A stretch of 64,000 nt of DNA from Rhodoblastus sp. (GTDB lineage: Bacteria; Pseudomonadota; Alphaproteobacteria; Rhizobiales; Beijerinckiaceae): assembly GCA_047971685.1 (NCBI GenBank), contig JBKDZW010000089.1, forward strand, positions 4,488-68,487. The letters are read 5' to 3'. The notes under the pieces were generated by a model that was not told the origin of the DNA, did no database searches, and saw only the letters and a program-made list of their open reading frames with translations. How positions within the stretch are numbered: the stretch's first letter is position 1; each line of letters opens with the position of its first letter. Both the position numbers and the translations under genes were made by a program. Positions 1 to 64,000 of the stretch are shown here, in pieces.

Positions 1-5
1 TCTGG

Positions 6-1949
6 ATGAGCGCATTCGCGGATCTGCCCGCAGGCCTGCGCGCGATCTCGACGATTTCGAGCGATTTCGTCGCCTCCATGTTCGACAATCTCACGGGCTG
101 GCGCGCGATTTTTTTCTTCGCCCTGCTTGGTCTTGTCGGCGTCGTCAATATCGCAGCCTACCGGCTTGCCCGGCGCATCCTCTCGCGCGAGCCCACGGTG
201 GCCGAGCCCGATCGCTTTCACAAGGCTCTGGGCGCCTTGTGGACGGCGTTCGTCGTGGCCGCGCCGCCGTGCCTCACGATCGTCCTGCTGTTTCTTTTGC
301 TCGACGCTTTCGACCTGATGAACGCGCGCATCGAGCCGCTCCAGCGCATTCTGCTTCAGGCGGTCGGCATGCTTGCCGCGGTGGCGGGCATAGCGCGCGG
401 CCTGTTTGCGCCGACCCGCCCCAACTGGCGGCTGACGGCGGTGGACGACGCCGTGGCCGAACGTCTGGCCAATCTGGCCATCACGCAGGCGGCGGTCGTC
501 GCCATCGTGATGACCCTGCTGGGGCTCGTCGAAATTACGGCGGCCGCCCTTCCCGTGACCGCCTACATTCAGGGTGTCGGCGCAGTCGTTTTCGCCGGAC
601 TGACGGCGGCGACGATCTATGGCGCGATCGGGCATGACGAGGATGAGGCCTGCCTGGGCCCGCGCGTCATTCCGCCGCCGCGCTGGATCGGCGTGGCGCG
701 GCTCGTCGCCTGGGTTGCGATCGTGGTCATGGGGCTTGCGGCTTTCCTCGGCTACATCCCGCTCGCCTCCTTCTTGATGGTGCAATTCGTCTGGGTGGTC
801 GGCGTCATCGGCGCGCTTGCCATTCTCGTGCCGCTCGCCACCAACGGCATTGGCGCGACGTTTCAGCCGACCACGCCCTTCGGCCGCACCTTGATGGCGA
901 ATATCGGCTTGCGCCGCGAGGGCGTCGGGCAGATCGGCATCGTCTTGTCCGGCGTGACGCAGATTTTGCTGCTGGCCATAGGTCTGGCGGCGGTCGTTGC
1001 GCCATGGGGGCTGCAATCGGACGATTTGTTCGGCGGGCTGCGCAGCGCCTTTTTCGGTTTCACGGTGGGCGGCGTCACCATTTCGCCGTCGAGCGTCATC
1101 GTCGCGCTTTTCTTGTTCGCGCTATGCTATATCGCCACGCGCGGCGTGCAGAGCTGGCTCGAAAACAGCCTCATGCCGGCGACCAATCTCGATGCGGGCC
1201 TGCGCAATTCCATCCGCACCAGCGTCGGTTATGTCGGCATTTTTCTGGCGGCCTCCGCCGCGCTGGCGCAGGTCGGTCTCGGCTTCGACAAGATCGCCAT
1301 CGTCGCCGGCGCGCTCTCGGTCGGCATCGGTTTCGGTCTGCAATCCATCGTCAACAATTTCGTGTCGGGCATCATCGTTCTCTGGGAGCGCTCCGTGCGT
1401 GTCGGCGATCTCGTGGTGATGGGGTCCGACCAGGGCTATGTGCGAAAAATCAATGTTCGCGCGACCGAAATCGAAACCTTCGACCGCTCGACCATGATCG
1501 TGCCGAACTCCAGTCTCATCACCGGCGTGGTCAAGAACTGGGTGCGCAACGACAGGGTCGCGCGTATCAAGATTCCCGTGACCTTGAACCTTGGCGTCGA
1601 TCCGGAACAGGTGCGCGAGGTGATGACCGGCGTCGCCAAAGACAACGAGAAGGTCGCAAAAATCCCCGCGCCCACGACCCTGTTCATCGAGATGGGGCCA
1701 GGCGGGCTCAAGTTCGAGCTTGTCTGCTTCGTCGACGATGTCGAGACGTCCGGCCGCGCCAAGAGCGAATTGCATTACGCCCTTTTTGCCGCCTTCAAGC
1801 AGGAGACGATCAGCATTGGCGCGCCGGCGGCCGGGCCGACCCGCGTCTCGCTCGAAGGCCCCGTCGCCGAAGCCGTGGCTGAAAATCTGCGCGACAAGGA
1901 TGCGGCGGCGCGCGACAAGGATGCGGCGGCGCGCGACAAGGACGCATGA
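6..1949 (+). CDS. Mechanosensitive ion channel family protein (MscS-type); possibly 5'-truncated by the window edge
   Basis: 647-aa ORF. The N-terminal half is long and hydrophobic with multiple helices. It is followed by an MscS-type core (…GFGLQSIVNNFVSGIIVLWERSVRVGDLVV…TEIETFDRSTMIVPNS…). The frame is open back to base 1, so the true start may lie upstream. The C-terminal tail carries an in-frame 21-bp repeat (RDKDAAA x3). Confidence 0.85.
   Translation: MSAFADLPAGLRAISTISSDFVASMFDNLTGWRAIFFFALLGLVGVVNIAAYRLARRILSREPTVAEPDRFHKALGALWTAFVVAAPPCLTIVLLFLLLDAFDLMNARIEPLQRILLQAVGMLAAVAGIARGLFAPTRPNWRLTAVDDAVAERLANLAITQAAVVAIVMTLLGLVEITAAALPVTAYIQGVGAVVFAGLTAATIYGAIGHDEDEACLGPRVIPPPRWIGVARLVAWVAIVVMGLAAFLGYIPLASFLMVQFVWVVGVIGALAILVPLATNGIGATFQPTTPFGRTLMANIGLRREGVGQIGIVLSGVTQILLLAIGLAAVVAPWGLQSDDLFGGLRSAFFGFTVGGVTISPSSVIVALFLFALCYIATRGVQSWLENSLMPATNLDAGLRNSIRTSVGYVGIFLAASAALAQVGLGFDKIAIVAGALSVGIGFGLQSIVNNFVSGIIVLWERSVRVGDLVVMGSDQGYVRKINVRATEIETFDRSTMIVPNSSLITGVVKNWVRNDRVARIKIPVTLNLGVDPEQVREVMTGVAKDNEKVAKIPAPTTLFIEMGPGGLKFELVCFVDDVETSGRAKSELHYALFAAFKQETISIGAPAAGPTRVSLEGPVAEAVAENLRDKDAAARDKDAAARDKDA
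1890..1946. repeat. In-frame 21-bp tandem repeat (2.7 copies) encoding RDKDAAA at the extreme C-terminus of the MscS-type protein
   Basis: Direct reading: cgcgacaaggatgcggcggcg occurs twice exactly (1890-1910, 1911-1931), followed by the partial copy cgcgacaaggacgca and the stop codon. Confidence 0.9.
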
Positions 1950-2038
1950 ATGCAGGCCAAAACACAATCCGTTCACGAGCTTTTAGACGTGTATGGCTAT
2001 GGGTTGTCCAAGATTACCGCTCGCAAGACGCCCCTCAC

Positions 2039-2596
2039 ATGACATCGGTTCGCATGACATCCGCCCGCACTTCACGCCCGTCGGCGCTTCATCCAGCGCT
2101 TGCTTTCGTTCTTGCCCTGCCGCTCGCCCTTGCGGGCTGCGCCGATGCGCCTGCGCCCATGCCGCGCGCATCGCAGGAGCCGGCCATGTACCGCTCGCTC
2201 GCAGCCTCCGGCGCGGTCGTGGATGCGGAGGCCGCCCGCGCCATGATCTCGCTATACCGCGCCAACAAGGGGCTCGGCGCCCTTACGATCGATTCCGGCT
2301 TGCAGGCGGCAGCCCAGGCCCAGGCCCGCGCCATGGCCGCAGACGGCAGGATCAGCCATGATTCGCACGGTTCGCTGACACGGCGGCTGAATGCGGCGGG
2401 CTATGGCGGAAACAATGCGGTCGAGAATGTCTCGGCGGGCTATCACACGCTCGCCGAAGCCTTCTCCGGCTGGCGCGATTCCCCGCCGCACAATGCAAAT
2501 ATGCTGGCCAGGGGCATGAAGCGCATGGGGATCGCCACCGCCTATGCGCCGGGCGCGAAATACAAGGTGTTCTGGGCGCTGGTTTTGACGGATTGA
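2039..2596 (+). CDS. CAP/SCP (PR-1-like) domain lipoprotein
   Basis: ORF 1946..2596. The internal ATG at 2039 gives a signal peptide with a lipobox (…LALPLALAGC). The C-terminus has a CAP-domain motif (…AEAFSGWRDSPPHNANMLARGMKRMGIA…). The start choice is inferred. Confidence 0.75.
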   Translation: MTSVRMTSARTSRPSALHPALAFVLALPLALAGCADAPAPMPRASQEPAMYRSLAASGAVVDAEAARAMISLYRANKGLGALTIDSGLQAAAQAQARAMAADGRISHDSHGSLTRRLNAAGYGGNNAVENVSAGYHTLAEAFSGWRDSPPHNANMLARGMKRMGIATAYAPGAKYKVFWALVLTD

Positions 2597-2612
2597 GACG
2601 GCCGGCCGGCGC

Positions 2613-3401
2613 TCACGCCGGGGCCGCCGCCATTGTCGCCGGCGCGGACGCCCAGATGTCCCGCGCACGTGGCCGGGCGATGGCGTTCGCCCCGCTGATC
2701 AGCCAGTTGCGCAGGAATGCGTCGAGCCAGAGCGCGACCGTGCGGTCGTACTGGAACCAGCCGGCCAGATGTTCGTGCTGCTGCTGGGCGTTGGGCGATT
2801 GCATGCGCTCGTGGGCGCGCGTCGTCCACCGGCACATCATGGCGTAGGTGACTTCCGGGTGGAACTGGATGGCGACCGCGCTTTGCCCGAACTGGAAGGC
2901 CTGGCACGGAAAGAGGTCGCCCTCGGCGAGCAGCGTCGCGCCGCGCGGCAGGTCGAAACCCTCGCGGTGCCATTGATAGACGGTGCGCGGCATGCGCCCG
3001 CCGAAGGAGGCGTCGCCCGCTTCGGTCGGGCGGATCGGGTAATAGCCGATTTCAGCGGAGCCGCAGTCCTTGTTGAAGACGCGGCGGTGGCTCAGATGCC
3101 GCGCCAGCATCTGCCCGCCCAGGCACACGCCGAGGAAGGGTTTGTTTTCCTTCAGCGGCACGCCGATCCAGTCGGTCTCGCGCGCCAGCCATTCGTCGGT
3201 GTCGTTGGCGCTCATCGGGCCGCCGAAAATCACGGCGCCGGCATGGTCGGCCATGGTCCTGGGCAGCGGGTCGCCGAAGCGCGGGCGTCGAATGTCCAGT
3301 TCGCAACCTTGCTCGACCAATACCCGGCCGATTCTGCCGGGCGTCGAATGCTCCTGATGCAAAACGACAAGAACGCGACGCGGGTTTGATTTCGCGGTCA
3401 T
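2613..3401 (-). CDS. Class I glutamine amidotransferase (GMP-synthase-like GATase domain protein)
   Basis: Nucleophile elbow FLGVCLGGQMLA and a His-Glu motif (AIQFHPEV). Length of 262 aa is typical of stand-alone GATase1 proteins. Confidence 0.8.
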   Translation of the reverse strand: MTAKSNPRRVLVVLHQEHSTPGRIGRVLVEQGCELDIRRPRFGDPLPRTMADHAGAVIFGGPMSANDTDEWLARETDWIGVPLKENKPFLGVCLGGQMLARHLSHRRVFNKDCGSAEIGYYPIRPTEAGDASFGGRMPRTVYQWHREGFDLPRGATLLAEGDLFPCQAFQFGQSAVAIQFHPEVTYAMMCRWTTRAHERMQSPNAQQQHEHLAGWFQYDRTVALWLDAFLRNWLISGANAIARPRARDIWASAPATMAAAPA

Positions 3402-3447
3402 TGGCTCGATTTTCCATAATTAGGCGTTGTTTTGCAAGCGAATATGG

Positions 3448-4251
3448 TCATTTTTCAGGCCCGCCCATACGCCGTGCCTGCCGTTCGGCCAGTTGCGGCA
3501 GCAAGAAACGACGCGGCGTCCAGGCAAGAGCCGCCGCCAGCCCCCGGTTGACAATGCCGGGCGTCACGACGCGCCGGCCCGCCATCAACCCCGCATAGCC
3601 GGCCTCAACCGTCTCGCGCGCGCTGGCGACGCCGGACTGCTGGACGAGCGCCTTGCCGCTCATGCCCGCCCGCGCCTGGAATCCGGTGGCGACGGGGCCG
3701 GGGCAGAGAGCGCTCACCCGCACGCGCGCGCCCTTCAGCTCCTCCGCGAGCGCCTGCGAAAACGACAGGACATAAGCCTTGGTGGCGTAATAGACCGCCA
3801 TGCCCGGCCCCGGCGCGAAAGCGGCGATGGAGGCGACATTGAGCATGCCGCCATGCGTTTCGCGCAGGTCGGGCAGGAAAGCATGCGCCATCGCGGTCAG
3901 GGAGCGCACGTTGAGGTCGATCATGGCGAGCTGATCGTCGATCGGCAGGTCGGCGAAGGGGCCGTTGAGGCCGTAGCCCGCATTGTTGACGAGATATTCC
4001 ACGCGCCCGCCCGCCTGGCGCAGAGCCTCGGCAAGCCTTGCCGGCGCATCCGGCGCGCCAAGGTCGAGCGCAATGGCAAGGGGGCGCGGACGCCCGCCGG
4101 CGGCAATTTCGTCGGCGAGCGCATCCAGGCGATCGAGGCGGCGGGCGACCAGCGCCAGATTGTGGCCGCGTTCGGCGAACAGGCGGGCGAATTCCGCGCC
4201 AAGCCCCTCCGAGGCGCCGGTAATGAGCGCAGTTTTGCGCACATCGCTCAT
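3448..4251 (-). CDS. Short-chain dehydrogenase/reductase (SDR) family oxidoreductase
   Basis: Start placed at MSDVRKTALITGASEGLGAEF (TGxxxGxG Rossmann motif). A YxxxK catalytic motif is present (YYATK). The ATG at 4251 overlaps the upstream TerB stop by 4 nt (ATGA). The longer ORF in the track (to 4428) has an R/P-rich leader that looks non-coding. Confidence 0.85.
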   Translation of the reverse strand: MSDVRKTALITGASEGLGAEFARLFAERGHNLALVARRLDRLDALADEIAAGGRPRPLAIALDLGAPDAPARLAEALRQAGGRVEYLVNNAGYGLNGPFADLPIDDQLAMIDLNVRSLTAMAHAFLPDLRETHGGMLNVASIAAFAPGPGMAVYYATKAYVLSFSQALAEELKGARVRVSALCPGPVATGFQARAGMSGKALVQQSGVASARETVEAGYAGLMAGRRVVTPGIVNRGLAAALAWTPRRFLLPQLAERQARRMGGPEK

Positions 4252-4748
4252 GCGTCGCTCCCGTCCTGTCGCCAGGGATCTGCGGGCAGGGCTTCGGGGC
4301 CGGCTTTTTCGGCCTTGCGCTTGGCCAGAATGCGGTCGCGCGTGGCGACGCCCAAAAGTTCGGCTATGCGCCAGACGGTGTTTTCCTCGATTTCGTCGGC
4401 GTGGTTGTCGGCATAGGCCATGTCCCACAGCAGTTCCACAACGGCCAGCCGGCCCGGCTCGTCGAGCGCGCGCTTGAGAACGCTGGTGAATTGATAGAGG
4501 CCGACCGCCTCGCGCTCGCTTTTTTCGGCGCGTTGCAATAATTCGCGCGCATTTTCCGGGGTGAGTTCAAAGCGGTCGGCGAGGATTTTTTGCAGGCGGC
4601 GCTGTTCTTCCGGCGCGACATGGCCGTCGGCGTTGGCCATGTTGACCAGCAAGGCGGCGGCGGCGACGCGATAATCGTCGGGCGCGAAAACGCTTTTGCG
4701 CTCGCTGCCGGCCAATTTGTCGAAAAGGTTGAAGATCTTGTCGAGCAT
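4248..4748 (-). CDS. TerB-family (tellurite-resistance-like) protein
   Basis: Start at MLDKIFNLFDK…. Shows the TerB-type helical pattern (…AAAALLVNMANADGHVAPEEQRRL…VELLWDMAYADNHADEIEENTVWRIAELLG…). Confidence 0.8.
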   Translation of the reverse strand: MLDKIFNLFDKLAGSERKSVFAPDDYRVAAAALLVNMANADGHVAPEEQRRLQKILADRFELTPENARELLQRAEKSEREAVGLYQFTSVLKRALDEPGRLAVVELLWDMAYADNHADEIEENTVWRIAELLGVATRDRILAKRKAEKAGPEALPADPWRQDGSDA

Positions 4749-4847
4749 GGTCGCCCCAATTTCTCGCGTAATGGTTAATAACTGCCTGACGGCCGCGTCA
4801 AAATGAAACGGGCGACCGTCGCGTCTCAAAATCGGTTTTTCCCGGGA

Positions 4848-5324
4848 TCAGATTTTATCCCAGGGTTTCAGGTCGAGCAGCGGCGTGCCGTCGACGCAAT
4901 CGAGCCCGCGCACGACGAGCGCGCCGGGCTCCACGCCCTCCAGCCGGAGGATCGAGGAGGCGATCGGGTTCGGCCGCACGGGCGAACGCAGGGCAAAGGT
5001 TCCAAAGGTCGCCTGGCGGCCCTTCGGCGCCTGCACAAGCAGGTCGCGCCGGGCAAGATGCATGAAATAGAGCGCCTGCACGAATTGCCGGCCCGCAAGT
5101 CCCGCAAGCGCCGCGCGCCAGGGCGCGTCGACCTCGATGCGGCAGGGCGGCCCCTCGAAATCGCCCCTGTGCGGACAATCGCCGCGCTCCCGCCAGGGCG
5201 TGCGCATGCGGCCGATGAAATAAAGACCGGCGTCGAATTTGTCAGGCAGCGGGCCGGCGATTTCGCCGGGCCTGATGGATTGATCCATGATGGATTGATC
5301 CATGGGCGCATCCGTCGGAACCAA
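4848..5324 (-). CDS. trmO: tRNA (t6A37-N6)-methyltransferase TrmO/TsaA family protein
   Basis: YaeB/TsaA-type beta-barrel motifs (…FALRSPVRPNPIASSILRLEGVE…VRGLDCVDGTPLLDLKPW). The exact start is ambiguous because a 15-bp duplication creates three in-frame ATGs (5324, 5303, 5288). Confidence 0.78.
   Translation of the reverse strand: MVPTDAPMDQSIMDQSIRPGEIAGPLPDKFDAGLYFIGRMRTPWRERGDCPHRGDFEGPPCRIEVDAPWRAALAGLAGRQFVQALYFMHLARRDLLVQAPKGRQATFGTFALRSPVRPNPIASSILRLEGVEPGALVVRGLDCVDGTPLLDLKPWDKI
5274..5303. repeat. 15-bp perfect tandem duplication at the 5' end of trmO (encodes MDQSI MDQSI)
   Basis: gatggattgatccat is repeated exactly at 5274-5288 and 5289-5303. Confidence 0.9.
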
Positions 5325-5428
5325 ATCTACGTTCCGATCATAGCCGCTTTAACCGCCGAAGGCGTCTGGAGAACTCGACTGCCGAAAGCGTCCCGAGCGC
5401 GGGATGCGCAAACGACGTTTCCGGGAAA

Positions 5429-5650
5429 TCAGGCGCCGGCGAAGACGATCTGCGCGTCCGAGCCAAGATCCTGCACGGCCGCGCGCAGCGCGGTCTCGAC
5501 TTCTCGCGAATTTTCGTGCGCGGGCGTGAGCTGAATCGTCACGCAGGCTGTTTTCGAGCCATCTACCGGGGAAATCGAAGGCGTTTCGATCTTGCCTTCG
5601 ACGACGAACGGCGCAAGACGCCGGCGAATCTTGTCTTCAATAATATCCAT
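5429..5650 (-). CDS. Small hypothetical protein (73 aa)
   Basis: ORF with plausible composition (MDIIEDKIRRRLAPFVVEGKIETPSISPVDGSKTACVTIQLTP…). I could not assign a family. A faint resemblance to DUF59/MIP18 was not convincing. Confidence 0.45.
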   Translation of the reverse strand: MDIIEDKIRRRLAPFVVEGKIETPSISPVDGSKTACVTIQLTPAHENSREVETALRAAVQDLGSDAQIVFAGA

Positions 5651-5670
5651 GAGGCGCTCAATCCGTCATA

Positions 5671-5738
5671 TGGCGCGCAAGGTCAAGTGGCGCGCAAGGT
5701 CTAGTGGCGCGCAAGGTCTAGTGGCGCGCAAGGTCAAG
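5671..5738. repeat. Intergenic 17-bp tandem repeat, 4 copies (TGGCGCGCAAGGTC[A/T]AG)
   Basis: Units at 5671-5687, 5688-5704, 5705-5721 and 5722-5738. The outer copies end AAG and the inner copies end TAG. Confidence 0.95.
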
Positions 5739-5813
5739 CCGCATTTGCGCCGGTTTAGTCATGACCTGGCTGCATGACAGGCTTGTGACTGGGGTTTGGC
5801 GCATATTAAGCGG

Positions 5814-6479
5814 TCAGTCCGAAATCTGCAAAAACCGCCAGACCTGCGTTTTCTTGATCTCGCTGTCTTCGAGCGCGCGCGTGACCGGCACGCGATAGCA
5901 GGCGACGGCCTCCAGTTTTTCGCGTGCGAGATAGGAGCGGCCGGGATCGCCGATCAAGACCGCCGCCCCGCGCGAACCGAGGCGCTCCAGCCAGTCGGTG
6001 ACGCTACCCGCCATGTCGCGTTCGTAGGAGACATCGCCCGCCAGAACCACGTCCCAGCCTTCGTCCGCGCCGATCATGTCGGCGTGGCGGGCTTCGATCG
6101 AAACCGAATTTTCGGCGGCGTTGATTGCAATCGCCATCGCTGCGAAAGCGTCGATCTCGCTTGCCTCCACCCGGGCAGCGCCGGCCTTTGCCGCAGCGAT
6201 GGCGACAAGGCCGGAGCCCGAGGCGAAGTCCAGAACGTGCTTGCCCGCGACAATCTCGGGATGGTCGAGAACATAGCGCGCAAGCGCCTGCCCGCCGGCC
6301 CAGGCGAAGGCCCAGAACGGCGGCGGCAGGCCGATCTCGCCGAGTTCTTCCTCCGTCTTTTCCCAGAGCGCCGTGGCCTCGTCCGCAAGGCGCAGCGAAA
6401 TCTCCGGCGCATGCGGGACGGCAAGCAGGCGCGTGTTGGCGCGAATGAAGGCGGCGCGGTCGCCAATGGCCGAATTCAT
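5814..6479 (-). CDS. Class I SAM-dependent methyltransferase (PrmA-like small MTase)
   Basis: Start set at MNSAIGDRAAF… (ATG 6479). SAM-binding motif VLDFASGSGLVAIAAAKAGA followed by EIDAFA. The 347-aa ORF in the track has a G/R-rich leader that is unlikely to be coding. Confidence 0.75.
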   Translation of the reverse strand: MNSAIGDRAAFIRANTRLLAVPHAPEISLRLADEATALWEKTEEELGEIGLPPPFWAFAWAGGQALARYVLDHPEIVAGKHVLDFASGSGLVAIAAAKAGAARVEASEIDAFAAMAIAINAAENSVSIEARHADMIGADEGWDVVLAGDVSYERDMAGSVTDWLERLGSRGAAVLIGDPGRSYLAREKLEAVACYRVPVTRALEDSEIKKTQVWRFLQISD

Positions 6480-6625
6480 GCGGGCCGCGCTTGCAAAGGA
6501 ACCGCCTGTGTCTTCACCGGATGCGCGCGCCCTGACGGCGATGGCTTCGGTTGTATGAATGAGCGATCTTGCGCATAGTGCGCAGCCATCCGCAACCGCC
6601 CGCCCGCAACGGCGAGCATCGCCGG

Positions 6626-6670
6626 GCAAGGCTTGGCGCTCATGCAAGGCTTGGCGCTTATGCAAGGCTG
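6626..6670. repeat. 18-bp tandem repeat, ~2.5 copies, upstream of the TRAP binding-protein gene
   Basis: gcaaggcttggcgctcat / gcaaggcttggcgcttat / gcaaggctg, read directly. Confidence 0.85.
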
Positions 6671-6722
6671 CGCAAACATAAAGACAAAACAAGTCCAAAA
6701 GACAGAACAAGCCGAGGATCCC

Positions 6723-7739
6723 ATGCCCTTCGATCGCCGCACCTTTCTGACGACCTCCGCCGTCGTCGCCATTTCCGCGCCCGCCATCCTGCGCGTCACG
6801 CGCGCGGGCGCTGCCGAATATCCGCTGAAGCTCGCCAACAATCTGCCCGAAACCCATCCGCTCACCCTGCGCATGCGCGAAGCCGCCGCCGCGATCGGCA
6901 AGGACACCGGCGGCAAGGTCGAGATGCAGGTCTTCCCGAACAATCAGCTTGGCTCCGACACCGACATGCTGAGCCAGCTACGCTCCGGCGCGCTCGAATT
7001 CTTCTCGCTCTCGGGCCTCATCCTATCGACGCTGGTGCCGGCCGCCTCCATCAACGGCGTCGGTTTTGCGTGGTCGGGCTATGACAAGGTCTGGCCGGCG
7101 ATGGACGGGGAACTGGGCGCCTATGTGCGCGGACAGATCGCCAAGTCCGGCCTCTACGCCTTCGAGAAAATGTGGGACAACGGCTTCCGCCAGATCACCA
7201 CATCGACCAAGCAGATCAAGACGCCGGAAGATCTCGTCGGCCTCAAGATCCGTGTGCCGGCGAGCCCGCTGTGGACCTCGATGTTCAAGGCTTTCGATTC
7301 CGCGCCGCTGGCGATCAATTTTTCGGAAGTCTATTCGGCCCTGCAAACCAAGGTCGCCGAAGGGCAGGAAAATCCGCTGGCGATCATCTCCACGGCGAAA
7401 CTTTATGAAGTGCAGAAATATCTCGCGCGCACCAACCACATGTGGGACGGCTTCTGGCAATTGGCCAATGGCAAGGTCTGGAAGGGTCTGCCGCCCGACG
7501 TGCAGGCGGCGATCTCCAAGCGCTTTGCGGAAGCAGCCCTTGCCCAGCGCGAAGACGTGGCCAAGCTCAACGCGACGCTCGAAAAGCAATTGAAGGAAAA
7601 CGGCCTCGAATTCAACGAGGTCGATCCGGCCCTTTTCCGCGCCAAGCTGGCCAAGGCGGGCTTCTTTACGGAATGGAAGGGCAAATACGGCGACGACGCC
7701 TGGGCGGTGCTCGAAAAATACACCGGCAAGATTTCCTGA
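6723..7739 (+). CDS. TRAP transporter substrate-binding protein (DctP family)
   Basis: Start at MPFDRRTFLTTSAVVAISAP (Tat-like signal). DctP-family motifs (…NQLGSDTDMLSQLRSGALEF…, …FRQITTSTKQIKTPEDLVGLKIRVP…). Confidence 0.9.
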   Translation: MPFDRRTFLTTSAVVAISAPAILRVTRAGAAEYPLKLANNLPETHPLTLRMREAAAAIGKDTGGKVEMQVFPNNQLGSDTDMLSQLRSGALEFFSLSGLILSTLVPAASINGVGFAWSGYDKVWPAMDGELGAYVRGQIAKSGLYAFEKMWDNGFRQITTSTKQIKTPEDLVGLKIRVPASPLWTSMFKAFDSAPLAINFSEVYSALQTKVAEGQENPLAIISTAKLYEVQKYLARTNHMWDGFWQLANGKVWKGLPPDVQAAISKRFAEAALAQREDVAKLNATLEKQLKENGLEFNEVDPALFRAKLAKAGFFTEWKGKYGDDAWAVLEKYTGKIS

Positions 7740-7750
7740 AGAACCAGGGC

Positions 7751-7785
7751 GCCGCCGGTTGATCATGGATTGATTCACCGGCGGC
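7751..7785 (+). other. Intercistronic hairpin between dctP-like and dctQM-like genes
   Basis: GCCGCCGGT (7751-7759) and ACCGGCGGC (7777-7785) form a perfect 9-bp stem with a 17-nt loop. No T-tract follows, so it is not a canonical terminator. Confidence 0.4.
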
Positions 7786-7908
7786 CCGCTGCGGTTCCCG
7801 GCCCGAAATCTCTGAAGGCCAACATGCCCGCCCCTTCAAAACCGCGCAGGCCAAAGCCGGTTTTCCCGTATTTCGTGCGCAAAAAGGCCGGGTGACGCCG
7901 GATCGACC

Positions 7909-9804
7909 GTGAGCTCCAATCATCCAACGCCCGCAGCCTCGTTTCGCGAGGACAATCCCGCCCTGCCCGTCCGCCTCTGCCAGGGCGCGGAGAAGATAAT
8001 CGGCGTGACGGTCGAGACCGCCGCCGGTCTGCTTGTTCTGGTCGAGACGGGCATTCTGTTTGCCGGCGTCTATTCGCGCTATGTGCTGCACCGACCCTTC
8101 GTCTGGTCGGACGAACTCGCATCCATCCTGTTTCTCTGGCTTGCCATGCTCGGCGCCGTCATCGCCTACCGGCGCACGGAGCACATGCGCATGTCGGCGT
8201 TCGTGTCGCGCGCGGGCGCGCGCAAGCGGGCGCTGTTCGAGGCGCTGGCGCTGGTCGTCGGTCTGGTTTTCCTCGCCTTCGTCATTCATCCCGCCTTCGA
8301 CTATGCGATCGACGAGATCGTCATCACCACGCCCGCGCTCGAAATCTCGGGCGCCTGGCGCGCTGCGGCCTTGCCGACCGGCCTGACCCTCATGCTGGCG
8401 ATCGGCCTCATGCGCATCGGCAGGCTCTACAGCCTGGGCGATGTCGCAGCCGCCGCCGTTCTGGTGGCCGCCATCGGGGTTGGGCTCTGGTTCGGCAAGC
8501 CCGCGCTGATGGCGATGGGCAATTACAAGCTGCTCGTCTTTTTCGTGGCGATCGTCGGCGGCGCGGTTCTGGCCGGCGTTCCCATCGTCTTCGCCTTCGG
8601 CATCGGCTCCTTCGCCTTCATCGCGATCACCACACGCACGCCCTGGTCGGTCGTCGTCTCGCGCATGGACGAGGGCATGAGCCACATCATCCTTCTGTCG
8701 GTGCCGCTGTTCGTCTTTCTCGGGCTGTTGATCGAGGTGACGGGTCTTGCGCGCGCGATGGTGGCGTTTCTGGCGGCGCTGATCGGCCATTTGCGCGGCG
8801 GCCTGTCCTATGTGCTGCTGGGCGCCATGTATCTGGTCTCGGGCATTTCCGGCTCGAAGGCCGCCGACATGGCTGCGGTCGCGCCTGTTCTCTTTCCGGA
8901 GATGAAAGCGCGCGGCGAAAAGGGCGGCGATCTCGTCGCCCTCCTGTCTGCAACCGGCGCCATGACCGAGACCATCCCGCCCTCGCTGGTGCTCATCACC
9001 ATCGGTTCGGTGACGGGCGTGTCGATTTCGGCGCTGTTTACAGGCGGCATTCTGCCAGGCGCGGTGCTGATGCTCGTGCTGGGGCTGGTGGTGCGCTGGC
9101 AGGCGCACCGCGAACAACGCCCGACCACGCCGCGCGCGCCCGGCCACGAGATCAGGCGGCTGTTCGTTCTGGCGTTGCCGGGCCTCGCCCTGCCCTTTCT
9201 CATCCGCGCCGCCGTGGTGGAAGGCGTGGCGACGGCGACCGAGGTCTCGACCATCGGCATCGTCTACGCCGCCTTCGTCGGCCTGGTCGGCGTCGTCTTC
9301 TTCAAGCAGAGAATCGAATGGGGCAGGCTCTGGCCGATGCTGGTCGACACCGCGGCCCTGTCCGGCGCCATCCTCATCATCATCGGCGCGGCCACCGCCA
9401 TGGCCTGGGCGCTCACGCAATCCGGCTTTTCGCGCCAGCTCGCCCAATCCATGGCCGGCATGCCGGGCGGCGCCTTCGGCTTCATGGCGGTGTCGCTCGT
9501 CGCCTTCGTCGTCCTCGGCTCGATTCTGGAAGGCATCCCGGCCATCGTCCTGTTCGGTCCGTTGCTCTTTCCCATCGCCAAACAATTGGGAATTCACGAG
9601 GTTCATTACGCCATGGTCGTCATCCTGGCGATGGGCATCGGCCTGTTCGCACCGCCCTTCGGGGTAGGCTATTACGCAGCCTGCGCGATTGGCCGCGTCG
9701 ACCCGGCCGAGGGAATCAGACCGATCTGGCCTTATCTGATCGCGCTCTTTGCCGGTCTTATCCTGGTCGCCGCCATCCCCTGGATTTCGATCGGCTTCCT
9801 CTGA
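7909..9804 (+). CDS. TRAP transporter fused small/large permease (DctQ-DctM fusion)
   Basis: GTG start. The N-terminal ~170 aa are DctQ-like (…YSRYVLHRPFVWSDELASILFLWLAMLG…). These are followed by a DctM-like polytopic domain (…GVPIVFAFGIGSF…MSHIILLSVPLFVFLG…). Confidence 0.9.
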   Translation: MSSNHPTPAASFREDNPALPVRLCQGAEKIIGVTVETAAGLLVLVETGILFAGVYSRYVLHRPFVWSDELASILFLWLAMLGAVIAYRRTEHMRMSAFVSRAGARKRALFEALALVVGLVFLAFVIHPAFDYAIDEIVITTPALEISGAWRAAALPTGLTLMLAIGLMRIGRLYSLGDVAAAAVLVAAIGVGLWFGKPALMAMGNYKLLVFFVAIVGGAVLAGVPIVFAFGIGSFAFIAITTRTPWSVVVSRMDEGMSHIILLSVPLFVFLGLLIEVTGLARAMVAFLAALIGHLRGGLSYVLLGAMYLVSGISGSKAADMAAVAPVLFPEMKARGEKGGDLVALLSATGAMTETIPPSLVLITIGSVTGVSISALFTGGILPGAVLMLVLGLVVRWQAHREQRPTTPRAPGHEIRRLFVLALPGLALPFLIRAAVVEGVATATEVSTIGIVYAAFVGLVGVVFFKQRIEWGRLWPMLVDTAALSGAILIIIGAATAMAWALTQSGFSRQLAQSMAGMPGGAFGFMAVSLVAFVVLGSILEGIPAIVLFGPLLFPIAKQLGIHEVHYAMVVILAMGIGLFAPPFGVGYYAACAIGRVDPAEGIRPIWPYLIALFAGLILVAAIPWISIGFL

Positions 9805-9969
9805 GCGGTTGCCGGGAGATTGCGCAACACGTCCGAATTCGAGGCGCCTGCGGTTACGGAAAGATCAGGATGACGCGCGAGACGAATGGCGCGCCGGGCG
9901 GTTCGCGTTGCGCCTGCACGTCAAAAAAGCTAGGCAGACGCTTCATTTGAGAAGCCGGAGCGCCTGATA

Positions 9970-11271
9970 ATGCGCATTGCGATGATCGGTTCGGGTTATG
10001 TCGGCCTTGTGTCGGGCGTCTGCTTCGCCGATTTCGGCCACGAGATCGTGTGCATCGACAAGGACGCGGACAAGATCGCCCGGCTCGAGGCGGGCGTCAT
10101 GCCGATTTACGAACCCGGCCTCAAGGAAATCGTCGACAAGAACGTGCGCGAGGGGCGGCTCGCTTTCACGACCGATCTCGCGCAGGGCGTCAAAGGCGCC
10201 AAGGCGATCTTCATCGCGGTCGGCACGCCCTCGCGGCGCGGCGACGGCTATGCCGATCTCACCTATGTCTACGCCGCTGCGCGCGAAATCGCCGCGCATG
10301 CCGACGACGACGCCGTCATCGTCACCAAATCGACCGTGCCGGTCGGCACCGGAGACGAGGTCGAGCGCATCGTCGGCGAAGTGCGCGCGGGTTCGCGCAT
10401 CGCGGTCGTCTCCAATCCGGAATTCTTGCGCGAAGGCGCAGCCATCGCCGATTTCAAGCATCCCGACCGCATCGTCATCGGCACGGACGATTCTCGCGCC
10501 CGCGAGGTGATGCAGGAGGCTTATCGGCCGCTCTACATCAACAACCAGCCGCTGCTGTTCATGGCGCGCCGCACGGCGGAACTCACCAAATACGCCGCCA
10601 ACGCCTTTCTGGCGACCAAGATCACCTTCATCAACGAGATCGCCGATCTCTGCGAGGCGACCGGCGCCAATGTGCAGGATGTCGCGCGCGGCATCGGCCT
10701 CGACAATCGCATCGGCCGCAAGTTTCTGCACGCCGGCCCCGGCTATGGCGGCTCGTGTTTCCCGAAGGACACCCTGGCGCTGGTCAAGACCGGGCACGAT
10801 GCGGGCGCGCCGCTGCGGATCGTCGAAACCGTGGTCGCCATCAACGATCAGCGCAAGCGCGCCATGGCCAGAAAAGTGATCGCCGCCTGTGGCGGTTCGG
10901 TGCGCGGCAAGACGATCGCGCTGCTCGGCCTCACCTTCAAACCCAACACCGACGACATGCGCGATGCGCCCTCGCTCATGATTATCCCGGCCTTGCAGGA
11001 CAATGGCGCAAAAATCCGCGCCTACGATCCCGAAGGGATGGATCAGGCGAAAACCGTCCTCGACAATGTCGAATTTGCGCAGAGCGCCTATGCGGCTATC
11101 GAGGGGGCCGACGCGCTGGCGATCCTCACGGAATGGGATGCTTTCCGCGCGCTCGATCTCGTGAAAGTCAAGGCGTTGCTGGCGCATCCGGTCGTAATCG
11201 ACCTGCGCAACGTCTATCGTCCCGACGAAATGGAGCGTCACGGCTTCCATTATGTGAGCATCGGACGCTGA
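9970..11271 (+). CDS. ugd: UDP-glucose 6-dehydrogenase
   Basis: MRIAMIGSGYVGLVSGVCFADFGHEV-type N-terminus. Catalytic region …GPGYGGSCFPKDT…. 433 aa. Confidence 0.93.
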   Translation: MRIAMIGSGYVGLVSGVCFADFGHEIVCIDKDADKIARLEAGVMPIYEPGLKEIVDKNVREGRLAFTTDLAQGVKGAKAIFIAVGTPSRRGDGYADLTYVYAAAREIAAHADDDAVIVTKSTVPVGTGDEVERIVGEVRAGSRIAVVSNPEFLREGAAIADFKHPDRIVIGTDDSRAREVMQEAYRPLYINNQPLLFMARRTAELTKYAANAFLATKITFINEIADLCEATGANVQDVARGIGLDNRIGRKFLHAGPGYGGSCFPKDTLALVKTGHDAGAPLRIVETVVAINDQRKRAMARKVIAACGGSVRGKTIALLGLTFKPNTDDMRDAPSLMIIPALQDNGAKIRAYDPEGMDQAKTVLDNVEFAQSAYAAIEGADALAILTEWDAFRALDLVKVKALLAHPVVIDLRNVYRPDEMERHGFHYVSIGR

Positions 11272-11398
11272 ACGACCGGCCCGATTTCGATAGCCGAAAT
11301 CCTCAATCGCTTGCCGAACCGCCCTGTGAATTGCATGCTCTGTAACGAAGCGACGCGCATTCACGCCGCGCCGCCATGGAAACACCAGGGCAAGACAC

Positions 11399-12922
11399 AT
11401 GACAGCGACAGCCACACGCGAACGGCCGACCGCCAAATCTTCAGCCAGATCGCCCGCCAAAGTCGAACATTTCGACGTGCTCATCGTCGGCGCCGGCATA
11501 TCGGGCGTGGGTTCGGCCTATCATCTCATCCATCAGAACCCCGGCACGAGCTTCGTCATTCTGGAGACGCAAGGCACATTCGGCGGCACCTGGACCACCC
11601 ATAAATATCCAGGCATCCGCTCCGACAGCGATCTCCACACGTTCGGCTACAGGTTCAAGCCATGGGTCGGCAAGCCGATCGCGACTGCGGAAGAAATTCT
11701 GAAGTACATGGGCGAGGTGATCGAGGAAAACGATCTTGGCCGCCACATTCGCTATGGCCACAAGATTCATACCGCATCCTGGTCGAGCAAGGACAATCTC
11801 TGGACGCTCGAGGCCGAGCGTCTCGACACCGGAGAAAGACTGACCTTCACATGCAATTTCCTGTGGATGTGCCAGGGCTATTACCGTCATTCGGAGGGCT
11901 ATACGCCGCAATGGAGGGATATGGACGCCTATCGGGGCCGCATCGTCCATCCGCAGACCTGGCCGGAAGACCTCGACTACAAGGGCAAGAACGTGCTCGT
12001 CATCGGCTCCGGCGCGACGGCGGCCACCGTCATCCCGGCCATGGCTGCGGACGCTGCCCATGTGACCATGTTGCAGCGCTCGCCGACCTATTTCATTCCC
12101 GGCCGCAACGCCATCGAGATCGCCGAGCAATTGCGCAAATTGCAGGTGGACGAGGCCTGGATTCACGAGATCGTGCGCCGGCAGATTCTGGTCACGCAAT
12201 CCGAATTCACGCAGCGCTGCCTGGACGAACCGGAAGCGGTGAGCAAGGAATTGCTCGGCGCGGTGCGCGCCTATCTCGGACCGGACTACGACATCGCCAA
12301 GCACTTCACGCCGTCCTACCGGCCCTGGCGCCAGCGCATCGCCTTCATTCCCGACGGCGATCTCTTCAAGGGCATCGCATCGGGCAAGGCGAGCGTCGTC
12401 ACCGACGAGATCGACCGCTTTACGAAGAAGGGCGTTCTGCTCAAGTCGGGACAGGAGCTTGAGGCCGACATCATCGTGACGGCGACCGGCTTCAATCTCT
12501 GCGTGATGGGCGACGTTCAATTCGAGGTCGACGGCAAGCCGTTCGACTTCGCCGACACCATCACCTATCGCGGCCTCATGTTCACCGGCGCGCCGAATCT
12601 GGCCTGGGTGTTCGGCTATTTCCGCGCAAGCTGGACGCTGCGCACCGACATGGTCGCCGATTTCGTCTGCACGCTCCTCAAGCACATGAAGGACAAGGGC
12701 GCAAAGAAGGTGGAAGTGGCGCTGCGTCCCGAAGACAAGGGAATGCCCGTTCTGCCGTGGATCGACGAGCAGAACTTCAATCCCGGCTACATGATGCGCG
12801 GCATGGACCTCCTGCCCAAGCGCCTCGACAAGCCGGAATGGCAGCACAGCCAGGATTACTGGACGGAGAAGGACGAGATTCCGAAGACGAATTTCGACGA
12901 CGCAGCGTTCGTCTATTCGTGA
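11399..12922 (+). CDS. Flavin-dependent Baeyer-Villiger-type monooxygenase (EthA-like)
   Basis: FAD motif VLIVGAGISGVG. BVMO fingerprints GGTWTTHKYPGIRSD and Y-R-G-R-I-V-H-P-Q-T-W-P. Second Rossmann motif VLVIGSGATA. Confidence 0.85.
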   Translation: MTATATRERPTAKSSARSPAKVEHFDVLIVGAGISGVGSAYHLIHQNPGTSFVILETQGTFGGTWTTHKYPGIRSDSDLHTFGYRFKPWVGKPIATAEEILKYMGEVIEENDLGRHIRYGHKIHTASWSSKDNLWTLEAERLDTGERLTFTCNFLWMCQGYYRHSEGYTPQWRDMDAYRGRIVHPQTWPEDLDYKGKNVLVIGSGATAATVIPAMAADAAHVTMLQRSPTYFIPGRNAIEIAEQLRKLQVDEAWIHEIVRRQILVTQSEFTQRCLDEPEAVSKELLGAVRAYLGPDYDIAKHFTPSYRPWRQRIAFIPDGDLFKGIASGKASVVTDEIDRFTKKGVLLKSGQELEADIIVTATGFNLCVMGDVQFEVDGKPFDFADTITYRGLMFTGAPNLAWVFGYFRASWTLRTDMVADFVCTLLKHMKDKGAKKVEVALRPEDKGMPVLPWIDEQNFNPGYMMRGMDLLPKRLDKPEWQHSQDYWTEKDEIPKTNFDDAAFVYS

Positions 12923-12934
12923 GCGGCCAATAGA

Positions 12935-12973
12935 GCATATCCCGCAAAAATTACAGACTTTTGCGGGATATGC
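12935..12973. terminator. Perfect 15-bp-stem palindrome between convergent genes (possible bidirectional terminator or protein site)
   Basis: GCATATCCCGCAAAA (12935-12949), a 9-nt loop, then TTTTGCGGGATATGC (12959-12973). The A/T runs lie inside the stem rather than trailing it, so the terminator call is tentative. Confidence 0.45.
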
Positions 12974-13075
12974 GGTGAAAACCGCAAGATAGAGCACATC
13001 GCGCGATTTTCGTGGAAATGCGATGCGCTCTAACGGGCAGCCGATGACAGGCGGGGAAGGGGAGCTGCTTGCTCC

Positions 13076-13909
13076 TCACTTCTTCTCCCAGCCGACATTC
13101 CACGCGGGCTTGCGTTTTTCCACGAACGCCCGCGTGCCTTCCGCCCCTTCCGGGCTGCGCACGGCTGAAACGAAATCCTCCGCTGCACGGTCGAGCAGCT
13201 TGTCCATGGGCTCGCCGCCTTTGGCCACGCGATGCATCAGCGCCTTGGTGACGGCGACCGCTTCCGGCGCGCATTTCAGAACTTGTGCGATCGTCGCATC
13301 GATCAGTTTTTCGAGCGCACCCGAATCTTCGGCGACCTCATGCGCAATGCCGATGTCGCGTGCCTGATGTCCATTCAATTTGGCGCCCGACACGCCGAAA
13401 CGGCGCGCAGCGGTGAGCCCGATGCGCCGCACCACGAAGGGCGAAATTTGCGCGGGCACGATGCCGAGCATGGTCTCGCTCATCGCAAATTGCGCATCCG
13501 CCTTTGCAATGGTGATGTCGCCAAGGCAGGCCATGCCGAAACCGCCGCCCATGGCGAAACCCTCGACCACGACAATGACCGCCTGCCGCGCCTCGTCGAT
13601 CATCTGGAACAGCGCGCCGCCCTGGCGATTGGCTTCTTTCAGCGCATCGTGCTCGCCGGGCGCGAGCGGCTTCGAGGCAGCGCTGAATCCCTTGATGTCG
13701 CCGCCGGCGCAAAACGTGCCGCCGGCGCCGCGCAGCACCACGACGCGCACGTCGGGCATTGCGGCGAGAGCGTCGAACGTCTGGCGCAATTCGGCGCCCA
13801 TGCCGCCGACCAGGGCATTGCGCGTCTCCGGCCTGTTGAGCCAGACATAAAGCACAGGCCCCTTGCGCCCGATCTTGATGAATTCAGGCGTCTCCGGCAG
13901 TCCGGCCAT
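13076..13909 (-). CDS. Enoyl-CoA hydratase/isomerase (crotonase) family protein
   Basis: Crotonase signatures …VWLNRPETRNAL…VVVLRGAGGTFCAGGDIKGF… and …VEGFAMGGGFGMA…. Confidence 0.88.
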   Translation of the reverse strand: MAGLPETPEFIKIGRKGPVLYVWLNRPETRNALVGGMGAELRQTFDALAAMPDVRVVVLRGAGGTFCAGGDIKGFSAASKPLAPGEHDALKEANRQGGALFQMIDEARQAVIVVVEGFAMGGGFGMACLGDITIAKADAQFAMSETMLGIVPAQISPFVVRRIGLTAARRFGVSGAKLNGHQARDIGIAHEVAEDSGALEKLIDATIAQVLKCAPEAVAVTKALMHRVAKGGEPMDKLLDRAAEDFVSAVRSPEGAEGTRAFVEKRKPAWNVGWEKK

Positions 13910-14039
13910 TGATTTTTCTCCCGTTTCCCGACCGCGCGGGGTCGTTTCCCAGTTCAGTCTACAAAATTCTGAGGATGGTTCAATTTTTTTCGGGACAGGG
14001 TATTATGAGATCAATCTGAGAAATCGCGGAGAAAACGCT

Positions 14040-15854
14040 ATGGCTAACGAGCCCGGAAAATCGATCCGCATCGGCGGCGCGTCAGGCTATTGGGGCGACA
14101 GCAACGCCGCTCCCGCGCAACTCGTCGATCACGGCAATATCGACTATCTCGTTTTCGATTATCTCGCCGAAGTGACGATGGCGATCCTCGCCAAGCTGAA
14201 AAGCCGCAAGGAAGATCAGGGCTACGCGCACGATTTCGTTTTCGGCGTGATGAAGCCGCTGATCGCCAAGATCGCGGACAAGAAGATCAAGGTCATCGCC
14301 AACGCAGGCGGCGTCAATCTCGAGGCGTGCCGCAAGGCTCTGGAGCAGGTTGCGCGCGAGGCCGGCGTCACGCTGAAGATCGGCACGGTCGAGGGCGACG
14401 ATCTGCTCGGGCGCGAAGAGGAATTACGCAAGCTCGACATCAAGGAAATGCAAAAGGGTTTGCCGCTTCCGCCCAAACTCATGAGCGTCAACGCCTATCT
14501 CGGCGCCTTCCCGATCGCCGCCGCGCTCGAGGCCGGCGCGGACATCGTGCTGACGGGGCGCTGTGTGGATTCGGCCGTTTCGCTTGCGCCACTGATCCAC
14601 GAATTCAAATGGAAGGAAACCGATTTCGATCTGCTCGCGCAAGGTGCGCTGTGCGGCCATCTGCTGGAATGCGGCGCGCAGGTCACCGGCGGCAATTTCA
14701 CGGACTGGCGCGATGTCGAGGCCGGCTGGGAAAATGTCGGCTGGCCGGTCGCCGAATGTTTCGCCGATGGCTCCTTCATCGTGACAAAGCCCGAGAACAC
14801 CGGCGGCGCGGTCAGCCCGCTCACGGTCGCAGAGCAGATGCTTTACGAGATCGGCGATCCCGCAGCCTATATTCTGCCCGATGTCGTCTGCGATTTCACC
14901 GGCGTGACGATGGTTCAGGACGGCAAGGATCGCGTGAAGGTTGCAGGCGCGCGCGGCCGCAGCCCCACGCGCACCTACAAGGTGTCGGCCACTTATCCCG
15001 GCGGCTTCCGTCTCGTCTCGTCTTCCGTCATCGCCGGCTTCGATGCGCCGGCCAAGGCGCGCCGGGTGGCCGAGGCCGTGCTCAATCGCGTCGGCAAGAT
15101 GCTGGAGGATGCGGGGCTGCCGCCGTTCGGCGACGTGGCCGTCGATGTGATCGGCGACGAGACGCTCTATGGCGCGAGCAACGATTCCCGGCGCACGGCG
15201 CCGCGCGAAGTCGTGTTACGCGTCTGCGTGCAGCACGCGCGGCCCGAGGCCTGCGAATTGCTGGCGAAGGAAAGCGTCGGCACGGCGCTGGCGATGACGA
15301 CGGGGCGCTGCGGCATAGACGCCGGCCGCCCCTCGGCTTCGCCCATGGTGCGCCTCTATTCGTTCCTCATCGACAAGGAATTCGTCGACATCAGCGTGAA
15401 GATCGACGGCGCGAAGGTCGCGTTTGCGCCCTTCCTGCCGCCGAAAACCCATATCGACAAGCCGCTTCATCCGGATGTGAAAGATGCTGCATTGCCGCCG
15501 GGCCGCCGTATCGAGGTGCCGCTGATCGCGCTTGCCGTTGCGCGCTCCGGCGACAAGGGCGACGGCGCCAATGTCGGCGTTATCGCGCGAAAACCGGAAT
15601 ATTGGCCTGTCATCCGCGCCGGTCTCACGGCGGAAGCAGTGAAGGCCTATTTCGCGCATTACGTGAAAGGCGAGGTCGAACGCTTCGATCTGCCGGGTCT
15701 GCATGCGCTCAATTTTCTCATGCACGACGCGCTCGCCGGCGGCGGCACGTCTTCCGTGCGGCTCGATACGCAGGCCAAGACCTTCGGCCAGCTTCTTCTG
15801 TCGATAAAAGTGTCGGCGCCGGAAGCCTGGAGCAACGAACTCGCCGGGCATTGA
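14040..15854 (+). CDS. Acyclic-terpene-utilisation AtuA-like protein (DUF1446) fused to a DUF4387-like C-terminal domain
   Basis: Start at MANEPGKSIRIGGASGYWGDS (typical AtuA N-terminus). The C-terminal ~100 aa (…ARSGDKGDGANVGVIARKPEYW…LNFLMHDALAGGGTSS…) resemble the small protein that usually follows atuA-like genes as a separate ORF. Confidence 0.82.
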   Translation: MANEPGKSIRIGGASGYWGDSNAAPAQLVDHGNIDYLVFDYLAEVTMAILAKLKSRKEDQGYAHDFVFGVMKPLIAKIADKKIKVIANAGGVNLEACRKALEQVAREAGVTLKIGTVEGDDLLGREEELRKLDIKEMQKGLPLPPKLMSVNAYLGAFPIAAALEAGADIVLTGRCVDSAVSLAPLIHEFKWKETDFDLLAQGALCGHLLECGAQVTGGNFTDWRDVEAGWENVGWPVAECFADGSFIVTKPENTGGAVSPLTVAEQMLYEIGDPAAYILPDVVCDFTGVTMVQDGKDRVKVAGARGRSPTRTYKVSATYPGGFRLVSSSVIAGFDAPAKARRVAEAVLNRVGKMLEDAGLPPFGDVAVDVIGDETLYGASNDSRRTAPREVVLRVCVQHARPEACELLAKESVGTALAMTTGRCGIDAGRPSASPMVRLYSFLIDKEFVDISVKIDGAKVAFAPFLPPKTHIDKPLHPDVKDAALPPGRRIEVPLIALAVARSGDKGDGANVGVIARKPEYWPVIRAGLTAEAVKAYFAHYVKGEVERFDLPGLHALNFLMHDALAGGGTSSVRLDTQAKTFGQLLLSIKVSAPEAWSNELAGH

Positions 15855-15964
15855 TCGCGTGAACGCAATTGATCGCACAAAACGTAATTGACGCCGCGCA
15901 AGGGAACCGCCTTGTCGCGGCGTTATTTCAGGCGCCTGACGAAACCGGGAAGGCCCTGCATCCC

Positions 15965-16402
15965 ATGAGCGAAACATCTGGCGCGCCCATATTCGGCGTC
16001 ACGCGGAAAATCCGCTTCGGCCACACCGATTCTGCGGGCATCGTCTACTACCCGCATTATTTCGACATGTTCAACGGCGTGGTCGAGGACTTCTTCGACG
16101 AATGCGTCGGCGCCTCGTTTCAGACAATGCGCACGGAATTCGGCGTCGTCACGCCGCTGCGCAATATCGAGGCCGATTTCATCGCGCCCTGCCGCATCGG
16201 CGACATGCTCAATCTGCGATTGAGTCTGGTTTCCATCGGCAGAACATCGCTGCGCCTCGTCATCGACGGCGACGTGAACGGCGACAAGCGTCTGCGCGCG
16301 AAACTCGCCATCGTCTTCGTTCTTGCCGACAAGGGACTGGCGGTCGCGCCCCCGCCGCCGATTCTCGCGCGCTTGCGGGATTTGATCGTAAAGCCGGCGT
16401 AA
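15965..16402 (+). CDS. Hotdog-fold acyl-CoA thioesterase (4HBT/YbgC-like)
   Basis: Start at MSETSGAPIFGV…. Motif RFGHTDSAGIVYYPHYFDMF is typical of 4HBT-class thioesterases. Confidence 0.8.
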   Translation: MSETSGAPIFGVTRKIRFGHTDSAGIVYYPHYFDMFNGVVEDFFDECVGASFQTMRTEFGVVTPLRNIEADFIAPCRIGDMLNLRLSLVSIGRTSLRLVIDGDVNGDKRLRAKLAIVFVLADKGLAVAPPPPILARLRDLIVKPA

Positions 16403-16497
16403 CCGACCGCACGGATGCGCGTTCCCCGATATCGTTCTCACGACATCGCCGCTCGATTTCCAGTCGCGCAATGAAGCGCGCGATCTTGGCAGGCTGC

Positions 16498-16556
16498 GCG
16501 CGCTTTTGGGCGACCACGCGCGTTTTGGGCGACCATGCGCGCTTTTGGGCGATGAC
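16498..16556. repeat. ~20-bp tandem repeat, 3 copies (GCGCG(C)TTTTGGGCGACCA-)
   Basis: Units at 16498-16517, 16518-16536 and 16537-16556, read directly. Confidence 0.85.
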
Positions 16557-16764
16557 GACAACAGAAGCGCTGAAGCGCAAGCGTGCCCAGATGAGGCCTT
16601 TGCCGGGGCCCAAATCGTTCTCGATTTTATCGATGATTGCAACGAGAACATCTGGAATCAGAACTGCGGCATGCTCATCGCGCGAACTATCCGGAATTCA
16701 TACCTAACTATCTTGATTTTCAAATAAAATTTACAATATCGGTTCTATCTCGTTTCTACAAAAT

Positions 16765-16791
16765 AATAATCATTAATAGATGATGATTATT
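16765..16791. promoter_or_regulatory. Perfect 9-bp inverted repeat in the AT-rich pflB upstream region
   Basis: AATAATCAT (16765-16773), a 9-nt spacer, then ATGATTATT (16783-16791). It lies within a strikingly AT-rich stretch (~16680-16877) in otherwise GC-rich DNA. Confidence 0.5.
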
Positions 16792-16802
16792 TTACTTAGT
16801 AT

Positions 16803-16816
16803 TTGATGCGCGTCAA
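16803..16816. promoter_or_regulatory. FNR/FixK-type box TTGAT-GCGC-GTCAA upstream of pflB
   Basis: Matches TTGA-N6-TCAA perfectly and TTGAT-N4-ATCAA at 9/10 positions. It is centred ~68 nt upstream of the pflB ATG, compatible with a class II anaerobic activator site. Confidence 0.65.
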
Positions 16817-16877
16817 TGTTTCGATAATCATATTAAATATGGTTTCATAAATATATTTCGTAGTGTGGGAGGACATT

Positions 16878-19139
16878 ATGAACGCTCCGATTTTGAAACC
16901 GCCGATGCAGGCCGCGTGGCGCGATTTCAATCCTGGGGAATGGATGCGCCGCATTGATGTCCGCGATTTCATCTTGCGCAACGCGACGCCTTATGAGGGC
17001 GACGGCGGCTTTCTGGTCGGGCCGACTGCGCGCACGAAGGCTGTGTGGGACAAATTGCAGCCCTATTTCGCCGAGGAGCGCAAGAAGGGCGTACTCGACG
17101 CCGACGCCGACCGGCCTTCGACCATGCTCGCGCACGAACCCGGCTATATCGATCGCGACAATGAAGTGATCGTGGGATTGCAGACCGACAAGCCGTTCCG
17201 GCGCGCGATCTTTCCGTTCGGCGGCCTGCGCATGGTCGAAAACGGCCTGGAGGCTGCGGGCCTTAAACCAAACCCCGAAGTGCACGACGTCTTCACCAAA
17301 TATCGCAAGACGCATAATGACGGCGTGTTCGACGTCTATACGCCCGAGATCAAGAAATGCCGGGCCTCGGCGATCATCACGGGCCTGCCGGACGCCTATG
17401 GGCGCGGGCGCATCATCGGCGACTACCGGCGCGTGGCGCTTTATGGCGTGGACCGTCTGCTCGAGGAGAAAGAGGTCGAGCGCGCGCAGCTCGACGACAT
17501 GTGGCCCAGCGACGAAGTGATCCGCGAGCGCGAGGAGATGGCCGAACAGGTGCGCGCGTTGCACGACCTCGTCGCCATGGGCAAGCTTTACGGCGCCGAT
17601 CTTTCACGTCCCGCCCAGGACGCGCGCGAGGCTGTGCAATGGGTCTATCTGGCCTATCTCGGCGCGATCAAGGAGGCTAATGGCGCGGCCATGTCGATCG
17701 GCCGCATCTCCACCTTCCTCGACATCTACGTCGTGCGCGACATGGCCGCCGGAAAACTCGACGAGACCGGCGCGCAGGAATTGTTCGACCAGCTCATTCA
17801 GAAACTGCGGATCGTGCGCTTCCTGCGCACACCCGAATATGACGCGCTGTTCAGCGGCGACCCCTATTGGGCGACGGAATGCGTTGGCGGCATGGACATG
17901 AACGGGCGCCCGCTCGTCACCCGCTCGAGCTTCCGCATTCTGCACACGCTCACCAATCTGGGGCCTGCGCCCGAGCCCAATCTCACCGTGCTCTGGTCGA
18001 AGGAGCTGCCGCATTCCTTCAAGAAATTCTGCATCAAGGTCAGTCAGGACACATCCTCGCTGCAATATGAGAACGACGATCTCATGCGTCCGTTCTGGGG
18101 CGACGATTACGGCATCGCCTGCTGCGTCTCGGCCATGCGGCTCGGTAAGCAGATGCAGTTTTTCGGCGCGCGCGTGAATCTCGCCAAGGCCCTGCTCTAC
18201 GCCATCAATGGCGGGCGCGACGAGATGAGCGGCGATCAGATTGCCCCGGCGACCGCCCCGGTCGAAGGCGATTATCTCGATTACGCCGACGTCATGGACA
18301 AATACGATTCCACGCTCGAATGGCTGGCCAAGACCTATGTCCATGCAATGAACTGCATCCATTACATGCACGATAAATATTTCTACGAACGGCTTGAAAT
18401 GGCGCTGCACGACCGCGCCATCCTGCGCACCATGGCGTTCGGCATAGCCGGACTTTCGGTGGCCGCAGACAGTCTCGCCGCGATCAAGTTCGGCAAGGTG
18501 CGCGTGACGCGCGACGACACCGGCCTGATCGTCGATTACAAGAACGAGAGCGGCAAACCGGTCCCGCAGTTCGGAAACAACGAGGACGAAGTTGACCTGA
18601 TCGCGCGCGATCTCGTCACGCGCTTCATGCAGAAACTGCGCAAGCACCCGACCTATCGCGGCGCGACGCATACGCAAAGCGTGCTCACGATCACCTCAAA
18701 CGTCGTCTACGGCAAGGCGACGGGCAATACGCCGGACGGGCGACGCAAGGGCCAGCCCTTTGCGCCCGGCGCCAATCCCATGCACGGACGCGACAGCCAC
18801 GGCTGGCTCGCCTCGTGCCTGTCGATCGCCAAGATACCCTATGCGGATGCGCAGGACGGCGTGAGCTATACGCTCTCGGTGACGCCGCAAAAGGCCAATC
18901 TGACGGACGAGGAGATGGCCGAGACGGTCATCAAGGCCTTCGACACCTATTTCGGCAGCGGCGGGTTCCACGTCAATCTGAACGTCATCGATCGTTCCAT
19001 GCTCGAAGACGCGATGAAGAACCCCGACAAATATCCGCAACTGACAATCCGCGTGTCCGGCTACGCCGTCAATTTCGTCCGCCTGACCCGCGAGCAGCAA
19101 CTCGAGGTGATCAGCCGGACATTCCACGACCGCGTGTAA
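16878..19139 (+). CDS. pflB: Pyruvate formate-lyase (formate C-acetyltransferase)
   Basis: 753 aa from the ATG at 16878, preceded by GGGAGGA. Glycyl-radical motif RVSGYAVNF near the C-terminus. Active-site region …GIACCVSAM…. PFL-like along its whole length. Confidence 0.95.
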
Positions 19140-19151
19140 ACGGGGGTCGCA

Positions 19152-19979
19152 ATGGGCGACGGTTCCTTTGTGATCGCCAGCCGGCACGATCTGCGGCTTG
19201 CCGCCAGGTCGGCCGGCGAGCCTGAGCGCTCGACCGAAGATCTGGCGGAGGGCTCCTATGGCTATGTCCATTCCTACGAAGCCTCGTCCCTGTTCGACGG
19301 GCCGGGGGTGCGCGCCGTCATGTTCGTGACGGGATGTCCGCTGCGCTGCGCCTATTGCCACAATCCCGACACCTGGCATCTCAAGGACGGCTCGCGCGTG
19401 CCGGTCGAAGTCGTCCTCGACCGGCTGGGCGGGCTTGCGCCGGCCTTGCGCGCGATGGACGGCGGCCTGACGATTTCCGGCGGCGAGCCGCTGGCCCAGC
19501 CCGCCTTCACGCGCTGCGTCCTGCAAGGCGCCAAAAAACTCGGCCTGCATACGGCGATCGAAACGTCCGGCTTTCTCGGCGAACATGCGGATCAGGCCTA
19601 TCTGGACGCGCTCGATCTCGTCCTGCTCGACATCAAATCCTTCGATCCCGACATCTATCGCCATACGACCGGGCGGGAGGTCGCCCCGACGCTGCGCTTT
19701 GCCGAACGGCTCGCCGAAATCGGCAAGCCGGTCTGGGTCCGGTTCACGCTGGTGGCGGGCCTCACCGACGACCCGGCCAATGTCGATGCGCTCGCGCGTT
19801 TCGTTGCGCCGCTCAAGAACGTGCAACGGGTCGAAATCCAGCCCTTCCATCAGCTCGGCGCGTTCAAATGGAAGTCTATGGGAATTGATTATTCGCTTGT
19901 CAAAACGGAGCCGCCCACGCCCGAACTCGTGCAGCGCGTGCGCGATCAGTTTGCAAGCGCGGGCTGCAAGGTGCGTTAG
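19152..19979 (+). CDS. pflA: Pyruvate formate-lyase activating enzyme (radical SAM)
   Basis: CxxxCxxC cluster motif GCPLRCAYCHNPDTW. Located 12 nt downstream of pflB. Confidence 0.93.
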   Translation: MGDGSFVIASRHDLRLAARSAGEPERSTEDLAEGSYGYVHSYEASSLFDGPGVRAVMFVTGCPLRCAYCHNPDTWHLKDGSRVPVEVVLDRLGGLAPALRAMDGGLTISGGEPLAQPAFTRCVLQGAKKLGLHTAIETSGFLGEHADQAYLDALDLVLLDIKSFDPDIYRHTTGREVAPTLRFAERLAEIGKPVWVRFTLVAGLTDDPANVDALARFVAPLKNVQRVEIQPFHQLGAFKWKSMGIDYSLVKTEPPTPELVQRVRDQFASAGCKVR

Positions 19980-20004
19980 GCGCCAATAAAGGGGAAGAAG
20001 CGTC

Positions 20005-21603
20005 ATGATCGGTATGGCAAGCAATATACTGGGGTCTCAGCCGATCCTGTCGCTATTCCTGGCGATCGGCCTTGGCTATCTGGTCGGCCAGATCAAGTTC
20101 GGCACTTTTTCGCTCGGCGTCGGCGCCGTCCTGTTCGTGGGGTTGGCCATCGGCGCCTTCGCGCCCAAGGCGCAGATCGTCGGGCCGATCGGGCTCGTCG
20201 GCCTCATCATGTTTCTTTACGGCATCGGCATTCTGTACGGCCGCGAATTTTTCGAGGGCATGTCGGGCTCGGCCGGCCGCAAATACAATATTCTCGCCTT
20301 CATCGCCTGCGTGGCGGGTCTGTTTGTCGCGCTGGGCCTGGGCAAGATGTTCGGCGTCGAAATCGGTCAGACGCTCGGCATGTACGCGGGCTCCATGACC
20401 AGCACAGCCACCTTGCAGGCCGCTCTCGACACCATGCACAGCAAGGAACCGTCGGTCGGTTATTCGATCGCCTATCCGTTCGGCGTTATCGGCCCCATCC
20501 TGTGCATCTATTTCATGTCGCGCCGGGTGAAGCCGACGTTCCCGCCCAAGGAGCAGCCGTTCCACATCGCCGAAGTGACGCTGCGCGACGATTTTGCATC
20601 CTGCACGCTGGAAGATCTGACGCGAACCCTGCCTGACGGGGTCGGGATCAAGCTGGTGCGGCGCGACCGGCACACTCATGCGCCGACGCCGGGAATGCCG
20701 ATCGGAGCCGGCGATTGCGTGGTCATCGTGACGGAGGACGCCCACACGCTCGACGAGGCGACGCGCAGGCTCGGTCATCTGGAGACCGGGCGCATCGCCA
20801 AGGACAGATCCGATCTCGATTATGTTCGCGTATTCGTCGGCAAAGCCGATCTGGTCGGCGTGCCCCTGTCGGAACTGCCCATGCCGGCGGGCTTTCCCAC
20901 CCACCTCCTGCATGTGCGCCGCCACGATGCGGACCTCGTGCCGAAAGACGATCTGCGGCTGGAGTTCGGCGACCAATTGGGCGTCCTCTATCCGGCCGGC
21001 CATATGGAGGATGTGCGCAAGCATTTCGGCGACACGGTCAAATCGTCGGCCGAGTTCAGCTATGTCTCGCTTGGCGTGGGCATGGCGCTCGGGCTGATCC
21101 TCGGCATCATCCCGATCCCGATTCCAGGCGTTGGAACCGTCACGCTCGGCGCCGGCGGCGGCCCGCTGATCGTCGCGCTTATCCTCGGCAAGCTGCGCCA
21201 GAGCGGCTCCATGGTCTGGACCATGCCGCTGCCCGCCAATATCGTGCTGCGCAATTACGGCCTGTCCATTTTTCTGGCCGCTGTCGGCATCAACGCCGGT
21301 CAGCCGTTCCTGAAAACGGTGACGGAAAGCGGCCCGACCGTTCTTCTGATCGGCGTGGCCGTGCTTCTGACGACGGTCGGGATCGTCCTTCTGATCGGGC
21401 ATTACATCATGAAAATCCCCTTCGACGATCTCGTCGGCATCACGTCGGGGGCGACCGGAAATCCTGCGATCCTCGCCTATTCCAACCGCATGGCGCCGAC
21501 CGACCGGCCCGACATCTGCTACGCGATGATCTTTCCGTCCATGACGATCGTGAAAGTCATCGCCATCCAGATCGTCGGCCTGATCGCGACAGGAACCTTA
21601 TGA
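20005..21603 (+). CDS. YidE/YbjL/AspT-family duplicated-domain transporter with central TrkA-C-like domains
   Basis: 532 aa. Hydrophobic N- and C-terminal halves (…ILSLFLAIGLGYLVGQIKFG… and …SYVSLGVGMALGLILG…) flank a soluble region. Located 25 nt after pflA. Confidence 0.82.
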   Translation: MIGMASNILGSQPILSLFLAIGLGYLVGQIKFGTFSLGVGAVLFVGLAIGAFAPKAQIVGPIGLVGLIMFLYGIGILYGREFFEGMSGSAGRKYNILAFIACVAGLFVALGLGKMFGVEIGQTLGMYAGSMTSTATLQAALDTMHSKEPSVGYSIAYPFGVIGPILCIYFMSRRVKPTFPPKEQPFHIAEVTLRDDFASCTLEDLTRTLPDGVGIKLVRRDRHTHAPTPGMPIGAGDCVVIVTEDAHTLDEATRRLGHLETGRIAKDRSDLDYVRVFVGKADLVGVPLSELPMPAGFPTHLLHVRRHDADLVPKDDLRLEFGDQLGVLYPAGHMEDVRKHFGDTVKSSAEFSYVSLGVGMALGLILGIIPIPIPGVGTVTLGAGGGPLIVALILGKLRQSGSMVWTMPLPANIVLRNYGLSIFLAAVGINAGQPFLKTVTESGPTVLLIGVAVLLTTVGIVLLIGHYIMKIPFDDLVGITSGATGNPAILAYSNRMAPTDRPDICYAMIFPSMTIVKVIAIQIVGLIATGTL

Positions 21604-21684
21604 AGGAGAGAGCCGGATATCTCTCGCATCGATGGAGGATTTAACGATGGGCGACCATAAAAACCTCCCGAGATTTCTCTCGAT

Positions 21685-21721
21685 CCCGCCGGCAGGCCGG
21701 GTGCGGGCGGCCGCTTTTTTT
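21685..21721 (+). terminator. Candidate rho-independent terminator after the transporter gene
   Basis: A short GC stem (CCGCC…GGCGG) is followed by a T7 run (ccgcttttttt), which is rare in this GC-rich DNA. Confidence 0.45.
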
Positions 21722-21764
21722 GAGACTCTTGTCTCGAAACATTTAAATTGATACAAGGGTCTCA
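21721..21764. promoter_or_regulatory. 12-bp inverted repeat (11/12) upstream of the TetR gene; candidate operator
   Basis: TGAGACTCTTGT (21721-21732) pairs with ACAAGGGTCTCA (21753-21764). The nested palindrome is GAGAC-tctt-GTCTC. The repeat ends 23 nt upstream of the TetR ATG. Confidence 0.5.
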
Positions 21765-21786
21765 AATTATCCGGAAGCGCCGCCCG

Positions 21787-22407
21787 ATGGATATGGAGAC
21801 TCTCGAAACTGTTGACGGACGGACGCGCAGGCGGGTCGAAAACGGCGCGCGCATTTTCGACGCCGCCGTGGAATTGCTGGCCGAGCGCAGCTACGACGAA
21901 ATCTCGATCGAGGACATCTGCGCCGTCGCCAATGTCGGGCGCGCCACCTTCTTCCGCATCTTCCAGTCCAAGGCCGACCTGCTTTTGGAGTTCAACAGGC
22001 GGCTGGCCGAGCGCGTTCAGCGGCGGCTAGATGCGCGCAAACCGCGCACCGCCGCACGGGCGCTGCGCATCATGGGCGAAGAGATCGCCGACGCCTGGCT
22101 CGCCACCTCGCCCGGCGCCTCGGCCATCGCCATGGACTTCACGCAGGTGGCCGCCGGGCGCGGTCTGCACGCCGCCCATCCCGAGCTTCTGCATGTTGCG
22201 GTAGGGATCGTCGAGCGCGGCCTTGCGCGCGGCGAATTGCGATCGGCGCTGCCGGCCGGTCTGATCGGATCGCTGGCGCTCGTTCAGATCACGGCGCCGG
22301 TTTCCTACTGGTTCAGGCATCCCGGGCGCGATCTGCGTCAGCTCATCGAAGAAGCGGTCGATCACTGGCTGCATGGCGCTGCGGCGAAAAGAGGAAAGAA
22401 AAAATGA
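21787..22407 (+). CDS. TetR/AcrR family transcriptional regulator
   Basis: HTH region …ERSYDEISIEDICAVANVGRATFFRIFQSK…. The stop overlaps the next gene's ATG by 4 nt. Confidence 0.85.
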   Translation: MDMETLETVDGRTRRRVENGARIFDAAVELLAERSYDEISIEDICAVANVGRATFFRIFQSKADLLLEFNRRLAERVQRRLDARKPRTAARALRIMGEEIADAWLATSPGASAIAMDFTQVAAGRGLHAAHPELLHVAVGIVERGLARGELRSALPAGLIGSLALVQITAPVSYWFRHPGRDLRQLIEEAVDHWLHGAAAKRGKKK

Positions 22408-24140
22408 CAGACAAAAAAACAGGTGGCGCGCTCATCGCCCAGACGCTCGCCCGGCTCGGCGTGCGCGACGTGTTCGCGCTTCACGGCGGACATCTCGACG
22501 CCTTTCTCGTCGCCTGCCCGGACGAGGGAATCCGCCTGACCGATTTCCGTCACGAAGCGTCCGCCGGCCATGCGGCCGACGCCTATGCGCGCTCGGGCGA
22601 GGGGGCGCTTGGCGTATGCGTGGTGACGGCGGGGCCGGGGTTCACCAACGCCCTGACGCCGATGACCAGCGCCTATGTCGACGCGGTTCCCGTCCTGTTC
22701 ATCGTCGGCTCGCCGCCGTTGCGCGAGGTGGAGACCAATCCGCTGCAAGGCGGCATAGATCAGGTGGCGATGGCTGCGCCCGTGACCAAATGGGCGCATC
22801 GCGTGACCAATATCGAACGCCTGCCCGATCTGATCGAAAAAGCGATCCGCATCGCGACGACCGGCAGGCCCGGCCCGGTCCTCATCGACGTGCCGATCGA
22901 CGTGATGTTCATGCCCTCGCGCGGGATCATGTTCCCGGTGGACAAAAAGCCCGTGGCGCCGGACCGGCCAGCGCCGTCGCGCGGCGCCGTCGAACGGGCG
23001 CTCGACATGCTGGCGAACGCAAAGCGGCCTGTCGTCATCGCCGGCGGCGGGACGGTTTTCTCGCGCTGTTCGGATTCCCTGCGGCGCTTTTCCGAAACGG
23101 CCGGCATCCCGGTCTGCGCCAGCAATATGGCGCGCGGCATCCTGCCCGAAAACCATCCGCATTATGTCGGCGGCGTCGCTTCCGTTCGCGGCGCGGTCCA
23201 GAAAGGCGCGCCGCCCGATGTCGTGGTCATGGCGGGCGCGCGCGCCGGCCTTTATCTCGGCGGGCGGTCGGGGCTCGCCATTCCCAATGACGCCAAGATC
23301 ATCCAGATCGACGTGAACGGCGGCGAGATCGGGCGCATGAGGCCGGTCGATCAGGCGATCGTCGCCGATTGCGACGAAACCTTTCTCGCTTTCGCGGCGG
23401 CGGCGACGGGCCGCAAATGGCCGGAGCGCAAAGACTGGATCAAAACATTGCAGGCCGGGCGGCTTCCATTCGACCCGCTGTTCAAGGACGCGCCGAAGGA
23501 GACGCGGCCGGGCGTCCTGCATCCCTATCACGCCGTGAAAACGGCGATGGATGCGCTCGAAAAAGACACGATCGTCGTCATCGACGGCGGCGAGGCCGGG
23601 GGCTGGGCCACTTCCGTCGTGCGCTCGGCCGGCCCCGGCCTGTGCATGCAGAACGGCTATCTCGGCTGCCTCGGCATCGCGCAGGGCTTTGCGATCGGCG
23701 CGGCAATCGCCAATCCCGGCAAGCCGGTGGCGATCTTTGCGGGCGATGGCGCAGTCGGCTTCAACATTCAGGAATTCGACACGATGGTCCGGCACAATCT
23801 GCCGATCGTCACCATTGTCATGAACAATTCCTGCTGGGCGATCTCCCGGCGCGGCCAGGACATCGTGTTCGGCGAGAACCGGCGCAGCATCGTCTCGCTT
23901 GCAAACACGCGCTACGATCAGGTGGCGGTCGCCTTCGGCGGCGCGGGCGAAATGGTCGATTCCCACGAGCGTATCGCGAGCGCCATCCGCGAGGCGCAGG
24001 CAACCCGCCGCCCGGTCTGCGTCAATCTCATCGTCGATCCGGAAGTGGTCAATCCCGCCATCCCGCCGATGGTCGGCGACCCGAGCACGCCCAACCAGAT
24101 CATGATCCCCTATTACGAAAACATCCCGACGGATGCGTGA
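22404..24140 (+). CDS. Thiamine-diphosphate-dependent enzyme (acetolactate synthase / oxalyl-CoA decarboxylase-like)
   Basis: N-terminal Pyr domain (…GALIAQTLARLGVRDVFALHGG…TAGPGFTN…). C-terminal ThDP motif GDGAVGFNIQEFDTMVRHNLPIVTIVMNN. Confidence 0.88.
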   Translation: MTDKKTGGALIAQTLARLGVRDVFALHGGHLDAFLVACPDEGIRLTDFRHEASAGHAADAYARSGEGALGVCVVTAGPGFTNALTPMTSAYVDAVPVLFIVGSPPLREVETNPLQGGIDQVAMAAPVTKWAHRVTNIERLPDLIEKAIRIATTGRPGPVLIDVPIDVMFMPSRGIMFPVDKKPVAPDRPAPSRGAVERALDMLANAKRPVVIAGGGTVFSRCSDSLRRFSETAGIPVCASNMARGILPENHPHYVGGVASVRGAVQKGAPPDVVVMAGARAGLYLGGRSGLAIPNDAKIIQIDVNGGEIGRMRPVDQAIVADCDETFLAFAAAATGRKWPERKDWIKTLQAGRLPFDPLFKDAPKETRPGVLHPYHAVKTAMDALEKDTIVVIDGGEAGGWATSVVRSAGPGLCMQNGYLGCLGIAQGFAIGAAIANPGKPVAIFAGDGAVGFNIQEFDTMVRHNLPIVTIVMNNSCWAISRRGQDIVFGENRRSIVSLANTRYDQVAVAFGGAGEMVDSHERIASAIREAQATRRPVCVNLIVDPEVVNPAIPPMVGDPSTPNQIMIPYYENIPTDA

Positions 24141-24189
24141 ACCAAACAGGCGTGAGCCGAGAGAGCGTAAGCCTAAGGAGGCGTGAACG

Positions 24190-25248
24190 ATGAGAGCAGC
24201 CGCCCTCAGAGACGGACGCATAGAAATCCTCGACCTGCCGGATCCGGTTCCCGGCGCCGGCAAGGCGCTGCTGGCGCCGCTGTTTGCCGGCATATGCGGC
24301 AGCGACCTTCACCTGCAATCGGGACTGAAGGCCGCCGCCGAACCCTTGAGCGCGCCCGAGCGCGCCAATCTGCCGATCTTCGTTCCCGGCCATGAATTCA
24401 GCGCGCGCGTCATCGCGTTCGGGCCCGATACGGATACGGCCCTGAAACCCGGCCAGAGGGTTGTCCCGCTGCCGTTCACGCCCAATGGGCACGGGTTCCA
24501 GATCGTCGGCCTGTCGCCGGATCATTCCGGCGGCATCGCCACGCTGAGCGTGGTGGACGCATCGCGCTGCATCCTTGTTCCCGATGCGATCGGCGACGAT
24601 CTCGCCGCCCTGACCGAGCCGCTCTCGGTCGGTCTCCATGCGGCAAATCTCGCCTGCAAGCGCGCCGGCCCGAACGTCATCGTCGGCTGCGGTCCGGTCG
24701 GCCTGGCCGTTCTGCTCGCCCTGAAATCGCAGGGGCGCGGGCCTGTTCTGGCGGCCGACTTCTCAGCCGAACGGCGCGCGGCGGCAGAAAGGCTGGGCGC
24801 CGATATCGTCATCGACCCGGCCAGGGATTCGCCCTTCAGCCATTGGGACGATCTTGCTTTCGCCGAAAGCCAGATCTCTGCGCTGCTGACGCCCGACCAG
24901 ATCGGAACCGCGCTCGGTCCCAATATTTTCGACTGCGTTGGCGCGCCGGGCATATTGAACAATATTTTCAAGAACGCGCCGCGCCATACGCATCTGATCG
25001 TGGTGGGGGCCTGCCCGCACGAGGACAAGCACGTTCCGCAGGATGGAATCGTGCGCGAAATTTCCGTCGATTACAGTTTCGCCTATACGCCGGAGGAATT
25101 TTCCCGGGCGCTGCGCATGATCGGCGATCACGGCGAAACCGTATCGCAACTCGTCACCAGCCGCCTGCCGCTCGAACGAACGGCGGAAGCCTTCGACCGG
25201 CTGGCCGCCAGACCGAGCGAAATCAAGGTTCTGATCCAGCCACAATGA
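24190..25248 (+). CDS. Zinc-dependent medium-chain alcohol dehydrogenase family protein
   Basis: GICGSDLHL zinc-ligand motif, GHEFS, and Rossmann motif VIVGCGPVGL. Confidence 0.88.
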   Translation: MRAAALRDGRIEILDLPDPVPGAGKALLAPLFAGICGSDLHLQSGLKAAAEPLSAPERANLPIFVPGHEFSARVIAFGPDTDTALKPGQRVVPLPFTPNGHGFQIVGLSPDHSGGIATLSVVDASRCILVPDAIGDDLAALTEPLSVGLHAANLACKRAGPNVIVGCGPVGLAVLLALKSQGRGPVLAADFSAERRAAAERLGADIVIDPARDSPFSHWDDLAFAESQISALLTPDQIGTALGPNIFDCVGAPGILNNIFKNAPRHTHLIVVGACPHEDKHVPQDGIVREISVDYSFAYTPEEFSRALRMIGDHGETVSQLVTSRLPLERTAEAFDRLAARPSEIKVLIQPQ

Positions 25249-25327
25249 AAGGCGGCGAAGGAGCCGCGATACAGCGCGCCACGCAAAGACCGCACGACGA
25301 TCGGCCACAAACAATCATATGCAGCCG

Positions 25328-26578
25328 TCATCGGGCGACCGGGGCGGGACCGGCGGGATTGAGCGGCGGCAGCGCCGGCGGCGGGGCGTGCGCATGACCG
25401 CAACGGCGAAGCGCATCGAGATCCCCCAGCAGCCGGCGGGAATCGCTCGCAGTCCAGGCCGCCGGACCGGCGGCGAACAGAGCGGATCGCAGCGCCGTCG
25501 CCTTGCGGTTCGCCGCCTGGCGTTTTTGCGGCGGCAGATGGTTTACCCAATCGGTAAAGCTGCGATAGACCGCGCCGACCTCGGCGCCGGCGCAGGCGCG
25601 GCGCAGCACGGCGAACGCCTTGCTTTCGGGATCGGCGCGGCGCGCCTGACGCCGCCGTAACATCGGCCTTGCCAGCAAAACAAGCCCGATCAGCCCCGCA
25701 AGACCAAGCCCCGTCCAGGCAAATCCCGTCCAGAGCCGGGCGCCGCCGTCGGCGATGGGCGCCGGGCCGGCCTCGACCTCGACCGTTGCCGCCGGTCCTG
25801 TTGCGTGCTTCAGCGCGCCGCTTCCAATATCCCACCAGGCCTGCGTCGCCGCCGGAAGCTCGAAACGACCGCTGCGCTCGAATACATAAGTGACGCGATC
25901 GACGCGCCGGCCTGTGATCGCGCCGCGATCCATGCGGTCCTGCACGTCCGGCGCAGCGACATAGACGCGCACGCCGGCGGGCGCGCCCTGCGGCGGGCCG
26001 CCCAGCACGAAGCCGGGCACGTCTTCGGCCGTCTGCACGATGGTGCGCACGATGGCGTCGCCCGCCTTGAAGACGCCATCGGGCGCCGGAGACCATTGCT
26101 CGTCGAGGTTAAAGCTTCTGGTCGCGACCAAAGGCGCTGACGGGTCGACGCCGGGTGGCGCGATCACCTCCAGATTAACGGGATCGCCTTTCGCTTTTCC
26201 CGTGACGTCGCCCTTGCGGTCCAGCAATACGACGACCGGCGAGGGGATGACAAAATCGCCGCCACGCCGCGCATAGAGCGCGAATTCAAAGCGCTGGCCG
26301 ACATAAGCCACGCCGGCGATTTCATCGCTCAGAGTGGCGCCTTGCGTCTCGAAGCGGAATGTCTGAATGCCGGGCGTCCCGGGCCGCGCCACGCGCGGCG
26401 GCCTTGGCATTTCGCCGCGGAACATCACGTCGACATAATATGCGACATGCTGGCCGATCATGGCGCCTTTCGCCGGCGCGACAGCGGTGCGCACCACTAC
26501 GGGCGGCGAAGTCTCCTGCGCGGCGGCGGGGGCGGCGACATACAATACAGCGAGCAGAATGCGCGCGAGCCTCCTCAC
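25328..26578 (-). CDS. batD: BatD-like (oxygen-tolerance domain) protein
   Basis: Signal peptide, long beta-rich extracytoplasmic part, one C-terminal TM segment, and terminal position in the Bat operon. The 4-nt overlap with the upstream TPR gene supports co-translation. Confidence 0.72.
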   Translation of the reverse strand: MRRLARILLAVLYVAAPAAAQETSPPVVVRTAVAPAKGAMIGQHVAYYVDVMFRGEMPRPPRVARPGTPGIQTFRFETQGATLSDEIAGVAYVGQRFEFALYARRGGDFVIPSPVVVLLDRKGDVTGKAKGDPVNLEVIAPPGVDPSAPLVATRSFNLDEQWSPAPDGVFKAGDAIVRTIVQTAEDVPGFVLGGPPQGAPAGVRVYVAAPDVQDRMDRGAITGRRVDRVTYVFERSGRFELPAATQAWWDIGSGALKHATGPAATVEVEAGPAPIADGGARLWTGFAWTGLGLAGLIGLVLLARPMLRRRQARRADPESKAFAVLRRACAGAEVGAVYRSFTDWVNHLPPQKRQAANRKATALRSALFAAGPAAWTASDSRRLLGDLDALRRCGHAHAPPPALPPLNPAGPAPVAR

Positions 26579-27201
26579 CGCCGCCGCTCCTGCTGCGCCT
26601 GAAGCTGGTAGCTAAAACGGGCCCGCAGGAAATCCGCCGGCCGTGTCTGCACCCGCTTCAGCCAGAGCGCGCGCACCGCCTCATCGCTCATCGGCGCTCC
26701 CTCGGTCGCTGTGTCCTGGCCCTTGGAGTTTCTGGCGTCCTTGTCATAGACGATTTCGTCGGCGCCCAGGCGCTGATCGCCGGCATCGCCCCCCGGCGCC
26801 TTCATCCGTTCGGCCCGCAATTGCGCAATCCTCCGGTTCGCCGCAGCGTCGGCGTAATCGGGCCTGAGCGCCAGCGCGCGGTCGTACCGTGCGGTCGCAT
26901 CGCTATATTTGCCGAGCATCGTCAGGGCATTGCCATGGTCGTAGGCGCCTTCCGCCGTGTCTATGCCGGCGAGCGCCGTGGCCGCGTCCTTGAAATTGCC
27001 GGCGCGCATCAGCGCCACGCCGCGCCACATCGGATCGAGAAAGGCGTCCGCCGCCGCCTGGTAGCGGCCCTGCTCGAACAGACGGCGCCCATGCTGATCG
27101 GGACTGGCCCACAGCGCGCTCCAGCCGACCAGCCGCCATGCAACGCCAAGCGCAAGACAAAGCGCAACGACAAGCCCGGCCATGGCTTTGCCCGTGCTCA
27201 T
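26575..27201 (-). CDS. TPR-repeat protein (BatC-like)
   Basis: The start at ATG 27201 overlaps the BatB stop (ATGA). One TM segment, then TPR units (…YDHGNALTMLGKYSDATARYDRALALRPDYADAAANR…). Confidence 0.75.
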   Translation of the reverse strand: MSTGKAMAGLVVALCLALGVAWRLVGWSALWASPDQHGRRLFEQGRYQAAADAFLDPMWRGVALMRAGNFKDAATALAGIDTAEGAYDHGNALTMLGKYSDATARYDRALALRPDYADAAANRRIAQLRAERMKAPGGDAGDQRLGADEIVYDKDARNSKGQDTATEGAPMSDEAVRALWLKRVQTRPADFLRARFSYQLQAQQERRR

Positions 27202-28121
27202 GCCAGAACCCATCCCCTGCGGAACCAGCCGAGCGCCAGCAATACGATGAATGGCGTCAGCCAATAACCCGCCTCCTCCCATTGCGGGGCGTCTCCTGCA
27301 ACCGGAGGCGCGGCCCCGCGCCGGGCAAGCGTGCGTGCAAGCTTCCCGACATCGCTGGCGTCTGGCGTCGGCGCCACGAGATCGGCGCCGAGGGCGGAGA
27401 CCGCTGCTTTAATGCCGGGATCGGCGGCCGCTCTGTCGGCCGGCTGCATGGCGAACAGCGTCACCGGCGCACCGCGCGCGCGCGCGAGCGCGGCGATTTC
27501 CGCGGGCGAGACCGTGTCGGCAAAAACCACGATCGAGCCGCCCTCGCCCCCGTCTTTCAACACCTGCGCGGCAAGCTCTATGGCGCCGGAGAGATCGTCG
27601 CCCTCGCGCGGCATCACGTCCGGCGCAAGCGCAGCGGCCATGGTCTCGACCGCAGCCGCGTCGGGCGTTGGCGGCAGCGCCAGATGGGCGGAGCCGGCAT
27701 AGGCGACGAGGCCAGTCGGGGCGCCTTCGCGCAAGGCGAGCAGATCGCTCATCTTCTGCCGGGCGCGGTCGAGCCGGGTCGGCTGAAGGTCGTCGCCCAG
27801 CATGGATGGCGCGACCTTCAGGACGAACATCGCCGGTCTGGCGTTCTGCGCAAAGGGCGAGGGCGCCTGCCGCCAGACCGGTCCGGCGACCGCCAGCACG
27901 CAGAGGATCCAGCCGGCAAGCAGCAGGTCGCCCGGGGCGATCCGGCGACCGGACGCGCCGCCCACAATGAGATGGCCGAGCAGCACGGGATCTATCGCTG
28001 CGCGCCAGCGCGTCGTGGTGTCGGATGCGTATCGCTCCAGCCGCCACAGGGCCAGGGCCGGCAGGATCAGAAGCAACCACCAGGGCCGCAGGAAATGAAA
28101 AGCAGCGAAGGCGTCCATCAT
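27198..28121 (-). CDS. batB: VWA-domain membrane protein (BatB-like)
   Basis: The start at 28121 overlaps the BatA stop (ATGA). N-terminal FHFLRPWWLLLILP TM motif. VWA/MIDAS region. Confidence 0.83.
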   Translation of the reverse strand: MMDAFAAFHFLRPWWLLLILPALALWRLERYASDTTTRWRAAIDPVLLGHLIVGGASGRRIAPGDLLLAGWILCVLAVAGPVWRQAPSPFAQNARPAMFVLKVAPSMLGDDLQPTRLDRARQKMSDLLALREGAPTGLVAYAGSAHLALPPTPDAAAVETMAAALAPDVMPREGDDLSGAIELAAQVLKDGGEGGSIVVFADTVSPAEIAALARARGAPVTLFAMQPADRAAADPGIKAAVSALGADLVAPTPDASDVGKLARTLARRGAAPPVAGDAPQWEEAGYWLTPFIVLLALGWFRRGWVLA

Positions 28122-29113
28122 TGCGGCGCCTCCGCCATTCGCGGGCGCGGCCATCGCACGAGCCGCAACGCCTGCGCCAGCATGGAGAGCGCAATGAGCG
28201 CCGCAAGCGGCAGCCAGTACAATTCGACCCTGGACTGGAACGCGACGGTCTCGACCATGCGCGTCTCGATGGCGTCGAGGCGGCGATAGGCGCCGGCCAG
28301 TTGCTCGCGGTCGAGCGCGCGATAATAGCCGCCTCCGGTGACGGTCGCGACCTCGCGCAGGGCATTCTCATCCAGCTTGTCTTCGCCTGCCGCAGCCGGA
28401 TCGCCCACGGCGACGGTGTGAATGACAATGCCCCTGTCCCTGGCGACACGCGCCGCCTCCGCCGGCGGGACGCTGCTTGCGGTATCGTTGCCATCGGTCA
28501 GCGCGATCATGGTTTTGGCGGGCGCATCCGATTTTGCAAAGAGATTGACGCCGAGGCCGATGGCGTCGCCGAACACGGTGCGCGGGCCGGCCATGCCGAC
28601 CTGCATCTCGCCCAGCAACTGGCGGACGAGCTTGAGGTCGGTGGTGAAGGGCGCCAGCATGAAAGGCGCATTGCCGAACACGACGACGCCAACGCGATCG
28701 CCCTCGCGCCGGGCGAGAAAGTCGTCCAGCACCTGCTTCACGGCCGTCAGTCTGTTGACTTTAGCGCCTGTGGCGTCGGTGAAGTCTCTGGTGTCCATCG
28801 AACCCGAAAGATCGACCAGCAACAGCAGATCGCGGGCCGGCAGGTCGCGATGGATCGGCGGCAAAGTCCATTGCGGGCGCATCAACGCGCCAAGCGCCAG
28901 GCACCAGCAGACGATCAGCATGAGCATGCGCCAGGGCCCGCGCCGGCTCACCCCCGCGCCGTCCTGCGTCCGGCCGCCGGAAAGCCTGACGATTTCGGCG
29001 AAGAACGGCGCCCGCACCGCTGCGCGGACCGTCGTATAGGGCGGCGGCAGCCAATAGGCGAGCGCCGGCAAGGGGGCCAGCAGCGCAATCCAGGGATAGG
29101 CGAAACCGAGCAT
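28118..29113 (-). CDS. batA: VWA-domain membrane protein (BatA-like)
   Basis: MLGFAYPWIALLAPLP… N-terminus. MIDAS motif LLLVDLSGSMD. C-terminal TM segment. Confidence 0.87.
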   Translation of the reverse strand: MLGFAYPWIALLAPLPALAYWLPPPYTTVRAAVRAPFFAEIVRLSGGRTQDGAGVSRRGPWRMLMLIVCWCLALGALMRPQWTLPPIHRDLPARDLLLLVDLSGSMDTRDFTDATGAKVNRLTAVKQVLDDFLARREGDRVGVVVFGNAPFMLAPFTTDLKLVRQLLGEMQVGMAGPRTVFGDAIGLGVNLFAKSDAPAKTMIALTDGNDTASSVPPAEAARVARDRGIVIHTVAVGDPAAAGEDKLDENALREVATVTGGGYYRALDREQLAGAYRRLDAIETRMVETVAFQSRVELYWLPLAALIALSMLAQALRLVRWPRPRMAEAPQ

Positions 29114-29117
29114 TGCG

Positions 29118-29585
29118 CTATCCCGCCGCCCGGTGGCGCTTCACCCAGCGGCGCGCCGCCGTCAGGATCGCCGCGAAGTCGCCGGAGCCGGCGCCATAGG
29201 CCGCGCTCTCGAGCGAGGCGCCCGGTCTGCGGGTGAAACTGTCGGCGCCCGCCGTGCGATCGAGGAAGGCAAGCCATCCGGAGCCGGTGAGGCTCGCGGT
29301 TTCGGCTCTCGGATAGGCAACCAGCGCAGCGCGCTTGAGAATGGCGGAGACGGCCCGGATACGCGCTGCGGGATCGTCTGTCGCCGCGAGAGCGGCCAGT
29401 TCGACGAGCGCGGCGCGACGATAGGCGTTGCGGCGATAGCGCCGGACCGCAGCAACGATGAAGATCGCCAGCGCGCCAAGCGCCGATGCGGCGAGAATCC
29501 ACCAGCCGGGCGCGGGCGGCCACCACGGAACTGGCGGCGGCGCAAAAATGTCGCGCAGATTGGAGAGGCTGGCGGGATCGCTCAC
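29118..29585 (-). CDS. DUF4381-domain protein
   Basis: Characteristic …PPPVPWWPPAPGWWILA… TM start followed by …YRRAALVELAAL…. Confidence 0.75.
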   Translation of the reverse strand: MSDPASLSNLRDIFAPPPVPWWPPAPGWWILAASALGALAIFIVAAVRRYRRNAYRRAALVELAALAATDDPAARIRAVSAILKRAALVAYPRAETASLTGSGWLAFLDRTAGADSFTRRPGASLESAAYGAGSGDFAAILTAARRWVKRHRAAG

Positions 29586-30583
29586 TGCGCCGGCTCCCCC
29601 GGTTGCGGCGCCGCCTTTCGGGCGAGGCGGCGGCCAAGGAGTTCGCGCAACTGGTCGGCGGTGTCGCGCGCGGTCGTCAATTGCAGAACGGGAATGGCGC
29701 GCCGGCGCGAGAAACCATGGATGGCGTTGCGCCGCTCGACGAAGCGCGTGGCGAATTCATCGCGAAGGCCGCGTATGCCGGTGTCGATCTCGACCTGCCG
29801 GGCGCCTTCGGCCAGAGCAGCCCGGCCGATATCGGGCAGTTCGCTTTCGAGCGGATCGGACACGAAGATCGCCAGCACGTCGTTATGCGCGCTGATCTGC
29901 GTCACGAGCCGCACGGTTTGCGCATCGGCGCCGCCGGCGTCCGTGATCAGGCTCAAAAGCCCGTCATGGGGCAGAAGCTGGCGCGCCTTGGCAAGCGCGG
30001 CGTTCAGCAAGCCGGGGTCGCTGGGGCGCGTATCGTCGGCCCTGAGGGCGCGATTGTGCCGGACGATCGCTTCAAACAGCGGCCCAATGGCGGCGCGGCG
30101 CGCGCGCGGCCGGATCTCGTCGATGCCGTTCTCGGAAAAAACAACGCCGCCAACGCGGTCGCCAAGCGATACGACGCGCCACGCCGACAGCGCCGCCGCC
30201 TCCGCCGCGATGACCGACTTCATCGCATGGCGACTGCCAAAAAACATGCCGAGCCGCTGATCGACCAGCAGCAGAACGGGGCGGTCGCGCTCCTCGGTGT
30301 AAACGCGCATTTGCGGCGCGCCGAGCCGCGCAGTGGCGCGCCAATCGATGGCGCGCACATCGTCGCCCTCGTAATAATGACGCAATTCCTCGAATTCGAG
30401 GCCGCGCCCGCGCAGCCGCGAGGCGTGACGGCCGGCCAGCAGCGAATGAACCGGCTGTTTCGGCAGAAAGCCGAAACCTCTGGCCTGATGGTTCAGACGC
30501 AACAGATCGTCGAGAGTTATATAAGCGCGGGCCTTTCCCGGATCGCTCCTTGCCGCTGCGCTATCTCGCCACCGCCACATCAC
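29582..30583 (-). CDS. DUF58-domain protein
   Basis: Motif …RGRGLEFEELRHYYEGDDVRAIDWRATAR…. 4-nt overlap with the downstream DUF4381 gene. Confidence 0.87.
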   Translation of the reverse strand: MMWRWRDSAAARSDPGKARAYITLDDLLRLNHQARGFGFLPKQPVHSLLAGRHASRLRGRGLEFEELRHYYEGDDVRAIDWRATARLGAPQMRVYTEERDRPVLLLVDQRLGMFFGSRHAMKSVIAAEAAALSAWRVVSLGDRVGGVVFSENGIDEIRPRARRAAIGPLFEAIVRHNRALRADDTRPSDPGLLNAALAKARQLLPHDGLLSLITDAGGADAQTVRLVTQISAHNDVLAIFVSDPLESELPDIGRAALAEGARQVEIDTGIRGLRDEFATRFVERRNAIHGFSRRRAIPVLQLTTARDTADQLRELLGRRLARKAAPQPGEPAQ

Positions 30584-30598
30584 ACCGCTACCGCTACA

Positions 30599-31567
30599 TT
30601 ATACGGCTACCGCTACTTGGCGGATCAATTCGCAGACCACATCGTCGGCGTTCCGGCCGTCCGCACTCGCCTCGTAGGTGAGCGAAATGCGATGGCGCAG
30701 GCAGTCCGCAGCGACATTCTGAACATCCTCGGGCGTCACGTAATCGCGTCCCTGCAACCACGCAAAAGCGCGCGAAGTCCGGTCGAGCGCCAACGTGCCG
30801 CGCGGACTGGCGCCTATGCTGATCCAGTCCTTCAACCGGTCGCCGAACTGCGCGGGGCGGCGCGTGGCGGCGACCAGCGTCACGATGTAGCTCTCGACCG
30901 CCTCGACCATTTTCACGGCGTCGATTTCCCTGCGGGCGTCGAAAATCACGCTCTGGGGCAATTTCGGCGCCGGCGGCGGCGCTACAGCCTGTTCCGCGCG
31001 CACGAGGCGCATCACGTTTATCTCGTCCGAATCGCTGGGATAGCCGATAGAGACATGCATGAGGAAGCGGTCCATCTGCGCCTCCGGCAGAGGATACGTG
31101 CCTTCCTGCTCGATCGGATTTTGCGTCGCCAGCACCATGAACAGGTCGGGCAACGGATAACGCACGCCGGAGACGGTGACCTGCCTTTCTTCCATCGCCT
31201 CGAGAAGCGCCGATTGCACCTTTGCCGGCGCACGGTTGATTTCGTCGGCAAGCACGAGATTGCCGAAAATCGGGCCCTTGCGAAACTCGAACGAGCCGCC
31301 GCCATCGCCCTGTGTCCGGTAGATCTCGCCGCCGGTGACGTCGGAGGGCAAAAGATCCGGCGTGAACTGGATGCGGCTGAACTCGCTTTCCAGCGCCTGC
31401 GACAGGCTCTTGATGGCTCGCGTCTTGGCGAGGCCGGGCAATCCTTCGAGAATGACATTGCCATTGGACAGGAGCGCGATCACGAGGCGCTCGACCACAC
31501 GCTCCTGACCAATGATGGATGCGTTCATCCTGGATTGAATTTCACGAATGGAATCGAGCGCCGTCAT
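30599..31567 (-). CDS. moxR: MoxR-family AAA+ ATPase
   Basis: Start at MTALDSIREIQ…. Walker A GLPGLAKT. Walker B LVLADEINRA. Also …ATQNPIEQEGTYPLPEAQMDRF…. Confidence 0.92.
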   Translation of the reverse strand: MTALDSIREIQSRMNASIIGQERVVERLVIALLSNGNVILEGLPGLAKTRAIKSLSQALESEFSRIQFTPDLLPSDVTGGEIYRTQGDGGGSFEFRKGPIFGNLVLADEINRAPAKVQSALLEAMEERQVTVSGVRYPLPDLFMVLATQNPIEQEGTYPLPEAQMDRFLMHVSIGYPSDSDEINVMRLVRAEQAVAPPPAPKLPQSVIFDARREIDAVKMVEAVESYIVTLVAATRRPAQFGDRLKDWISIGASPRGTLALDRTSRAFAWLQGRDYVTPEDVQNVAADCLRHRISLTYEASADGRNADDVVCELIRQVAVAV

Positions 31568-31684
31568 TATTTCCCGCCTCGAAGGCCATCCCTGAATTTC
31601 CCGCTCCGAACGCCATCCTGAGGCCAGGCCGGAAGCAAACCTTGCAGCCACGGGCTGCAAGGTTCAAGAACTCATCCGGTTCCG

Positions 31685-33268
31685 TTACTGGCCGCTCCTC
31701 ATTTTATCGAACTGCTGTCGAACGCCCTCCTGAATCTGGTCGATCGAGAAGCTCGGCGGGCGTTGCGCAGGCGGGTATTCCTTGAACGTACCAAAGAATT
31801 TCGCCACGATCGCCTGTGCGGGAACCGCCAGATAGCTGTGGTCGATCAGCCAGTCGTAATAGGTGTTCGAGGTGATGTCGGCGCGTTCATAGGGGTCTGC
31901 GCGCAGATCGAACATCTTCGGTATGCGCAGCTTGACGAAGGGCTCGGCCCAGACAGCGAACGTGCCTTTCATGCGCTGCTCCTCGAAGACGAGCTTCCAG
32001 TTTTCGTAACGAACCCCCACGAGATCGCCGTCATCGTTGAAGTAGAAGAATTCCTTGCGGGCGCTCTCGGGGCTCTTGCCCGTCAGATAGTCGAGCTGGT
32101 TGTAGCCGTCGAGATGGTTCTTGTACCGCTTGCCGTCGATCGTCGCGCCCTTGAGCAGGCGATCCTTGATGGTCGTGTCGCCAGCCGCCGCCAGCAAAGT
32201 CGGAAACCAGTCGAGACCGGAAAAGATGCCGTTGGCGACGGAGCCCGGTTTGATGTGCCCCGGCCAGCGGATCAGCGCCGGCACGCGGTAGGCGCCTTCC
32301 CAATTGGTGTTTTTCTCGCTGCGGAAGGGTGTGGTGGCCGCGTCCGGCCAGGCGTTCTGATGCGGACCGTTATCCGTCGTATAAATGACGATCGTGTTGT
32401 CGGCGAGTTTGAGCTGATCGAGCTTGTCGAGAATCGTGCCGATGACCTTGTCGGTTTCGATCATGCCATCGGCATATTCCGTGAGCGCGGCCAGGCCGGG
32501 TTTGCTGCGGTGCTCGGGGCGCACATGGGTGCGGAAGTGCATCCGCGTGGTGTTCATCCAGACGAAGAACTGCTTGCCGGCCTTCGCCTGACGTTCGATG
32601 AAGTCGATGGCGGCGCCGGACGTTTCGTCATCGATCGTCTCCATGCGCTTGCGCGTCAGCGGACCTGTGTCCTCGATCTTGCCGTCGGCGGACGATTTCA
32701 GCACGCCGCGCGGGCCAAATTTCTTGCGGAATTCAGGATCGCGCGGATAGTTGAAATTCTCCGGCTCCTCCTCTGCATTCAGATGGTAGAGATTGCCGAA
32801 AAATTCATCGAACCCGTGCGCAGTCGGCAGATATTCGTCCAGATCGCCCAGATGATTTTTGCCGAATTGCGCGGTCGCATAGCCAAGGTCTTTGAGCGCC
32901 GAAGCCATGGTCACGTCAATTGCCTGAAGCCCGAGCTTGGCGCCCGGCACGCCGACCTTGGACAGGCCCGTTCGCAACGTCGACTGGCCGGTAATGAACG
33001 TCGAGCGTCCCGCCGTGCAGCTCTGCTCGGCGTAATAATCGGTGAATTTCAGCCCTTCATTCGCAATACGGTCAATGTTGGGCGTGCGATAACCCATCAA
33101 CCCGAAACTATAGGTCGACAGGTTCGTCTGGCCGATATCATCGCCGAATATCACAAGAATGTTCGGCTTGGCGGGCGCCTGCTGCGGCTGTGCCTGGACC
33201 GACCACCCGACCGTCAGCACCGTCGTGGCGGACAATAGGACTGTCGCCAGCATTCGTCGCAGTTTCAT
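31685..33268 (-). CDS. Arylsulfatase (Cys-type, formylglycine-dependent), secreted
   Basis: Signal peptide. Sulfatase signature SCTAGRSTFITGQ (C-x-A-x-R). Also …NILVIFGDDIG… and …GKNHLGD…. Confidence 0.92.
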   Translation of the reverse strand: MKLRRMLATVLLSATTVLTVGWSVQAQPQQAPAKPNILVIFGDDIGQTNLSTYSFGLMGYRTPNIDRIANEGLKFTDYYAEQSCTAGRSTFITGQSTLRTGLSKVGVPGAKLGLQAIDVTMASALKDLGYATAQFGKNHLGDLDEYLPTAHGFDEFFGNLYHLNAEEEPENFNYPRDPEFRKKFGPRGVLKSSADGKIEDTGPLTRKRMETIDDETSGAAIDFIERQAKAGKQFFVWMNTTRMHFRTHVRPEHRSKPGLAALTEYADGMIETDKVIGTILDKLDQLKLADNTIVIYTTDNGPHQNAWPDAATTPFRSEKNTNWEGAYRVPALIRWPGHIKPGSVANGIFSGLDWFPTLLAAAGDTTIKDRLLKGATIDGKRYKNHLDGYNQLDYLTGKSPESARKEFFYFNDDGDLVGVRYENWKLVFEEQRMKGTFAVWAEPFVKLRIPKMFDLRADPYERADITSNTYYDWLIDHSYLAVPAQAIVAKFFGTFKEYPPAQRPPSFSIDQIQEGVRQQFDKMRSGQ

Positions 33269-33280
33269 CGCGGGTTCCTT

Positions 33281-33375
33281 TTATTGTCCAAGTGGCGGTT
33301 TATTGTCCAAGTGACGGCTTATTGTCCAAGTAGCGGCTTATTGTCCAAGTGGCGGCTTATTGTCCAAATGACATT
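33281..33375. repeat. 19-bp tandem repeat, 5 copies, immediately upstream of the arylsulfatase start
   Basis: TTATTGTCCAAGTGGCGG(T/C) units at 33281, 33300, 33319, 33338 and 33357, with 1-4 substitutions each. The first unit begins 13 nt from the ATG at 33268. Confidence 0.95.
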
Positions 33376-33614
33376 GATGCCGCCGGAGACAACATGCCCT
33401 CAATTCGGAGAAAGAGTAAAGGGCCTGGAGCGCAGACTCAAATATTGAATTTTGAACCCTATTTCAATCTATTAAACCCTGAGCTTTGGCAATAGGCTGG
33501 GGGTGGTGGCGGCTGTACAATATCGTCGCCGTCAAACCGCAGCTTAGGAAAGTATGGGCGTAACTTCATTGCGGATTACAGCCGGGGGAAACGTAACGCC
33601 GCTTCCGGCGTCAA

Positions 33615-33640
33615 AGATCGACATATAGAGATCGACATAT
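33615..33640. repeat. 14-bp direct repeat x2 (AGATCGACATAT-AG)
   Basis: agatcgacatat at 33615-33626 and again at 33629-33640. Confidence 0.8.
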
Positions 33641-33646
33641 GGCCTC

Positions 33647-33691
33647 TTTCACTGGATTGATTTTCACTGGATTGATTTTCACTGGATTGAC
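33647..33691. repeat. 15-bp tandem repeat, 3 copies (TTTCACTGGATTGAT), 34 nt upstream of the cytochrome gene
   Basis: Units at 33647-33661, 33662-33676 and 33677-33691. Only the last base of unit 3 differs. Confidence 0.95.
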
Positions 33692-33724
33692 GGTCCGGCG
33701 CCGTCGTGCATCAGGGCGCTCGTG

Positions 33725-35746
33725 ATGCGCCTGGCGAAATTCGCCGCGGCGATTGTTTTCGTTCTCATCGCCTGCCCTGCCGCATTCGGGCAGGCGGCGC
33801 CCGAGGCGCGACAGGACTATGTTGGCAGCCAGGCCTGCGCGCAATGCCACGAAAAACCCTATTCCGCCTGGCGAAGATCGCATCACGCCAACGCCTGGAA
33901 TGCGCCGGATGAAAAAACAGTGCTCGGCGATTTTTCCGGCGCGATCTTCACGCATAATGGCGTTGAAACGCGCTTCACCAGAAAGGGGGGCGATTTTTTC
34001 ATCGCTACGCAAGGAGCCGACGGCAAGACGCACGAATACAAGGTCAGGTATACGGCAGGCGTCACGCCTCTCCAGCAATATCTCATCGAGACCGATCCCG
34101 GGCGCCTCCAGGCGTTCGACGTCGCCTGGGACACGATCGACAAGCGCTGGTACCCCCTCTTTCCCGAGCAGAAAATCTCCGCCGCCGACGGCCTTCACTG
34201 GACCGGACCGTACAAGAACTGGAATGGCCGCTGCGCCGAATGCCACGCAACCGATTACAGGAAGAATTACGATCCCCGGACACGCCGGTATCACAGCGTC
34301 CAGTCGGAGACCGGCGTCGGCTGCGAGGCCTGTCACGGCGCCGGCGCAAGGCATGTCGACTGGGCGCGCTCGCGCGGCGCCGGCAAGAAGCTGGACGACA
34401 AGGGGCAAGACGACAAGGGGCAAGACGACAAAGGGCAAGACGACAAAGGGCAAGACGACAGGGGGCAAGGCGACAAGGGGCTCGACATCGCTTTCGCGGG
34501 CCGTCCGGCTGCGGTCGAAACGCAGCAATGCGCCGGATGCCATTCCCGGCGCGAGACGCTTACCGATTCAACGCCCCCGGCGGGAACGAAATTTGCCGAC
34601 GCCTACAGCATCGCCTTGTTGCGGCCTGGTCTCTATTACCCCGACGGCGCGATCAAGGACGAAGTCTATGTCTACGGTTCGTTCCTGCAATCGAAGATGA
34701 GCCGGAAGGGCGTTCGCTGCTCGAACTGCCACGAGCCGCATTCAGGGCAGCTTCGCGCCGAAGGAAACGCGCTTTGCACGCAATGTCACTCACCCGCCGG
34801 CAATCCGAATTTTTCCTCACTTGCAAAGAAGAACTACGATACGCCGGAACATCATTTTCACGCGACAGGCTCGAAGGGCGCCGAATGCAAAAGCTGCCAT
34901 ATGATGGCGCGCGTCTACATGGGCGTCGACAAACGGCGCGACCATAGTTTCAGGGTTCCCCGGCCGGATCTGTCGGCAGCCATCGGCGTTCCCGACACCT
35001 GCAACGACTGCCATAAGGACAAGACCGCCGCCTGGGCGCAGGACGAGTTGAAAAAGCGCTTTCCGCACTCGCTTCATCGGGGCGGCCATTTTGCGACTGT
35101 TTTTGCGCAAGCCAACGTAAATCCGCTGCACCAGGCGGACGCCCTGCTGGCCATCGCCGCGGATGCGGGGCAAGCCGGCATCGTGCGCGCAACCGCGCTC
35201 GACCTGTTGCGCCCGGCAGCCGATCCAAAGATCGCTGCGCGTGCGCAGCCTCTGCTCCGGGATGGCGATCCGATCGTGCGCGCCGCAGCCGCAATGCTCC
35301 AGCGCGGCATTCCAGCGCCGGAGCGCGTCCTCGTTCTGGCGCCGGTTTTATCCGATACGGTCAAATCCGTGCGAATTGCCGCCGCCAAGGAATTGATCGG
35401 CGCCGTCGGCCCCGGCGTAGAGGCCGGCGTCGTCGCTGAATACCGCAAGGCGAACGCCGAATTCATGGCCGCGTTCCAGGCCCGGTCGGATTTCCCGGAA
35501 ACCCATATGGCGCTGGGCGGGATCGCGCTTGGGGTGAGAAACATGCGTGCCGCATATGCCGCGTTCAGCGAAGCGGTCGAGGAAGATCCCCAACTCGTGC
35601 AAGGCTGGACGATGCTCGTGCAGATCAATCTGGCTCGTGGCCAGAAGAGCGCGGCGCAGCGCGTCCTGCAACAGGCCCAAGCCGCCAACCCCGACGACCA
35701 GACCCTGAAGGAGATGGAGACGGTCGTGAAAGACCTCCCGCAATGA
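33725..35746 (+). CDS. Secreted octaheme c-type cytochrome fused to HEAT/TPR-like repeats
   Basis: Signal peptide. Eight CxxCH motifs (CAQCH, CAECH, CEACH, CAGCH, CSNCH, CTQCH, CKSCH, CNDCH). The C-terminal ~230 aa are helical repeats (…LLRDGDPIVRAAAA…, …AYAAFSEAVEEDPQLVQGW…). Confidence 0.85.
   Translation: MRLAKFAAAIVFVLIACPAAFGQAAPEARQDYVGSQACAQCHEKPYSAWRRSHHANAWNAPDEKTVLGDFSGAIFTHNGVETRFTRKGGDFFIATQGADGKTHEYKVRYTAGVTPLQQYLIETDPGRLQAFDVAWDTIDKRWYPLFPEQKISAADGLHWTGPYKNWNGRCAECHATDYRKNYDPRTRRYHSVQSETGVGCEACHGAGARHVDWARSRGAGKKLDDKGQDDKGQDDKGQDDKGQDDRGQGDKGLDIAFAGRPAAVETQQCAGCHSRRETLTDSTPPAGTKFADAYSIALLRPGLYYPDGAIKDEVYVYGSFLQSKMSRKGVRCSNCHEPHSGQLRAEGNALCTQCHSPAGNPNFSSLAKKNYDTPEHHFHATGSKGAECKSCHMMARVYMGVDKRRDHSFRVPRPDLSAAIGVPDTCNDCHKDKTAAWAQDELKKRFPHSLHRGGHFATVFAQANVNPLHQADALLAIAADAGQAGIVRATALDLLRPAADPKIAARAQPLLRDGDPIVRAAAAMLQRGIPAPERVLVLAPVLSDTVKSVRIAAAKELIGAVGPGVEAGVVAEYRKANAEFMAAFQARSDFPETHMALGGIALGVRNMRAAYAAFSEAVEEDPQLVQGWTMLVQINLARGQKSAAQRVLQQAQAANPDDQTLKEMETVVKDLPQ
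34394..34483. repeat. In-frame 15-bp tandem repeat, 6 copies, encoding (DDKGQ)n inside the cytochrome gene
   Basis: gacgacaaggggcaa-type units from 34394 to 34483. Translation is DDKGQ DDKGQ DDKGQ DDKGQ DDRGQ GDKGL, located between heme motifs 3 and 4. Confidence 0.95.
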
Positions 35747-35776
35747 TCGAAGGCGCCCTGGCCGGAGATACCGCCA

Positions 35777-36814
35777 ATGGTTGAACGAAACGATGCACGA
35801 CGAATGAAGGCCGGAACCACGAAAGACTTCAGAGCGGCATGCGCCGCCGTCCTCGCTATCATATCCTCAGGCGCCTGGGCGCAGGATCGCCTGCCTTCAT
35901 GGAACGACGGCGCGCCCAAAAAGGCGATCCTGTCTTTCGTCGCCGCCATCACGAAAAGCGGGACAGCCGATTACGTCGCGCCCGCCGACCGTATCGCGGT
36001 GTTCGACAATGACGGAACCCTATGGTCGGAACAGCCCTATTACAATCAGCTCGCCTTCGCGCTCGACAGGGTCAAGGCGCTCGCCCCCGCGCATCCAGAA
36101 TGGAAGACCAGGGAGCCCTTCGCCTCAATCCTGCGCAACGATTTGAAGACGCTTCTGTCAGGCGACGAGAAGGAAATCACCGGCAAATTGCTACAAGTCG
36201 TCAATGCGACCCATACCGGCATGACGGAAACCGCATTCAGACAAATCGTCAACGACTGGATCGAGAAGGCGCGTCATCCGGAGACGGGAAGGCTCTATAC
36301 GAAGATGGTCTATCAGCCGATGATGGAACTACTCGCCTATCTGCGCAAGAACGAGTTCAAAATTTATATCGTCTCGGGCGGCGGGGTGGATTTCATGCGC
36401 GCATGGACGGAAAGAATCTATGGCGTCCCGCCCCAGCAGGTTATCGGCTCCAGAACCAAGCTGAAGTTCGAGATGCGCGATGGAGACCCGACGATTGTCC
36501 GGCTGCCGGAGATCGATTTCATCGATGACAAGGCAGGCAAGCCTGTCGGCATCATGCAGCGCGTCGGGCGCCGGCCGATCGCGGCGTTCGGCAATTCCGA
36601 CGGCGATCTGGAAATGATGCAGTGGACCTGTCTGGGCCGGATACAGCCGACGCTGTGCATGTATGTCCATCATACCGATGAAGTGCGCGAATGGGCTTAC
36701 GACCGGCGCTCGGCGGTTGGAAAGCTCGACCAAGGGCTCGACCAGGCTGCGGCGAACGGCTGGCCGGTGATTGACATGAAAACCCAGTGGAACCAGATTT
36801 TCCCGCCGCAATGA
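35777..36814 (+). CDS. Secreted HAD-superfamily hydrolase (HAD-IB-like)
   Basis: Signal peptide (…AIISSGAWAQD). HAD motif I VFDNDGTLW. Motif IV-like FGNSDGDLEM. Located 30 nt downstream of the cytochrome gene. Confidence 0.8.
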   Translation: MVERNDARRMKAGTTKDFRAACAAVLAIISSGAWAQDRLPSWNDGAPKKAILSFVAAITKSGTADYVAPADRIAVFDNDGTLWSEQPYYNQLAFALDRVKALAPAHPEWKTREPFASILRNDLKTLLSGDEKEITGKLLQVVNATHTGMTETAFRQIVNDWIEKARHPETGRLYTKMVYQPMMELLAYLRKNEFKIYIVSGGGVDFMRAWTERIYGVPPQQVIGSRTKLKFEMRDGDPTIVRLPEIDFIDDKAGKPVGIMQRVGRRPIAAFGNSDGDLEMMQWTCLGRIQPTLCMYVHHTDEVREWAYDRRSAVGKLDQGLDQAAANGWPVIDMKTQWNQIFPPQ

Positions 36815-36899
36815 CCCTCTGGGCCGTGTCGCTTGTGTCGATTTCGGCGCCAGACGGATACTCCGCAACCGTCCCTGGCGCGTTGCCGAAAACAGAGAG

Positions 36900-37039
36900 T
36901 TAGAGGGAAGAACTCCACGGCGGGACGAACCGCCGATTCCAGAATGTCGCGCATTTCGGCCTCGGCGCCGCCGCCATGTTGGGTCGCGCCTTGAGGGCGC
37001 GCAGCACGCCGCTCTCGGCGCCTGGCGGATCGACAAATT
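36900..37039 (-). pseudogene. Frameshifted remnant of a ribbon-helix-helix (FitA/VapB/Arc-type) antitoxin gene
   Basis: Minus-strand translation across three frames gives NLSIRQ… / …VLRALKAR… / …QHGGGAEAEMRDILESAVRPA…. Together these recapitulate the common antitoxin pattern NLSIR-L-…-RALK-RAA-HGRS-EAE-R-IL…. At least two frameshifts are needed, and no toxin gene follows. Confidence 0.4.
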
Positions 37040-37051
37040 GCGCGATCGAAA

Positions 37052-37061
37052 TTATCTATAA
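37052..37061. promoter_or_regulatory. BioR box (TTATCTATAA) directly upstream of the GntR gene
   Basis: Exact match to the alphaproteobacterial BioR signal TTATMKATAA. It ends 3 nt before the ATG at 37065. Confidence 0.7.
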
Positions 37062-37064
37062 AAC

Positions 37065-37733
37065 ATGGTCGCAAAATCCGAAGAGACACTCGCCGCCCGC
37101 ATCAGCCGCACGCTTGCCGACCGCATCATCGCCGGCGAGATCGAGCCCGGCTCCCGGTTGCGGCAGGATCATATCGCCGAGGAATTCGGCGCGAGCCACG
37201 TTCCCGTCCGCGAAGCCTTCCGCCGGCTCGAGGCGCAGGGGCTTGCCGTAAGCGAACCGCGCCGGGGCGTGCGTGTCGCCGCCTTCGACTTGTCGGAGGT
37301 CAGGGAAGTGGCCGAAATGCGCGCCGCGCTCGAAGTGCTGGCGCTGCGCCACGCCGTCCCGCATCTGACCGCCGCGATCCTCGATGCAGCCGAAGACGCC
37401 ACCAAGGCCGGCGACAATTCCCGCGACGTCCGCTCCTGGGAAGAGGCGAACCGCCGTTTTCACCGGCTGATTATCGCGCCGTGCAGGATGCCCCGCCTGC
37501 TCGCCGCGATCGACGATCTGCATGCCGCAAGCGCCCGCTTCCTCTTTTCGGCCTGGCGGTCGGACTGGGAGATCCGAACCGACCACGATCATCGCGCCAT
37601 ACTGGCCGGCTTGCGGAAAGGCGACGTGGAGACGGTCTGCTCGACCCTTGCGCGCCATGTGCAATGGATCGGACATCGCCCGGTTCCGGCGGCGGGCGGG
37701 CGGAAGCGGGATGCTTTCGTGATAGTCGGATAA
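37065..37733 (+). CDS. bioR: GntR/FadR-family transcriptional regulator, predicted biotin regulator BioR
   Basis: wHTH …RLRQDHIAEEFGASHVPVREAFRRLEAQGL… plus an FCD-type C-terminal domain. It is flanked by BioR boxes and followed by bioY-bioB. Confidence 0.75.
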   Translation: MVAKSEETLAARISRTLADRIIAGEIEPGSRLRQDHIAEEFGASHVPVREAFRRLEAQGLAVSEPRRGVRVAAFDLSEVREVAEMRAALEVLALRHAVPHLTAAILDAAEDATKAGDNSRDVRSWEEANRRFHRLIIAPCRMPRLLAAIDDLHAASARFLFSAWRSDWEIRTDHDHRAILAGLRKGDVETVCSTLARHVQWIGHRPVPAAGGRKRDAFVIVG

Positions 37734-37735
37734 AA

Positions 37736-37748
37736 TTATCTATTATAA
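37736..37748. promoter_or_regulatory. Degenerate BioR-like box (TTATCTATTATAA)
   Basis: 9/10 match to TTATMKATAA, directly after the bioR stop. Confidence 0.4.
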
Positions 37749-37798
37749 GGGTTGCGAGTCAGTCTCGAATATGGATTCTATATAGATAGTTCCAAATA

Positions 37799-37808
37799 TT
37801 ATCTATAA
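37799..37808. promoter_or_regulatory. BioR box (TTATCTATAA) upstream of bioY
   Basis: Exact TTATMKATAA match 14 nt upstream of the bioY ATG, inside an AT-rich stretch. A partial inverted copy (TATAGATAG) lies at ~37781-37789. Confidence 0.7.
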
Positions 37809-37821
37809 TTCAGGATCCAGC

Positions 37822-38388
37822 ATGACCCAGGCAGCAACCATCGCCAGACCGGAACACCGGACAGCCGCGAGGACGATCGCAACCATCATTCTCGGCGCAG
37901 CCCTTATCACCCTGTGCGCAAAACTGAGGACGCCTTCCTGGCCGGTTCCGATGACCTTGCACACACTGGCGGTCATGGCCATCGCCGTCACGGTCGGCCC
38001 CCGGCTCGCCACCGCGACGTTTTTTGCCTATCTCGCCGCAGGCGCCGCTGGCCTGCCGGTGTTTTCGGGAACGCCCGAGCGCGGAATCGGCCTTGCCTAC
38101 ATGGCGGGCCCGACCGGCGGCTACCTGCTCGGCTTTCTGGCTGCAAGCTGGGTGACGGGTTCGCTCGCCCAAAACCGCGGCCCGGTCGGCAAGGCCCTGG
38201 CGATGATCGCCGGCCTCGGCGTGATCTATGCCGTCGGGCTGCCGTGGCTCGGCCTCTACGTCCCCGCAGGCCAGATCATTCCGCTCGGTTTCATGCCCTT
38301 CATCCTCGGCGATCTCATCAATATCGCGCTGGTGGCCTTTGGCGCCGCCCTGATCCCGGCCCGCCTTCTCCGGAAAGCCGGCCAATGA
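37822..38388 (+). CDS. bioY: Biotin transporter BioY
   Basis: BioY pattern …[11 protein letters not shown]…GLPVFSG…[16 protein letters not shown]…. 188 aa. Confidence 0.92.
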
Positions 38389-39398
38389 GCGCGACGGCGC
38401 ATTTCTCCGGCCTGCCCGCGCAGCAGGCCGGAACGCCCCGCCCCGAATTGCGTCACGACTGGACCGAGGCCGAAGCGCGGTCGCTCTATGACCTGCCTTT
38501 CCCCGAGCTGCTGTTTCGCGCTCAGGAGGTTCATCGCCGATATTTCGATCCCGCCGAGATCGAGACGGCGACGCTGCTGTCGATCAAGACCGGCGGCTGC
38601 CCCGAGGATTGCGGTTATTGCTCGCAAAGCGCCCAATGGGAGACCGGCGTGCAGGCAAGCAAGCTCATGCAGGTCGAGCGCGTGCTGGCCGAGGCGCGGC
38701 GCGCCAAGGCGGGCGGCGCCTCGCGGTTCTGCATGGGCGCGGCATGGCGCAGCCCGAAGGACCGCGACATGGACGCCGTCTGCGCCATGATCGAGGGGGT
38801 CAAGGCGATGGGGCTGGAAACCTGCGTAACCCTCGGGATGCTGACGCCGGCGCAGGTCGACCGGCTCGCGGACGCCGGTCTCGACTATTACAACCACAAC
38901 ATCGACACCTCGCGGGCCTTCTATCCCGAGATCGTCACGACCCGGACGATGGACGACCGCCTGGACACGCTTGCCCATGTCAGGGCGGGCGGCGTCAAGG
39001 TCTGCTGCGGCGGCATCGTCGGCATGGGCGAAACCGTCGACGATCGCATCTCGATGCTGGTCACGCTGGCCACGCTGGAGCGCCATCCCGAGAGCGTTCC
39101 GCTCAACATGTGGCAGAAGATCGAAGGGACGCCGGTGCTGGACAAGGCGGAACCCGCAGGCCCGCTCGCCTTCGTCCGGCTGACGGCGCTCGCCCGGATC
39201 CTGATGCCGCAAAGCGTGGTGCGGCTTTCGGCGGGACGCAACGCCATGAGCGACGAAGCCCAGGCTCTTTGCTTCCTGGCCGGCGCCAATTCCATGTTCA
39301 CCGGCGATGTCTTGCTGACCACCGGCAACCCCGGCCGCGACAAGGATGCAACGCTCCTGAAAGAACTCGGGATGCGAACCGCAAAACCGTCGTCGTAG
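38385..39398 (+). CDS. bioB: Biotin synthase
   Basis: The start ATG at 38385 overlaps the bioY stop (ATGA). Radical-SAM motif [13 protein letters not shown]. Also …YNHNIDTS… and …[10 protein letters not shown]…. Confidence 0.95.
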
Positions 39399-39491
39399 GC
39401 CAATGCTCACGACCCGACGGCGGGGCGGGCGTTTGACCGAAGCGGGCGGCGTATCGAAACGTTGCGCGGGCCCGCCGGTCCCGCCGCCCGA

Positions 39492-40322
39492 TTACCCGGC
39501 TATGGGCGCAGCCAGCAGCGGCAGGCCGGCTTCGCGCAGAACGCGCTCCGTCGTCGAGCCGCGCAGGGCGTCGAACAGGCCATGACGGCCCGCAGTCGGC
39601 ATGGCGACGATGCGCGCGCCGCATTCGCGTGCGGCCGCAACGATGGTCTCCACGACATCGCCCTGGCGCAACACGACAGGAAGTTCGAATGACGCGCCGG
39701 TTTCGTCGGTCAGCCGCGGCGCCTGGGCGCCGACATGCAGGAACGTCAGGCGCGCGCGCGGCGCGATCACGCGGAATGTCGCCTCGATCCGGCGCAGCGC
39801 AAATGTCGAATTGAATTCGTCGCCGACAGGAACGAGCGCCGAATCAATGTCCATGCGGCCGCTCGCCATGTCGACGAAGCCGGGCGCATCGCCGGGCAGG
39901 AACAATGTCTGGGCGCGGGACTTGCGGGCGACATCCTCGGCCATGCTTGCGCCGAGCCAGCCGCGCAGCCCGTGGCGATCGTGCGTCCAGAGAACGAGCA
40001 GGTCGCACTCGTGCTTGACCGCAAAATCGACGATCGCCGTGCGGGCGTCGGCGGCGCGAAAACTGACTTTGGCGACATGCAGCCCCAGCTCGGTTTCGAT
40101 GGCGGAAGGCGGCTTTTTCGGATCGAGCAGCCCCCATCTGCCGAGCATTTCGCGCACATGCGGAAATTGCGCCCAATGGGCGCCTTCGTCCGGCCCGCCG
40201 ACATGCAGAAGGTATAGTTTCGCCCTGGCGTCGAGTGCGATGCGCAGGGCGTGCGCGAAAGCCGGCGCGCTCTGGGGGCCGAAATCGGTCGCATGCAAAA
40301 CTCGTTTCAAAATTGGTTTCAT
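39492..40322 (-). CDS. Tandem-domain universal stress protein (UspA family)
   Basis: Start at MKPILKRVLHATDF…. Two Usp-like halves, each ending in a …G-x-H/R-G…-G-S-(T/M) type motif (WTHDRHGLRGWLGASMAEDV; MPTAGRHGLFDALRGSTTERV). Confidence 0.83.
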   Translation of the reverse strand: MKPILKRVLHATDFGPQSAPAFAHALRIALDARAKLYLLHVGGPDEGAHWAQFPHVREMLGRWGLLDPKKPPSAIETELGLHVAKVSFRAADARTAIVDFAVKHECDLLVLWTHDRHGLRGWLGASMAEDVARKSRAQTLFLPGDAPGFVDMASGRMDIDSALVPVGDEFNSTFALRRIEATFRVIAPRARLTFLHVGAQAPRLTDETGASFELPVVLRQGDVVETIVAAARECGARIVAMPTAGRHGLFDALRGSTTERVLREAGLPLLAAPIAG

Positions 40323-40485
40323 GTCGGTCTCGCGATTGATAAGCCCGAACGCCCCGTTTACTGCGGCGCGCAGGTTCTCGTCCATGTTCGATAGCAAGTC
40401 CGCCACAGGCGTCAACCGCGCCTCGCGTTGACGCGATTGCTGCAAGTTTCTACTTTCCGCAGCCTCGAAATCGCCAGGAAACATT

Positions 40486-42231
40486 ATGCCCGCCGCCCCC
40501 GCCATTGCGCCCCAGACCCTCCTCGAAGCCGCCCGCGTCTCACAGGCATGGCCGTTCGAGGAGGCGCGCAAACTGGTCGCGCGGCTGGAAAAGAAGCCGA
40601 AGGACGAGGTTTTGTTCGAGACGGGCTATGGCCCCTCGGGCCTTCCGCATATCGGCACGTTCGGCGAAGTGGCGCGCACGACCATGGTGCGCCGGGCCTT
40701 CGAGGTTCTGACCGGGGGCCGGGTGAAGACGCGCCTCCTCGCCTTTTCCGACGATATGGACGGCCTGCGCAAAGTGCCCGACAACGTGCCCAACAAGGAC
40801 ATGCTGGCGCAGGATCTGCACAAGCCGCTGACGCAGGTGCGCGACCCCTTCGGCACGCACGAGAGTTTTGGCGCGCACAACAATGCGCGGCTGCGCGCCT
40901 TTCTCGACGCCTTCGGCTTTGAATACGAATTCGCGTCATCGACGGAATATTACAAAAGTGGTCGGTTCGACGCCGCGCTGCTGCACATGCTGGCGCGCTA
41001 CGACGCGGTCATGAAGATCATGCTGCCTACATTCCGGCAGGAGCGCGCGGGCACCTATTCGCCCTTCCTGCCGATCCATCCCGTGACGGGGCATGTCATG
41101 CAGACGCCGCTCGAAGGGCATGACGCCGCCAAAGGCACGATTTCGTGGAAGGATCCTGCGACCGGCGACCTCTACGAGACGCCCGTGACGGGCGGCCATT
41201 GCAAGCTGCAATGGAAGCCGGACTGGGCGATGCGCTGGTATGCGCTCAATGTCGATTACGAAATGGCCGGCAAGGATCTGATCGATTCCGTGAAGCTGTC
41301 GGGCGCCATCGTGCGTGCGCTCGGCGGAACGCCGCCCGAAGGCTTCAACTACGAGCTCGTCCTCGACGAGAAGGGCCAGAAGATATCCAAATCAAAGGGC
41401 AATGGCCTGACCATCGAGGAATGGCTGACTTACGCCAGTCCCGAAAGCCTCGCGCAATTCATGTTCCAGAAGCCTGGCGCCGCCAAGCGTCTCTACTTCG
41501 ACGTCATCCCGCGCACGGTCGACGAATATCTGGGTTTTCTGGACCGCTATCCGAACCAGGCGTGGAAGGAACGGCTCGGCAATCCCGTCTGGCACATCCA
41601 CAATGGCGAACCGCCGCCAGCCGAGGTTCTGCGCCATCAAGGCAAGGACGATGCGCATGGAACGAGCGTTTCCTTCGGCATGCTGCTGAACCTTGCGGCC
41701 GTGGCCAACAGCGAGGACGCTTCCGTGCTCTGGGGATTCCTGCGCCGCTATGCGCCGGGCGCCTTGCCGGAGAACCATCCAAAGCTCGACAGGCTCGTCG
41801 GCTACGCGGTCGCCTATTTCCGCGACTTCGTGCGGCTGGAAAAAAAGTACCGTCTGCCCGACGATGTCGAGCGCGACGCTTTGACGCAAATCGAAGCGAT
41901 GCTGGGCGATGCGAAAACGGCCGCATATCCGCCCGATGGCGATCTTGCGGCAAACATCCAGACCAGGCTCTACGACATCGCGCGAAAAATACCGCGTTAT
42001 CAGGACTTCAAGGCCAAGACCGCGACGCCCGAACGGCCCGGCGTATCCAACGATTTTTTCAACATGCTCTATCAGGTGCTGCTCGGCGAAGACCGCGGCC
42101 CGCGTTTCGGCTCCTTCGTCGCGCTCTACGGCGTACCGGAAACGAGGAAGCTGATCGCCGACGCGCTCGCCGGAAACCTCAAGGCGCGCCATGACGCCTT
42201 TCTGAAGGAGCGCGCGGGCAAGCCCGCGTAA
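40486..42231 (+). CDS. lysK: Lysine--tRNA ligase, class I
   Basis: Class I motifs: HIGH-like [12 protein letters not shown] and KMSKS-like KISKSKGNG. The N-terminal [10 protein letters not shown] pattern is typical of class I LysRS. 581 aa. Confidence 0.93.
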
Positions 42232-42287
42232 ACGGGCGCAACCGGCGCCGATTGACTTGCCTGCGCGGTTGATCTGAATTTCGCCAC

Positions 42288-43934
42288 ATGCGTTACGATC
42301 TGATCGCAGGGCTTTCGGTCGCCGGTCTTCTGCTGCCGGAATCCGTCGCCTACGCCTCCATTGCGGGATTGTCGCCGCAGCATGGCGTCGTCGCTGCGAT
42401 CATCGGCCTCATCGCCTATGCGGCGATCGGGCGTTCGCGCTACGCCATGGTTACGCCGACCTCGTCGTCGGCCGCCATTATCGCGGCTGCAATAGCAACA
42501 TTCGCCCAGCGCGCGCCGGCTATCGACCGCGAGGCGATCGCCGCCGGCGCCGTATGCCTTGCCGGCCTGTTCTTTCTCGTCGCCGGCGTGTTGCAACTGG
42601 GGCGCCTGTCCAGCTTCATCTCGCGGCCGGTGCTGCGCGGCTTTGCCTTCGGCCTTTCGGTGACGATCGTGGCGCGACAATTTGCGACCATGCTCGCGCT
42701 CGAAGGCGTCTCGGGCAATCCGTTTCACGTCGCCGCCGAACTCGCGCGCAACTGGCGCTCATGGAACATGGCGAGCCTTGCAATCGGCCTTGCAGCGCTT
42801 GCCGGATTGATCGCATTGCGGCGTTACCGCGCGCTGCCAGGCCCCTTCATCGTGCTGGTTGCGGGCATTGCGCTCTCTCATGCGCTCGACCTTTCCGCGT
42901 ATGGCGTGCGACTTGCCGGCGTCATCGAACTCTTTCCGGTTCAGGCCGGCGTTCCCAACCTTTCCTGGCGCGAATGGACGCAGCTTGCGGAGGTCGCAGC
43001 GCCTCTCTTTCTCATCATATTCGCGGAATCCTGGGGCTCCATGCGCAGCCTTGCCCTGCGCCACGGCGACGACATCGGCTCCAACCGCGAACTGCTGGCG
43101 CTGGGCGTGGCGAACCTGCTTGCGGGCCTTGCCCGCGGCATGCCCGTAGGCGCGGGCTTTTCGGCAAGCGTTGCGGCGGAGGCCGCCGGCGCGCGCACGC
43201 GCCTGAGCGGGCCTGTCGCGGGCTTGGCGGTGCTGGCGCTGGTCGTTGCGGCCGCGCCCCTGATCGCCCGCCTGCCGCAGCCGGTGCTGGCGGCAATCGT
43301 CGTGGCGGCGCTGCTCGACGCGCTCAATCCCGCGCCGCTCCTGCATCTGTGGCGGATCAACCGCGATCAATATGTCGCGTTGATCGCGGCGCTCGGCGTC
43401 ATGCTGTCCGGCGTGGTGGACGGCATTCTGCTGGCGGTCGCGCTGTCCATCGTCGCCATATTGCAGCGTATGGCGAACCCGAGGATCGTCGAACTCGGCC
43501 GCCTCAAGGATGGGCACGATTTCATCGAGGCAAGCCAGCCCGACGCCTGCGTCGATCCGCGGATCGTGGTGCTGCGGCCGACGGAGCCGCTGTTCTTCGC
43601 CAATGCGGAATTCGTCTTCACGGAGCTTGCTGCGCGCCTGAAGGCCGATGGCGCCGCGCGCGCGGTCATTCTCAGCCTTGAAGAAACCTCGGACATCGAT
43701 TCGACCGCGCTCGAAGGATTGATCGAATGCGACAGGCAGATCGCCGCATCCGGCCGTCGTCTCTATCTCGCGCGCGTAAAACAATCCGTGGCCGATGTTC
43801 TGATGGCCGCAGACGCGCAGGATCTCGCGCAACGCGCGGCGCTGCATTTCAGCGTCGCGGACGCTTGGGCGACTGCCGACGCTTGGATTGCGGAAGAAGC
43901 CGCGCACGATCGGAAAACCGGACGTGAAGAATAA
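42288..43934 (+). CDS. SulP-family anion transporter with C-terminal STAS domain
   Basis: …DLIAGLSVAGLLLPESVAYASIAGL…. Polytopic core. The C-terminal STAS-like region is …VVLRPTEPLFFANAEFV…DSTALEGL…. Confidence 0.9.
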   Translation: MRYDLIAGLSVAGLLLPESVAYASIAGLSPQHGVVAAIIGLIAYAAIGRSRYAMVTPTSSSAAIIAAAIATFAQRAPAIDREAIAAGAVCLAGLFFLVAGVLQLGRLSSFISRPVLRGFAFGLSVTIVARQFATMLALEGVSGNPFHVAAELARNWRSWNMASLAIGLAALAGLIALRRYRALPGPFIVLVAGIALSHALDLSAYGVRLAGVIELFPVQAGVPNLSWREWTQLAEVAAPLFLIIFAESWGSMRSLALRHGDDIGSNRELLALGVANLLAGLARGMPVGAGFSASVAAEAAGARTRLSGPVAGLAVLALVVAAAPLIARLPQPVLAAIVVAALLDALNPAPLLHLWRINRDQYVALIAALGVMLSGVVDGILLAVALSIVAILQRMANPRIVELGRLKDGHDFIEASQPDACVDPRIVVLRPTEPLFFANAEFVFTELAARLKADGAARAVILSLEETSDIDSTALEGLIECDRQIAASGRRLYLARVKQSVADVLMAADAQDLAQRAALHFSVADAWATADAWIAEEAAHDRKTGREE

Positions 43935-43996
43935 TCGACGCCAGCAGCCTCAACGTCAGCAGCGCTTAACGCCAAAAAGCTCACCGCCAAAAATGC

Positions 43997-44641
43997 TCAC
44001 CGCCAAGCGAAAACCGGCTGTTCGAGATTGGCGACGCGCGTCACCCTGCCGGCCACGAGTTCGCGGAACTGGTAGAGGAAGGCGGCTGTCGGCGCATGTA
44101 TCGTGCTGTCCCAGATTCGCAGGCGAATGACGGGACGGTCGCTTTCGGGAATCGACAGGAATTCCACGCGGGAATCATCGGATAATTGCGTCATCGGAAT
44201 ACGATGCACGGATTGCACTTCGTCGGGGTTGGGCGAAAATTCCTTGATGCGCCCGCCCCAGACGACGACCGGCGTCACGACATAGCCGGAGCGCGTGGGA
44301 TAATCGTCGAGCACTGCGAGCGTGTCGGAAGGCGCGATCCGCAAGCCGACTTCCTCGTCGAGTTCGCGCAGGGCGGCCTCGACGATCGTTTCGCCCTTGT
44401 CGCAGCGCCCGCCCGGCAGCGCCCATTGCGCGGCGTGCTTGCGCAGCCTGGCGGAACGGCGCGTCAACAGCAGGCTGGGATCGTTCTTGTTGACGCCATC
44501 GACCACCACCAGCGCGACCGCGGCGTGTTTGAGCCCCTGCGCCTCGGCAGGCGGGGGCAGGCGCGTGAAGGCGGCGCACAGCTCCGTCAGCCGGGCGCGG
44601 CCGGCCTCGTCAATGGAAAAGCTCATGTCCTTTGGTCGCAT
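43997..44641 (-). CDS. NUDIX hydrolase (CoA-pyrophosphatase-like)
   Basis: Nudix box GGRCDKGETIVEAALRELDEEVGL. The preceding …LLLTRRSARLRKHAAQWALPGG… is typical of the CoA pyrophosphatase subgroup. Confidence 0.83.
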   Translation of the reverse strand: MRPKDMSFSIDEAGRARLTELCAAFTRLPPPAEAQGLKHAAVALVVVDGVNKNDPSLLLTRRSARLRKHAAQWALPGGRCDKGETIVEAALRELDEEVGLRIAPSDTLAVLDDYPTRSGYVVTPVVVWGGRIKEFSPNPDEVQSVHRIPMTQLSDDSRVEFLSIPESDRPVIRLRIWDSTIHAPTAAFLYQFRELVAGRVTRVANLEQPVFAWR

Positions 44642-44673
44642 AACGCGCCGCCGCCGACAAATGCGCGACGCGC

Positions 44674-45909
44674 CTATCTGATGACCGATCCGGCTATGGC
44701 GGCCAGCCGGCCGCTATAGGCGGCCTCGCTGAAATGCGCGTCATAGGCGGCGCGCGAGTCGCTTTTTTCACGCTCGGCCGGCGCCGGCGCGGGCCTTGCC
44801 GCCGCCTTGCGCAAGGCCGCCGCAAACCCCTCGGCCTCATCGGCGACGACGACATTGGAAAGCGCTGCGGGATCGAGATTCATGCCGCGGAAAGCGTGTG
44901 TCGTGGCGATCAGCGGCAGGCCGCTGGCCATGGCCTCCACGCTCTTGATCGACAGGCCGGTGCCGCTGGTCGTCGGCAGCAACGCCAGCCGCGCGCCGGC
45001 GTAGATGTCGCCGATATGGTCGACGCGGCCGGCGAACCAGTCCCTGTATTTCTCATACAGCGCGGCGTCCGCCGATTTCACGCCATCGGCCACGGATCCG
45101 TAGATGCGCACGAAAACGCCCGGCGCGCGCGGCGCGACCTCGCGCAGGAACCACAGCGCGCTTTCGACATTGGCGCGGTTCCAGCTCGACACCAGCACGA
45201 TCTCGCCGCCGCCCGGCCCCGTGGGCGCAGGCGGCACGGCAGGATAGATCAATTCGTGTCGCTTTTCGGGAAGCAGCTTGCGGAAGACCTCGTCCTCCTC
45301 GGCATTGAGATGCAGGAGCGCATCGGCCTTGCGCATGGCGTCGAGTTCGCGGGCAAGCATCTGCTCGTAGCTTGCCAGCGGGCGCAGCCAGGGCAGACCC
45401 TCGTTCATCAGGACGAACTGGCGCGCCTGCACATCGTGCGTGTCCATCAAGACCGGCGCGCGCGAACCGGATGCGCCGTTGCGCGCCAGCCGCAACGCCA
45501 CGGGCATGCAGAAGAAATGGTTGCAATGAACGATGTCGAATTTATTGCCCAACAGATCGGTTGGCAGCTTTGCGCGCGAAATCATGCCGGTGCGGATGAC
45601 GGCCTGATCGCCGTGGATATAAGGCCAGAGCACGTCATGCAGGAATTTCGGCGCAAACACCGACGCCAGCGGCGCACCGACGCAATGGCGCTCCTGCGCA
45701 TCGAGTTCGGGCGTGGCTTTGGCAAATTTCTTCCAGATCCAGCCGCGATCCGGCACGAAACCCGGCTGATCGGAACAGGCGACGGCGACGACGCGCGCGC
45801 CAAGCTGCGTCCAGGCCTCGATCTGGCCGAGCACCACCTGATAGGTGCCGCAGGAATGCCAGGCCGGATGAACGATGGCGACGCTGCGCCCCGCAAACGG
45901 CGCTCTCAC
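44674..45909 (-). CDS. GT-B-fold glycosyltransferase, paralog B of a tandem pair
   Basis: A GTG start at 45909 overlaps the upstream gene's stop (GTGA). The protein begins VRAPFAGRSVAIVHPAWHSCGTYQV…. The C-terminal …TSGTGLSIKSVEAMASGLPLIAT… is a GT1/GT4-like E-x7-E-type region. It is collinear with paralog A over its whole length. The 841-aa ORF in the track is a read-through artefact. Confidence 0.8.
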   Translation of the reverse strand: MRAPFAGRSVAIVHPAWHSCGTYQVVLGQIEAWTQLGARVVAVACSDQPGFVPDRGWIWKKFAKATPELDAQERHCVGAPLASVFAPKFLHDVLWPYIHGDQAVIRTGMISRAKLPTDLLGNKFDIVHCNHFFCMPVALRLARNGASGSRAPVLMDTHDVQARQFVLMNEGLPWLRPLASYEQMLARELDAMRKADALLHLNAEEDEVFRKLLPEKRHELIYPAVPPAPTGPGGGEIVLVSSWNRANVESALWFLREVAPRAPGVFVRIYGSVADGVKSADAALYEKYRDWFAGRVDHIGDIYAGARLALLPTTSGTGLSIKSVEAMASGLPLIATTHAFRGMNLDPAALSNVVVADEAEGFAAALRKAAARPAPAPAEREKSDSRAAYDAHFSEAAYSGRLAAIAGSVIR

Positions 45910-47177
45910 AGGCGCACCAGCGGCAGAACGATGTCGCGGATTTTTCGCGCATAGGCGTCGTTGGAGAAATTCTCCTCGTAGAATTTCCGCGTGTCGCTGT
46001 TTTCGCGTGCTTTGCCCGATGCGGCGGGGTTGTTTTGCGGGCCGGCAAGCGCTGCTGCTTCGAGCGCGGCCGCAAACTCCGCCGCGCTTTCGCAGACCGA
46101 GACATTGGCGAGGCTGGCGGGGTCGACATTCATGCCGCGAAAGGCCTGCGGCGTGGCGATCAGCGGCGCGCCCGAAGACAGCGCCTCGACCGCCTTGATC
46201 GAAAGCCCGTGCCCTTCCGTGGTCGGCAGCAGGACAAGGCCGGCATTGGCGTAGACGGCGCCAATGTTGTCGACGCGGCCGAGAAAGGCATGGCGCCATT
46301 TCTCGTAAAGCGCGGGATTGCGCGCTTTCAGGGCGCCGTCGACATTGCCGGCGATCTCGACTTTCGCGCTGCGCGCGCACGGCGCGACATGTTCGAGAAA
46401 CCATTCGACGCTGAGCGTATTGGGATAATTTCCGCTCGCCACGATGGCGATATTGGCCCCGCCCGGCCCGGTCGGCGCTTCCTCGACTGCGGGGTAGACG
46501 AGTTCGTTGCGCATATCCGGCAGGAGTTGCGCGAATGTCGCCCATTCCTGCGCATTGAGGTGGACCAGCATGTCGGCCTTGCGCAAAAACTCCAGTTCGC
46601 GCGCCAGCAATTGATCGTAGGTCGCGCGCGGCGGCACGACGAAATGACCCTCGTTGCGCAGGTCGTATTGCAGGGCCTGCACGTCCTGCGTCTCGATCAC
46701 GAGCGGCGCCGTGGCCGAGAGATTGCGCGCGGCGGGAATGCAGAAAAAATGATTGCAATGGATGAGATCGATGGGGCGCAGCGCCAGTTCGTCCGGCAGG
46801 CGGGCAAATTGCGTCATCGCCGCCGTGGCGCGGGCGTGATCGCCGTGGATCAGCGGCCAGTAGAGCTGCGTCCAGAAGGCGGGTCTGGCGAAAACCGATC
46901 CCGGCATATTGGCGAAATAGCGCTCGTCGGCCGGCATGTCCCGGGTATTTTCGACATAATCGCGCCAGCGCGGGCTTTCCAGACTCGACTGGCCGGGCGG
47001 CCATTCGCGCACGGCCAGCGAGACGACATGGGCGCCGAGCCGCTTGTAGACAGCGGCCTGACTGACGTTGACCTGATAGGAGCCGCAGGAATGCCAGGCC
47101 GCATGCACGATCGCGACCGTCTTGCCTGCGAGTGGAAGCTCCTGATCTTCTTCCGTTTTTGGAATAGGCAGCGTCAA
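45906..47177 (-). CDS. GT-B-fold glycosyltransferase, paralog A of a tandem pair
   Basis: TTG start. Motifs …KTVAIVHAAWHSCGSYQV…IHCNHFFC…TEGHGLSIKAVEALSSGAPLIAT…. Confidence 0.8.
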   Translation of the reverse strand: MTLPIPKTEEDQELPLAGKTVAIVHAAWHSCGSYQVNVSQAAVYKRLGAHVVSLAVREWPPGQSSLESPRWRDYVENTRDMPADERYFANMPGSVFARPAFWTQLYWPLIHGDHARATAAMTQFARLPDELALRPIDLIHCNHFFCIPAARNLSATAPLVIETQDVQALQYDLRNEGHFVVPPRATYDQLLARELEFLRKADMLVHLNAQEWATFAQLLPDMRNELVYPAVEEAPTGPGGANIAIVASGNYPNTLSVEWFLEHVAPCARSAKVEIAGNVDGALKARNPALYEKWRHAFLGRVDNIGAVYANAGLVLLPTTEGHGLSIKAVEALSSGAPLIATPQAFRGMNVDPASLANVSVCESAAEFAAALEAAALAGPQNNPAASGKARENSDTRKFYEENFSNDAYARKIRDIVLPLVRL

Positions 47178-47275
47178 ATGGTCGTTCCTGCCGGGGCATC
47201 CCGCCTATTGTCCGGGCAGCTATTGTCTTGGCGGCCCCGGATATGGGACAAGGCGCGCGCGGACCCGGGAAGCCA

Positions 47276-48160
47276 ATGGGATCGGCGGGTCTTCATAAGG
47301 ATTATTTCGTGTCGAATCCAGAGCAAACGGCCAACGCCCCCAAACGCGGCATGGCCATTGTCGCAAACGACAGGATCGCGGAATGGCTCCTGCCCTTTCT
47401 GGAGAGCTGGAAGCGCGCCAATGCGCATATTCCGCTCTATCTCATCCCCTATGACGACAATCTGACCGTCACCCGCCGCGCCGCAAAGACCTATGGCGTG
47501 ACCATGGTGGAAGAGGTCGACAAGCGCATCGACCGGCTGGCGGCCGATCTCTATCCGCTTTTTCCCGGCCATCGCCGCCGCCTGCGCAAGCTGCAATCGC
47601 TGGCGCTGCCGCTCGACGAGGTGATCTATATCGACGTCGATATCGTGCTGTTCCGCGATTTCGCGCCGATGTTCGGCCTTCTGAAGAAGGACGAGACGGA
47701 ATTCATCGTGGCCTCGCCGTCCTTTGAATATGTCTACAACAAGAAGAAGGACGATTATCCAGACCTCAAGGACGCGCTGTTGTTCAACGACGGCTATTTC
47801 GTCACGTCCAGCAAGTTTCTCAATCTCGACATGTTCGTCGAGACCATGGCGCGCGATGCGAAACTGTTCCACAAGGTGCGCAAGCGCGGCATGCTGTTTG
47901 CCCAGCCCGTGGTGAATTTCACCTGCCACCGCAACGCCGTGAACATCCGCCTGATGTCCGACCTCATCGAAAACGCCTCGCACGAGACCTTCTACAAGGC
48001 GCAAGGCGTCACGTTCAAAGATGGCGCGCCGCTGGATTTCCAGGGCAAGGAAATCTACTTCTGTCACTGGGCGGGCCTGCAAAGCACACCCGGCAAACTC
48101 GCCTTCGACGACGCCTGGCGGGAGTTTTCGGATGCAGCCTGGGCGAAGGTCGGGCGGTAG
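47276..48160 (+). CDS. Hypothetical protein, possibly a GT-A/GT8-like nucleotide-sugar transferase
   Basis: ORF 47228..48160. I prefer the ATG at 47276, which is preceded by GGGAAG. DxD-like motif VIYIDVDIVLF, then …LFNDGYFV…. The family assignment is weak. Confidence 0.5.
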   Translation: MGSAGLHKDYFVSNPEQTANAPKRGMAIVANDRIAEWLLPFLESWKRANAHIPLYLIPYDDNLTVTRRAAKTYGVTMVEEVDKRIDRLAADLYPLFPGHRRRLRKLQSLALPLDEVIYIDVDIVLFRDFAPMFGLLKKDETEFIVASPSFEYVYNKKKDDYPDLKDALLFNDGYFVTSSKFLNLDMFVETMARDAKLFHKVRKRGMLFAQPVVNFTCHRNAVNIRLMSDLIENASHETFYKAQGVTFKDGAPLDFQGKEIYFCHWAGLQSTPGKLAFDDAWREFSDAAWAKVGR

Positions 48161-48172
48161 CAAACGGCGGAC

Positions 48173-49324
48173 ATGAACCAGACGCCGAAAATCCTTTCGA
48201 TCTATCTCGGCAAGCGCGTGCTGCTGGCAACGCTCGTCGTGCAGGTCGCGCTGACCATTCCGGTCGTGCTGTCGGCTCTGTTCCATCAATTGCCGCCGGC
48301 GGCGCTGCGTGGCGGCCTACTCGGCCCCGCGCTCGTCGGCACCTTGCCGACCGTCACCTATATCGCGCTGCCGATTTCGGTCGGCGTCGCCGCAGCGCTT
48401 GAATTTTCGCGCATGTCGTCCGAAGGCATGGTGGCGGTGCTCTATTCGCTGCGCCTGTCGGCCTGGTCGATTGCGCGTCCCGCCATCGTCTGCGCGCTCG
48501 GGGCGACCGCCGTCGGCTATCTGTGCTCTTGCTGGCTGGCGCCGCGCTATGTCGGCTCCATGCACGACGTGCTGAACGTCATCCGCCACTCGCTCAACCA
48601 TCGCATGCTCGAGGCCGGCCAGTTCTATTCCTTCGACGAGGGCCGGCGCATCGTCTTTTTCGAGCGCTGGGAGACCCCCGACATAGCCGCCAAGGTGTTC
48701 ATCCGGCAGCGCTCGCCGGAAAAGAAGGTCGAGGAGACGATCACGGCCGATCGCGCGGAATTCCGCCGCAACGATTTCAATGTCGTGATGATCCTGACCC
48801 ACGGGCAGATCCAGAGCCGCCCCGACGACGGGCGGCGCGTACGCGTGTCCGATTTCGACGAATACGCGATTTCGCTGCCCATGCAGGGCGCCAAGGCGCT
48901 GCCCTCGCGCTCCTGGAAGGGCGTGTTCGAGCTGAGCATGCCGGATTTCTTCGCCTATATGAAATACGCCATGGTCGACCGCCGCAATTTTGCGGAATGG
49001 GCGTCGGAGGCCGTCAAAAGGCTGGTGATTCCGGCGCTGGCGCTCGCCCATACGCTGCTGGGCGTCGGGCTGGTGCTCAATGTCGCCAGCGCAACCGGGC
49101 GGCGCTCGGCCGCCGGCGGGGCAGCGGTCGCCGCGCTGCCGGTCGTCCATATCGCCATTCTGGTGGCCGCCGAAACGCTGATCCGCGCCAATCCGGCGCT
49201 GGCGATCCTCGTCATCGGCCTGGCGCTTGCCGAAATCGCTTGCGGCATATGGCTCATCCAGCGCCAGCAGGTCGGCGATGCGCGCCGGGCGCCGCAAATT
49301 GCGCCGGTGCTTGCGGGGGCGTGA
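48173..49324 (+). CDS. LptF/LptG (YjgP/YjgQ) family permease, orphan copy
   Basis: N-terminal pattern …ILSIYLGKRVLLATLVVQVAL…. Also …EGMVAVLYSLRLSAWSIARPAIVCAL…. A periplasmic-sized middle region is followed by three C-terminal TM segments. It begins 12 nt after the preceding gene. Confidence 0.72.
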   Translation: MNQTPKILSIYLGKRVLLATLVVQVALTIPVVLSALFHQLPPAALRGGLLGPALVGTLPTVTYIALPISVGVAAALEFSRMSSEGMVAVLYSLRLSAWSIARPAIVCALGATAVGYLCSCWLAPRYVGSMHDVLNVIRHSLNHRMLEAGQFYSFDEGRRIVFFERWETPDIAAKVFIRQRSPEKKVEETITADRAEFRRNDFNVVMILTHGQIQSRPDDGRRVRVSDFDEYAISLPMQGAKALPSRSWKGVFELSMPDFFAYMKYAMVDRRNFAEWASEAVKRLVIPALALAHTLLGVGLVLNVASATGRRSAAGGAAVAALPVVHIAILVAAETLIRANPALAILVIGLALAEIACGIWLIQRQQVGDARRAPQIAPVLAGA

Positions 49325-49399
49325 ACCTGACCCCGGACCTTCAGGCTTTGCGGCCCGTTCGCGCGGCCTGTTCCGCCCAGGCCAGCGGCTTTTGCGGGA

Positions 49400-50200
49400 T
49401 CAGGCCGCCTGCCCGCCACCGACGACGCCAGCGGCCTCGTCTTCCTCGTCCTTGCGGACTGCGGCCTTGTAGGCGGGGATGATGTCGTCGGGATGGCCCA
49501 CTTCGCGCACCACGCCGGCGTCGATCCAGATCACGCGGTCGCAAAGCGTGCGCAGATAGTCGAGCCCGTGCGAAACGACCAGAATCGTGCCGCGCTTGGA
49601 AAATTCGGCGATGAAATTCTCGCATTTCTGCGCGAAAGCCTCGTCGCCGACCGAAAGCGCCTCGTCGACGATCAGAATGTCGGCGTCGACATGGGCGCAG
49701 ATGGCGAAGGCAAGCCGCGCGATCATGCCGCTCGAATAGAGCTTCATCGGCTGATCGAAAAACATGCCGATCTCGGCGAAATCGGCGATCTGATCGAGCT
49801 TGGCGACGATCTCGCGACGCGAGAGCCCCAGGACCGCGCCGCCGATGATCGCATTTTCGCGGCCGGACAATGTGGCGTCGAAGCCCGAGCCAAGCGCCAG
49901 GATAGGCGCAATGCGGCCGCGGATTTCGACCGTGCCGGTGGTCGGGCGCGTGATGCCGCACAGGATCTGGAGAAGCGTCGTCTTGCCCGCGCCGTTGCGG
50001 CCGATGATGCCGACGCATTCGCCCTTCCTGATATCGAAGGTGATATCGCGCAGCACCCAATGCTTTCTGTAATAGGTCTTGGCCCAGCCAAACAGCGCCT
50101 GCATCAACTGGTCGTTGCGGCGCAGGTAGAGCTGGAAGGCCTTGCCTGCGTTGCGGCAGGAAATCGCCAGTTCGGAAGACATCGGGCGATCAGAGGACAT
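49400..50200 (-). CDS. ABC transporter ATP-binding protein (Wzt/KpsT/TagH-like polysaccharide/lipid export type)
   Basis: Walker A GRNGAGKTT. Signature YSSGMIARL. Walker B ILIVDEAL. The N-terminus …LFGWAKTYYRKHWVLRDITFDI… is typical of ABC-2 exporters. An alternative start lies at 50182. Confidence 0.9.
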   Translation of the reverse strand: MSSDRPMSSELAISCRNAGKAFQLYLRRNDQLMQALFGWAKTYYRKHWVLRDITFDIRKGECVGIIGRNGAGKTTLLQILCGITRPTTGTVEIRGRIAPILALGSGFDATLSGRENAIIGGAVLGLSRREIVAKLDQIADFAEIGMFFDQPMKLYSSGMIARLAFAICAHVDADILIVDEALSVGDEAFAQKCENFIAEFSKRGTILVVSHGLDYLRTLCDRVIWIDAGVVREVGHPDDIIPAYKAAVRKDEEDEAAGVVGGGQAA

Positions 50201-51023
50201 CGACGATCACCGATTTGTATTCCTTGAAGAAACCGTAGCCGAACAGAAAGACAGCGTAAGAGGCCACGAAGCACGCCAGATACATCCACGGATCGGGAAA
50301 GCGCTCGTAGATCACAAGATCGCGCAGCATGGCGATGTAATCGCCTACCAGGTTGAGCTTGATCCAGGGTTGCAGATTGGCCGGCAATTGTTCGATCTGG
50401 AAGAAAACCGGCGTGGCGAACATCATCAGCGGCACGATCGAAACCATGAGATGGGCGACGTCGCGGGTAAAAGCGCCCAGCGCCATCAGGAACCAGACGG
50501 TGCCGAGCATCAAAAGCATGAACGGCAGGATGATGAGGGGTACGAAAATCACCTTCCACGAAATGAAGTGGACGGTGGCCAGCCGCACGGCGAGCAGCGT
50601 GGCGAAGCTGATCGCGCCATAGACGAGCGCGCGGATGGTGGAGGTCCAGGCGATCGTCTCGGACGGAAAGATCGACTTCTTGATGAAATGGACGTGCTCG
50701 TGCAGCAGCGTGGGCGAGCGCGCCGCCAGTTCCGCGAACACGTTGAACAGGATGAGGCCGCAAAAACTTGCCGCTGCATAATCGTAGATCGGCACGCCGG
50801 CTGCGACCGTCGGCGTCGCAATGGTGAAGATCGCAGTATAGACCAGCAGCATGGCGAGCGGCGCGAAGATCGCCCAGATCCAGCCCAGGAAGGAATCGCG
50901 GAACCGCGAGGTCAGTTCGCGCCGCACGACCGCGCGGATCAGCTCCCGGTGGTGCCAGGCCCGCTCGAACGGCTCAGTCAGGAATATCGGCAAGTCCTGG
51001 ATTTTCAACGCTGTGATTTCCAA
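50190..51023 (-). CDS. ABC-2-type transporter permease (Wzm/KpsM-like)
   Basis: TTG start. …HRELIRAVVRRELTSRFRDSFLGWIWAIFAPL… matches the ABC-2 N-terminal signature. Six predicted TM segments. Confidence 0.87.
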   Translation of the reverse strand: MEITALKIQDLPIFLTEPFERAWHHRELIRAVVRRELTSRFRDSFLGWIWAIFAPLAMLLVYTAIFTIATPTVAAGVPIYDYAAASFCGLILFNVFAELAARSPTLLHEHVHFIKKSIFPSETIAWTSTIRALVYGAISFATLLAVRLATVHFISWKVIFVPLIILPFMLLMLGTVWFLMALGAFTRDVAHLMVSIVPLMMFATPVFFQIEQLPANLQPWIKLNLVGDYIAMLRDLVIYERFPDPWMYLACFVASYAVFLFGYGFFKEYKSVIVDVL

Positions 51024-51080
51024 ATATCAGAAAGCTCGGATCGTGCGGCCGGGAACGCGGGGATTTGCAGAAACGTCCGC

Positions 51081-51143
51081 AGACGCCGTCCTTGCGGCAT
51101 GGAGCGCCGTCCTTGCGGCAAGAAGCGCCGTCCTTGCGGCATC
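51081..51143. repeat. 21-bp tandem repeat, 3 copies, in the divergent promoter region between the ABC-2 exporter and the ACP operon
   Basis: (a/g)(g/a)(a/g)CGCCGTCCTTGCGGCA-- units at 51081-51101, 51102-51122 and 51123-51143. Confidence 0.9.
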
Positions 51144-51504
51144 GCCTTGACGGCGCGGTCTTTTCGGATCGACCAAAATATCCGCCTCAGGCCCGAATTC
51201 ACCTTTTCCCCGGCGTCCGTCGCACATGCGCGACAACGCCGCGGCCCCCGACCCCGCGCTGTAGACCAGTTCCGGCGGGCTTCGTCAACGTCCGGCGGGC
51301 CGGGCTGCGGGCCGGACTGCCGGCGTTGAGAGGCGAGTTTGCCGTCAGGGGCTTTATTTCCGGGCGCGACTGCCTTAACGAAGGCCAGCGCGAACCGCCC
51401 GGTTGCGGTCGCCGAGCGTTCGGGCGGGCCCGGCCGCTGATATTCACGTCCGACCCGGCGCCAGGCGGCCGGGCGGTCCGAAACCCGAGAAATGGGGACG
51501 CCCC

Positions 51505-51774
51505 GTGGACTCTGTTGCGCAAGGCGATGAATTCTACGCCCAGATCATTGAAGTGATTTCGAAAGAGGGCATGGTCGAGGCCGACAAGGTCAAGCCCGAA
51601 GCCACAATCGAAAGTCTCGATCTCAAGTCTATCGACATCGTCATGATTCTGACGGCGATCGAGGAAAAATTCGACGTCTACATTCCCATGGACGGGGCCT
51701 TTCAGGAGGCCAAGACCGTTCAGGATCTGATCGACGCGCTGGCGACCCATATCAACAAAGAGAAGAAAAACTGA
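51505..51774 (+). CDS. Acyl carrier protein (dedicated, non-housekeeping type)
   Basis: PP-binding pattern …IESLDLKSIDIVMILTAIEEKFDVYIP…, with Ser in the LKS position of the usual D-S-L motif. GTG start chosen at 51505 because there is no in-frame ATG. The stop is directly followed by the KAS ATG (TGAATG). Confidence 0.72.
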   Translation: MDSVAQGDEFYAQIIEVISKEGMVEADKVKPEATIESLDLKSIDIVMILTAIEEKFDVYIPMDGAFQEAKTVQDLIDALATHINKEKKN

Positions 51775-52992
51775 ATGACGCAGGGCCGTCGGGTCGTCAT
51801 CACCGGCATGGGCGCCGTCTCCGGCGCCGGCGTCGGATGGAAGCCGCTGTGGAACGCCGCCCGCGAGGGCGCGAGCGTGGTCCGCGCGCTTGAATTTGCG
51901 CGCGATTATCCCGGCCGCATTCGCATCGGCGCGCAGGTTCCCGATTTCGATGCGGCCAAGCTGATCGAGCGCTCCACGCTGATGTATTGCGATCCCTTCA
52001 CGCAATACGCGATTGTGGCCGCCGATCAGGCGGTGGCCGAAGCCGGTTTCGACAACAAAAATGTCGGCGGCGCCGATTGCGCGGTCATTCTGGGGTCGGG
52101 CATTGGCGGCATCCGCACCGTCGACGACGGTCTCTTCGCGCTCTACGCAAAGGGCGTGAAGCCGGAACCGCTGAGCATTCCCAAGCTGATCGCCAGCGCC
52201 GGCCCCTCGATGCTGTCCATCCGCTACGACGCGCACGGGCCGGTGTTTGCGGTGGCCAGCGCGTGTTCCTCCGCAAATCAGGCGATCGGCATGGGCATGC
52301 ACATGGTGCGCTCCGGCATGGCCGAGCGCGCCATTGTCGGCGGCGCCGAGGCGAGCCTTTCGGTCGGCACCCAGATGACCTGGGAAATGCTGCGTGTGCT
52401 GACGCCGGACAAATGCCGCCCCTTCTCCAAGGGCCGCAACGGCATGAGCATCGGCGACGGCGCGGCCATGTTCGTTCTGGAAACCGAGGAGGCGGCGATG
52501 GCGCGCGGCGCGCCGATCCTGTGCCGCCTCGTGGGCTACGGCACTTCGGCGGACGCGCGCGACCCGATCCGCCCCGACGCGGACGGCGCCTCGCTCGCCA
52601 TGCGCCGCGCCATCGCGGACGCCGATATTCCCGCCGACACGATCCAGTACGTCAATGCGCACGGCACGGCGACCGCGCTCAACGATCCCACGGAAGCCGA
52701 GGCCATGGGCCGCATTTTCGGCGACAGGCTGGCCGAGGTCGCGGTCTCCTCGACCAAGCCGGTGCACGGCCATGCGCTGGGAGCTGCCGGCGCGCTGGAG
52801 CTGGTCTGCACCATCATGGCGATGCGCGAAAACATTGCGCCGCCGACGATCAATTTCCTCGAACCCGACCCCAAATGCCCTGTGGATTGCGTGCCCAACC
52901 AGGCGCGCGCCATGACGATCCGCACGGCCATGACCAATTCCTTCGCCTTTGGCGGCGTGAACGCCTCGCTCGTCCTCCAGGCGGCGGACTGA
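51775..52992 (+). CDS. Beta-ketoacyl-ACP synthase (KAS I/II, FabF-like)
   Basis: …RRVVITGMGAVSG…. Active-site Cys context AVASACSSANQAIG. His motifs NAHGTAT and …KPVHGHALGAAG…. 405 aa. Confidence 0.92.
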   Translation: MTQGRRVVITGMGAVSGAGVGWKPLWNAAREGASVVRALEFARDYPGRIRIGAQVPDFDAAKLIERSTLMYCDPFTQYAIVAADQAVAEAGFDNKNVGGADCAVILGSGIGGIRTVDDGLFALYAKGVKPEPLSIPKLIASAGPSMLSIRYDAHGPVFAVASACSSANQAIGMGMHMVRSGMAERAIVGGAEASLSVGTQMTWEMLRVLTPDKCRPFSKGRNGMSIGDGAAMFVLETEEAAMARGAPILCRLVGYGTSADARDPIRPDADGASLAMRRAIADADIPADTIQYVNAHGTATALNDPTEAEAMGRIFGDRLAEVAVSSTKPVHGHALGAAGALELVCTIMAMRENIAPPTINFLEPDPKCPVDCVPNQARAMTIRTAMTNSFAFGGVNASLVLQAAD

Positions 52993-52999
52993 GGGCGTC

Positions 53000-53422
53000 A
53001 TGGGCGTGGAGAGGCCGCTCGGGCCGCAGGAAACGGCCCTCGGTCCGTTCGAGGCTCTGGCCGATCCCGCCGCCATCGCCGCATTCAAGGCGGCGCTTGA
53101 CGCCCCGGGCGCGGTTCTTGACGCATCCGGCGCCGAAATTCCGGCGACTTTCCCGATTGTCTGGCTCTCTCTCCCCGCGCTCAAGACGGCGCTGCGCGAA
53201 GCCGCCGGCGCCGGCCACCTGCCGGTCCACGAATCCCAGTCCTTCGATTATGCGCAGCCGCTCGTTTCCGGCGCCGCCTATCGTATGAGCGTTGCGGCGC
53301 AACGCGAGAACGCCCCCCCGCGCCTCGTGGTCGAGGCTAAGGTCGCAGACGCCTCCGGCGCGAAAATCGTGACCATGCGCGCTGCGCTGCGGCTCGTTCC
53401 GCTGGCGGAGGGCGGCGCATGA
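53000..53422 (+). CDS. Hotdog-fold protein, MaoC_dehydrat_N / HadA-like (non-catalytic dehydratase subunit candidate)
   Basis: 140 aa, with pattern …PATFPIVW…ESQSFDYAQPLVSGAAY…RLVVEAKVADASG…. 4-nt overlap with the following MaoC gene. The assignment is by fold-like pattern and context. Confidence 0.6.
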   Translation: MGVERPLGPQETALGPFEALADPAAIAAFKAALDAPGAVLDASGAEIPATFPIVWLSLPALKTALREAAGAGHLPVHESQSFDYAQPLVSGAAYRMSVAAQRENAPPRLVVEAKVADASGAKIVTMRAALRLVPLAEGGA

Positions 53423-53823
53423 AACTTCCGGTTTCGCGCGGCGACACGATGCCGGAAACCATTGTCGGCCCGTTCGACGCGGCTGCGGTCGCAGCCTATG
53501 CGGCCGCCTCCGGCGACGACAATCCCTTGCATCTCGACGCTGCGCTTGCCGCCCGCGCAGGATTTGCCGCTCCGCCAGTCCATGGCATGCGGCTGATGGC
53601 CGAAATCGCGCCTGCGCTTGCCGCCTGGCGGCCGGACATGGCGCTCAAGCGCCTGTCGGCCACTTTCGTCGAGCCGTTGCTGGTCGGCGAGGAGGCGCGT
53701 CTTACGGCCCGCGTTCTTCGCGCGGAAGGCGACGTTCTGATGCGCATCGCCATCCAGGGGCCGCGTCGCGGTCCAAGCGTTCTGGCGGAAGCCGTTCTGG
53801 TTGCAAGGGCGGGCGCGTCATGA
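53419..53823 (+). CDS. MaoC-like (R)-specific hydratase/dehydratase (HadB-like catalytic subunit candidate)
   Basis: Hydratase-2 type motif …ASGDDNPLHLDAALAARAGFAAPPVHGM…. 134 aa. ATGA overlaps on both sides. Confidence 0.8.
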   Translation: MKLPVSRGDTMPETIVGPFDAAAVAAYAAASGDDNPLHLDAALAARAGFAAPPVHGMRLMAEIAPALAAWRPDMALKRLSATFVEPLLVGEEARLTARVLRAEGDVLMRIAIQGPRRGPSVLAEAVLVARAGAS

Positions 53824-54617
53824 GTCCTGCGCCGCGCTCCATCCTGATTACCGGCGCCTCCAGCGGCATTGGCCGGGCGCTTGCCCGCGAATATGCCGCG
53901 CCCGGCGTACGGCTGACGCTGGTTGGCCGCGACGGCGCGCGGCTTTCGGCCGCCGCCTCGGAATGCCGCGTCAAGGGCGCGGAAGTCGAAATCGGCCAGG
54001 TGGATGTGCGCGACCGGCAGGGCATGCACGATTTCTTGCGCGCTGCGGATGCAAAAGCGCCGCTCGATCTGGTGGTCGCCAACGCCGGCGTCAACACCGG
54101 CCTGCCGGCAGGCGCGCTCGCCGAAGATCCGGAAGCTGTGCGCGGCATTTTCGCGATCAACCTCCTCGGCGTTTTCAACACGGTGGAACCCATGATCGAG
54201 CCGATGGCCGCGCGTGGAAAAGGCGTGATCGCGATGACCGGCTCGATCGCCGCCGTGCGCGGCCTGCCCTATTCGCCGTCCTATTGCGCGACCAAGGCGG
54301 CGGTCCATCTTTACGCGGAATCCTTGCGCGGAACGCTCGCCCGCAAGGGCGTGACGGTCAGCCTGATCGTGCCGGGCTTCGTCCATACCGCGCTCAACGA
54401 GAAGCTGACCTCGCCGAAGCCGCTCGCCATGACCGACGAGCGCGCCGCGCGCATCGTCCGGCGCGGGCTCGACCGGCGCAAGGCCAACATCGTCTTCCCG
54501 CGCCTGCTGTATTGGGGGGCGCGGCTGCTGACGGTCCTGCCGGCGCGGCTCGTCGATTTCTTCATGGTGCGCCAGTATGTCGACGTGCCGGTCACGCGCG
54601 AGAGGATGACGCCTTGA
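53820..54617 (+). CDS. Classical SDR oxidoreductase (ketoacyl-ACP reductase or 3-ketosphinganine/oxo-ceramide reductase candidate)
   Basis: TGASSGIGRALA Rossmann motif, NAG motif, and catalytic S…YCATK. Confidence 0.88.
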   Translation: MSPAPRSILITGASSGIGRALAREYAAPGVRLTLVGRDGARLSAAASECRVKGAEVEIGQVDVRDRQGMHDFLRAADAKAPLDLVVANAGVNTGLPAGALAEDPEAVRGIFAINLLGVFNTVEPMIEPMAARGKGVIAMTGSIAAVRGLPYSPSYCATKAAVHLYAESLRGTLARKGVTVSLIVPGFVHTALNEKLTSPKPLAMTDERAARIVRRGLDRRKANIVFPRLLYWGARLLTVLPARLVDFFMVRQYVDVPVTRERMTP

Positions 54618-55786
54618 ACGTCGCTCTCGACATCCTGCGTTGGGCCACGCTCGTTTTCTGCGCGATCTCGCTCGCCGGCCTCGTGCTGACCGTAGCGCTC
54701 GGACTGATCTCGCCGCTGATCCATGCGCGCCGCGCGCGCAGGTCCGATCTGCCGCCGATCAGCTTTATCCTGCCTATCAAGGACTGGGCGACAAGCTTCG
54801 GTCCTTCGCAATCCTCGGTCTTTGCGCTCGACTATCCCGAATATGACGTGACCGCGACGGCGGCGGAGGCCGAATCGCAGGCCGTAACGGCGATGCGCGA
54901 CATTATTGCCGCCCATCCCGACCGCCCGGCCAAACTGGTGCAATCGACGGCCAGCTTTGCCGTCAGCCCCAAGGTCAACAATATTTACAGCGCGATCGAG
55001 GAGGCCAGATACGATCTCATCGCCACCAAGGATTGCAACATCGTGTTGCCGCCGCGCACCGCGCGCATGGCGGTCGCCGCCATGACCGAGAACGTGGGGC
55101 TTGTGACCGCCATAACCGAGGCGCGCGGCGCGACCTCGCTGGCGGCGCGGATCGAGGCCTCGATCATGAACCAGTCGCATGCGCGCTATCTTCACGCAGC
55201 GGCCGCGCTGGGGCTCGGTTTCGGGCTCGGCAAGCTGATGATCTTCAAGCGCTCGGATCTGCACCGGGCCGGCGGTTTTGAAGCCATCGCCCATACCGTG
55301 GGCGAGGATTCGGCGACCGCCCATGCGCTTGCAGGCATCGGCCTGCGCACGGTCATCATCGGCGCGCCGATCTATCAGGTGCTGGGCGCGCGCAAATTCG
55401 GCGATATGCACAACCGTCAGATGCGCTGGGCCGTCATAAGGCGCCAGAACGAACTGGCCGGTTTTCTGGCCGAACCTTTCGGCCTGTCGGTCTTTGTGGC
55501 GCTGGCGGCGGCTTTTGCGGCGCCGCTTCTTGGCTGGAGCGCGCCGGGCGCCTTTCTGGCGACGCTCGTCTTCTGGTTTGCCTGCGAAACCGCGCTTGCC
55601 TTGGCGCGGGGCTGGGATGTATCGGTGAGCGCGCCCTTCGTCATGGTCGCCCGCGATGCGATGATGGCTTCGGTCTGGCTGCGCGCCTGGTTCACCAGGC
55701 GGGTCGTCTGGGCGGCCGAAGTTTACGAGGCGCAGCAGGAGCGTGGCTCGATGCCTGCCCCCGCCCAGAAAAGGAATGATGCGTGA
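54614..55786 (+). CDS. GT21-family glycosyltransferase (ceramide glucosyltransferase / UGCG-like)
   Basis: A TTG start overlaps the SDR stop (TTGA). Regions align by eye to human UGCG: LPPISFILPIK…FALDYPEYDV, SPKVNNIYSAIEEARYDLIATKDCNIVLPP, MTENVGLVTAI, GEDSATAHAL, and Q-x-RW (NRQMRWAVIRR). The 661-aa ORF in the track includes an out-of-frame leader. Confidence 0.8.
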   Translation: MNVALDILRWATLVFCAISLAGLVLTVALGLISPLIHARRARRSDLPPISFILPIKDWATSFGPSQSSVFALDYPEYDVTATAAEAESQAVTAMRDIIAAHPDRPAKLVQSTASFAVSPKVNNIYSAIEEARYDLIATKDCNIVLPPRTARMAVAAMTENVGLVTAITEARGATSLAARIEASIMNQSHARYLHAAAALGLGFGLGKLMIFKRSDLHRAGGFEAIAHTVGEDSATAHALAGIGLRTVIIGAPIYQVLGARKFGDMHNRQMRWAVIRRQNELAGFLAEPFGLSVFVALAAAFAAPLLGWSAPGAFLATLVFWFACETALALARGWDVSVSAPFVMVARDAMMASVWLRAWFTRRVVWAAEVYEAQQERGSMPAPAQKRNDA

Positions 55787-57060
55787 CGGCGCAAGGATTG
55801 CTCGTCGGATTGATCGACATTGCGCTCACGCTATGCGTTCTCGGCATGGCGGCGATTGGCGCGAGCCTGCTCGTTCTGGTGGTTCGCTTTCTCTACGACC
55901 AGGCGCGCGGCGCAGGCGACGGTTCACGCGACGTCGCGCCGCTGGCGGAAGCCGACCTGCCGCATGTCGTCCTGCAAATTCCCGTTTTCAACGAGCCGCG
56001 CGTGGTGATCGGCGCCCTGCGCGCCGCCGCCGCGCTCGATTGGCCGCGCGAAAAACTGCACCTTCAATTGCTCGACGATTCCACCGACGAGACCACCGAG
56101 CGCGCCGCCGAACTGATCGCGGAATTGCGCGCCGAGGGCCACGACGTGCGCCATGTGCGCCGCGAGGACCGCACGGGCTTCAAGGCCGGCGCGTGCGCCG
56201 CCGGTCTGGCGCTCGACGATTCGCCGTTCGTGGCGATGCTCGATGTCGATTTCCGCCCGCCGGCCGACTGGCTGCGCAAGGCCATTCCCGTCATCGTCGG
56301 CGATCCCAAGGCCGGCTTCGTGCAGGCGCGCTGCGAATTCGCCAATTACCGCAAAAACTGGCTGACGCGCGTACAGGGCCTGATCCTCGACGGCCATTTC
56401 ATGATCGAGCAGCGCACCCGCGCCAATCTCGGCTGGCTGTTCCAGTTCAACGGCACGGGCGGCATATGGCGGCGCGCAGCCATCGATTCGGTCGGCGGCT
56501 GGCAGGATTATTCGCTGACCGAAGACCTCGACCTCACCATCCGCACCGCGCTTGCCGGCTGGCACGGCCGGTTCATTTCCGAGCCCGCCAGTCCCGGCCA
56601 GATGCCCGAGGGCATGCGCGACTGGCGCCGCCAGCAGCGCCGCTGGTCCAACGGCTTCATTCAGGTCGCCCAGCGGACGCTCGGACCGATCTGGACCGCG
56701 CCATGGAGCCTGGCCGAACGCCTGTCCTCGATCATGCTCGTGCTGCATCAGGTGTTCTTTCCGTTGTGCGCGGGCGCAATCATCCTCATCATTCTCGGCA
56801 TTCTGGCGCGAGGAATCTCGATTGCAGCCTATCTGCCGCTGTTCGGCCTGATCTTCCTGATGGTCTGCGCGGTCGTGATCGGCATGACCCTGCCGCCCTC
56901 TCTCGCGCTCAAGCGTGGGTCGTTCTGGCGCTATCTCGCCACCATGGCCATGCTGCCGCCGCTGTTCATCTATCTGGCCGTCGCCAATGCGCCGAAAATC
57001 ATCCAGACCGCGCGCGGGCGGCAGGAGCATTTCAAGCGCACGCCCAAGAAAGAGCATTAA
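55783..57060 (+). CDS. Family 2 glycosyltransferase, processive type (CslA / MGlcDG-synthase-like), membrane-embedded
   Basis: A GTG start overlaps the GT21 stop (GTGA). Motifs: …VVLQIPVFNE…, LLDDSTD, MLDVDF, TEDLDL and QQRRW (QxxRW). N-terminal and multiple C-terminal TM segments. Confidence 0.87.
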   Translation: MTAQGLLVGLIDIALTLCVLGMAAIGASLLVLVVRFLYDQARGAGDGSRDVAPLAEADLPHVVLQIPVFNEPRVVIGALRAAAALDWPREKLHLQLLDDSTDETTERAAELIAELRAEGHDVRHVRREDRTGFKAGACAAGLALDDSPFVAMLDVDFRPPADWLRKAIPVIVGDPKAGFVQARCEFANYRKNWLTRVQGLILDGHFMIEQRTRANLGWLFQFNGTGGIWRRAAIDSVGGWQDYSLTEDLDLTIRTALAGWHGRFISEPASPGQMPEGMRDWRRQQRRWSNGFIQVAQRTLGPIWTAPWSLAERLSSIMLVLHQVFFPLCAGAIILIILGILARGISIAAYLPLFGLIFLMVCAVVIGMTLPPSLALKRGSFWRYLATMAMLPPLFIYLAVANAPKIIQTARGRQEHFKRTPKKEH

Positions 57061-57259
57061 CGCAACCTGCCCACGGCAATTTCACGGGGCGCGGTCGGAG
57101 ACGGCCGAAGACGGGCAGGCGCAGCCCTTGCCGCTTCGGCATCGTTTGCAGCAGACCTGCCTCGCGCCGTTTGCGGACCGTCTGCGCTTGGCGCGGCAGG
57201 AAGGCGCTTGCTAGTCTTGCCTCGATAATCTGCCTGGAACCAGAACCTTCATGTCGCAG

Positions 57260-57334
57260 GAACGCCTGAAAGGCGCCTTTTAAAGAACGCCTGAAGGGCG
57301 CGTTTTAAAGAACGCCTGAAAGGCGCGTCGCGAA
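57260..57334. repeat. 25-bp tandem repeat, 3 copies, each unit containing a small hairpin plus T-run
   Basis: GAACGCCTGAAAGGCGCCTTTTAAA-type units at 57260-57284, 57285-57309 and 57310-57334. Each has the stem CGCCT-GAA-AGGCG. Confidence 0.92.
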
Positions 57335-57455
57335 GGATGGCCAAAGGCCCGGAAACCCGGCTTGTGTTTCGGGACGGGCGCCTTGCGGCCCTCCGGCATG
57401 AAGGGCCGGGGCGGCCGGAGTTTCCCTCCAGGCTCCGATAAACGGGAGGATCGGC

Positions 57456-58907
57456 ATGGACGACAAACTTGCATTCGCCTCGGCGGCCACGCTCGCAAAA
57501 CTGGTGCGCGAAAAAAAGGTCGGGGCGGTCGAACTTCTGGAATTCTTTCTTGCGCGCGTCGAACGCCACAATCCCACTCTCAACGCCATCATCGTCCAGC
57601 GCGCGGACGCCGCCAGAAAAGAGGCTGCGGCCTGCGACGCCATGACCGCGAAAGGCCAGTCGATGGGGGCGCTGCACGGCGTGCCCATGACGGTCAAGGA
57701 ATCCTTCGATGTCGCGGGCACGCCGTCCACCTGGGGATTGACGGCGTTCCGCGACAATATCGCGGCCAGGGACGCGCTTTCCGTCGAGCGGTTGAAGGGC
57801 GCTGGCGCGGTCGTTTTCGGCAAGACCAATGTGCCGGCCTGGCTTGCCGACTGGCAATCGTTCAACCCGATCTACGGCACGACCAACAATCCCTGGAATG
57901 TCGGGCGCACGCCGGGCGGTTCTTCAGGCGGCAGCGCGGCGGCGCTGGCGGCGGGACTCACGGGGCTGGAGATAGGCAGCGACATCGGCGCCTCCATCCG
58001 CGATCCCGCCCATTATTGCGGGGTTTACGGCCACAAGCCGACCTTCGACATCTGCCCGCGCGACGGCCATCTCCTGCCCGGCGCCTATGCCCACGGCGAT
58101 ATTTCCGTGATCGGCCCGCTGGCGCGCTCGGCCTACGATCTGGAGACCGCGCTCGACATTATCGCAGGGCCCAATGCGCTCGAGGCCACGGGGCTGCGCC
58201 TGGAATTGCCGCGCTCGAAAAAGACGAAACTGTCGGAGTTTCGCGTCGCCGTCATGCCTTCGGCCGACACCGCGCCGGTCGATGGCGCCGTGCGTGAAAA
58301 AATCGAGGAGCTTGCCGGTTTTCTGGAAGGCCAGGGCGCCCATGTCGATCGCGCCGCGCGCCCCGTCGATCCAGCCGCCGCGCACGAGACCTACATCATG
58401 CTCCTGCGCTCGGCGACCAGCGGCGCGCTCGATGACGCGGTTTACGAAAAATTGCTGGCTGCGCGAAAAGAGGTTGCAGGGCGCAACGATTATTTCGCCT
58501 GGCATGCGCGCGCAAACACGATGGGCCATCGCGAATGGCTGCGCTGGAACAATGCCCGCGCGAAAATGCGGCTCGACTGGCAGGCGTTTTTTACCCGCTT
58601 CGATCTCCTGCTCTGCCCGACCGCCACGACAACCGCGTTTCCGCACATGCAGACCGGCGAGCGCTGGGAACGCATGATTTCGGTCGACGGCAAGGACCAG
58701 CCGACGACGACGCAGCTTTTCTGGGCGGGCTATTCCGGCATGGTCGATCTGCCATCGACCATCGCGCCGCTCGGGCTGGCGAAAGACGGCCTGCCGGTCG
58801 GCGTGCAGATCGTGGCGCCGGCCTATCGGGATCACAGCGCCATCCGCTTCGCGCAATTGCTGGAAGACCGGTATCGCGCGTTCGAGCCGCCGCCGGGGTT
58901 TGCATAA
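57456..58907 (+). CDS. Amidase-signature (AS) family amidase
   Basis: AS motif GGSSGGSAAALAAG, catalytic Lys context VPMTVKESF, and …GSDIGASIRDPA…. RBS GGGAGGA. Confidence 0.9.
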   Translation: MDDKLAFASAATLAKLVREKKVGAVELLEFFLARVERHNPTLNAIIVQRADAARKEAAACDAMTAKGQSMGALHGVPMTVKESFDVAGTPSTWGLTAFRDNIAARDALSVERLKGAGAVVFGKTNVPAWLADWQSFNPIYGTTNNPWNVGRTPGGSSGGSAAALAAGLTGLEIGSDIGASIRDPAHYCGVYGHKPTFDICPRDGHLLPGAYAHGDISVIGPLARSAYDLETALDIIAGPNALEATGLRLELPRSKKTKLSEFRVAVMPSADTAPVDGAVREKIEELAGFLEGQGAHVDRAARPVDPAAAHETYIMLLRSATSGALDDAVYEKLLAARKEVAGRNDYFAWHARANTMGHREWLRWNNARAKMRLDWQAFFTRFDLLLCPTATTTAFPHMQTGERWERMISVDGKDQPTTTQLFWAGYSGMVDLPSTIAPLGLAKDGLPVGVQIVAPAYRDHSAIRFAQLLEDRYRAFEPPPGFA

Positions 58908-58939
58908 GACCGGCCAGTCGGCCAGCCATGGCGGCGGGA

Positions 58940-59626
58940 TCAGAGCGGCTTGTCGCCGGGCTTGTCGTCCTTGGCATAGCCGGTGCCGAACACATCGTCC
59001 CAATAAGGGCAGCTCACGCCATAGCCGCGGTCGGGATCGCGGAAATGATGCAGGAGGTGCGCACGGCGCAGGATCTGCTCGACCCTGGTGTGCGGCGGGC
59101 GGTGATGAATGTGGTAGTGGATCTCGTCGTAGAGCACGTAGCCGACGAGGAAGCCGGCCGTGATCGAATAGGACAGAGGCTCCGGAAACAGCAGGGTGAT
59201 CACGACATAAGCGAGCGCCATCAGCGGCACGCTCATCAGCAGGGGCATGACGAGGCGCAGGGGATCGCTCGGATGCACGTGATGCACGCCGTGCAGCAGG
59301 AAGTGGATGCGCTCGCCGATCCTGCCGGGAAATTCCGTGTGAAAGACCCAGCGATGGAAGACATATTCGCAGAGCGTCCAGGCGATATAGCCGAAGATCA
59401 GGCAGGCGATGGTGATGAACGCCGGTTGCCCCCTGGCGCCGAGCCAGCCGAGCCAGGCGGCGAAGGGAAGATAGAACAGCGGCGCCCACCAGGGTACGCG
59501 CGAAAGCAGGTCCAGCACACGATTGTCGAAAATGCGCGGCGAGGCCGCCAGAAGCTCGGCCTTGCTCATGCCCTGCGTCGACATATGCGCGTATGGGTCG
59601 CGCGCGGTTTGCGTCGTGTCGCTCAT
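58940..59626 (-). CDS. Fatty acid 2-hydroxylase (FA2H/Scs7-like, fatty-acid hydroxylase superfamily) lacking a cytochrome b5 domain
   Basis: His boxes and flanks align by eye with human FA2H: WTLCEYVFHRWVFH, HFLLHGVHHVHPSDPLRLVMP, GYVLYDEIHYHIHH and LRRAHLLHHF…GYGVS…WDDVFGT. Confidence 0.85.
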   Translation of the reverse strand: MSDTTQTARDPYAHMSTQGMSKAELLAASPRIFDNRVLDLLSRVPWWAPLFYLPFAAWLGWLGARGQPAFITIACLIFGYIAWTLCEYVFHRWVFHTEFPGRIGERIHFLLHGVHHVHPSDPLRLVMPLLMSVPLMALAYVVITLLFPEPLSYSITAGFLVGYVLYDEIHYHIHHRPPHTRVEQILRRAHLLHHFRDPDRGYGVSCPYWDDVFGTGYAKDDKPGDKPL

Positions 59627-59636
59627 GCCAGTCTCC

Positions 59637-60647
59637 TCACGCCGCCGCAGTCGGCGCGCTTGTCGCCGGCGCCGGCGTACTTGCCGCCGGCGCCGCGCCG
59701 AGATTCTCGGTGCGCGACATCAGCGAATATCGCGGGTTGAAGATGAAATCGAAGAACAGTTTCACCCAGGATTTGTGGGCGTGCAGGTTATTGTAGAATT
59801 CCGGCGCCGTGGCCTTCAACCTGGGCAGCAGGGCCCAGGGGATTTCCTGAAAATCGTGATGTTCGTTGTGATAGCCGATGTTGAGCGCGAAGAAGTTCAG
59901 GGGGCCGTAGTAATCGAACGTGCCCTGCCCCGGCCAGGCCGCGTAATGCTCCTGAATCCAGCGCGCGCCCAGCGGATGCAGGCCGACCGAGAACCAGAAG
60001 GAAGCAAACAGGTAAAACAGCGCATTGCCGCCGAGGAAATACCAGACCGCGATGTCGAAGACCGCGATGACGGCGAAATTGACGTAGGTCCACAGGCCCC
60101 AGATCGGCACCGTGCCCTTGAGGCGGTAGATGCGGGTGAGCTGCATCACGGGGAAGAAGAACAGCCACAGGGCTTTGCGCCACCAGACATTGCCGACGAG
60201 TTTTGCCTCCCAGCCGGAGGGCACGTCGGCGTCGTAATCGTAGCTGGACAGATGCGAATGGTGCTTCACATGGTAGCAGCGAAAGCCCATGGCGGTCGGA
60301 AAGGCGTTGGGCAGATCGGCCAGAATCGCATTCCATTTGTTGAGCGTGGGGCTCTGGAACACGGCGTTGTGGATGGAATCGTGAATGATCACGAACATGG
60401 CGTGATTGGCGAATGCGCCGATTCCATAGGCGAGCAGCAGGGTCGCCCACCAATAGGACATGCCGAGATAGCCCATCCAGGCGGCGATCGCGACTTGCAG
60501 GACGAATACGCCGGCGGTGATCCAGAAGGTTCTGATGTCGCGCACCATGAGCTGGGCCACTTCCGGATGGGCGGCCAGGATCGCCTTGCGGCGATCGACA
60601 TGGCTTCGGTCGACGCCGAGAGCGGTAACGGGAACGCTCATGTTCAT
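59637..60647 (-). CDS. Sphingolipid Delta4-desaturase (DEGS1/Des1-like; Lipid_DES N-terminal region plus FA desaturase domain)
   Basis: Collinear by eye with human DEGS1: HVDRRKAILAAHPEVAQLM, NHAMFVIIHDSIHNAVF, FRCYHVKHHSHL, GLHPLGARWIQEHY, YYGPLNFFALNIGYHNEHHDFQEIP and SWVKLFFDFIFNPRYSLMSR. It carries an extra Ala/Pro/Thr-rich C-terminal tail. Confidence 0.9.
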   Translation of the reverse strand: MNMSVPVTALGVDRSHVDRRKAILAAHPEVAQLMVRDIRTFWITAGVFVLQVAIAAWMGYLGMSYWWATLLLAYGIGAFANHAMFVIIHDSIHNAVFQSPTLNKWNAILADLPNAFPTAMGFRCYHVKHHSHLSSYDYDADVPSGWEAKLVGNVWWRKALWLFFFPVMQLTRIYRLKGTVPIWGLWTYVNFAVIAVFDIAVWYFLGGNALFYLFASFWFSVGLHPLGARWIQEHYAAWPGQGTFDYYGPLNFFALNIGYHNEHHDFQEIPWALLPRLKATAPEFYNNLHAHKSWVKLFFDFIFNPRYSLMSRTENLGAAPAASTPAPATSAPTAAA

Positions 60648-60663
60648 GTCTGTCTTTCCCGCC

Positions 60664-61863
60664 TCACCCGGCCTGCGCCGCGCCCGTCAGGGCTGCTTGC
60701 GGCGCGCCGTCGAGGCGCTTCTCGTAGATACGATGGATTTTGTCGATTTTAGCGCCACTCATCTCAATGGGTCTGCGCATGCCGGCGTTATCTTCCAGAA
60801 CCCAGCCGAATTCCACTTGATCTAACGCAACTTTGCGGCTCCGCAGGCGTAATTCTTCTATCATGGTCATGATGACGATGCCGCCGCGTGCGCTCTTATG
60901 TAGCGCCTTCGTCATGCCGAACAGGGCGAGGCGGCCGGATTTATAGTCGCGTTTGCGAATGCGGGCGACCACCTTCGGCAGGCCGAACGGAAAAAGCCTG
61001 CCGTCGAGATCGGCCACGATCTCGTGCAGATTGGGCACGACAATTCCGAAGGCGACGGGCTCGCCGTCGATTTCGGTCACAAAGCCCCAATCCTCGGTCA
61101 TCAGGAATTTCAGGCTGTCGGCCATCGACTTGAATTCTTCGCGCGTGATCGGGACAAAGCCCCAGTTTCCGGCCCAGGCGTCGTTGAAAAGGCGCGTCAT
61201 CAGATCGACCTCGCTGTCGAGGTCGTTCATGCGCAGGGCCCGGAATTTCAGGCGTTCGCGCCATTCCGGGCGGTTGAGCAGCAAAGGCTCGGCGTTGCGG
61301 TCCGTCGCGGAGACATCGTAGCGGTAGGAAATGAGGTCGCGCGCCTTGGCGTAGCCCAGCGCCTCGACATGGGCGCTCAGATAGGGCGGATGCCAGGGAA
61401 TGAAGACCATGGGCGTGGCCTCGAAACCCTGGACCAGAAGGCCGCATTCGGCGTTGACCGAGGGCGAGAACGGCCCGTGGACAACCTCTGCGCCCTCGCG
61501 CTTCAGCCAGGCTTCCGCAGCCGCCAGCAGCGCCGCCACGACCTCGCGGTCGTCGACCGCATCGAGCGAGCCGAACTGATAGCGGGAAGCTAGATTGGGG
61601 CGGACCTCGTTATAGACCTGCGCCTCGATGCGGCCAACGGTCGCGCCGTCTCGTTTGGCCAGAAAGGCCTGCGAGCGCACGAGCCTGTAATGCGGATTGA
61701 GCTTGTGGGCGTACATGGCCCAGCGCTCGGCGTCGAGCGAGGGCGAAAAGCCCGGCCAGCCGCGATAGAGCCGGCGCGGCGCGCGGCAAAACTCCATGAA
61801 GGCGCGAAGGCCCGAGACGGGCGATATCTCGACGGCGTTCCGATGAACTGATGCTGCGGACAT
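60664..61863 (-). CDS. Large GNAT-like N-acyltransferase (bacterial ceramide synthase bCerS-like candidate)
   Basis: ~400 aa, with …AWLKREGAEVVHGPFSPSVNAECGLLVQGFE…PPYLSAHVEALGYAKARDL… and a C-terminal GNAT-like half. The start at ATG 61863 is inferred (alternatives at 61875 and 61899). The functional call rests on family resemblance recalled from the literature plus adjacency to the Spt-like gene. Confidence 0.68.
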   Translation of the reverse strand: MSAASVHRNAVEISPVSGLRAFMEFCRAPRRLYRGWPGFSPSLDAERWAMYAHKLNPHYRLVRSQAFLAKRDGATVGRIEAQVYNEVRPNLASRYQFGSLDAVDDREVVAALLAAAEAWLKREGAEVVHGPFSPSVNAECGLLVQGFEATPMVFIPWHPPYLSAHVEALGYAKARDLISYRYDVSATDRNAEPLLLNRPEWRERLKFRALRMNDLDSEVDLMTRLFNDAWAGNWGFVPITREEFKSMADSLKFLMTEDWGFVTEIDGEPVAFGIVVPNLHEIVADLDGRLFPFGLPKVVARIRKRDYKSGRLALFGMTKALHKSARGGIVIMTMIEELRLRSRKVALDQVEFGWVLEDNAGMRRPIEMSGAKIDKIHRIYEKRLDGAPQAALTGAAQAG

Positions 61864-61935
61864 GGCGCCGCCCATAGCACGGACGCAGGCCGGAACCAAC
61901 GCCGGCCTGCGCGAATTGGAGCGGTTCCAGACGGG

Positions 61936-63273
61936 TTAGAAAGCCGCCGCCGGCTGATCGCCCGGCAGGACGAGACCGCGCGGCGGCTCGACGACCGGCC
62001 GGTCGACGATCAATTGCACGACCTGGCGGATATCGTCCTCGGTGTGGCTGGCCGAGATGAAGAAGCGCAGGCGCGGCTTGTCCTTGGGCACGCCTACCTG
62101 CACGACGGGCGGCACATAGACGCCGTGCGCCAGCAGGTGCTGGGAGACGGCCATGGTCTCCCACACCGAATTGAACAGGATCGGCACGACGGCGCGCCCG
62201 ATCGCGGGGCCGGTGTCGAGGCCGGCGGCCTGCGCCGTGTTGCGCAGGAATTCGGCGTTATGCGCGAGTTTGGCGATGCGCCAGGATTCCGACTGCATCA
62301 GGTCCAGCGCCTTGGAGGCGGCAGCCGTGATGACCGGCGACAGGCCGACCGAATAGACGAAGCCCGGCAGGGTGAATTTCATCCAGTCGATGAGCAATTG
62401 CTTGCCGGCGACGAAACCGCCGCAGGAGGCGAAACTCTTCGACAAGGTGCCGACGATGAGATCGACGCGGGCGGGGTCGACGCCGCAATATTCGCACAGG
62501 CCCGCGCCGCGCTTGCCGAGAACGCCGATGGAATGGGCCTCGTCGACCAGAAGCCACACGCCGTGCTTTTCCTTGATGTCGCAGATGCGCGCCAGATCGA
62601 CCGTGTCGCCGTCCATCGAATAGAGGCTTTCGACGACGATCAGGCAATTGCGGTATTTCTCGCGGTGCTCGGTGAGCAATTGGTCGAGATGGTCGAAATC
62701 GTTGTGGCGGAATACGATCTGGGCCGCATCCGCATTGCGCGCGCCGGTCGCCACGCTGTTGTGCGACAATTCGTCGAGGAAGATCGCGTCGCGCTTGGCC
62801 ATCAGATGGGTGATGACGGTCAGATTGGTCAGATAGCCCGAGACCAGCGACAGCGTCGCTTCGGTTCCCAGAAACTTCGCGAGATTTTCCTCGAATTTCT
62901 GGTGGGTCGAACGCTCGCCGCCGACAAGGCGGGACGCGAGCGCGCCCACGCCCAGCGTGTCGATGGCCCGGTGGGCGGCCGCCTTCACTTCCGGATGCTC
63001 GGCAAGCCCCAGATAATCGTAATTGGCGAAAGAGACGTAATGCCCGCCGTTCCGGCCCTCGATCTCCGCCTTGAGCGTGTCGGTCGGCGCGAAGAACGGA
63101 TTGCCGTGCTCGTCGAGGATGGCTTTGCCGGCGAGCCTGTAGCGCCGGAACGCATAATCGGAGAGGCTTTGGTGTTTTTTCGCCACGCAGAAAGGTTCCG
63201 GTTGCGGGACGGTCCGCCCCTGATTGCGTCGCGCAGCGCGCTGGGCCGCCTGCCGACGCTGCCCCTTTACCAT
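61936..63273 (-). CDS. PLP-dependent alpha-oxoamine synthase, serine palmitoyltransferase (Spt)-like
   Basis: AOS family motifs …FANYDYLGL…, …SHNS…, …VDEAHSIG… and PLP-lysine GTLSKSF. BioF/KBL/ALAS alternatives are considered. The operon context with DEGS-, FA2H- and bCerS-like genes favours Spt. Confidence 0.8.
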   Translation of the reverse strand: MVKGQRRQAAQRAARRNQGRTVPQPEPFCVAKKHQSLSDYAFRRYRLAGKAILDEHGNPFFAPTDTLKAEIEGRNGGHYVSFANYDYLGLAEHPEVKAAAHRAIDTLGVGALASRLVGGERSTHQKFEENLAKFLGTEATLSLVSGYLTNLTVITHLMAKRDAIFLDELSHNSVATGARNADAAQIVFRHNDFDHLDQLLTEHREKYRNCLIVVESLYSMDGDTVDLARICDIKEKHGVWLLVDEAHSIGVLGKRGAGLCEYCGVDPARVDLIVGTLSKSFASCGGFVAGKQLLIDWMKFTLPGFVYSVGLSPVITAAASKALDLMQSESWRIAKLAHNAEFLRNTAQAAGLDTGPAIGRAVVPILFNSVWETMAVSQHLLAHGVYVPPVVQVGVPKDKPRLRFFISASHTEDDIRQVVQLIVDRPVVEPPRGLVLPGDQPAAAF

Positions 63274-63393
63274 TAACCCGCAGGTCTGCGCCAGTAGCAG
63301 GCAGACCGCCGAAGCTCCGCCAGCTAAACCATTGTCGCCGAAACAGTCAATTCAGGGCCGGGGCGGGGGCCCCGCCAGGGCTTGAACGGGCGT

Positions 63394-63461
63394 CCCCTCC
63401 CCCCATATTGTCATTGTGTGGCGCGCCGCAACGGGCGCTGCAAGACGAGGCGCCTGAGGGG
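63394..63461 (+). promoter_or_regulatory. Candidate 5'-UTR RNA thermometer (anti-SD CCCCUCCCC … SD GAGGGG) upstream of hsp20
   Basis: A C-rich run at 63394-63404 can pair with the putative SD GAGGGG (63456-63461). GC-rich self-complementary sequence lies between them. This is analogous in logic to ROSE elements, but I could not match the ROSE consensus. Confidence 0.3.
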
Positions 63462-63468
63462 CTTCCAC

Positions 63469-63897
63469 ATGTCGCGTACGCCTACCCTGAATTCTCCGTT
63501 CCTGCTGGGATTCGAGACCATCGAGCGTGCGCTTGATCGCGTGACGCGGGCCGCAAGCGACGGCTATCCGCCCTATAATATCGAGCGCCTGTCGCGTACC
63601 GAGAACGAGCCGGAGCGCCTGCGCATCACGCTGGCGGTCGCCGGTTTCAACCGCGAACAACTCGATATTACCGTGGAGGAGAACCAATTGGTCATTCGCG
63701 GACGCCAGCAGGAGGAGCGGGAGCGCAATTTTTTGCACCGCGGCATAGCCGCGCGGCAGTTCCAGCGCGCTTTTCTGCTTGCCGAGGGCATGCAGGTCCA
63801 AAGCGCCGATCTGTCCAACGGACTTCTTTCGGTCGACCTCGTCCGGCCCGAGCCGGAGCGGGTCATCCGCAAGATAGATATTTCCTCGCGCGACTGA
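63469..63897 (+). CDS. Small heat-shock protein (Hsp20/alpha-crystallin, IbpA-like)
   Basis: Start at MSRTPTLNSPFLLGF…. Alpha-crystallin domain …YPPYNIERLSENE…ITLAVAGF…LDITVEENQLVIRG…F…L…V…A.L.NGLL.V.L. Confidence 0.9.
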   Translation: MSRTPTLNSPFLLGFETIERALDRVTRAASDGYPPYNIERLSRTENEPERLRITLAVAGFNREQLDITVEENQLVIRGRQQEERERNFLHRGIAARQFQRAFLLAEGMQVQSADLSNGLLSVDLVRPEPERVIRKIDISSRD

Positions 63898-63969
63898 CGG
63901 GCCGGCGCGCCGGGCGAACCAGACGGCGAGGAAACGAGCGGGCCTATGAAAGGCCGCAAGGAGAGTAAA

Positions 63970-64000
63970 ATGACGCATAGCCCCTTTACCCCCGAACAAT
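63970..64000 (+). CDS. 5' end of an unidentified CDS truncated by the window edge
   Basis: The ATG at 63970 is preceded by AAGGAGAG at optimal spacing (MTHSPFTPEQ…). Only 10 codons are visible. Confidence 0.3.
   Translation, partial: MTHSPFTPEQ

Follow-up and report, generated by a model that had tools for sequence, protein, structure and literature searches.

A candidate gene island for a ceramide-type envelope lipid in a Rhodoblastus genome

Does an island of about 18.6 kb in a Rhodoblastus MAG, in which several enzymes resemble those of eukaryotes, encode the synthesis, decoration and export of a sphingolipid? The island occupies positions 44674-63273 of the window (the whole stretch of 64,000 nt that was analysed) and contains 18 genes (Table 1). 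The genes listed in a preliminary description of this DNA were all found where it had placed them, and nearly every domain call was upheld in Pfam, with PF00155, PF08557 with PF00487, PF04116, PF13506, PF01061, PF03739 and PF01425 all matched. The host, described as a Rhizobiales-like alphaproteobacterium, is indeed a member of the Hyphomicrobiales. The three adjacent transcription units of that description became six when counted by strand. An 841-aa open reading frame (44674-47199) and another on the minus strand (47174-48289) were rejected as high-GC artefacts. The genes are grouped below as module A (63273 to 58940, minus strand), module B (51505 to 57060, plus strand) and module C (44674-51023).

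Table 1. Genes of the island, with window coordinates and the matches supporting each assignment
Feature	Coordinates	Strand	Basis
Alpha-oxoamine synthase (AOS), PLP-dependent, core operon gene 1	61936-63273 (longest ORF)	-	PF00155, 182 bits
bCerS-family N-acyltransferase (tandem GNAT), 399 aa	60664-61863	-	homology and AF2/Foldseek
DEGS-type sphingolipid delta4-desaturase (or C4-hydroxylase) homolog	59637-60647	-	PF08557 Lipid_DES and PF00487
FA2H/Scs7-type fatty-acyl 2-hydroxylase domain protein	58940-59626	-	PF04116, 64.5 bits
Amidase-signature amidase, between the two lipid operons	57456-58907	+	PF01425, 322 bits
Membrane GT2, BcsA/PgaC/NodC type, QQRRW motif	55783-57060	+	PF13632, PF13641, PF00535
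GT21, ceramide glucosyltransferase-related, TTG start	54614-55786	+	PF13506 Glyco_transf_21, 143 bits
Classical SDR	53820-54617	+	PF00106 (adh_short), 147.7 bits
MaoC/HadB-like (3R)-hydroxyacyl dehydratase subunit	53419-53823	+	PF01575, 51.5 bits
Conserved 140-aa protein, 5' of the MaoC dehydratase gene	53000-53422	+	position conserved
FabF-like beta-ketoacyl-ACP synthase (KAS)	51775-52992	+	PF00109 (ketoacyl-synt) and PF02801
Dedicated acyl carrier protein (ACP), plus-operon gene 1	51505-51774	+	PF00550 (PP-binding), 31.4 bits
ABC-2 type permease, Wzm-like	50190-51023	-	PF01061, 62 bits
ABC transporter ATPase, Wzt/TagH-like	49400-50200	-	PF00005
Single divergent LptF/LptG-family permease	48173-49324	+	PF03739 LptF_LptG, 116.7 bits
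Putative GT-A-type glycosyltransferase, "GT8-like"	47228-48160	+	sub-cutoff Pfam matches
GT-B (GT4-type) glycosyltransferase, paralog a	45906-47177	-	PF13692, 49 bits
GT-B (GT4-type) glycosyltransferase, paralog b	44674-45909	-	PF13692, PF13579, PF13439

The core operon and its tailoring enzymes

The genes of module A are separated by gaps of 72, 16 and 10 nt. The AOS, whose true start is probably the GTG at 63186, missed every cutoff of the NCBIfam bioF, Kbl and three Spt models, with scores (cutoffs in brackets) of 350 (426) for bioF, 298 (460) for Kbl, 294 (500) for Spt-beta, 286 (640) for Spt-CFB and 206 (670) for Spt-alpha; the highest score, though still sub-cutoff, was thus with bioF. 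In an NJ tree it grouped, with 99-100% bootstrap, with AOS enzymes from an Acidisoma plasmid, locus L004, a PKS fusion in Planktothrix and B. mycoides, in a clade separate from canonical Spt, Kbl, BioF and ALAS. The enzyme therefore stands apart from BioF, Kbl and ALAS, but equally from canonical Spt, and the earlier label of Spt-like AOS was rejected in its canonical sense, since all Spt models failed and the protein groups with PKS-linked enzymes. Its relatives lie in varied contexts, among sulfotransferase, PKS and capsule genes. Because the AOS falls outside the canonical Spt clade and below the Spt cutoffs, its amino-acid substrate is not fixed by its family. PfSgaB, a non-canonical PKS-linked AOS, has SPT activity and uses serine (PMC12134224).

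The second protein, which probably starts at the ATG at 61863, is 100% identical to NCBI protein ACK5JM_08090 of Rhodoblastus sp. Although nothing in Pfam or NCBIfam scored above cutoff, the best Foldseek matches of its AF2 model (pLDDT 89.5) were tandem GNATs (E ~1e-11), and it shares 36-43% full-length identity with proteins of canonical sphingolipid loci. At such loci (L053, L084 and L070 among them), the bCerS relatives stand beside ACP-Spt, LptF2 and LptG2, and the Spt from loci with bCerS relatives passes its NCBIfam model (640 bits, cutoff 500). Distant members of the family likewise adjoin AOS genes, and at the distant locus L005 bCerS-like genes adjoin ACP-KAS-SDR. On homology and predicted fold we assign the protein to the bCerS family, as first proposed.

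The desaturase scored 30.9 bits against Lipid_DES (cutoff 23) and 82.5 bits against PF00487, carries the His boxes HDSIH, HVKHH and HNEHH on reading of its sequence, and is 35% identical over 306 aa (E 5e-61) to human DEGS1, a comparison to be taken as approximate. Its gene follows that of bCerS in nearly all related loci. The hydroxylase matches yeast Scs7p (PDB 4zr1; E 5.5e-30, residues 32-223) but is of an FA2H/Scs7 type without a cytochrome b5 domain. Its orthologs lie within the operon in L002, L007 and Methylocystis, and homologs in other Beijerinckiaceae genomes are located elsewhere in the genome. The adjacent amidase, described earlier as FAAH-type, has the expected location and family (NCBIfam NF004816, 612 bits, cutoff 503), but among the loci compared it keeps this place only in close Rhodoblastus-like contigs (L098-L100, 83-84% identity), with no counterpart in L002, L007 or any of the others. 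We regard it as a doubtful member of the system.

The acyl-ACP and glycosyltransferase cassette and the export genes

The plus operon is tightly packed, as described, with junctions of 0 (ACP-KAS), +7, -4 (at the MaoC gene), -4, -4 and -4 nt. The ACP fell below the cutoffs of all NCBIfam housekeeping ACP models, and relatives have an ortholog of it (62-89% identity) as the first gene of their cassette; a housekeeping FabF identity for the KAS was likewise rejected (TIGR03150, 389 bits, cutoff 494). Two hotdog dehydratase subunits had been proposed. The MaoC protein, with weak NCBIfam HadB and HadA/HadB matches, bears out one of them, but the preceding 140-aa protein has no significant Pfam or NCBIfam family match. 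It gave an hhalign probability of 1.3% against the hot2 family, a single weak match in a PDB profile search (HtdX dehydratase, E 0.024) and a single-sequence AF2 model with pLDDT 47; it is nevertheless kept at the same position in all cassettes (28-57% identity) and is possibly a HadA-like partner subunit of the MaoC dehydratase.

The best PDB matches of the SDR were lipophilic-substrate SDRs and FabG-like enzymes (E ~1e-22). An SDR adjoins the AOS in Acidisoma, one of 48% identity adjoins ACP-KAS in L005, and L002 retains the SDR with GT21-GT2 where the ACP, KAS and dehydratase genes are absent. As a candidate 3-keto reductase, the protein may act on the long-chain base or ceramide, or it may belong to the elongation module. 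The GT21 matches ceramide glucosyltransferase structures (26qs and 26qf; E 6e-30, residues 42-339), and scored 141 bits with the HpnI equivalog, under its cutoff of 310. The Rhodoblastus clade, Methylocystis and L096 carry orthologs, and the Methylocella-type cassettes compared have none; in L097 a GT21 adjoins an FA_hydroxylase gene. Since the GT21 enzymes of other Hyphomicrobiales, the Pgt proteins of Agrobacterium and Mesorhizobium, glycosylate diacylglycerol, the acceptor is not set by the family. The GT2, which matches the BcsA catalytic domain (E 2e-17), is conserved more widely than any other glycosyltransferase of the cassette, with orthologs of 52-88% identity in all cassette types.

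In module C, the predicted ABC-2 permease and ATPase and the LptF/G-family permease all matched their families. The permease gene is co-located in L002, L007, L096 and L099-L103; the ATPase scored 187-215 bits, sub-cutoff, against the NCBIfam TagH and Wzt models. The LptF/G permease reached 116 bits with LptF (cutoff 230) and 47 with LptG (cutoff 240), and has orthologs in L002, L096, L101-L103, L148 and L153. Paralogs LptF2/G2 are reported to be required for sphingolipid export in Caulobacter (bioRxiv 10.64898/2026.04.12.717747), and the single paralog of the island fits such a transporter. The gene upstream of it, an arrangement found at all loci compared, had been called GT8-like: the signal is there (PF03407 Nucleotid_trans 20.2 bits, PF01501 GT8 17.2 bits; a "faint" GT8 match in the L096 ortholog), but both matches are under Pfam cutoffs. 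The GT-B genes are a duplicated pair, as proposed (48% identity), paralog b starting with GTG at 45909 in a 4-nt overlap.

Conservation in related genomes

The same arrangement was seen again in dozens of related genomes and metagenome contigs, and is thus more than chance. The expected co-conservation was found: AOS-bCerS-DES is present in ~45 Beijerinckiaceae and Methylocystis loci, with AOS-bCerS-DES-FAH a tight operon in Methylocystis rosea, and in many loci of the Methylocella and Beijerinckia types the ACP-to-GT2 cassette is the convergent neighbour of module A. A single indivisible 18.6-kb system was not, as the modules are separated in Methylocystis and other relatives. The heptad ACP-KAS-hot1-hot2-SDR-GT21-GT2 stands by itself in ~40 Methylocystis loci, L096 has modules B and C with no module A nearby, and module A stands on its own in Methylocapsa and Methylocystis, with no reductase within 10 kb of these core operons. 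Physical linkage is therefore not obligatory. Methylocystis genomes contain both modules A and B, ~30-40 genes apart, as in M. hirsuta (RNJ49723, RNJ49756), strain SC2 (CCJ06243, CCJ06202) and on one 741,838-bp contig. Exporter genes join the island only in Rhodoblastus-like genomes.

A ceramide-type product and its alternatives

The comparisons establish to which families the proteins belong, their homologies, and how the genes are ordered and conserved; from these we infer all substrates, the order of steps, the link between modules and the product. The three modules of the island probably serve to make a ceramide-type envelope lipid, to tailor and glycosylate it, and to export it. The AOS would join an amino acid, most likely serine, to a long-chain acyl thioester, giving a 3-keto long-chain base that the bCerS-family enzyme would N-acylate. 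Reduction at C3 would fall to a reductase, with the SDR of module B as candidate; the DEGS-type di-iron enzyme would desaturate or hydroxylate at C4, and the Scs7/FA2H-type enzyme would 2-hydroxylate the amide-linked chain. The ACP, KAS, SDR and MaoC-type dehydratase, the last probably with a partner subunit, may assemble or charge a special acyl-ACP that either the AOS or the N-acyltransferase would use. Sugars would then be placed on the lipid by the GT21 and GT2, the glycosyltransferases of module C would lengthen the head group, and the Wzm/Wzt-like transporter and LptF/G paralog would carry the product outward.

This reading draws on the bCerS homology and the adjacency of distant family members to AOS genes, on the tailoring enzymes (the DEGS-specific Lipid_DES domain and the Scs7p and ceramide glucosyltransferase matches), and on the conservation of the core, the link between modules A and B, the SPT activity of PfSgaB and the use of Lpt paralogs in sphingolipid export. 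Counted against it are the non-canonical AOS, the missing reductase near the Methylocystis and Methylocapsa core operons, the loci where modules B and C are unlinked from A, and the diacylglycerol acceptors of Pgt. Contrary to the claim that everything expected for a decorated sphingolipid is present, in Pfam the island genes include neither a CerR-type reductase nor an acyl-ACP synthetase.

The separate occurrence of the heptad, of the heptad with export genes (L096) and of module A would also suit two unrelated neighbours, one making an unglycosylated ceramide and the other a different exported glycolipid, such as a glycosyl-diacylglycerol (the acceptor of related GT21 enzymes) or a glycosylated special fatty acid. 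We consider this rather unlikely, as convergent adjacency is repeated in Rhodoblastus-type and Methylocella-type genomes with differing cassette versions, both modules share Methylocystis genomes, and the neighbours in L097 and L005 tie GT21 to a hydroxylase and bCerS-like genes to ACP-KAS-SDR. An improbable variant is an amino-lipid that is no true sphingolipid, in which the AOS takes glycine, alanine or another amino acid, giving 1-deoxy or altered bases, and the sugars go elsewhere. The separate clade, the bioF score and the contexts of the AOS relatives would fit, but the downstream enzymes are homologs of ceramide-acting enzymes, a UGCG-type transferase should require the C1 hydroxyl that serine alone supplies, and PKS-linked PfSgaB uses serine. 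Kinship with PKS-fused AOS domains, and a set of ACP, KAS, reductase and dehydratase without an enoyl reductase, recall a secreted sphingofungin- or fumonisin-like polyketide amine instead of a membrane lipid. That is very improbable given vertical inheritance across two families, fixed chromosomal neighbourhoods beside hsp20 and an acetyl-CoA synthetase gene, an Lpt-family permease and O-antigen-type ABC exporter that indicate the outer membrane, and an island without the thioesterase, tailoring P450 and regulator genes usual in such clusters.

A literature search found no lipid analysis of these organisms, and the view that the DEGS-, FA2H- and UGCG-like trio is unreported was borne out: no paper on bacterial sphingolipids was found that describes this combination of desaturase, hydroxylase and GT21. 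As had been claimed, the three are clearly related, and over their full length, to eukaryotic DEGS, Scs7/FA2H and ceramide glucosyltransferase, the enzymes by which animals, fungi and plants desaturate, hydroxylate and glucosylate ceramide. Judged by gene order in its relatives, the probable ceramide-type island of Rhodoblastus is a lineage-specific fusion of separable modules.

Gene content of the lipid island

Open reading frame listing, translation and Pfam/NCBIfam scans place 18 genes in the island, arranged in six strand-defined units. The genes named in the preliminary description, and nearly all of its domain calls, were recovered and the gene junctions are as it had described, but the three adjacent transcription units it had counted become six when counted by strand. 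For comparison with other genomes, the gene set beginning with the alpha-oxoamine synthase (AOS) is called module A, the set beginning with the acyl carrier protein (ACP) module B, and the GT-B, GT-A-like, LptF/G-family and ABC-2 genes module C. The two GT-B proteins are 48% identical to each other. Two further open reading frames were rejected as artefacts of high-GC DNA: one of 841 aa merges an out-of-frame stretch with the true GT-B gene, and one of 371 aa is antisense to the GT-A-like gene.

Genes and gene units of the island and its surroundings, with rejected open reading frames
Feature	Position	Strand
Unit 1: two GT-B genes	47177 to 44674	minus
Unit 2: weak GT-A-like gene, then LptF/G-family permease	47228 to 49324	plus
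Unit 3: ABC-2 permease and ATPase	51023 to 49400	minus
Unit 4: ACP, KAS, 140-aa protein, MaoC dehydratase, SDR, GT21, GT2	51505 to 57060	plus
140-aa protein, within unit 4	53000-53422	plus
MaoC dehydratase, within unit 4	53419-53823	plus
Unit 5: amidase	57456 to 58907	plus
Unit 6: AOS, 399-aa protein, DEGS-type desaturase, FA2H-type hydroxylase	63273 to 58940	minus
399-aa protein, within unit 6	60664-61863	minus
Hsp20	63382-63897	plus
UDP-glucose 6-dehydrogenase	9970-11271	plus
Pyruvate formate-lyase-like glycyl-radical enzyme, then activase-sized ORF	16863-19979	plus
841-aa ORF (rejected)	44674-47199	minus
371-aa ORF (rejected)	47174-48289	minus

Base composition is uniform throughout the window, and the region therefore does not resemble a recent import. 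An Rfam scan of the entire window returned no families, and a promoter/terminator scan of 44-64 kb gave a site count no higher than that of shuffled controls. The left 44 kb holds housekeeping genes unconnected with the island. A UDP-glucose 6-dehydrogenase gene, a possible source of UDP-glucuronate, was rejected as an island member because it is unlinked, 33 kb distant. The glycyl-radical enzyme, followed by the activase-sized frame, is notable for a mostly aerobic or phototrophic family. The Hsp20 gene is divergent from the AOS gene and keeps this position in four related loci (L002, L006, L007 and L100); this conservation suggests a shared stress-responsive control region.

Relationships of the island enzymes

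The window AOS scored below the cutoff of every NCBIfam AOS model. The best score was for bioF (350 bits, cutoff 426), with 298 bits for Kbl (cutoff 460) and 265 for ALAS (cutoff 339), while the three serine palmitoyltransferase (Spt) models, with cutoffs of 500, 640 and 670, gave 294, 286 and 206 bits. Ranking against solved structures was non-discriminating, with a Sphingobacterium SPT (209.6 bits) and Escherichia coli Kbl (206.7) nearly level. In tblastn searches of plasmids, the closest annotated relatives were an Acidisoma plasmid AOS (52% identity), the C-terminal AOS domain of a Planktothrix type I PKS (43%) and a Bacillus mycoides plasmid AOS (38%).

A neighbour-joining tree was built from 43 sequences and 382 columns with 200 bootstraps. 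It took in BioF from E. coli and Azospirillum, Kbl from E. coli and Ralstonia, ALAS from Roseomonas, and 18 ACP-linked Spt proteins of canonical loci; SgaB was left out. The clade of the window AOS joined the Acidisoma AOS at 100% support, the sulfotransferase-linked AOS of locus L004 at 84%, and the PKS-fused and Bacillus AOS at 99%. Canonical Spt formed a separate clade with 100% support adjoining Kbl. In this phylogeny, an analysis that the preliminary description had proposed, the window AOS groups with none of the BioF, Kbl and ALAS references. With a distance-based method and few outgroups, the deep branching order of the tree is unreliable; the separation of the predicted protein from canonical Spt is robust. 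The label 'Spt-like' given earlier thus holds neither by the NCBIfam Spt cutoffs nor by the tree and, judged from its sequence, the enzyme is not an Spt in the canonical sense. It retains SHNS, DEAHS and TLSKS, which we take to be the PLP motifs of the AOS family, intact. SPT activity has been demonstrated for PfSgaB, a PKS-associated AOS that is likewise non-canonical (PMC12134224), so a position outside the Spt clade is no argument against a sphingoid product.

Several loci around AOS relatives have gene contents of their own. In L004 (ENA contig ctg123356l, 6722-10193), genes for an AOS of 49% identity and a bCerS-like protein are followed by a sulfotransferase gene and preceded by PAPS-synthesis genes, making this a candidate sulfated amino-lipid locus. 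The Acidisoma sp. PAMC 29798 plasmid (L088; NZ_CP126995.1, 9885-25149) carries bCerS-like, SDR, AOS, FA_hydroxylase-family and two GT1 genes adjoining Kps-like capsule genes and an ABC exporter, and could provide a ceramide-like anchor for a capsule-type glycan. L005 (JGI Ga0209692_10000240, 1-16700) encodes a 2521-aa type I PKS and an AOS, divergent from bCerS-like, ACP, KAS and SDR genes, after which comes an MMPL transporter.

The 399-aa protein is identical to ACK5JM_08090 of a Rhodoblastus sp. MAG, which places the host in the Beijerinckiaceae (Hyphomicrobiales), and has no match in Pfam or NCBIfam. It belongs to a family of ∼380-aa proteins that align end to end (4800 representatives at E ≤ 0.001), and an AlphaFold model from the family alignment (pLDDT 89.5) matches the tandem-GNAT enzymes MshD, clavulanate tandem GNAT and FemX. 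A genome scan for this family, taking one genome per species, gave 80 loci. Full-length identity is 36-43% to the members encoded in three canonical sphingolipid loci (L053, L084 and L070). In L053, from Pseudoroseomonas, the family gene comes after LptF and LptG paralogs, with an ACP gene and an AOS gene at a distance of 8 kb; that AOS scores 640 bits on an NCBIfam Spt model (cutoff 500). In Phenylobacterium and a Sphingomonadales MAG it is flanked by an LptF/G paralog and a cytidylyltransferase, and the Phenylobacterium order (LptF, bCerS, cytidylyltransferase) is that of Caulobacter CCNA_01214, 01212 and 01210; the arrangement in both agrees with the published Caulobacter order lptF2, lptG2, bcerS, cpgD. 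The family proteins of canonical loci likewise lack an NCBIfam match, so its absence is no evidence against membership. We conclude that the predicted protein is a bCerS-family member, placed via the canonical-locus proteins rather than Caulobacter bCerS itself, which bears out its earlier description as a bCerS-like GNAT. Some bCerS-family proteins (P0122, P0147 and P0237) are double-length or N-terminally extended (630-784 aa), and one gene call (P0343, 535 aa) joins SDR and GT21 domains; these may be real fusions or mis-calls over 4-nt overlaps.

The three eukaryote-type assignments of the preliminary description (DEGS-like, FA2H-like and UGCG-like) were upheld. The desaturase matches the DEGS-specific domain PF08557 Lipid_DES at 30.9 bits (cutoff 23) and PF00487 at 82.5 bits, and has three His boxes (HDSIH, HVKHH and HNEHH). 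It had no match among solved structures; its 35% identity to human DEGS1 over 306 residues was obtained with an unverified DEGS1 reference sequence and is a lead only. The hydroxylase matches PF04116 (64.5 bits) and yeast Scs7p (4zr1, E 5.5e-30), the latter match beginning at residue 91 of a truncated Scs7p construct, and a Pfam search of the 228-aa protein for a cytochrome b5 domain gave no match. The GT21 protein matches PF13506 (143 bits) and the solved ceramide glucosyltransferase (26qs and 26qf, E 6e-30), its RQMRW aligning with SRMIRW of that enzyme at the (R/Q)xxRW motif. The GT21 family also includes HpnI and diacylglycerol-glycosylating enzymes; assignment as HpnI was rejected, the NCBIfam equivalog scoring 141 bits against a cutoff of 310. 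Relatives of the three proteins are labelled 'sphingolipid delta-4 desaturase', 'dihydroceramide fatty acyl 2-hydroxylase' and 'ceramide glucosyltransferase' by automated JGI annotation, and bear generic names in NCBI. In a separate locus (L097; ENA k141_796556, 11212-21206), a GT21 homolog of 45% identity is convergent with an FA_hydroxylase gene and lies between a group of rhamnose-synthesis and ABC-2 genes and a group of phage terminase and portal genes.

In the chain-building set, the MaoC domain is carried by the product of the second gene of the putative dehydratase pair. The 140-aa protein encoded before it, a candidate hotdog subunit, gave an hhalign probability of 1.3% against the family of the MaoC protein, a weak match to HtdX (E 0.024) in a PDB profile search and an AF2 model with pLDDT 47. 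A search of 44-64 kb for a CerR-type (NDUFA9/epimerase-type) reductase found no epimerase-family protein; the sole reductase there is the classical SDR, whose PDB ranking is generic, so that it was assigned specifically neither to KDSR nor to FabG. No AMP-binding synthetase that could serve as acyl-ACP synthetase was found in the island, and an ACP gene is present but in a different operon from the AOS gene. The LptF/G-family permease matches PF03739 (116.7 bits) and misses both the LptF and LptG NCBIfam equivalog cutoffs, as expected for a specialised paralog. The amidase gene occurs at this position only in contigs whose neighbouring genes are 83-91% identical (L098-L100), and a role as an integral ceramidase was rejected as unsupported, the gene being present only in such very close relatives.

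Separable modules in related genomes

Island proteins were compared by tblastn with 80 bCerS-anchored genome loci and 80 GT2-anchored metagenome loci, covering ±10 kb around the anchor genes, and gene-context look-ups were added. The AOS, bCerS-family and desaturase genes of module A occur together in nearly all Beijerinckiaceae and Methylocystis loci, including those of Rhodoblastus, Methylocella, Methylocapsa, Methylovirgula and Beijerinckia sp. L45. In Methylocystis rosea SV97 they form, with the hydroxylase gene, a tight four-gene operon flanked by ccmAB and ligA. Module B is an independent cassette (ACP, KAS, 140-aa protein, MaoC, SDR, optionally GT21, and GT2): the version that lacks GT21 is a convergent neighbour of module A in many Methylocella- and Beijerinckia-type loci, and the version with GT21 occurs by itself in ∼40 loci, which exact-sequence look-up placed in Methylocystis. 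Both modules are present in M. hirsuta (RNJ49723 for A, RNJ49756 for B), Methylocystis strain SC2 (CCJ06243 and CCJ06202) and a Methylocystis MAG (MBM3576123 and MBM3576155), and they share one 741,838-bp Methylocystis contig; the accession numbers imply a separation of ∼30-40 genes. Module C accompanies module B in Rhodoblastus-like genomes, and in three loci (L096, L148 and L153) lies beside it with no module A within 10 kb. L002 keeps the SDR, GT21, GT2 and export genes and lacks those for ACP, KAS and dehydratase.

The preliminary description had treated the 18.6 kb as one system. The island genes do recur in relatives, but as separable modules that lie apart in Methylocystis. The locus matrices had suggested co-variation of the hydroxylase and GT21 across clades, which fails at the genome level: the genomes of Methylocapsa, Methylovirgula, Beijerinckia and Methylocella encode hydroxylase homologs at other sites, so a gene missing from a 20-kb locus need not be missing from the genome. 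In Beijerinckiaceae bacterium CP024846.1 (L001, 6313-8208), the AOS gene is immediately preceded by genes for ornithine-lipid acyltransferases of the OlsB (PF13444) and OlsA (PF01553) types, and a transposase lies between the desaturase and GT2 genes.

A predicted pathway and its place among sphingolipid systems

The translational linkage of the AOS to a bCerS-family acyltransferase points to an N-acylated amino-ketone or amino-alcohol lipid. For enzymes homologous to the products of the next two genes, the desaturase and the hydroxylase, we know of only (dihydro)ceramides as substrates. Because glycosyltransferases of the UGCG type require a hydroxyl at C1, serine is favoured as the amino-acid substrate of the AOS. 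In the absence of CerR, the SDR is the best candidate for C3 reduction; it stays with the glycosyltransferases in L002, and the Acidisoma SDR abuts the AOS. It could equally be the ketoreductase of the ACP-KAS-dehydratase elongation set, and in L005 an SDR of 48% identity accompanies ACP and KAS beside the bCerS-like gene. The AOS or the acyltransferase probably receives an acyl chain, bound to a carrier, from the elongation set; the fusion of AOS relatives to PKS carrier modules fits supply to the AOS. By analogy with O-antigen-type exporters and Caulobacter LptF2/G2, the ABC-2 pair and the Lpt paralog would export the product. The earlier interpretation was largely right in its gene functions and candidate ceramide-type glycolipid, and needs correcting on three points: the AOS, the missing reductase and the unity of the 18.6-kb block.

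The Caulobacter/Sphingomonas-type ceramide locus, for which Stankeviciute 2022 is reportedly a further source, resembles the island in having an AOS with a bCerS-family N-acyltransferase, a dedicated ACP and an extra LptF/G-family permease. That locus comprises spt, acpR, aasR, cerR, bcerS and lptF2/G2 (Olea-Ozuna 2021; Uchendu 2026 preprint), whereas the island has an AOS from another clade that fails the Spt HMMs, KAS, dehydratase and SDR genes in place of CerR and acyl-ACP synthetase, and one Lpt permease gene rather than a pair. Tailoring also differs, with DEGS, FA2H and GT21 homologs in the island and a DesA-family hydroxylase (CCNA_00202) with phosphoglycerate head-group enzymes in Caulobacter. 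With the eukaryotic glucosylceramide branch (DEGS1/Des1, FA2H/Scs7 and UGCG/GCS) the island shares predicted full-length homologs of all three enzymes, two of them in one operon with the predicted ceramide-forming genes. Unlike that branch, its predicted ceramide synthase is of the bacterial GNAT type rather than Lag1/CerS, its hydroxylase lacks a cytochrome b5 domain, and its SPT would be a soluble-type homodimeric AOS.

PfSgaAB of Pseudomonas fluorescens MYb115 (PMC12134224) likewise combines a non-canonical AOS with a carrier-bound chain from dedicated condensing enzymes, as predicted for the island, and the window AOS falls in one group with an AOS domain fused to a PKS, SgaB itself being outside the tree. 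The island chain builders are discrete type II proteins rather than an iterative type I PKS, and genes for bCerS, a desaturase, a hydroxylase and glycosyltransferases are all missing from the sga cluster. Mycobacterial FAS-II (AcpM, KasA, MabA and HadAB) is similar in its dedicated ACP, FabF-like KAS, SDR and MaoC-type dehydratase, the last encoded after a small putative partner gene with a 4-nt overlap; it differs in that the island set lacks an enoyl reductase and shares one operon with two glycosyltransferases.

Read from sequence, the island is a mosaic in which a bacterial bCerS and a non-canonical AOS stand alongside three proteins homologous to eukaryotic ceramide-tailoring enzymes. It has bCerS, a dedicated ACP and an Lpt paralog in common with known bacterial sphingolipid loci, and departs from them in the clade of its AOS, in having neither CerR nor an acyl-ACP synthetase, in its type II genes for chain building and in the DEGS-FA2H-GT21 set. 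The preliminary description had held that this last combination was unreported in bacteria, and in a literature search with most subscription journals outside its coverage we found no description of it: accounts of Caulobacter, Bacteroides, roseobacter, Black Sea and PKS sphingolipid systems contained none with the island's enzymes, those on Lipid_DES or sphingolipid delta4-desaturase concerned eukaryotes throughout, and none paired Methylocystis with ceramide. A 2023 paper reports SPT in Methylocystaceae, and only that.

The furthest-reaching reading is that Beijerinckiaceae and Methylocystaceae, cultured methanotrophs included, make fungal/plant-like delta4-unsaturated 2-hydroxy-acyl glucosylceramides, with DEGS, FA2H and GCS orthologs joined to a bCerS of bacterial type and a non-canonical AOS that condenses serine, and with genes that share direct ancestry with the eukaryotic enzymes through ancient transfer in either direction. 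We consider this unlikely as a whole. Current accounts present bacterial ceramide synthesis, by Spt, GNAT-type bCerS and CerR, as a case of convergence with the eukaryotic pathway; if the glucosylceramide and shared-ancestry reading were true, the view of wholly convergent pathways would need qualifying. The genes are carried by cultured strains (Methylocystis sp. SC2, M. hirsuta, M. rosea, Methylocapsa species and Beijerinckia sp. L45), so the prediction can be tested at once. Should the predicted lipids prove real, they would give bacteria a first example of sphingolipids whose synthesis uses enzymes of the DEGS, FA2H and GCS types, the origin of the eukaryotic ceramide-tailoring enzymes would become directly testable, and sphingolipids would be present in environmentally important methane oxidisers with intracytoplasmic membranes.

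Follow-up and report, generated by a model that had tools for sequence, protein, structure and literature searches.

Positions 47276 to 51023 of the window, the 64,000-nucleotide stretch of Rhodoblastus sp. DNA analysed here, hold four genes whose family assignments agree with the original prediction: a GT8-like glycosyltransferase (GT8L), an LptF-type permease (LptFx), a Wzt-type ATPase and a Wzm-type permease (Table 1). The predicted gap of 12 nt separates the GT8L stop from the LptFx start, and LptFx converges on the ABC-2 pair, as had also been proposed, with 75 nt between it and the ATPase gene. The ATPase and permease genes overlap by 11 nt. Upstream, the GT4-family gene GT4b is divergent from the GT8L-LptFx pair. 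The JGI gene call on L001 gives 406 aa for its paralog GT4a, whose exact start is uncertain because the ORF remains open upstream.

Table 1 Features of the LptFx locus and of the neighbouring lipid genes, in window coordinates.
Feature	Position	Strand	Basis
GT4a, GT4-family glycosyltransferase	44674..45900	-	Pfam Glyco_trans_1_4 47.5 bits and Glyco_trans_4_4; about 406 aa
GT4b, GT4-family glycosyltransferase, GT4a paralog	45906..47177	-	Pfam Glyco_trans_1_4 49.2 bits; conserved synteny
GT8L, GT8-like GT-A glycosyltransferase, 269 aa	47351..48160	+	weak Nucleotid_trans/GT8 matches, conserved motifs
LptFx, single divergent LptF-type permease, 383 aa	48173..49324	+	PF03739, AF2 model, Foldseek
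Wzt/TagH-like ABC ATPase, 266 aa	49400..50200	-	ABC_tran 73.9 bits
Wzm-like ABC-2 permease, 277 aa	50190..51023	-	ABC2_membrane 62 bits
Divergent intergenic region, candidate shared promoter/operator	51024..51402	.	two conserved non-coding blocks
Lipid operon: ACP, FabF-like KAS, hotdog protein, MaoC/HadB-like dehydratase, SDR ketoreductase, GT21, GT2	51403..57060	+	Pfam, NCBIfam
Predicted ceramide operon, four genes	58940..63273	-	Pfam, PDB matches, AF2
Spt-like alpha-oxoamine synthase	61936..63273	-	Pfam; PDB matches
U411, predicted tandem-GNAT N-acyltransferase	60664..61899	-	AF2 fold
Lipid_DES/FA_desaturase	59637..60647	-	Pfam
FA_hydroxylase	58940..59626	-	Pfam

The ABC-2 pair is indeed transcribed divergently from the ACP-KAS-(hotdog)-MaoC-SDR-GT21-GT2 operon. 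The control region between them, originally put at 480 bp, measures about 380-400 bp (51024 to 51402 or 51423). It contains two blocks, at 51260-51290 and 51349-51385, that hardly vary across 12 loci whose LptFx identity goes down to 65%. The block motif is unique within the window, and no Rfam match was found for the blocks. The distance from LptFx is 2 kb to the ACP-GT21 operon and 12.6 kb to the Spt-like gene.

The start of GT8L, first read as 47276, is more likely the position given in Table 1, and a JGI call on a 92%-identical contig yields the same 269-aa product. Its single-sequence Pfam matches are both below cut-off (Nucleotid_trans, 20.2 bits; GT8, 17.2 bits, cut-off 24.3), and NF045582 scores 52.7 bits. 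GT8 was matched at E<0.01 by 16 of 28 GT8L orthologs (best 5.9e-6), and the motifs DVD (D95-x-D97) and HW.G (H239-W240-x-G242) are invariant. GT8L is found close by LptFx in 67 of 73 loci and directly upstream of it in 53 of 71.

LptFx matches PF03739 over profile positions 2-353 of 353 with 116.7 bits (cut-off 27.9), which bears out its predicted membership of the LptF/G family. Its AF2 model (pLDDT 86.4) has six TM helices and a periplasmic beta-jellyroll, with strands at about residues 151-235, between TM3 and TM4; the only Foldseek matches of this model at E<=0.001 are LptF and LptG chains. Family alignment A1 and the AF2 model place an acidic residue, E84 (E or D throughout the family), at the opening of the predicted coupling helix. 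Sequence matches in the PDB comprise nine LptF and one weak LptG.

LptFx nevertheless fails both NCBIfam equivalog models, that of LptF (TIGR04407, 116.1 bits, cut-off 230) and that of LptG (TIGR04408, 47.2 bits, cut-off 240), whereas other alphaproteobacterial LptFs pass the LptF model. It is about 24-29% identical to PGAP-named alphaproteobacterial LptFs (P0223, P0174 and P0210), the canonical LptFs compared being from genomes other than the LptFx-bearing ones, while alphaproteobacterial LptFs share 40-47% identity with one another across orders. The closest relatives outside the LptFx family (<=37% identity) are rare and likewise fail the LptF model. A phylogeny had been suggested as a check, and in a neighbour-joining tree LptFx forms a separate clade. 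LptFx is a divergent member of the LptF/LptG superfamily that constitutes a distinct clade, and we infer that it is additional to a housekeeping LptF. The gene is also single and unpaired, as originally described: a second LptF/G-like gene was detected neither in the window nor in the 10 kb around LptFx at 87 related loci. A tblastn search of the window and Pfam scans of its large, gene-like ORFs (four of them without a Pfam match) found no further LptF/G, LptC or LptA homologs.

Both proteins of the ABC-2 pair exceed their Pfam cut-offs. None of the equivalog cut-offs for characterised exporters (TagH, galactan Wzt/Wzm) is reached: the NCBIfam models closest to the ATPase are TagH (215 bits, cut-off 538) and galactan Wzt (197 bits, cut-off 400), and the remaining scores are 187 bits against 320 and 33 against 380. 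The best PDB sequence matches of the permease are Aquifex Wzm (6m96/6oih), KpsM (8tsh) and TarG. The ATPase gene is convergent with and directly downstream of LptFx in 37 of 46 loci. Both Wzt and Wzm accompany LptFx in 43 of 72, and in about 40% of the loci no Wzm/Wzt is present within 10 kb. Wzm/Wzt transporters are known to carry glycans linked to polyprenyl or lyso-PG and are not known to carry ceramides.

In the Rhodoblastus clade the module flanks lipid operons, as had been noted, namely the ACP-KAS-dehydratase-KR-GT21-GT2 operon and an operon for the Spt-like synthase, tandem-GNAT, Lipid_DES and hydroxylase proteins. The hotdog protein of the former has no Pfam match. The Spt-like synthase scores 294 bits with the best NCBIfam Spt model (cut-off 500) and 350 with BioF (cut-off 426); its best PDB matches are Spt (3a2b/8guh; Sphingobacterium Spt, 209.6 bits), with KBL close at 206.7 bits. 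U411, which follows the Spt-like gene in all loci compared, is modelled with a tandem-GNAT fold (AF2, pLDDT 82.6). The occurrence of Lipid_DES (30.9 bits, cut-off 23) and FA_desaturase (82.5 bits) in one protein qualifies it as a sphingolipid-specific tailoring enzyme. No CerR homolog was recognised for the predicted ceramide locus.

The lipid operon adjoins LptFx in all 16 loci of at least 60% identity and in none of 45 loci below 60%, most of which have no lipid gene within 10 kb of LptFx. Homologues of GT21 and the hydroxylase lie beside LptFx in some distant genomes (L050, L065, L076, L082 and L086). In L091 and L094 the Spt-U411-DES genes, in conserved order, adjoin ACP-KAS-DH-KR-GT2 genes without GT21. 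U411 and LptFx share a contig in four cases (228963, 48011, 79834 and 57549 nt). The lipid operons resemble a pathway for glycosphingolipids, and their linkage to one another and to the LptFx module recurs, rearranged, in other genomes.

Of 185,579 species genomes, 132 contain a member of the LptFx family. The 80 of these that are listed all belong to the Beijerinckiaceae type, and none carries the name Methylobacterium, Bosea, Methylosinus or Beijerinckia. A GT4 homologue occurs within 10 kb of LptFx in 42 of 60 loci. The proposed association of LptFx with Wzm/Wzt and GT8L is kept across genera: the order and orientation GT4 / GT8L-LptFx / Wzt-Wzm persist in Methylocapsa and Methylocella, where the proteins are about 50% identical to those of Rhodoblastus.

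Our favoured interpretation, to which we give about an even chance, is that the four genes are the core of a lineage-restricted glycoconjugate assembly and export module that in this Rhodoblastus has merged with a glycosphingolipid supercluster and serves a flip-then-extract pathway, of which we infer the substrate, the step order and the partner subunits. Ceramide would be made in the cytoplasm by the Spt-like synthase, the tandem-GNAT N-acyltransferase, the Lipid_DES desaturase and the hydroxylase, from acyl chains that the dedicated ACP/KAS/HadAB-like/KR set may supply. It would then be glycosylated on the inner leaflet by GT21, GT2, the two GT4s and GT8L, and the Wzm/Wzt pump would flip the product to the periplasmic leaflet. 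LptFx, either homodimeric or in partnership with the housekeeping LptG, might extract the lipid via its TM cavity, and the beta-jellyroll might pass it to the Lpt bridge and thence to the outer membrane. By analogy with Caulobacter, LptFx would most likely be driven by LptB. No sphingolipid flippase has been identified to date in the literature, and LptFx with Wzm/Wzt is a testable candidate for flipping and export of bacterial glycosphingolipids.

A serious rival, which we judge unlikely, is a role of the module in O-polysaccharide or LPS. In such an ordinary ABC-transporter pathway, GT4 and GT8L enzymes would build an O-antigen- or capsule-like glycan on undecaprenyl phosphate, Wzm/Wzt would flip it, LptFx would be an alternative LptF for that LPS glycoform, and the sphingolipid neighbours would be incidental. 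The nearest solved relatives of the Wzm permease are O-antigen and capsule exporters, and in the RH AL1-type clade LptFx sits within an O-antigen-like sugar cluster (GT2, GT8, DegT, FdtA/acetyltransferase, GT4) without Wzm/Wzt or lipid genes. Some ordinary plasmid-borne polysaccharide clusters carry close Wzm/Wzt or GT8L homologues but no LptFx, which counts against exclusive coupling: Methylovirgula plasmid pHY1 carries 59%-identical Wzm/Wzt with a 933-aa glycosyltransferase and heptose-type genes, and a Methylosinus plasmid carries a 58%-identical GT8L with GT4. On an Azospirillum chromid (NC_013857.1) a lone PGAP-named lptF stands between GT41 and GT9 genes. However, of the genes annotated around the module in the window, none was recognised as a WaaL-type ligase, a polyprenyl-phosphate priming transferase, a chain terminator or a sugar-nucleotide gene. 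At locus L089 the module consists only of GT8L-LptFx/Wzt-Wzm, flanked by unrelated genes, and the GT21 and hydroxylase homologues are found now at the lipid locus, now beside LptFx. In the bacteria studied, canonical LptB2FG transports rough as well as smooth LPS, so that a dedicated LptF would be unneeded.

It is very improbable that LptFx is a highly diverged housekeeping LptF encoded away from lptG, a reading suggested by the strong conservation of the family (68% mean column identity in alignment A1) and by the Azospirillum chromid, whose single lptF has no neighbouring lptG. The failed LptF model, the low identity to LptFs that resemble one another across orders and the narrow distribution of the family all argue against it, as do two LptFx copies (L067 and L084) in one MAG and the distinct LptF and LptG homologues of other Hyphomicrobiales such as Brucella, where they are essential, and Agrobacterium (PMC9938171). 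We give still less credence to neighbours without functional coupling, with LptFx in some unrelated membrane role; the loci without Wzm/Wzt fit this, but the gene order and orientation held constant between genera and the short GT8L-LptFx gap seen here do not.

The glycolipid-export reading can be set against several known systems. LptFx shares six TM helices, a beta-jellyroll between TM3 and TM4 and an acidic coupling-helix residue with canonical LptB2FG(C), as seen in the E. coli, Enterobacter and Acinetobacter structures. It differs in failing both equivalog models and in that no LptG-like gene was detected within 10 kb, and it is 21% identical to E. coli LptF across about half its length. 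In E. coli the arrangement is pepA-lptF-lptG, whereas LptFx lies among glycosyltransferase, ABC-2 and lipid genes. The Azospirillum chromid offers another unpaired LptF-type gene among glycosyltransferase genes in an alphaproteobacterium, but its product clusters with canonical LptFs, is about 24% identical to LptFx and has no adjacent ABC-2 pair.

The ABC-2 pair resembles Wzm/Wzt of Aquifex aeolicus, KpsMT and TarGH in its permease and TagH/Wzt-like ATPase, overlapping genes and glycosyltransferase neighbours, although sequence similarity is low (36 bits). It differs in that the 266-aa ATPase is too short for a C-terminal carbohydrate-binding domain and that the pair is conserved beside an LptF-like gene. 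Neither a ligase nor a PCP or OPX partner was recognised near the module.

In Caulobacter, LptF2/G2 are required when anionic sphingolipid is produced and both bind LptB, and the same locus encodes CC_1166, a Wzx-like candidate flippase (PMC11324152; bioRxiv 10.64898/2026.04.12.717747). Because this gives a precedent, we consider the two-step model of flipping and Lpt-like extraction plausible but only partly supported. LptFx was rejected as an LptF2 ortholog, since it forms a separate clade and blastp gave 31 bits to LptF2 and 27 to LptG2, with Caulobacter sequences transcribed from Supplemental Figure 1 that may contain gaps, against 94 bits to Nisaea LptF. Caulobacter has an F2/G2 pair with LptC2, whereas the Rhodoblastus locus has one gene and no LptC2. 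Both loci encode an LptF/G-family permease with sphingolipid biosynthesis genes and a candidate inner-membrane flippase, lack a dedicated LptB and share the proposed logic of flipping followed by Lpt-type extraction. The candidate flippase is a Wzm/Wzt ABC-2 pump in Rhodoblastus and a Wzx-like MOP protein in Caulobacter, and the lipid, phosphoglycerate-modified in Caulobacter, is predicted to be glycosylated by GT21, GT2, GT4 and GT8L enzymes in Rhodoblastus.

Genes in the window, whose DNA is high-GC and belongs to a Rhodoblastus sp. metagenome-assembled genome, were picked by codon-position GC and then checked with Pfam and NCBIfam. As originally predicted, a GT8-like glycosyltransferase gene (GT8L) is followed after a gap of 12 nt by a lone LptF/LptG-family permease gene (LptFx), which converges across 75 nt on an ABC-2 pair, a Wzt ATPase and a Wzm permease whose genes overlap by 11 nt. 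These four genes are the core of what is referred to here as the LptFx module; two GT4 glycosyltransferase genes lie beside them. The intergenic region shared by wzm and the ACP gene is about 380–400 bp, not 480 bp as had been claimed. No other LptF/G, LptC or LptA homolog was found in the window. Positions 1–44000 hold unrelated content, including an MscS channel, a TRAP transporter, AtuA, a sulfatase, a radical-SAM/BATS protein and a class-I lysyl-tRNA synthetase.

Features of the window, by position
Feature	Positions	Strand	Remark
UDP-glucose 6-dehydrogenase	9970-11271		possible UDP-glucuronate source
Pyruvate formate-lyase and activase	16863-19979		
MoxR-DUF58-DUF4381-VWA-VWA operon	27198-31660		
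Multihaem cytochrome with TPR repeats	33722-35746		
GT4 glycosyltransferase GT4a	44674-~45900	-	
GT4 glycosyltransferase GT4b	45906-47177	-	paralog of GT4a
GT8L, GT8-like protein	47351 (or 47276)-48160	+	
LptFx, single LptF/LptG-family permease	48173-49324	+	
Wzt/TagH-like ABC ATPase	49400-50200	-	
ABC-2 permease, Wzm-like	50190-51023	-	
~22-bp tandem repeat	51094-51160		three copies
Non-coding block 1	51260-51290		
Non-coding block 2	51349-51385		
Lipid operon: ACP, KAS, hotdog protein, MaoC/HadB-like dehydratase, SDR, GT21, GT2	51403-57060		divergent from the Wzt/Wzm pair
Amidase-signature enzyme	57456-58907		between GT2 and hydroxylase genes; NF004816, 612 bits
Predicted ceramide operon: FA_hydroxylase, Lipid_DES/FA_desaturase, U411, Spt-like alpha-oxoamine synthase	58940-63273	-	
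U411 (411 aa)	60664-61899	-	no Pfam match

The family assignment of LptFx holds, as it matches PF03739 end to end (116.7 bits). Its AlphaFold2 model (30 orthologs; pLDDT 86.4) combines six TM helices with a beta-jellyroll (residues 151–235), and the Foldseek PDB matches at E ≤ 0.001 were LptF or LptG chains without exception. An acidic residue, E84 (E or D in all members of the family), comes before the helix predicted to be the coupling helix. Sequence searches place LptFx nearer to LptF than to LptG, but its 116 bits with the LptF model TIGR04407 and 47 bits with the LptG model TIGR04408 fall short of the respective cut-offs of 230 and 240; judged by its sequence, LptFx is not an equivalog of either. 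An exhaustive HMMER search of 1.84 billion representatives recovered the LptFx family as a single full-length 50%-identity cluster, beyond which the next relatives are at most 37% identical. The relatives of this second tier that were looked up are rare and metagenomic, and likewise fail the LptF model. In a rough NJ tree, LptFx and these relatives form a clade apart from canonical LptF, LptG, LptF2 and LptG2, the Caulobacter sequences of all four being transcribed from a supplementary figure. The possibility that LptFx is the ortholog of Caulobacter LptF2 was rejected, with 31 bits to LptF2 versus 94 bits to Nisaea LptF. Two second-tier genes, each about 34% identical to LptFx, are also unpaired. 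One (P0128) has an MMPL transporter and a 408-aa Aminotran_1_2 gene as its neighbours; the other (L092, 10001–18325) has GT2 genes nearby, and its locus includes a 421-aa alpha-oxoamine-synthase-like gene 34% identical to the Spt-like protein of the window.

Indirect arguments suggest that LptFx is a copy additional to canonical LptF. These are the failed equivalog tests, a gap in identity (24–29% to PGAP-named alphaproteobacterial LptFs, which share 40–47% with one another across orders), a patchy distribution, the occurrence of two copies in one MAG, and the presence of ordinary LptF and LptG in Brucella and Agrobacterium (PMC9938171). The MAG, MFD01188.bin.1.69, carries its two LptFx-family genes on separate contigs (L067, L084), of which one holds the full module and the other only the LptFx-family gene, as a result of either within-family paralogy or bin contamination. 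The canonical LptFs retrieved in the representative search were all Rhodospirillales-type, and a search with one canonical LptF (P0223) gave Thalassospira/Kiloniellales relatives; neither search recovered the canonical lptF or lptG of an LptFx-bearing genome. Exact look-ups of LptFx itself and of the identical match to U411 produced no entry. No relevant publication on lptF or lptG in Methylocystis, Methylocella or Rhodoblastus came up in a literature search.

Across 185,579 species genomes, a pattern scan identified 132 LptFx relatives. The 80 of these that were listed are all Beijerinckiaceae-type (80/80), from Rhodoblastus, Methylocapsa, Methylocella, Methylovirgula, some Methylocystis MAGs, Lichenihabitans and the RH AL1 group; the closest LptFx-bearing species genomes are Rhodoblastus MAGs at 91–92% identity. 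The window proteins were run by tblastn against fetched loci L001–L087, and neighbourhoods were counted over the 80 species-genome loci L008–L087. GT8L lies within the flank of LptFx in 67/73 loci and directly upstream on the same strand in 53/71, while Wzt and Wzm are both within 10 kb in 43/72, Wzt being convergent and directly downstream in 37/46. A GT4 gene is near LptFx in 42 of 60. The ACP...GT21 operon adjoins LptFx in all 16 loci of at least 60% identity and in none of the 45 below it (0/45). No second LptF/G-like gene was found in the fetched loci by tblastn with 106 LptF/G representatives. At one locus (L089) the module consists of GT8L-LptFx/Wzt-Wzm alone, with unrelated genes on either side.

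The spacer between wzm and the ACP gene includes two non-coding blocks, TGTAGACCAGTTCC...CGTCAA(C/T)G and GGCTTTATTTCCG...TAAC(G/C)AAGG, that hardly vary among 12 loci whose LptFx identity goes as low as 65%, the remainder being unalignable among them. The two blocks may serve as a shared promoter or operator. The tandem ~22-bp unit (CGCCGTCCTTGCGGCA...) does not occur in the matching region of related genomes. A promoter/terminator scan of 47000–51800 gave nothing above shuffled controls, and Rfam had no match in 44000–64000, the conserved blocks included.

The predicted ceramide operon points to a sphingolipid pathway. Among solved structures, the Spt-like protein is closest to Sphingobacterium Spt, and KBL comes a near second; the protein scores below the cut-off of every NCBIfam Spt model. 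U411, of which the 398 queried residues are 100% identical to ACK5JM_08090 [Rhodoblastus sp.], is modelled as a tandem-GNAT fold (pLDDT 82.6), as expected of an N-acyltransferase, and the gene after it has a sphingolipid Lipid_DES domain above cut-off. In two distant genomes, CP024846.1 (L091) and a Methylovirgula-type contig, Spt-U411-DES adjoins ACP-KAS-DH-MaoC-KR-GT2, which argues that the two lipid operons belong together. For the ACP-KAS-DH-KR operon, an aryl-polyene or acpXL-type very-long-chain fatty-acid cluster was set aside, since the operon lacks both an adenylation enzyme and an LpxXL-type acyltransferase and stands repeatedly beside Spt-GNAT-Lipid_DES. The ACP, KAS, HadAB-like hotdog pair and ketoreductase set (51403–54617) has no enoyl reductase; its product may be left with a double bond or hydroxyl, or the housekeeping FabI may be borrowed. 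The amidase gene is seen at the same position in Rhodoblastus-type loci and is missing there in L017. Beside the Spt-U411-DES cluster of CP024846.1 are Acetyltransf_5 and Acyltransferase-family genes (6313–8208). These resemble ornithine-lipid olsB/olsA, and several membrane-lipid pathways may be clustered at this locus.

Whether the LptFx module serves this pathway has to be weighed against a role in LPS or polysaccharide synthesis, a serious alternative. The best evidence here for the sphingolipid assignment is that GT21 and hydroxylase genes shift between the lipid locus and the LptFx locus: they are absent from the lipid loci of CP024846.1 and the Methylovirgula-type contig, their homologues adjoin the LptFx module in L050, L065, L076, L082 and L086, and in Rhodoblastus the module and both lipid operons are merged into one cluster. 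U411 and LptFx share a contig in four further assemblies. The polysaccharide reading draws on polysaccharide clusters of plasmids that encode close Wzm/Wzt and GT8L homologues but no LptFx, on an RH AL1-type clade in which LptFx lies inside an O-antigen-like cluster, and on an Azospirillum chromid where a single lptF has a GT41 gene on one side and a GT9 gene on the other; unpaired LptF genes by glycosyltransferases thus exist outside Beijerinckiaceae too. If it were true, the locus would point instead to LptF isoforms dedicated to individual LPS glycoforms, likewise undescribed so far.

Among the plasmid-borne clusters, Methylovirgula sp. HY1 plasmid pHY1 (L095, 14001–28801) encodes, directly after repABC, a Wzm/Wzt pair 59% identical to that of the window, then a glycosyltransferase of 933 aa and a heptose-type set of GHMP kinase, SIS, epimerase and HAD-IIIA genes; LptFx is absent. 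In Azospirillum sp. B510 pAB510c (NC_013857.1, 4836–6979) a PGAP-named lptF has GT41 before it, GT9 after it and no adjoining lptG, and four Azospirillum replicons gave similar matches.

How bacterial sphingolipids get across the inner membrane and on to the outer leaflet is largely an open question, and a 2024 JBC paper noted that no bacterial sphingolipid flippase or transporter had been identified at that time. The original prediction, in which the ABC-2 pump flips a glycolipid and the lone permease then helps extract it toward the outer membrane, is confirmed in its gene arrangement and partly supported in its two-step interpretation. Rhodoblastus and methanotrophic Beijerinckiaceae are predicted to produce glycosphingolipids by means of a eukaryote-like Lipid_DES desaturase. 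It is possible, if rather doubtful, that the Wzm/Wzt-type pump is the inner-membrane flippase of a glycosphingolipid and acts in series with an LptF-like extractor that is encoded by one gene, is probably a homodimer and belongs to a third deep LptF/G clade recruited independently of LptF2/G2. Acidophilic methanotrophs and Rhodoblastus would then have a second way to the outer leaflet that does not depend on LPS. The pump is a distinct and conserved candidate for the flipping step, and LptFx, as a second, independently recruited and unpaired Lpt-type permease, bears on whether LptF/G extractors function as homodimers or exchange subunits with the LPS machine.

In Caulobacter, second copies of LptC/F/G and the Wzx-like CC_1166 were proposed to move sphingolipids (Olea-Ozuna et al. 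2024, PMC11324152). A 2026 preprint, which implicates the LptF2/G2 step alone, found that deletion of lptF2, lptG2 and lptC2 is tolerated only in the absence of anionic sphingolipid synthesis, that LptF2 and LptG2 bind each other and that both bind the LPS ATPase LptB (bioRxiv 10.64898/2026.04.12.717747). The logic is common to both systems but the parts differ: here there is one LptF-type gene of independent origin, an ABC-2 pump takes the place of the Wzx-like protein, and the predicted lipid is glycosylated. The locus is a candidate variant of a recently described kind of system, with a concrete, testable candidate for a sphingolipid flippase.

Follow-up and report, generated by a model that had tools for sequence, protein, structure and literature searches.

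A 64,000-nucleotide stretch of a Rhodoblastus MAG (the window) contains a seven-gene operon whose most likely role is to provide an acyl chain reserved for an outer-membrane glycosphingolipid, and perhaps also the reductase otherwise missing, in place of the enzymes employed for these steps in other bacteria. In relatives that oxidise methane, the operon is repeatedly found next to sphingolipid genes. It encodes an ACP, a ketosynthase (KAS), two hotdog proteins (hotA and hotB), an SDR and two glycosyltransferases (GT21 and GT2), and is accompanied by an adjacent operon for Spt-like, bCerS-like, desaturase and hydroxylase proteins (Table 1). With a little less than even confidence, we infer that the two operons together make a glycosphingolipid; the individual steps, their substrates and products, and the role of the SDR are part of this inference. 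Below, L-numbers label the loci that we compared with the window.

Table 1. Genes of the operon and of its surroundings in the window
Feature	Position	Strand	Basis and remarks
LptF/G-like permease	48173-49324	+	domain; probable lipid export
ABC-2 transporter ATPase	49400-50200	-	domain; probable lipid export, divergent from operon
ABC-2 transporter permease	50190-51023	-	domain; probable lipid export, divergent from operon
ACP	51505-51774	+	89 aa, GTG start; PF00550 (E=9e-8); predicted attachment Ser42 in DLKSID
KAS, elongating beta-ketoacyl-ACP synthase (KAS I/II type), NodE/FabF-like	51775-52992	+	PF00109 and PF02801
hotA, putative non-catalytic hotdog subunit (HadA-like)	53000-53422	+	AF2/Foldseek fold; invariant motif PVHESQSF
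hotB, putative catalytic MaoC/hydratase-2 hotdog subunit (HadB/PhaJ-like)	53419-53823	+	PF01575 (E=1e-13); Asp33/His38
SDR, classical, NAD(P)-dependent	53820-54617	+	PF00106 (adh_short; E=4e-43)
GT21-family glycosyltransferase (ceramide glucosyltransferase/HpnI family)	54614-55786	+	PF13506 (E=3e-42)
GT2-family glycosyltransferase	55783-57060	+	PF13632 (E=5e-27)
FA_hydroxylase	58940-59626	-	domain
Sphingolipid desaturase (Lipid_DES and FA_desaturase)	59637-60647	-	domains
bCerS/Aca (YghO-family) N-acyltransferase, context gene	60664-61899	-	hhalign; Pfam none
Spt-like alpha-oxoamine synthase, context gene	61936-63273	-	PF00155

An earlier, sequence-only reading had described the first five genes as a dedicated module. 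All five of its ORFs lie on the + strand, and Pfam, NCBIfam and residue comparisons bore out all five gene identities. The junctions, read from the sequence, are also as it had claimed: the ACP and KAS genes abut at TGA|ATG without a gap, 7 nt separate KAS from hotA, and hotA/hotB and hotB/SDR overlap at ATGA. The five-gene limit, by contrast, did not hold. Past position 54617 the coupling goes on, with a TTGA overlap between SDR and GT21 and a GTGA overlap between GT21 and GT2, and the unit is a seven-gene operon in which an ACP-KAS-hotA-hotB cassette of four genes is joined by SDR, GT21 and GT2. A scan of the operon and neighbouring genes turned up neither an enoyl reductase nor a malonyl transferase or acyltransferase, in line with the earlier claim that the set lacks an enoyl reductase and an acyltransferase; a correction is that the bCerS/YghO-family N-acyltransferase lies 6 kb downstream on the opposite strand.

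The seven-gene operon recurs in about 60 genomes of Beijerinckiaceae, Methylocystaceae and Labrys, and its order and overlapping junctions are kept in Methylocystis, Methylosinus, Methylocapsa, Rhodoblastus and Labrys. Since the same genes, order and tight junctions are found in more than 80 independent loci, the arrangement is not due to chance. ACP-KAS-hotA-hotB acts as a cassette; one lineage (L071) has SDR-GT21-GT2 without it. GT21 follows the SDR in most loci; its best NCBIfam match is the HpnI model (144, cut-off 310). GT2 is the operon gene most often beside the Spt-bCerS-desaturase core, which it adjoins in four loci even without the rest of the operon (L091, L095, L102 and L107).

The ACP scored below every NCBIfam ACP cut-off and is 41-73% identical to its orthologues, 24% to NodF, 31-37% to AcpR and 33% to AcpP; AcpR is thus no closer to it than AcpP is. 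Ser42, in the LKS motif that the sequence-only reading had singled out, aligns with the invariant attachment serine of AcpR-type and orthologous ACPs and is itself invariant among the orthologues, as expected of a predicted 4'-phosphopantetheine site at the start of helix II. The KAS has both ketoacyl-synt domains (N, E=1e-39; C, E=5e-33) and, with the triad Cys164/His296/His333 and Lys328, the residues of an elongating KAS I/II enzyme. It scored 389.2 bits against the NCBIfam fabF model TIGR03150 (cut-off 493.75) and 380.6 against PRK07314 (cut-off 387). Its best PDB matches are FabF enzymes, and JGI labels its orthologues NodE. We rejected both names: housekeeping FabF, on the TIGR03150 equivalog cut-off and 39% identity to E. 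coli FabF, and NodE proper, on 42% identity to R. leguminosarum NodE and the absence of nod genes from the window and related loci.

The two hotdog genes had been likened to mycobacterial HadAB, an analogy that withstood closer inspection at the level of fold and active site. hotB carries the motif GDDNPLH, in which G32, D33, N35, P36 and H38 are invariant in 7/7 orthologues; it has the hydratase-2 Asp/His motif of a catalytic subunit, and it matched PhaJ (1iq6) at 6e-11 and HadB at 3e-4 in the PDB. It does not belong to the Had families by sequence, with 29.9 against a cut-off of 203 for HadB (NF010246) and 32.6 against 350 for fused HadA/HadB (NF040620). Profile searches of hotA, whose family counts 411 representatives, gave no match in Pfam, NCBIfam or PDB sequences. 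AF2 modelled it as a hotdog fold (pLDDT 87). Its structural matches in Foldseek include PhaJ, HadA, HadC and ChsH1/2, with HadA chains among the best; the likeness to HadA is one of fold only (TM about 0.6), sequence similarity being nil. The two genes overlap in the window and are naturally fused in some taxa. By this analogy, hotA and hotB may form a HadAB-type heterodimer with one catalytic and one non-catalytic subunit.

The link to sphingolipids comes from the surroundings. The N-acyltransferase profile aligned over its full length with E. coli BL21 YghO (hhalign probability 100, E=4.6e-71, 37% identity, 372 columns), which identifies it as a true YghO/bCerS homologue; it is the likely consumer of the acyl-ACP. 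The Spt-like protein has Sphingobacterium SPT as its best PDB match, shows 33% identity to the Spt of E. coli BL21, and falls below all NCBIfam SPT cut-offs; no ACP gene lies upstream of it in the window. The LptF/G-like and ABC-2 genes are syntenic in L002, L071, L049 and L063. Sphingolipid-specific LptFG paralogues have been described in Caulobacter (bioRxiv 10.64898/2026.04.12.717747).

The sequence-only reading had tied the module to the neighbouring Spt-like and bCerS-like genes, and here the comparison strengthens it, as such neighbourhoods recur in independent arrangements. The operon stands beside Spt, the YghO/bCerS-family N-acyltransferase and the sphingolipid desaturase in at least four different layouts, among them that of the window (L002, L004-L010 and L078) and a convergent one (about 18 loci, including L057, L065, L070, L072, L076 and L082). 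In Labrys, L147, L143, L150 and L069 the bCerS-like gene lies directly upstream of ACP-KAS; the last, a Devosiaceae locus, has a PAP2-bCerS-ACP-KAS-hotA-hotB operon 2.5 kb from Spt. Homologues of AasR, AcpR and Epi were found only in canonical loci (L146, L148 and L149; Epi also in L151 and L153) and in neither the window nor about 100 loci of its type. Two observations count against a sphingolipid role: about 40 Methylocystis/Methylosinus operon loci have no sphingolipid gene within 10 kb, and about half of the Spt-bCerS-desaturase clusters have no module nearby. Some Methylocystis-labelled MAGs do encode an unlinked Spt-bCerS-desaturase-hydroxylase operon, an assignment by label that does not imply co-occurrence with the seven-gene operon in one genome.

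What has been observed directly is the identity of the genes, their catalytic residues, a conserved operon that is linked to sphingolipid genes, and loci that lack AcpR, AasR and Epi. These observations are best read as a dedicated FAS-II side branch of the NodFE or AcpXL kind that would load a private ACP for ceramide synthesis, followed by glycosylation. The private ACP would be malonylated by housekeeping FabD, as we assume, and the KAS would condense a fatty acyl primer drawn from the bulk FAS-II pathway onto malonyl-ACP. The SDR would reduce the 3-oxoacyl-ACP, and the hotA/hotB heterodimer would dehydrate the product, with hotB catalytic and hotA shaping a long-chain pocket as HadA does; the enoyl intermediate is probably reduced by housekeeping FabI, again an assumption. 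The outcome would be a sphingolipid-committed acyl-ACP pool for the bCerS-like N-acyltransferase, Spt or both. The ceramide would next be glycosylated by GT21 and GT2, and its export may fall to the ABC-2 and LptFG-like proteins encoded nearby. For this clade, the cassette of ACP, KAS and dehydratase would take the place of canonical AcpR and the acyl-ACP synthetase AasR.

The SDR step allows another assignment. The protein has the residues of a classical SDR (TGASSGIG at 11-18, NAG at 88-90, Ser142 and Tyr155-x3-Lys159). In NCBIfam it came closest to PRK07024, scoring 198 where the cut-off is 266; FabG models gave 100-110 against cut-offs of 222-298 (TIGR01830, 102 vs 298; PRK12826, 110 vs 222), and identity to E. 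coli FabG is 30%. A FabG equivalog was rejected on these scores, and the earlier view that KAS and SDR are not housekeeping FabF and FabG stands. The SDR would be either the ketoreductase of the module or a sphingolipid 3-ketoreductase. It is possible, though somewhat unlikely, that it reduces 3-oxo-sphinganine or 3-oxo-ceramide in place of CerR/Epi, and that the four-gene cassette borrows FabG, FabD and FabI, like NodFE. CerR/Epi (CC_1164 / ECD_02852) belongs to the NAD-dependent epimerase/dehydratase family, and a search with E. coli BL21 Epi found no homologue in the window; the SDR could be a functional analogue at most. The presence of Epi/CerR in canonical loci alone, the distance of the SDR from FabG and its proximity to PRK07024 agree with such a role. 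In L071, which is syntenic with the window, SDR-GT21-GT2 comes straight after the ABC-2 genes; the sequence there is free of Ns and shows no trace of ACP, KAS, hotA or hotB. This SDR retains its motifs in full, and the closest relative shares only about 71% identity with it. An SDR that persists intact where the KAS cassette is missing is hard to reconcile with a pure ketoreductase role, although the cassette could sit elsewhere in the L071 genome. The operons of L069 and L166 stop after hotB, and no SDR follows in line. On the other hand, the SDR comes after hotB, overlapping it at ATGA, in almost every locus and after a fused hotAB in L167, and the persistence of the KAS-hotAB-SDR order even in a distant lineage with fused hotAB speaks against the SDR being the missing ketoreductase. 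It is also found in Methylocystis operons with no sphingolipid genes nearby. That a locus lacks Epi says little, because many Spt-bCerS-desaturase clusters have no SDR nearby (L074, L075, L091 and L095).

The sequence-only reading had taken the lack of an enoyl reductase as pointing to a 3-hydroxy, enoyl or polyenoyl chain, and this step is weak. The rhizobial AcpXL very-long-chain system (AcpXL/FabZXL/FabF1XL/FabF2XL) is not known to include an enoyl reductase and yields a saturated chain, so an unsaturated product does not follow from this absence alone. A set that lacks the enzyme by design would retain a 3-hydroxy, 2-enoyl or conjugated polyenoyl group, as in NodFE and aryl polyenes, and provide an unusual N-acyl chain or, through Spt, a 4-unsaturated base directly. 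An enoyl reductase is present in 0 of more than 100 loci despite the set's own dehydratase and reductase, and the KAS, besides its JGI label, is somewhat nearer to NodE (42-48%) than to FabF (37-44%). We nevertheless consider this product improbable: the set has a single KAS without a chain-length factor, polyene-type accessory genes are absent, and, since a Lipid_DES desaturase accompanies every Spt-bCerS core, a desaturase-free Delta-4 route is unneeded.

Quite improbable, too, is that the operon makes a glycolipid independent of sphingolipids, such as a hydroxy-fatty acid carrying sugars or a different glycolipid of the envelope, and adjoins Spt in some lineages only through clustering of envelope-lipid genes. 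The operon does stand alone in the Methylocystis/Methylosinus loci mentioned above and in L049 and L063, Spt is not within 10 kb in Labrys, and relatives of GT21, whose best model is HpnI, also use hopanoids and diacylglycerol. This account must contend, however, with Spt/bCerS linkage in at least four unrelated layouts, the bCerS-like genes directly upstream of ACP-KAS, the tight bond of the GT2 orthologue to the Spt core and the bCerS-like operons of Methylocystis-labelled MAGs; moreover, neither a thioesterase nor an acyltransferase is encoded in the operon to release a product. A reading of the genes as common housekeeping paralogues of FAS II (FabF, FabG, FabZ-like and AcpP) that serve no dedicated product is practically untenable: the FabF matches of the KAS in the PDB point that way, but all score below equivalog cut-offs at 39%, 30% and 33% identity to E. 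coli FabF, FabG and AcpP, the dehydratase is of the MaoC/HadAB type rather than FabZ or FabA, and the set is taxonomically narrow and always co-operonic with glycosyltransferases.

Taken further, the acyl-supply reading would give Beijerinckiaceae, Methylocystaceae (including type II methanotrophs) and Labrys a second, non-orthologous ceramide pathway, in which the cassette replaces AcpR/AasR, the SDR replaces CerR, and an unusual chain (2-enoyl, 3-hydroxy or very long) ends up in a glycosylated, exported outer-membrane sphingolipid. We regard this full version as speculative and unlikely. These groups are not known as sphingolipid makers. If it is true, a condensing-enzyme cassette, and not ATP-dependent AcpR/AasR loading, feeds bacterial ceramide synthesis.

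The canonical system, AcpR/AasR/SPT with Epi/CerR and Aca/bCerS (YghO), is known from Caulobacter crescentus, E. coli BL21 and Sphingomonas; its SPT prefers acyl-AcpR loaded by AasR, and E. coli BL21 yghO (aca) is a genetically defined member of the bCerS/Aca family (PMC9386255). The window resembles it in a specialised, putatively sphingolipid-directed ACP, a bCerS/YghO N-acyltransferase, an Spt-type alpha-oxoamine synthase and LptF/G paralogues at the locus. It differs in having no acpR-spt operon, acyl-ACP synthetase or Epi/CerR, in an Spt of a divergent clade, and in an ACP whose partners are a condensing enzyme and a dehydratase instead of an ATP-dependent ligase. Identification of this ACP as AcpR was rejected on its identity, the lack of an ACP upstream of Spt and the failure to find an AasR homologue.

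Like NodF/NodE, the set has a private ACP followed by a FabF-like KAS with Cys-His-His, and its product would go to an N-acylated glycolipid; as neither has an enoyl reductase or malonyl transferase, both would rely on housekeeping FAS enzymes. Unlike NodF/NodE, besides the low identities and missing nod genes, it has its own dehydratase pair and SDR. Mycobacterial FAS-II (AcpM, KasA/B, MabA, HadAB/HadBC) shares the predicted heterodimeric MaoC-type (3R)-hydroxyacyl-ACP dehydratase, with overlapping genes and fused forms, but the Had model scores (30-33 bits against 203-350), the other phylum, the absence of InhA and the glycosyltransferases in the operon set the two apart. The very-long-chain fatty acid cluster of Hyphomicrobiales, rhizobial AcpXL-FabZXL-FabF2XL-FabF1XL-AdhA2XL-LpxXL, likewise combines a dedicated ACP, KAS, dehydratase and dehydrogenase, with no known enoyl reductase or malonyl transferase, and feeds an envelope-lipid acyltransferase; the window set has one KAS rather than two, a MaoC pair rather than FabZ, an SDR rather than a Zn-ADH, and bCerS-like rather than LpxXL. 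Aryl-polyene clusters, too, combine ACP and KAS with paired hotdog dehydratase subunits and a ketoreductase, and lack an enoyl reductase. Unlike them, the window set has no KS/CLF pair, aryl-starter ligase or second ACP, nor their typical LolA-like, transport and glycosyl/acyl transferase genes, and its context is one of sphingolipid genes.

Five plus-strand open reading frames, located at 51505-54617 as proposed from the sequence alone, were identified from Pfam and NCBIfam matches and from residues read in the sequence. They encode an ACP, a ketosynthase (KAS), two putative dehydratase subunits (hotA and hotB) and an SDR, and their junctions (TGAATG, a 7-nt gap, ATGA and ATGA) were likewise as that sequence-only reading had described them. 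The five-gene unit it had drawn is nevertheless incomplete, as two coupled glycosyltransferase genes, GT21 and GT2, continue it downstream. The G+C content of the window is 64%. An exact look-up of the KAS matched no record, whereas a homologue search showed 100% identity to a protein of a Rhodoblastus sp. MAG. When 50900-57600 was scanned for promoters and terminators, no signal rose above shuffled expectation.

Features of the operon and its neighbourhood (window positions; the first five genes together occupy 51505-54617)
Feature	Position	Strand	Length	Remarks
Nucleotide-sugar transferase-like gene (Npun_R2821 family) and two GT1 genes	44674-48160			Upstream of the operon
LptF/G-like permease and ABC-2 permease/ATPase pair	48173-51023			Upstream of, and divergent from, the operon
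ACP		+	89 aa	GTG start; PP-binding; attachment serine Ser42 (LKS motif) invariant in alignment
KAS		+	405 aa	Both ketoacyl-synt domains; Cys164/His296/His333
hotA		+	140 aa	No family match
hotB		+	134 aa	MaoC dehydratase, motif GDDNPLH
SDR		+	265 aa	Classical; TGASSGIG, NAG, Ser142, Tyr155/Lys159
GT21 glycosyltransferase	54614-55786			TTG start overlaps SDR stop
GT2 glycosyltransferase	55783-57060			GTG start overlaps GT21 stop
Amidase	57456-58907			Above PRK06170 cut-off
FA_hydroxylase	58940-59626	-
Lipid_DES/FA_desaturase (DES)	59637-60647	-
bCerS-like protein	60664-61899	-	411 aa	No Pfam match
Spt-like alpha-oxoamine synthase	61936-63273	-		Closest solved relative is an SPT

Our reference was the genetically defined sphingolipid locus of E. 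coli BL21, with yghO (aca), aasR, epi, acpR and spt (PMC9386255). A profile of the bCerS-like family gave a full-length alignment with BL21 YghO (probability 100, E = 4.6e-71, 37% identity), which identifies the window protein as an N-acyltransferase of the bCerS/Aca family. The Spt-like protein scored under all three NCBIfam SPT cut-offs (206 bits versus 670 for the alphaproteobacterial SPT model), found its best model in bioF and carries an N-terminal extension of about 40 aa. Its gene heads its operon, with a divergent Hsp20 gene, and no acpR, upstream. It appears to represent a divergent clade of alpha-oxoamine synthases, its substrate being putative. The transporter and sugar-gene block upstream of the ACP gene is syntenic with the operon in four other loci (L002, L049, L063 and L071). 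Given the bCerS, Spt, DES and hydroxylase genes downstream and the transporter, LptF/G-like and sugar genes upstream, everything between about 44.7 and 63.3 kb has the appearance of a single glycosphingolipid locus.

In Rhodoblastus loci the amidase gene separates GT2 from the hydroxylase gene. This slot is variable, with an unrelated SDR in L002 and L013 and a small GNAT in L071; the amidase might, for example, be a ceramidase. We rejected the extra SDR beside the L002 hydroxylase as a general ketosphinganine reductase, since it occurs in a single lineage and not in the window. The HpnI-like GT21 suggested a connection to hopanoids, but this was set aside, as no locus contained a hopanoid gene. 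Unrelated neighbours, at 27198-35746, are a minus-strand MoxR AAA-DUF58-VWA-VWA-TPR (Bat-like) operon and genes for a sulfatase (31685-33268) and for a multihaem cytochrome c of 674 aa (33722-35746) that ends in TPR repeats.

A hotA profile scan of one genome per species yielded 66 loci, in Rhodoblastus, Methylocystis, Methylosinus, Methylocapsa, other Beijerinckiaceae and Methylocystaceae, two Labrys species and one member of the Devosiaceae. When all window proteins were compared with these loci by tblastn, alongside gene calls, the order ACP-KAS-hotA-hotB-SDR-GT21-GT2 was kept almost everywhere. A second survey, anchored on the bCerS-like gene and including a metagenome scan of 80 loci, placed the window type among several architectures. 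About 18 loci are convergent, with Spt-bCerS-DES facing GT2-SDR-hotB-hotA-KAS-ACP; about 17 have the Spt-bCerS-DES(-hydroxylase) core without the operon; L091, L095, L102 and L107 have the core with GT2 alone; and in Labrys, L147, L143 and L150 the bCerS-like gene is followed directly by the ACP and KAS genes. The Devosiaceae locus (L069) has a PAP2-bCerS-ACP-KAS-hotA-hotB operon near Spt and LptFG-like genes; its SDR gene is on the opposite strand. Because the association recurs in such unrelated layouts, the functional tie of the operon to the sphingolipid genes is strong. The conserved unit comprises seven genes and is assembled from a four-gene ACP-KAS-hotA-hotB cassette, the SDR and the glycosyltransferases.

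In about 40 Methylocystis and Methylosinus loci, no sphingolipid gene lies within 10 kb of the operon. Exact-sequence cluster look-ups map core-only bCerS-like proteins to MAGs labelled, at MAG level, Methylocystis sp. or Methylocystaceae, which makes an unlinked core operon plausible in this family. The PAP2 protein of L069 (2706-3620) is of the PAP2_3 family, which takes in sphingomyelin and IPC synthase-like enzymes; the lipid of that locus may thus carry a phosphosphingolipid head group, not a sugar. In L050, a Beijerinckiaceae MAG, ACP-KAS-hotA occupies 8495-10402 with hotB, the SDR and the glycosyltransferases undetected downstream, and this copy may be truncated or rearranged.

Bacterial ceramide synthesis has been elucidated only recently. 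In alpha-, beta- and gamma-Proteobacteria, acpR precedes spt, aasR co-occurs and SPTs prefer acyl-AcpR, and on present understanding ceramide formation in Proteobacteria needs an epimerase-type reductase (PMC9386255). In tblastn searches with the E. coli BL21 queries, homologues of AasR, Epi and AcpR were found neither in the window nor in any locus of the studied type. They were confined to canonical loci: L146, L148 and L149 have Spt-AcpR-Epi-AasR adjoining a 36%-identical bCerS, and in L151 and L153 Epi was found alone. Three functions of the canonical system are thus missing from the locus: the dedicated ACP, the enzyme that loads it and the ketoreductase. What it has is an ACP, a KAS plus dehydratase, and an SDR.

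These proteins stand apart from housekeeping fatty acid synthesis. The KAS scored 389 bits against an NCBIfam fabF cut-off of 494 and is 39% identical to E. coli FabF, 42% to NodE (from a Rhizobium leguminosarum sym plasmid) and 50-60% to its orthologues. The SDR, at 100-110 bits, lies below the NCBIfam FabG cut-offs (222-298) and is 30% identical to FabG; the ACP falls under every NCBIfam ACP cut-off, with 33% identity to AcpP, 24% to NodF and 31-37% to AcpR. By these scores and identities, neither the KAS nor the SDR belongs with its housekeeping counterpart, FabF or FabG; grouping with them would have counted against the sequence-only reading. Among plasmid-borne proteins, the nearest relative of the KAS (48% identity) also belongs to an ACP-KAS pair, L073, at 441994-443514 of Xanthomonas sacchari plasmid NZ_CP010410. 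The pair is flanked by genes for a GNAT of 355 aa, an arginase-family protein and two aminotransferases, and the cluster may make another N-acyl lipid or an aminolipid; its GNAT was rejected as a bCerS, not being a homologue.

The hotdog pair had been likened to mycobacterial HadAB. The hydratase-2 residues Asp33 and His38 of hotB are retained in 7/7 aligned orthologues, and among solved structures hotB is closest to PhaJ (6e-11), a subunit of a mycobacterial MaoC heterodimer, and HadB. Sequence searches with hotA drew a blank in Pfam, NCBIfam and the PDB, the sole hit of its profile against PDB sequences being an SDR at chance level (E = 0.46), so a fold comparison was needed. Its AlphaFold2 model (pLDDT 87) has a hotdog fold, and its best structural matches, at TM of about 0.6, are PhaJ, HadA chains of HadAB, HadC/HadD and ChsH1/ChsH2. 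Among 411 representative proteins matching the hotA profile in a full HMMER scan, several are single-chain hotA-hotB fusions of 270-301 aa whose domain order equals the gene order (P0403, P0414, P0425, P0431, P0459, P0467 and P0470; loci L166 and L167), occurring in ACP-KAS-fusion and KAS-fusion-SDR settings. The L167 sequence spans only KAS, fused hotAB and SDR; in L166, ACP-KAS-fusion has a divergent sulfotransferase-like gene upstream. The fold matches and natural fusions give the HadAB analogy good architectural support, but it does not extend to sequence membership, as HadB models gave about 30 bits against cut-offs of 203-350.

We propose that the cassette is a FAS-II side branch. The private ACP would be malonylated by FabD and joined by the KAS to an acyl primer drawn from FAS; the keto intermediate would then be reduced, dehydrated by hotA/hotB and, probably, reduced again by FabI, yielding an acyl-ACP committed to ceramide synthesis. 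The consumer may be the bCerS-like enzyme, as bCerS-ACP-KAS adjacency favours, and/or Spt, as the AcpR precedent favours. GT21 and GT2 would glycosylate the product, and the ABC-2 and LptFG-like proteins would export it. An enoyl reductase is absent from every locus, as had been read in the window, but this does not prove an unsaturated product, since NodFE borrows housekeeping enzymes and the rhizobial AcpXL cluster, itself without an enoyl reductase, makes a saturated chain.

The PDB sequence neighbours of the SDR are generic (clavulanate DH, 17-beta-HSD and FabG-like) and do not discriminate the substrate. The SDR may quite possibly be the module's own ketoreductase: the ATGA overlap of hotB and SDR occurs in nearly all loci, the SDR is kept after fused hotAB in a distant lineage, and it is present in stand-alone Methylocystis operons. 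That it is instead a sphingolipid 3-ketoreductase, the alternative raised earlier, is somewhat less likely, with the absence of Epi, the L069 and L166 operons without an in-line SDR, and L071 in its favour. In L071, which is syntenic with the window, SDR-GT21-GT2 directly follows the ABC-2 genes in sequence without Ns, with no trace of ACP, KAS, hotA or hotB at the locus; this SDR has intact motifs and shares no more than about 71% identity with its closest SDR relative.

Our analyses predict non-orthologous replacement of AcpR and AasR, and possibly of CerR too. If these are functional replacements, sphingolipid acyl commitment could be achieved via chain extension, not fatty-acid activation, and the SDR would be a candidate alternative sphingolipid ketoreductase. 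Glycosphingolipids would then be predicted in methanotrophs and acidophilic Beijerinckiaceae, with a bearing on membrane biomarkers and outer-membrane biology; our literature searches found no account of the operon, nor of sphingolipids in Methylocystis, Methylosinus or Beijerinckiaceae. In Caulobacter, LptF/G paralogues encoded in the sphingolipid locus serve sphingolipid export (bioRxiv 10.64898/2026.04.12.717747). The window LptF/G-like permease parallels these sphingolipid-specific LptF2/G2 proteins, as well as the lptF/lptG paralogues adjoining spt in E. coli BL21 (L162). Whereas spt follows acpR in the canonical loci (PMC9386255), here it is the first gene of its operon. We conclude that the operon is real and conserved, and that it varies known themes, namely specialised ACP/KAS lines and bacterial glycosphingolipid loci, in a way not described before.
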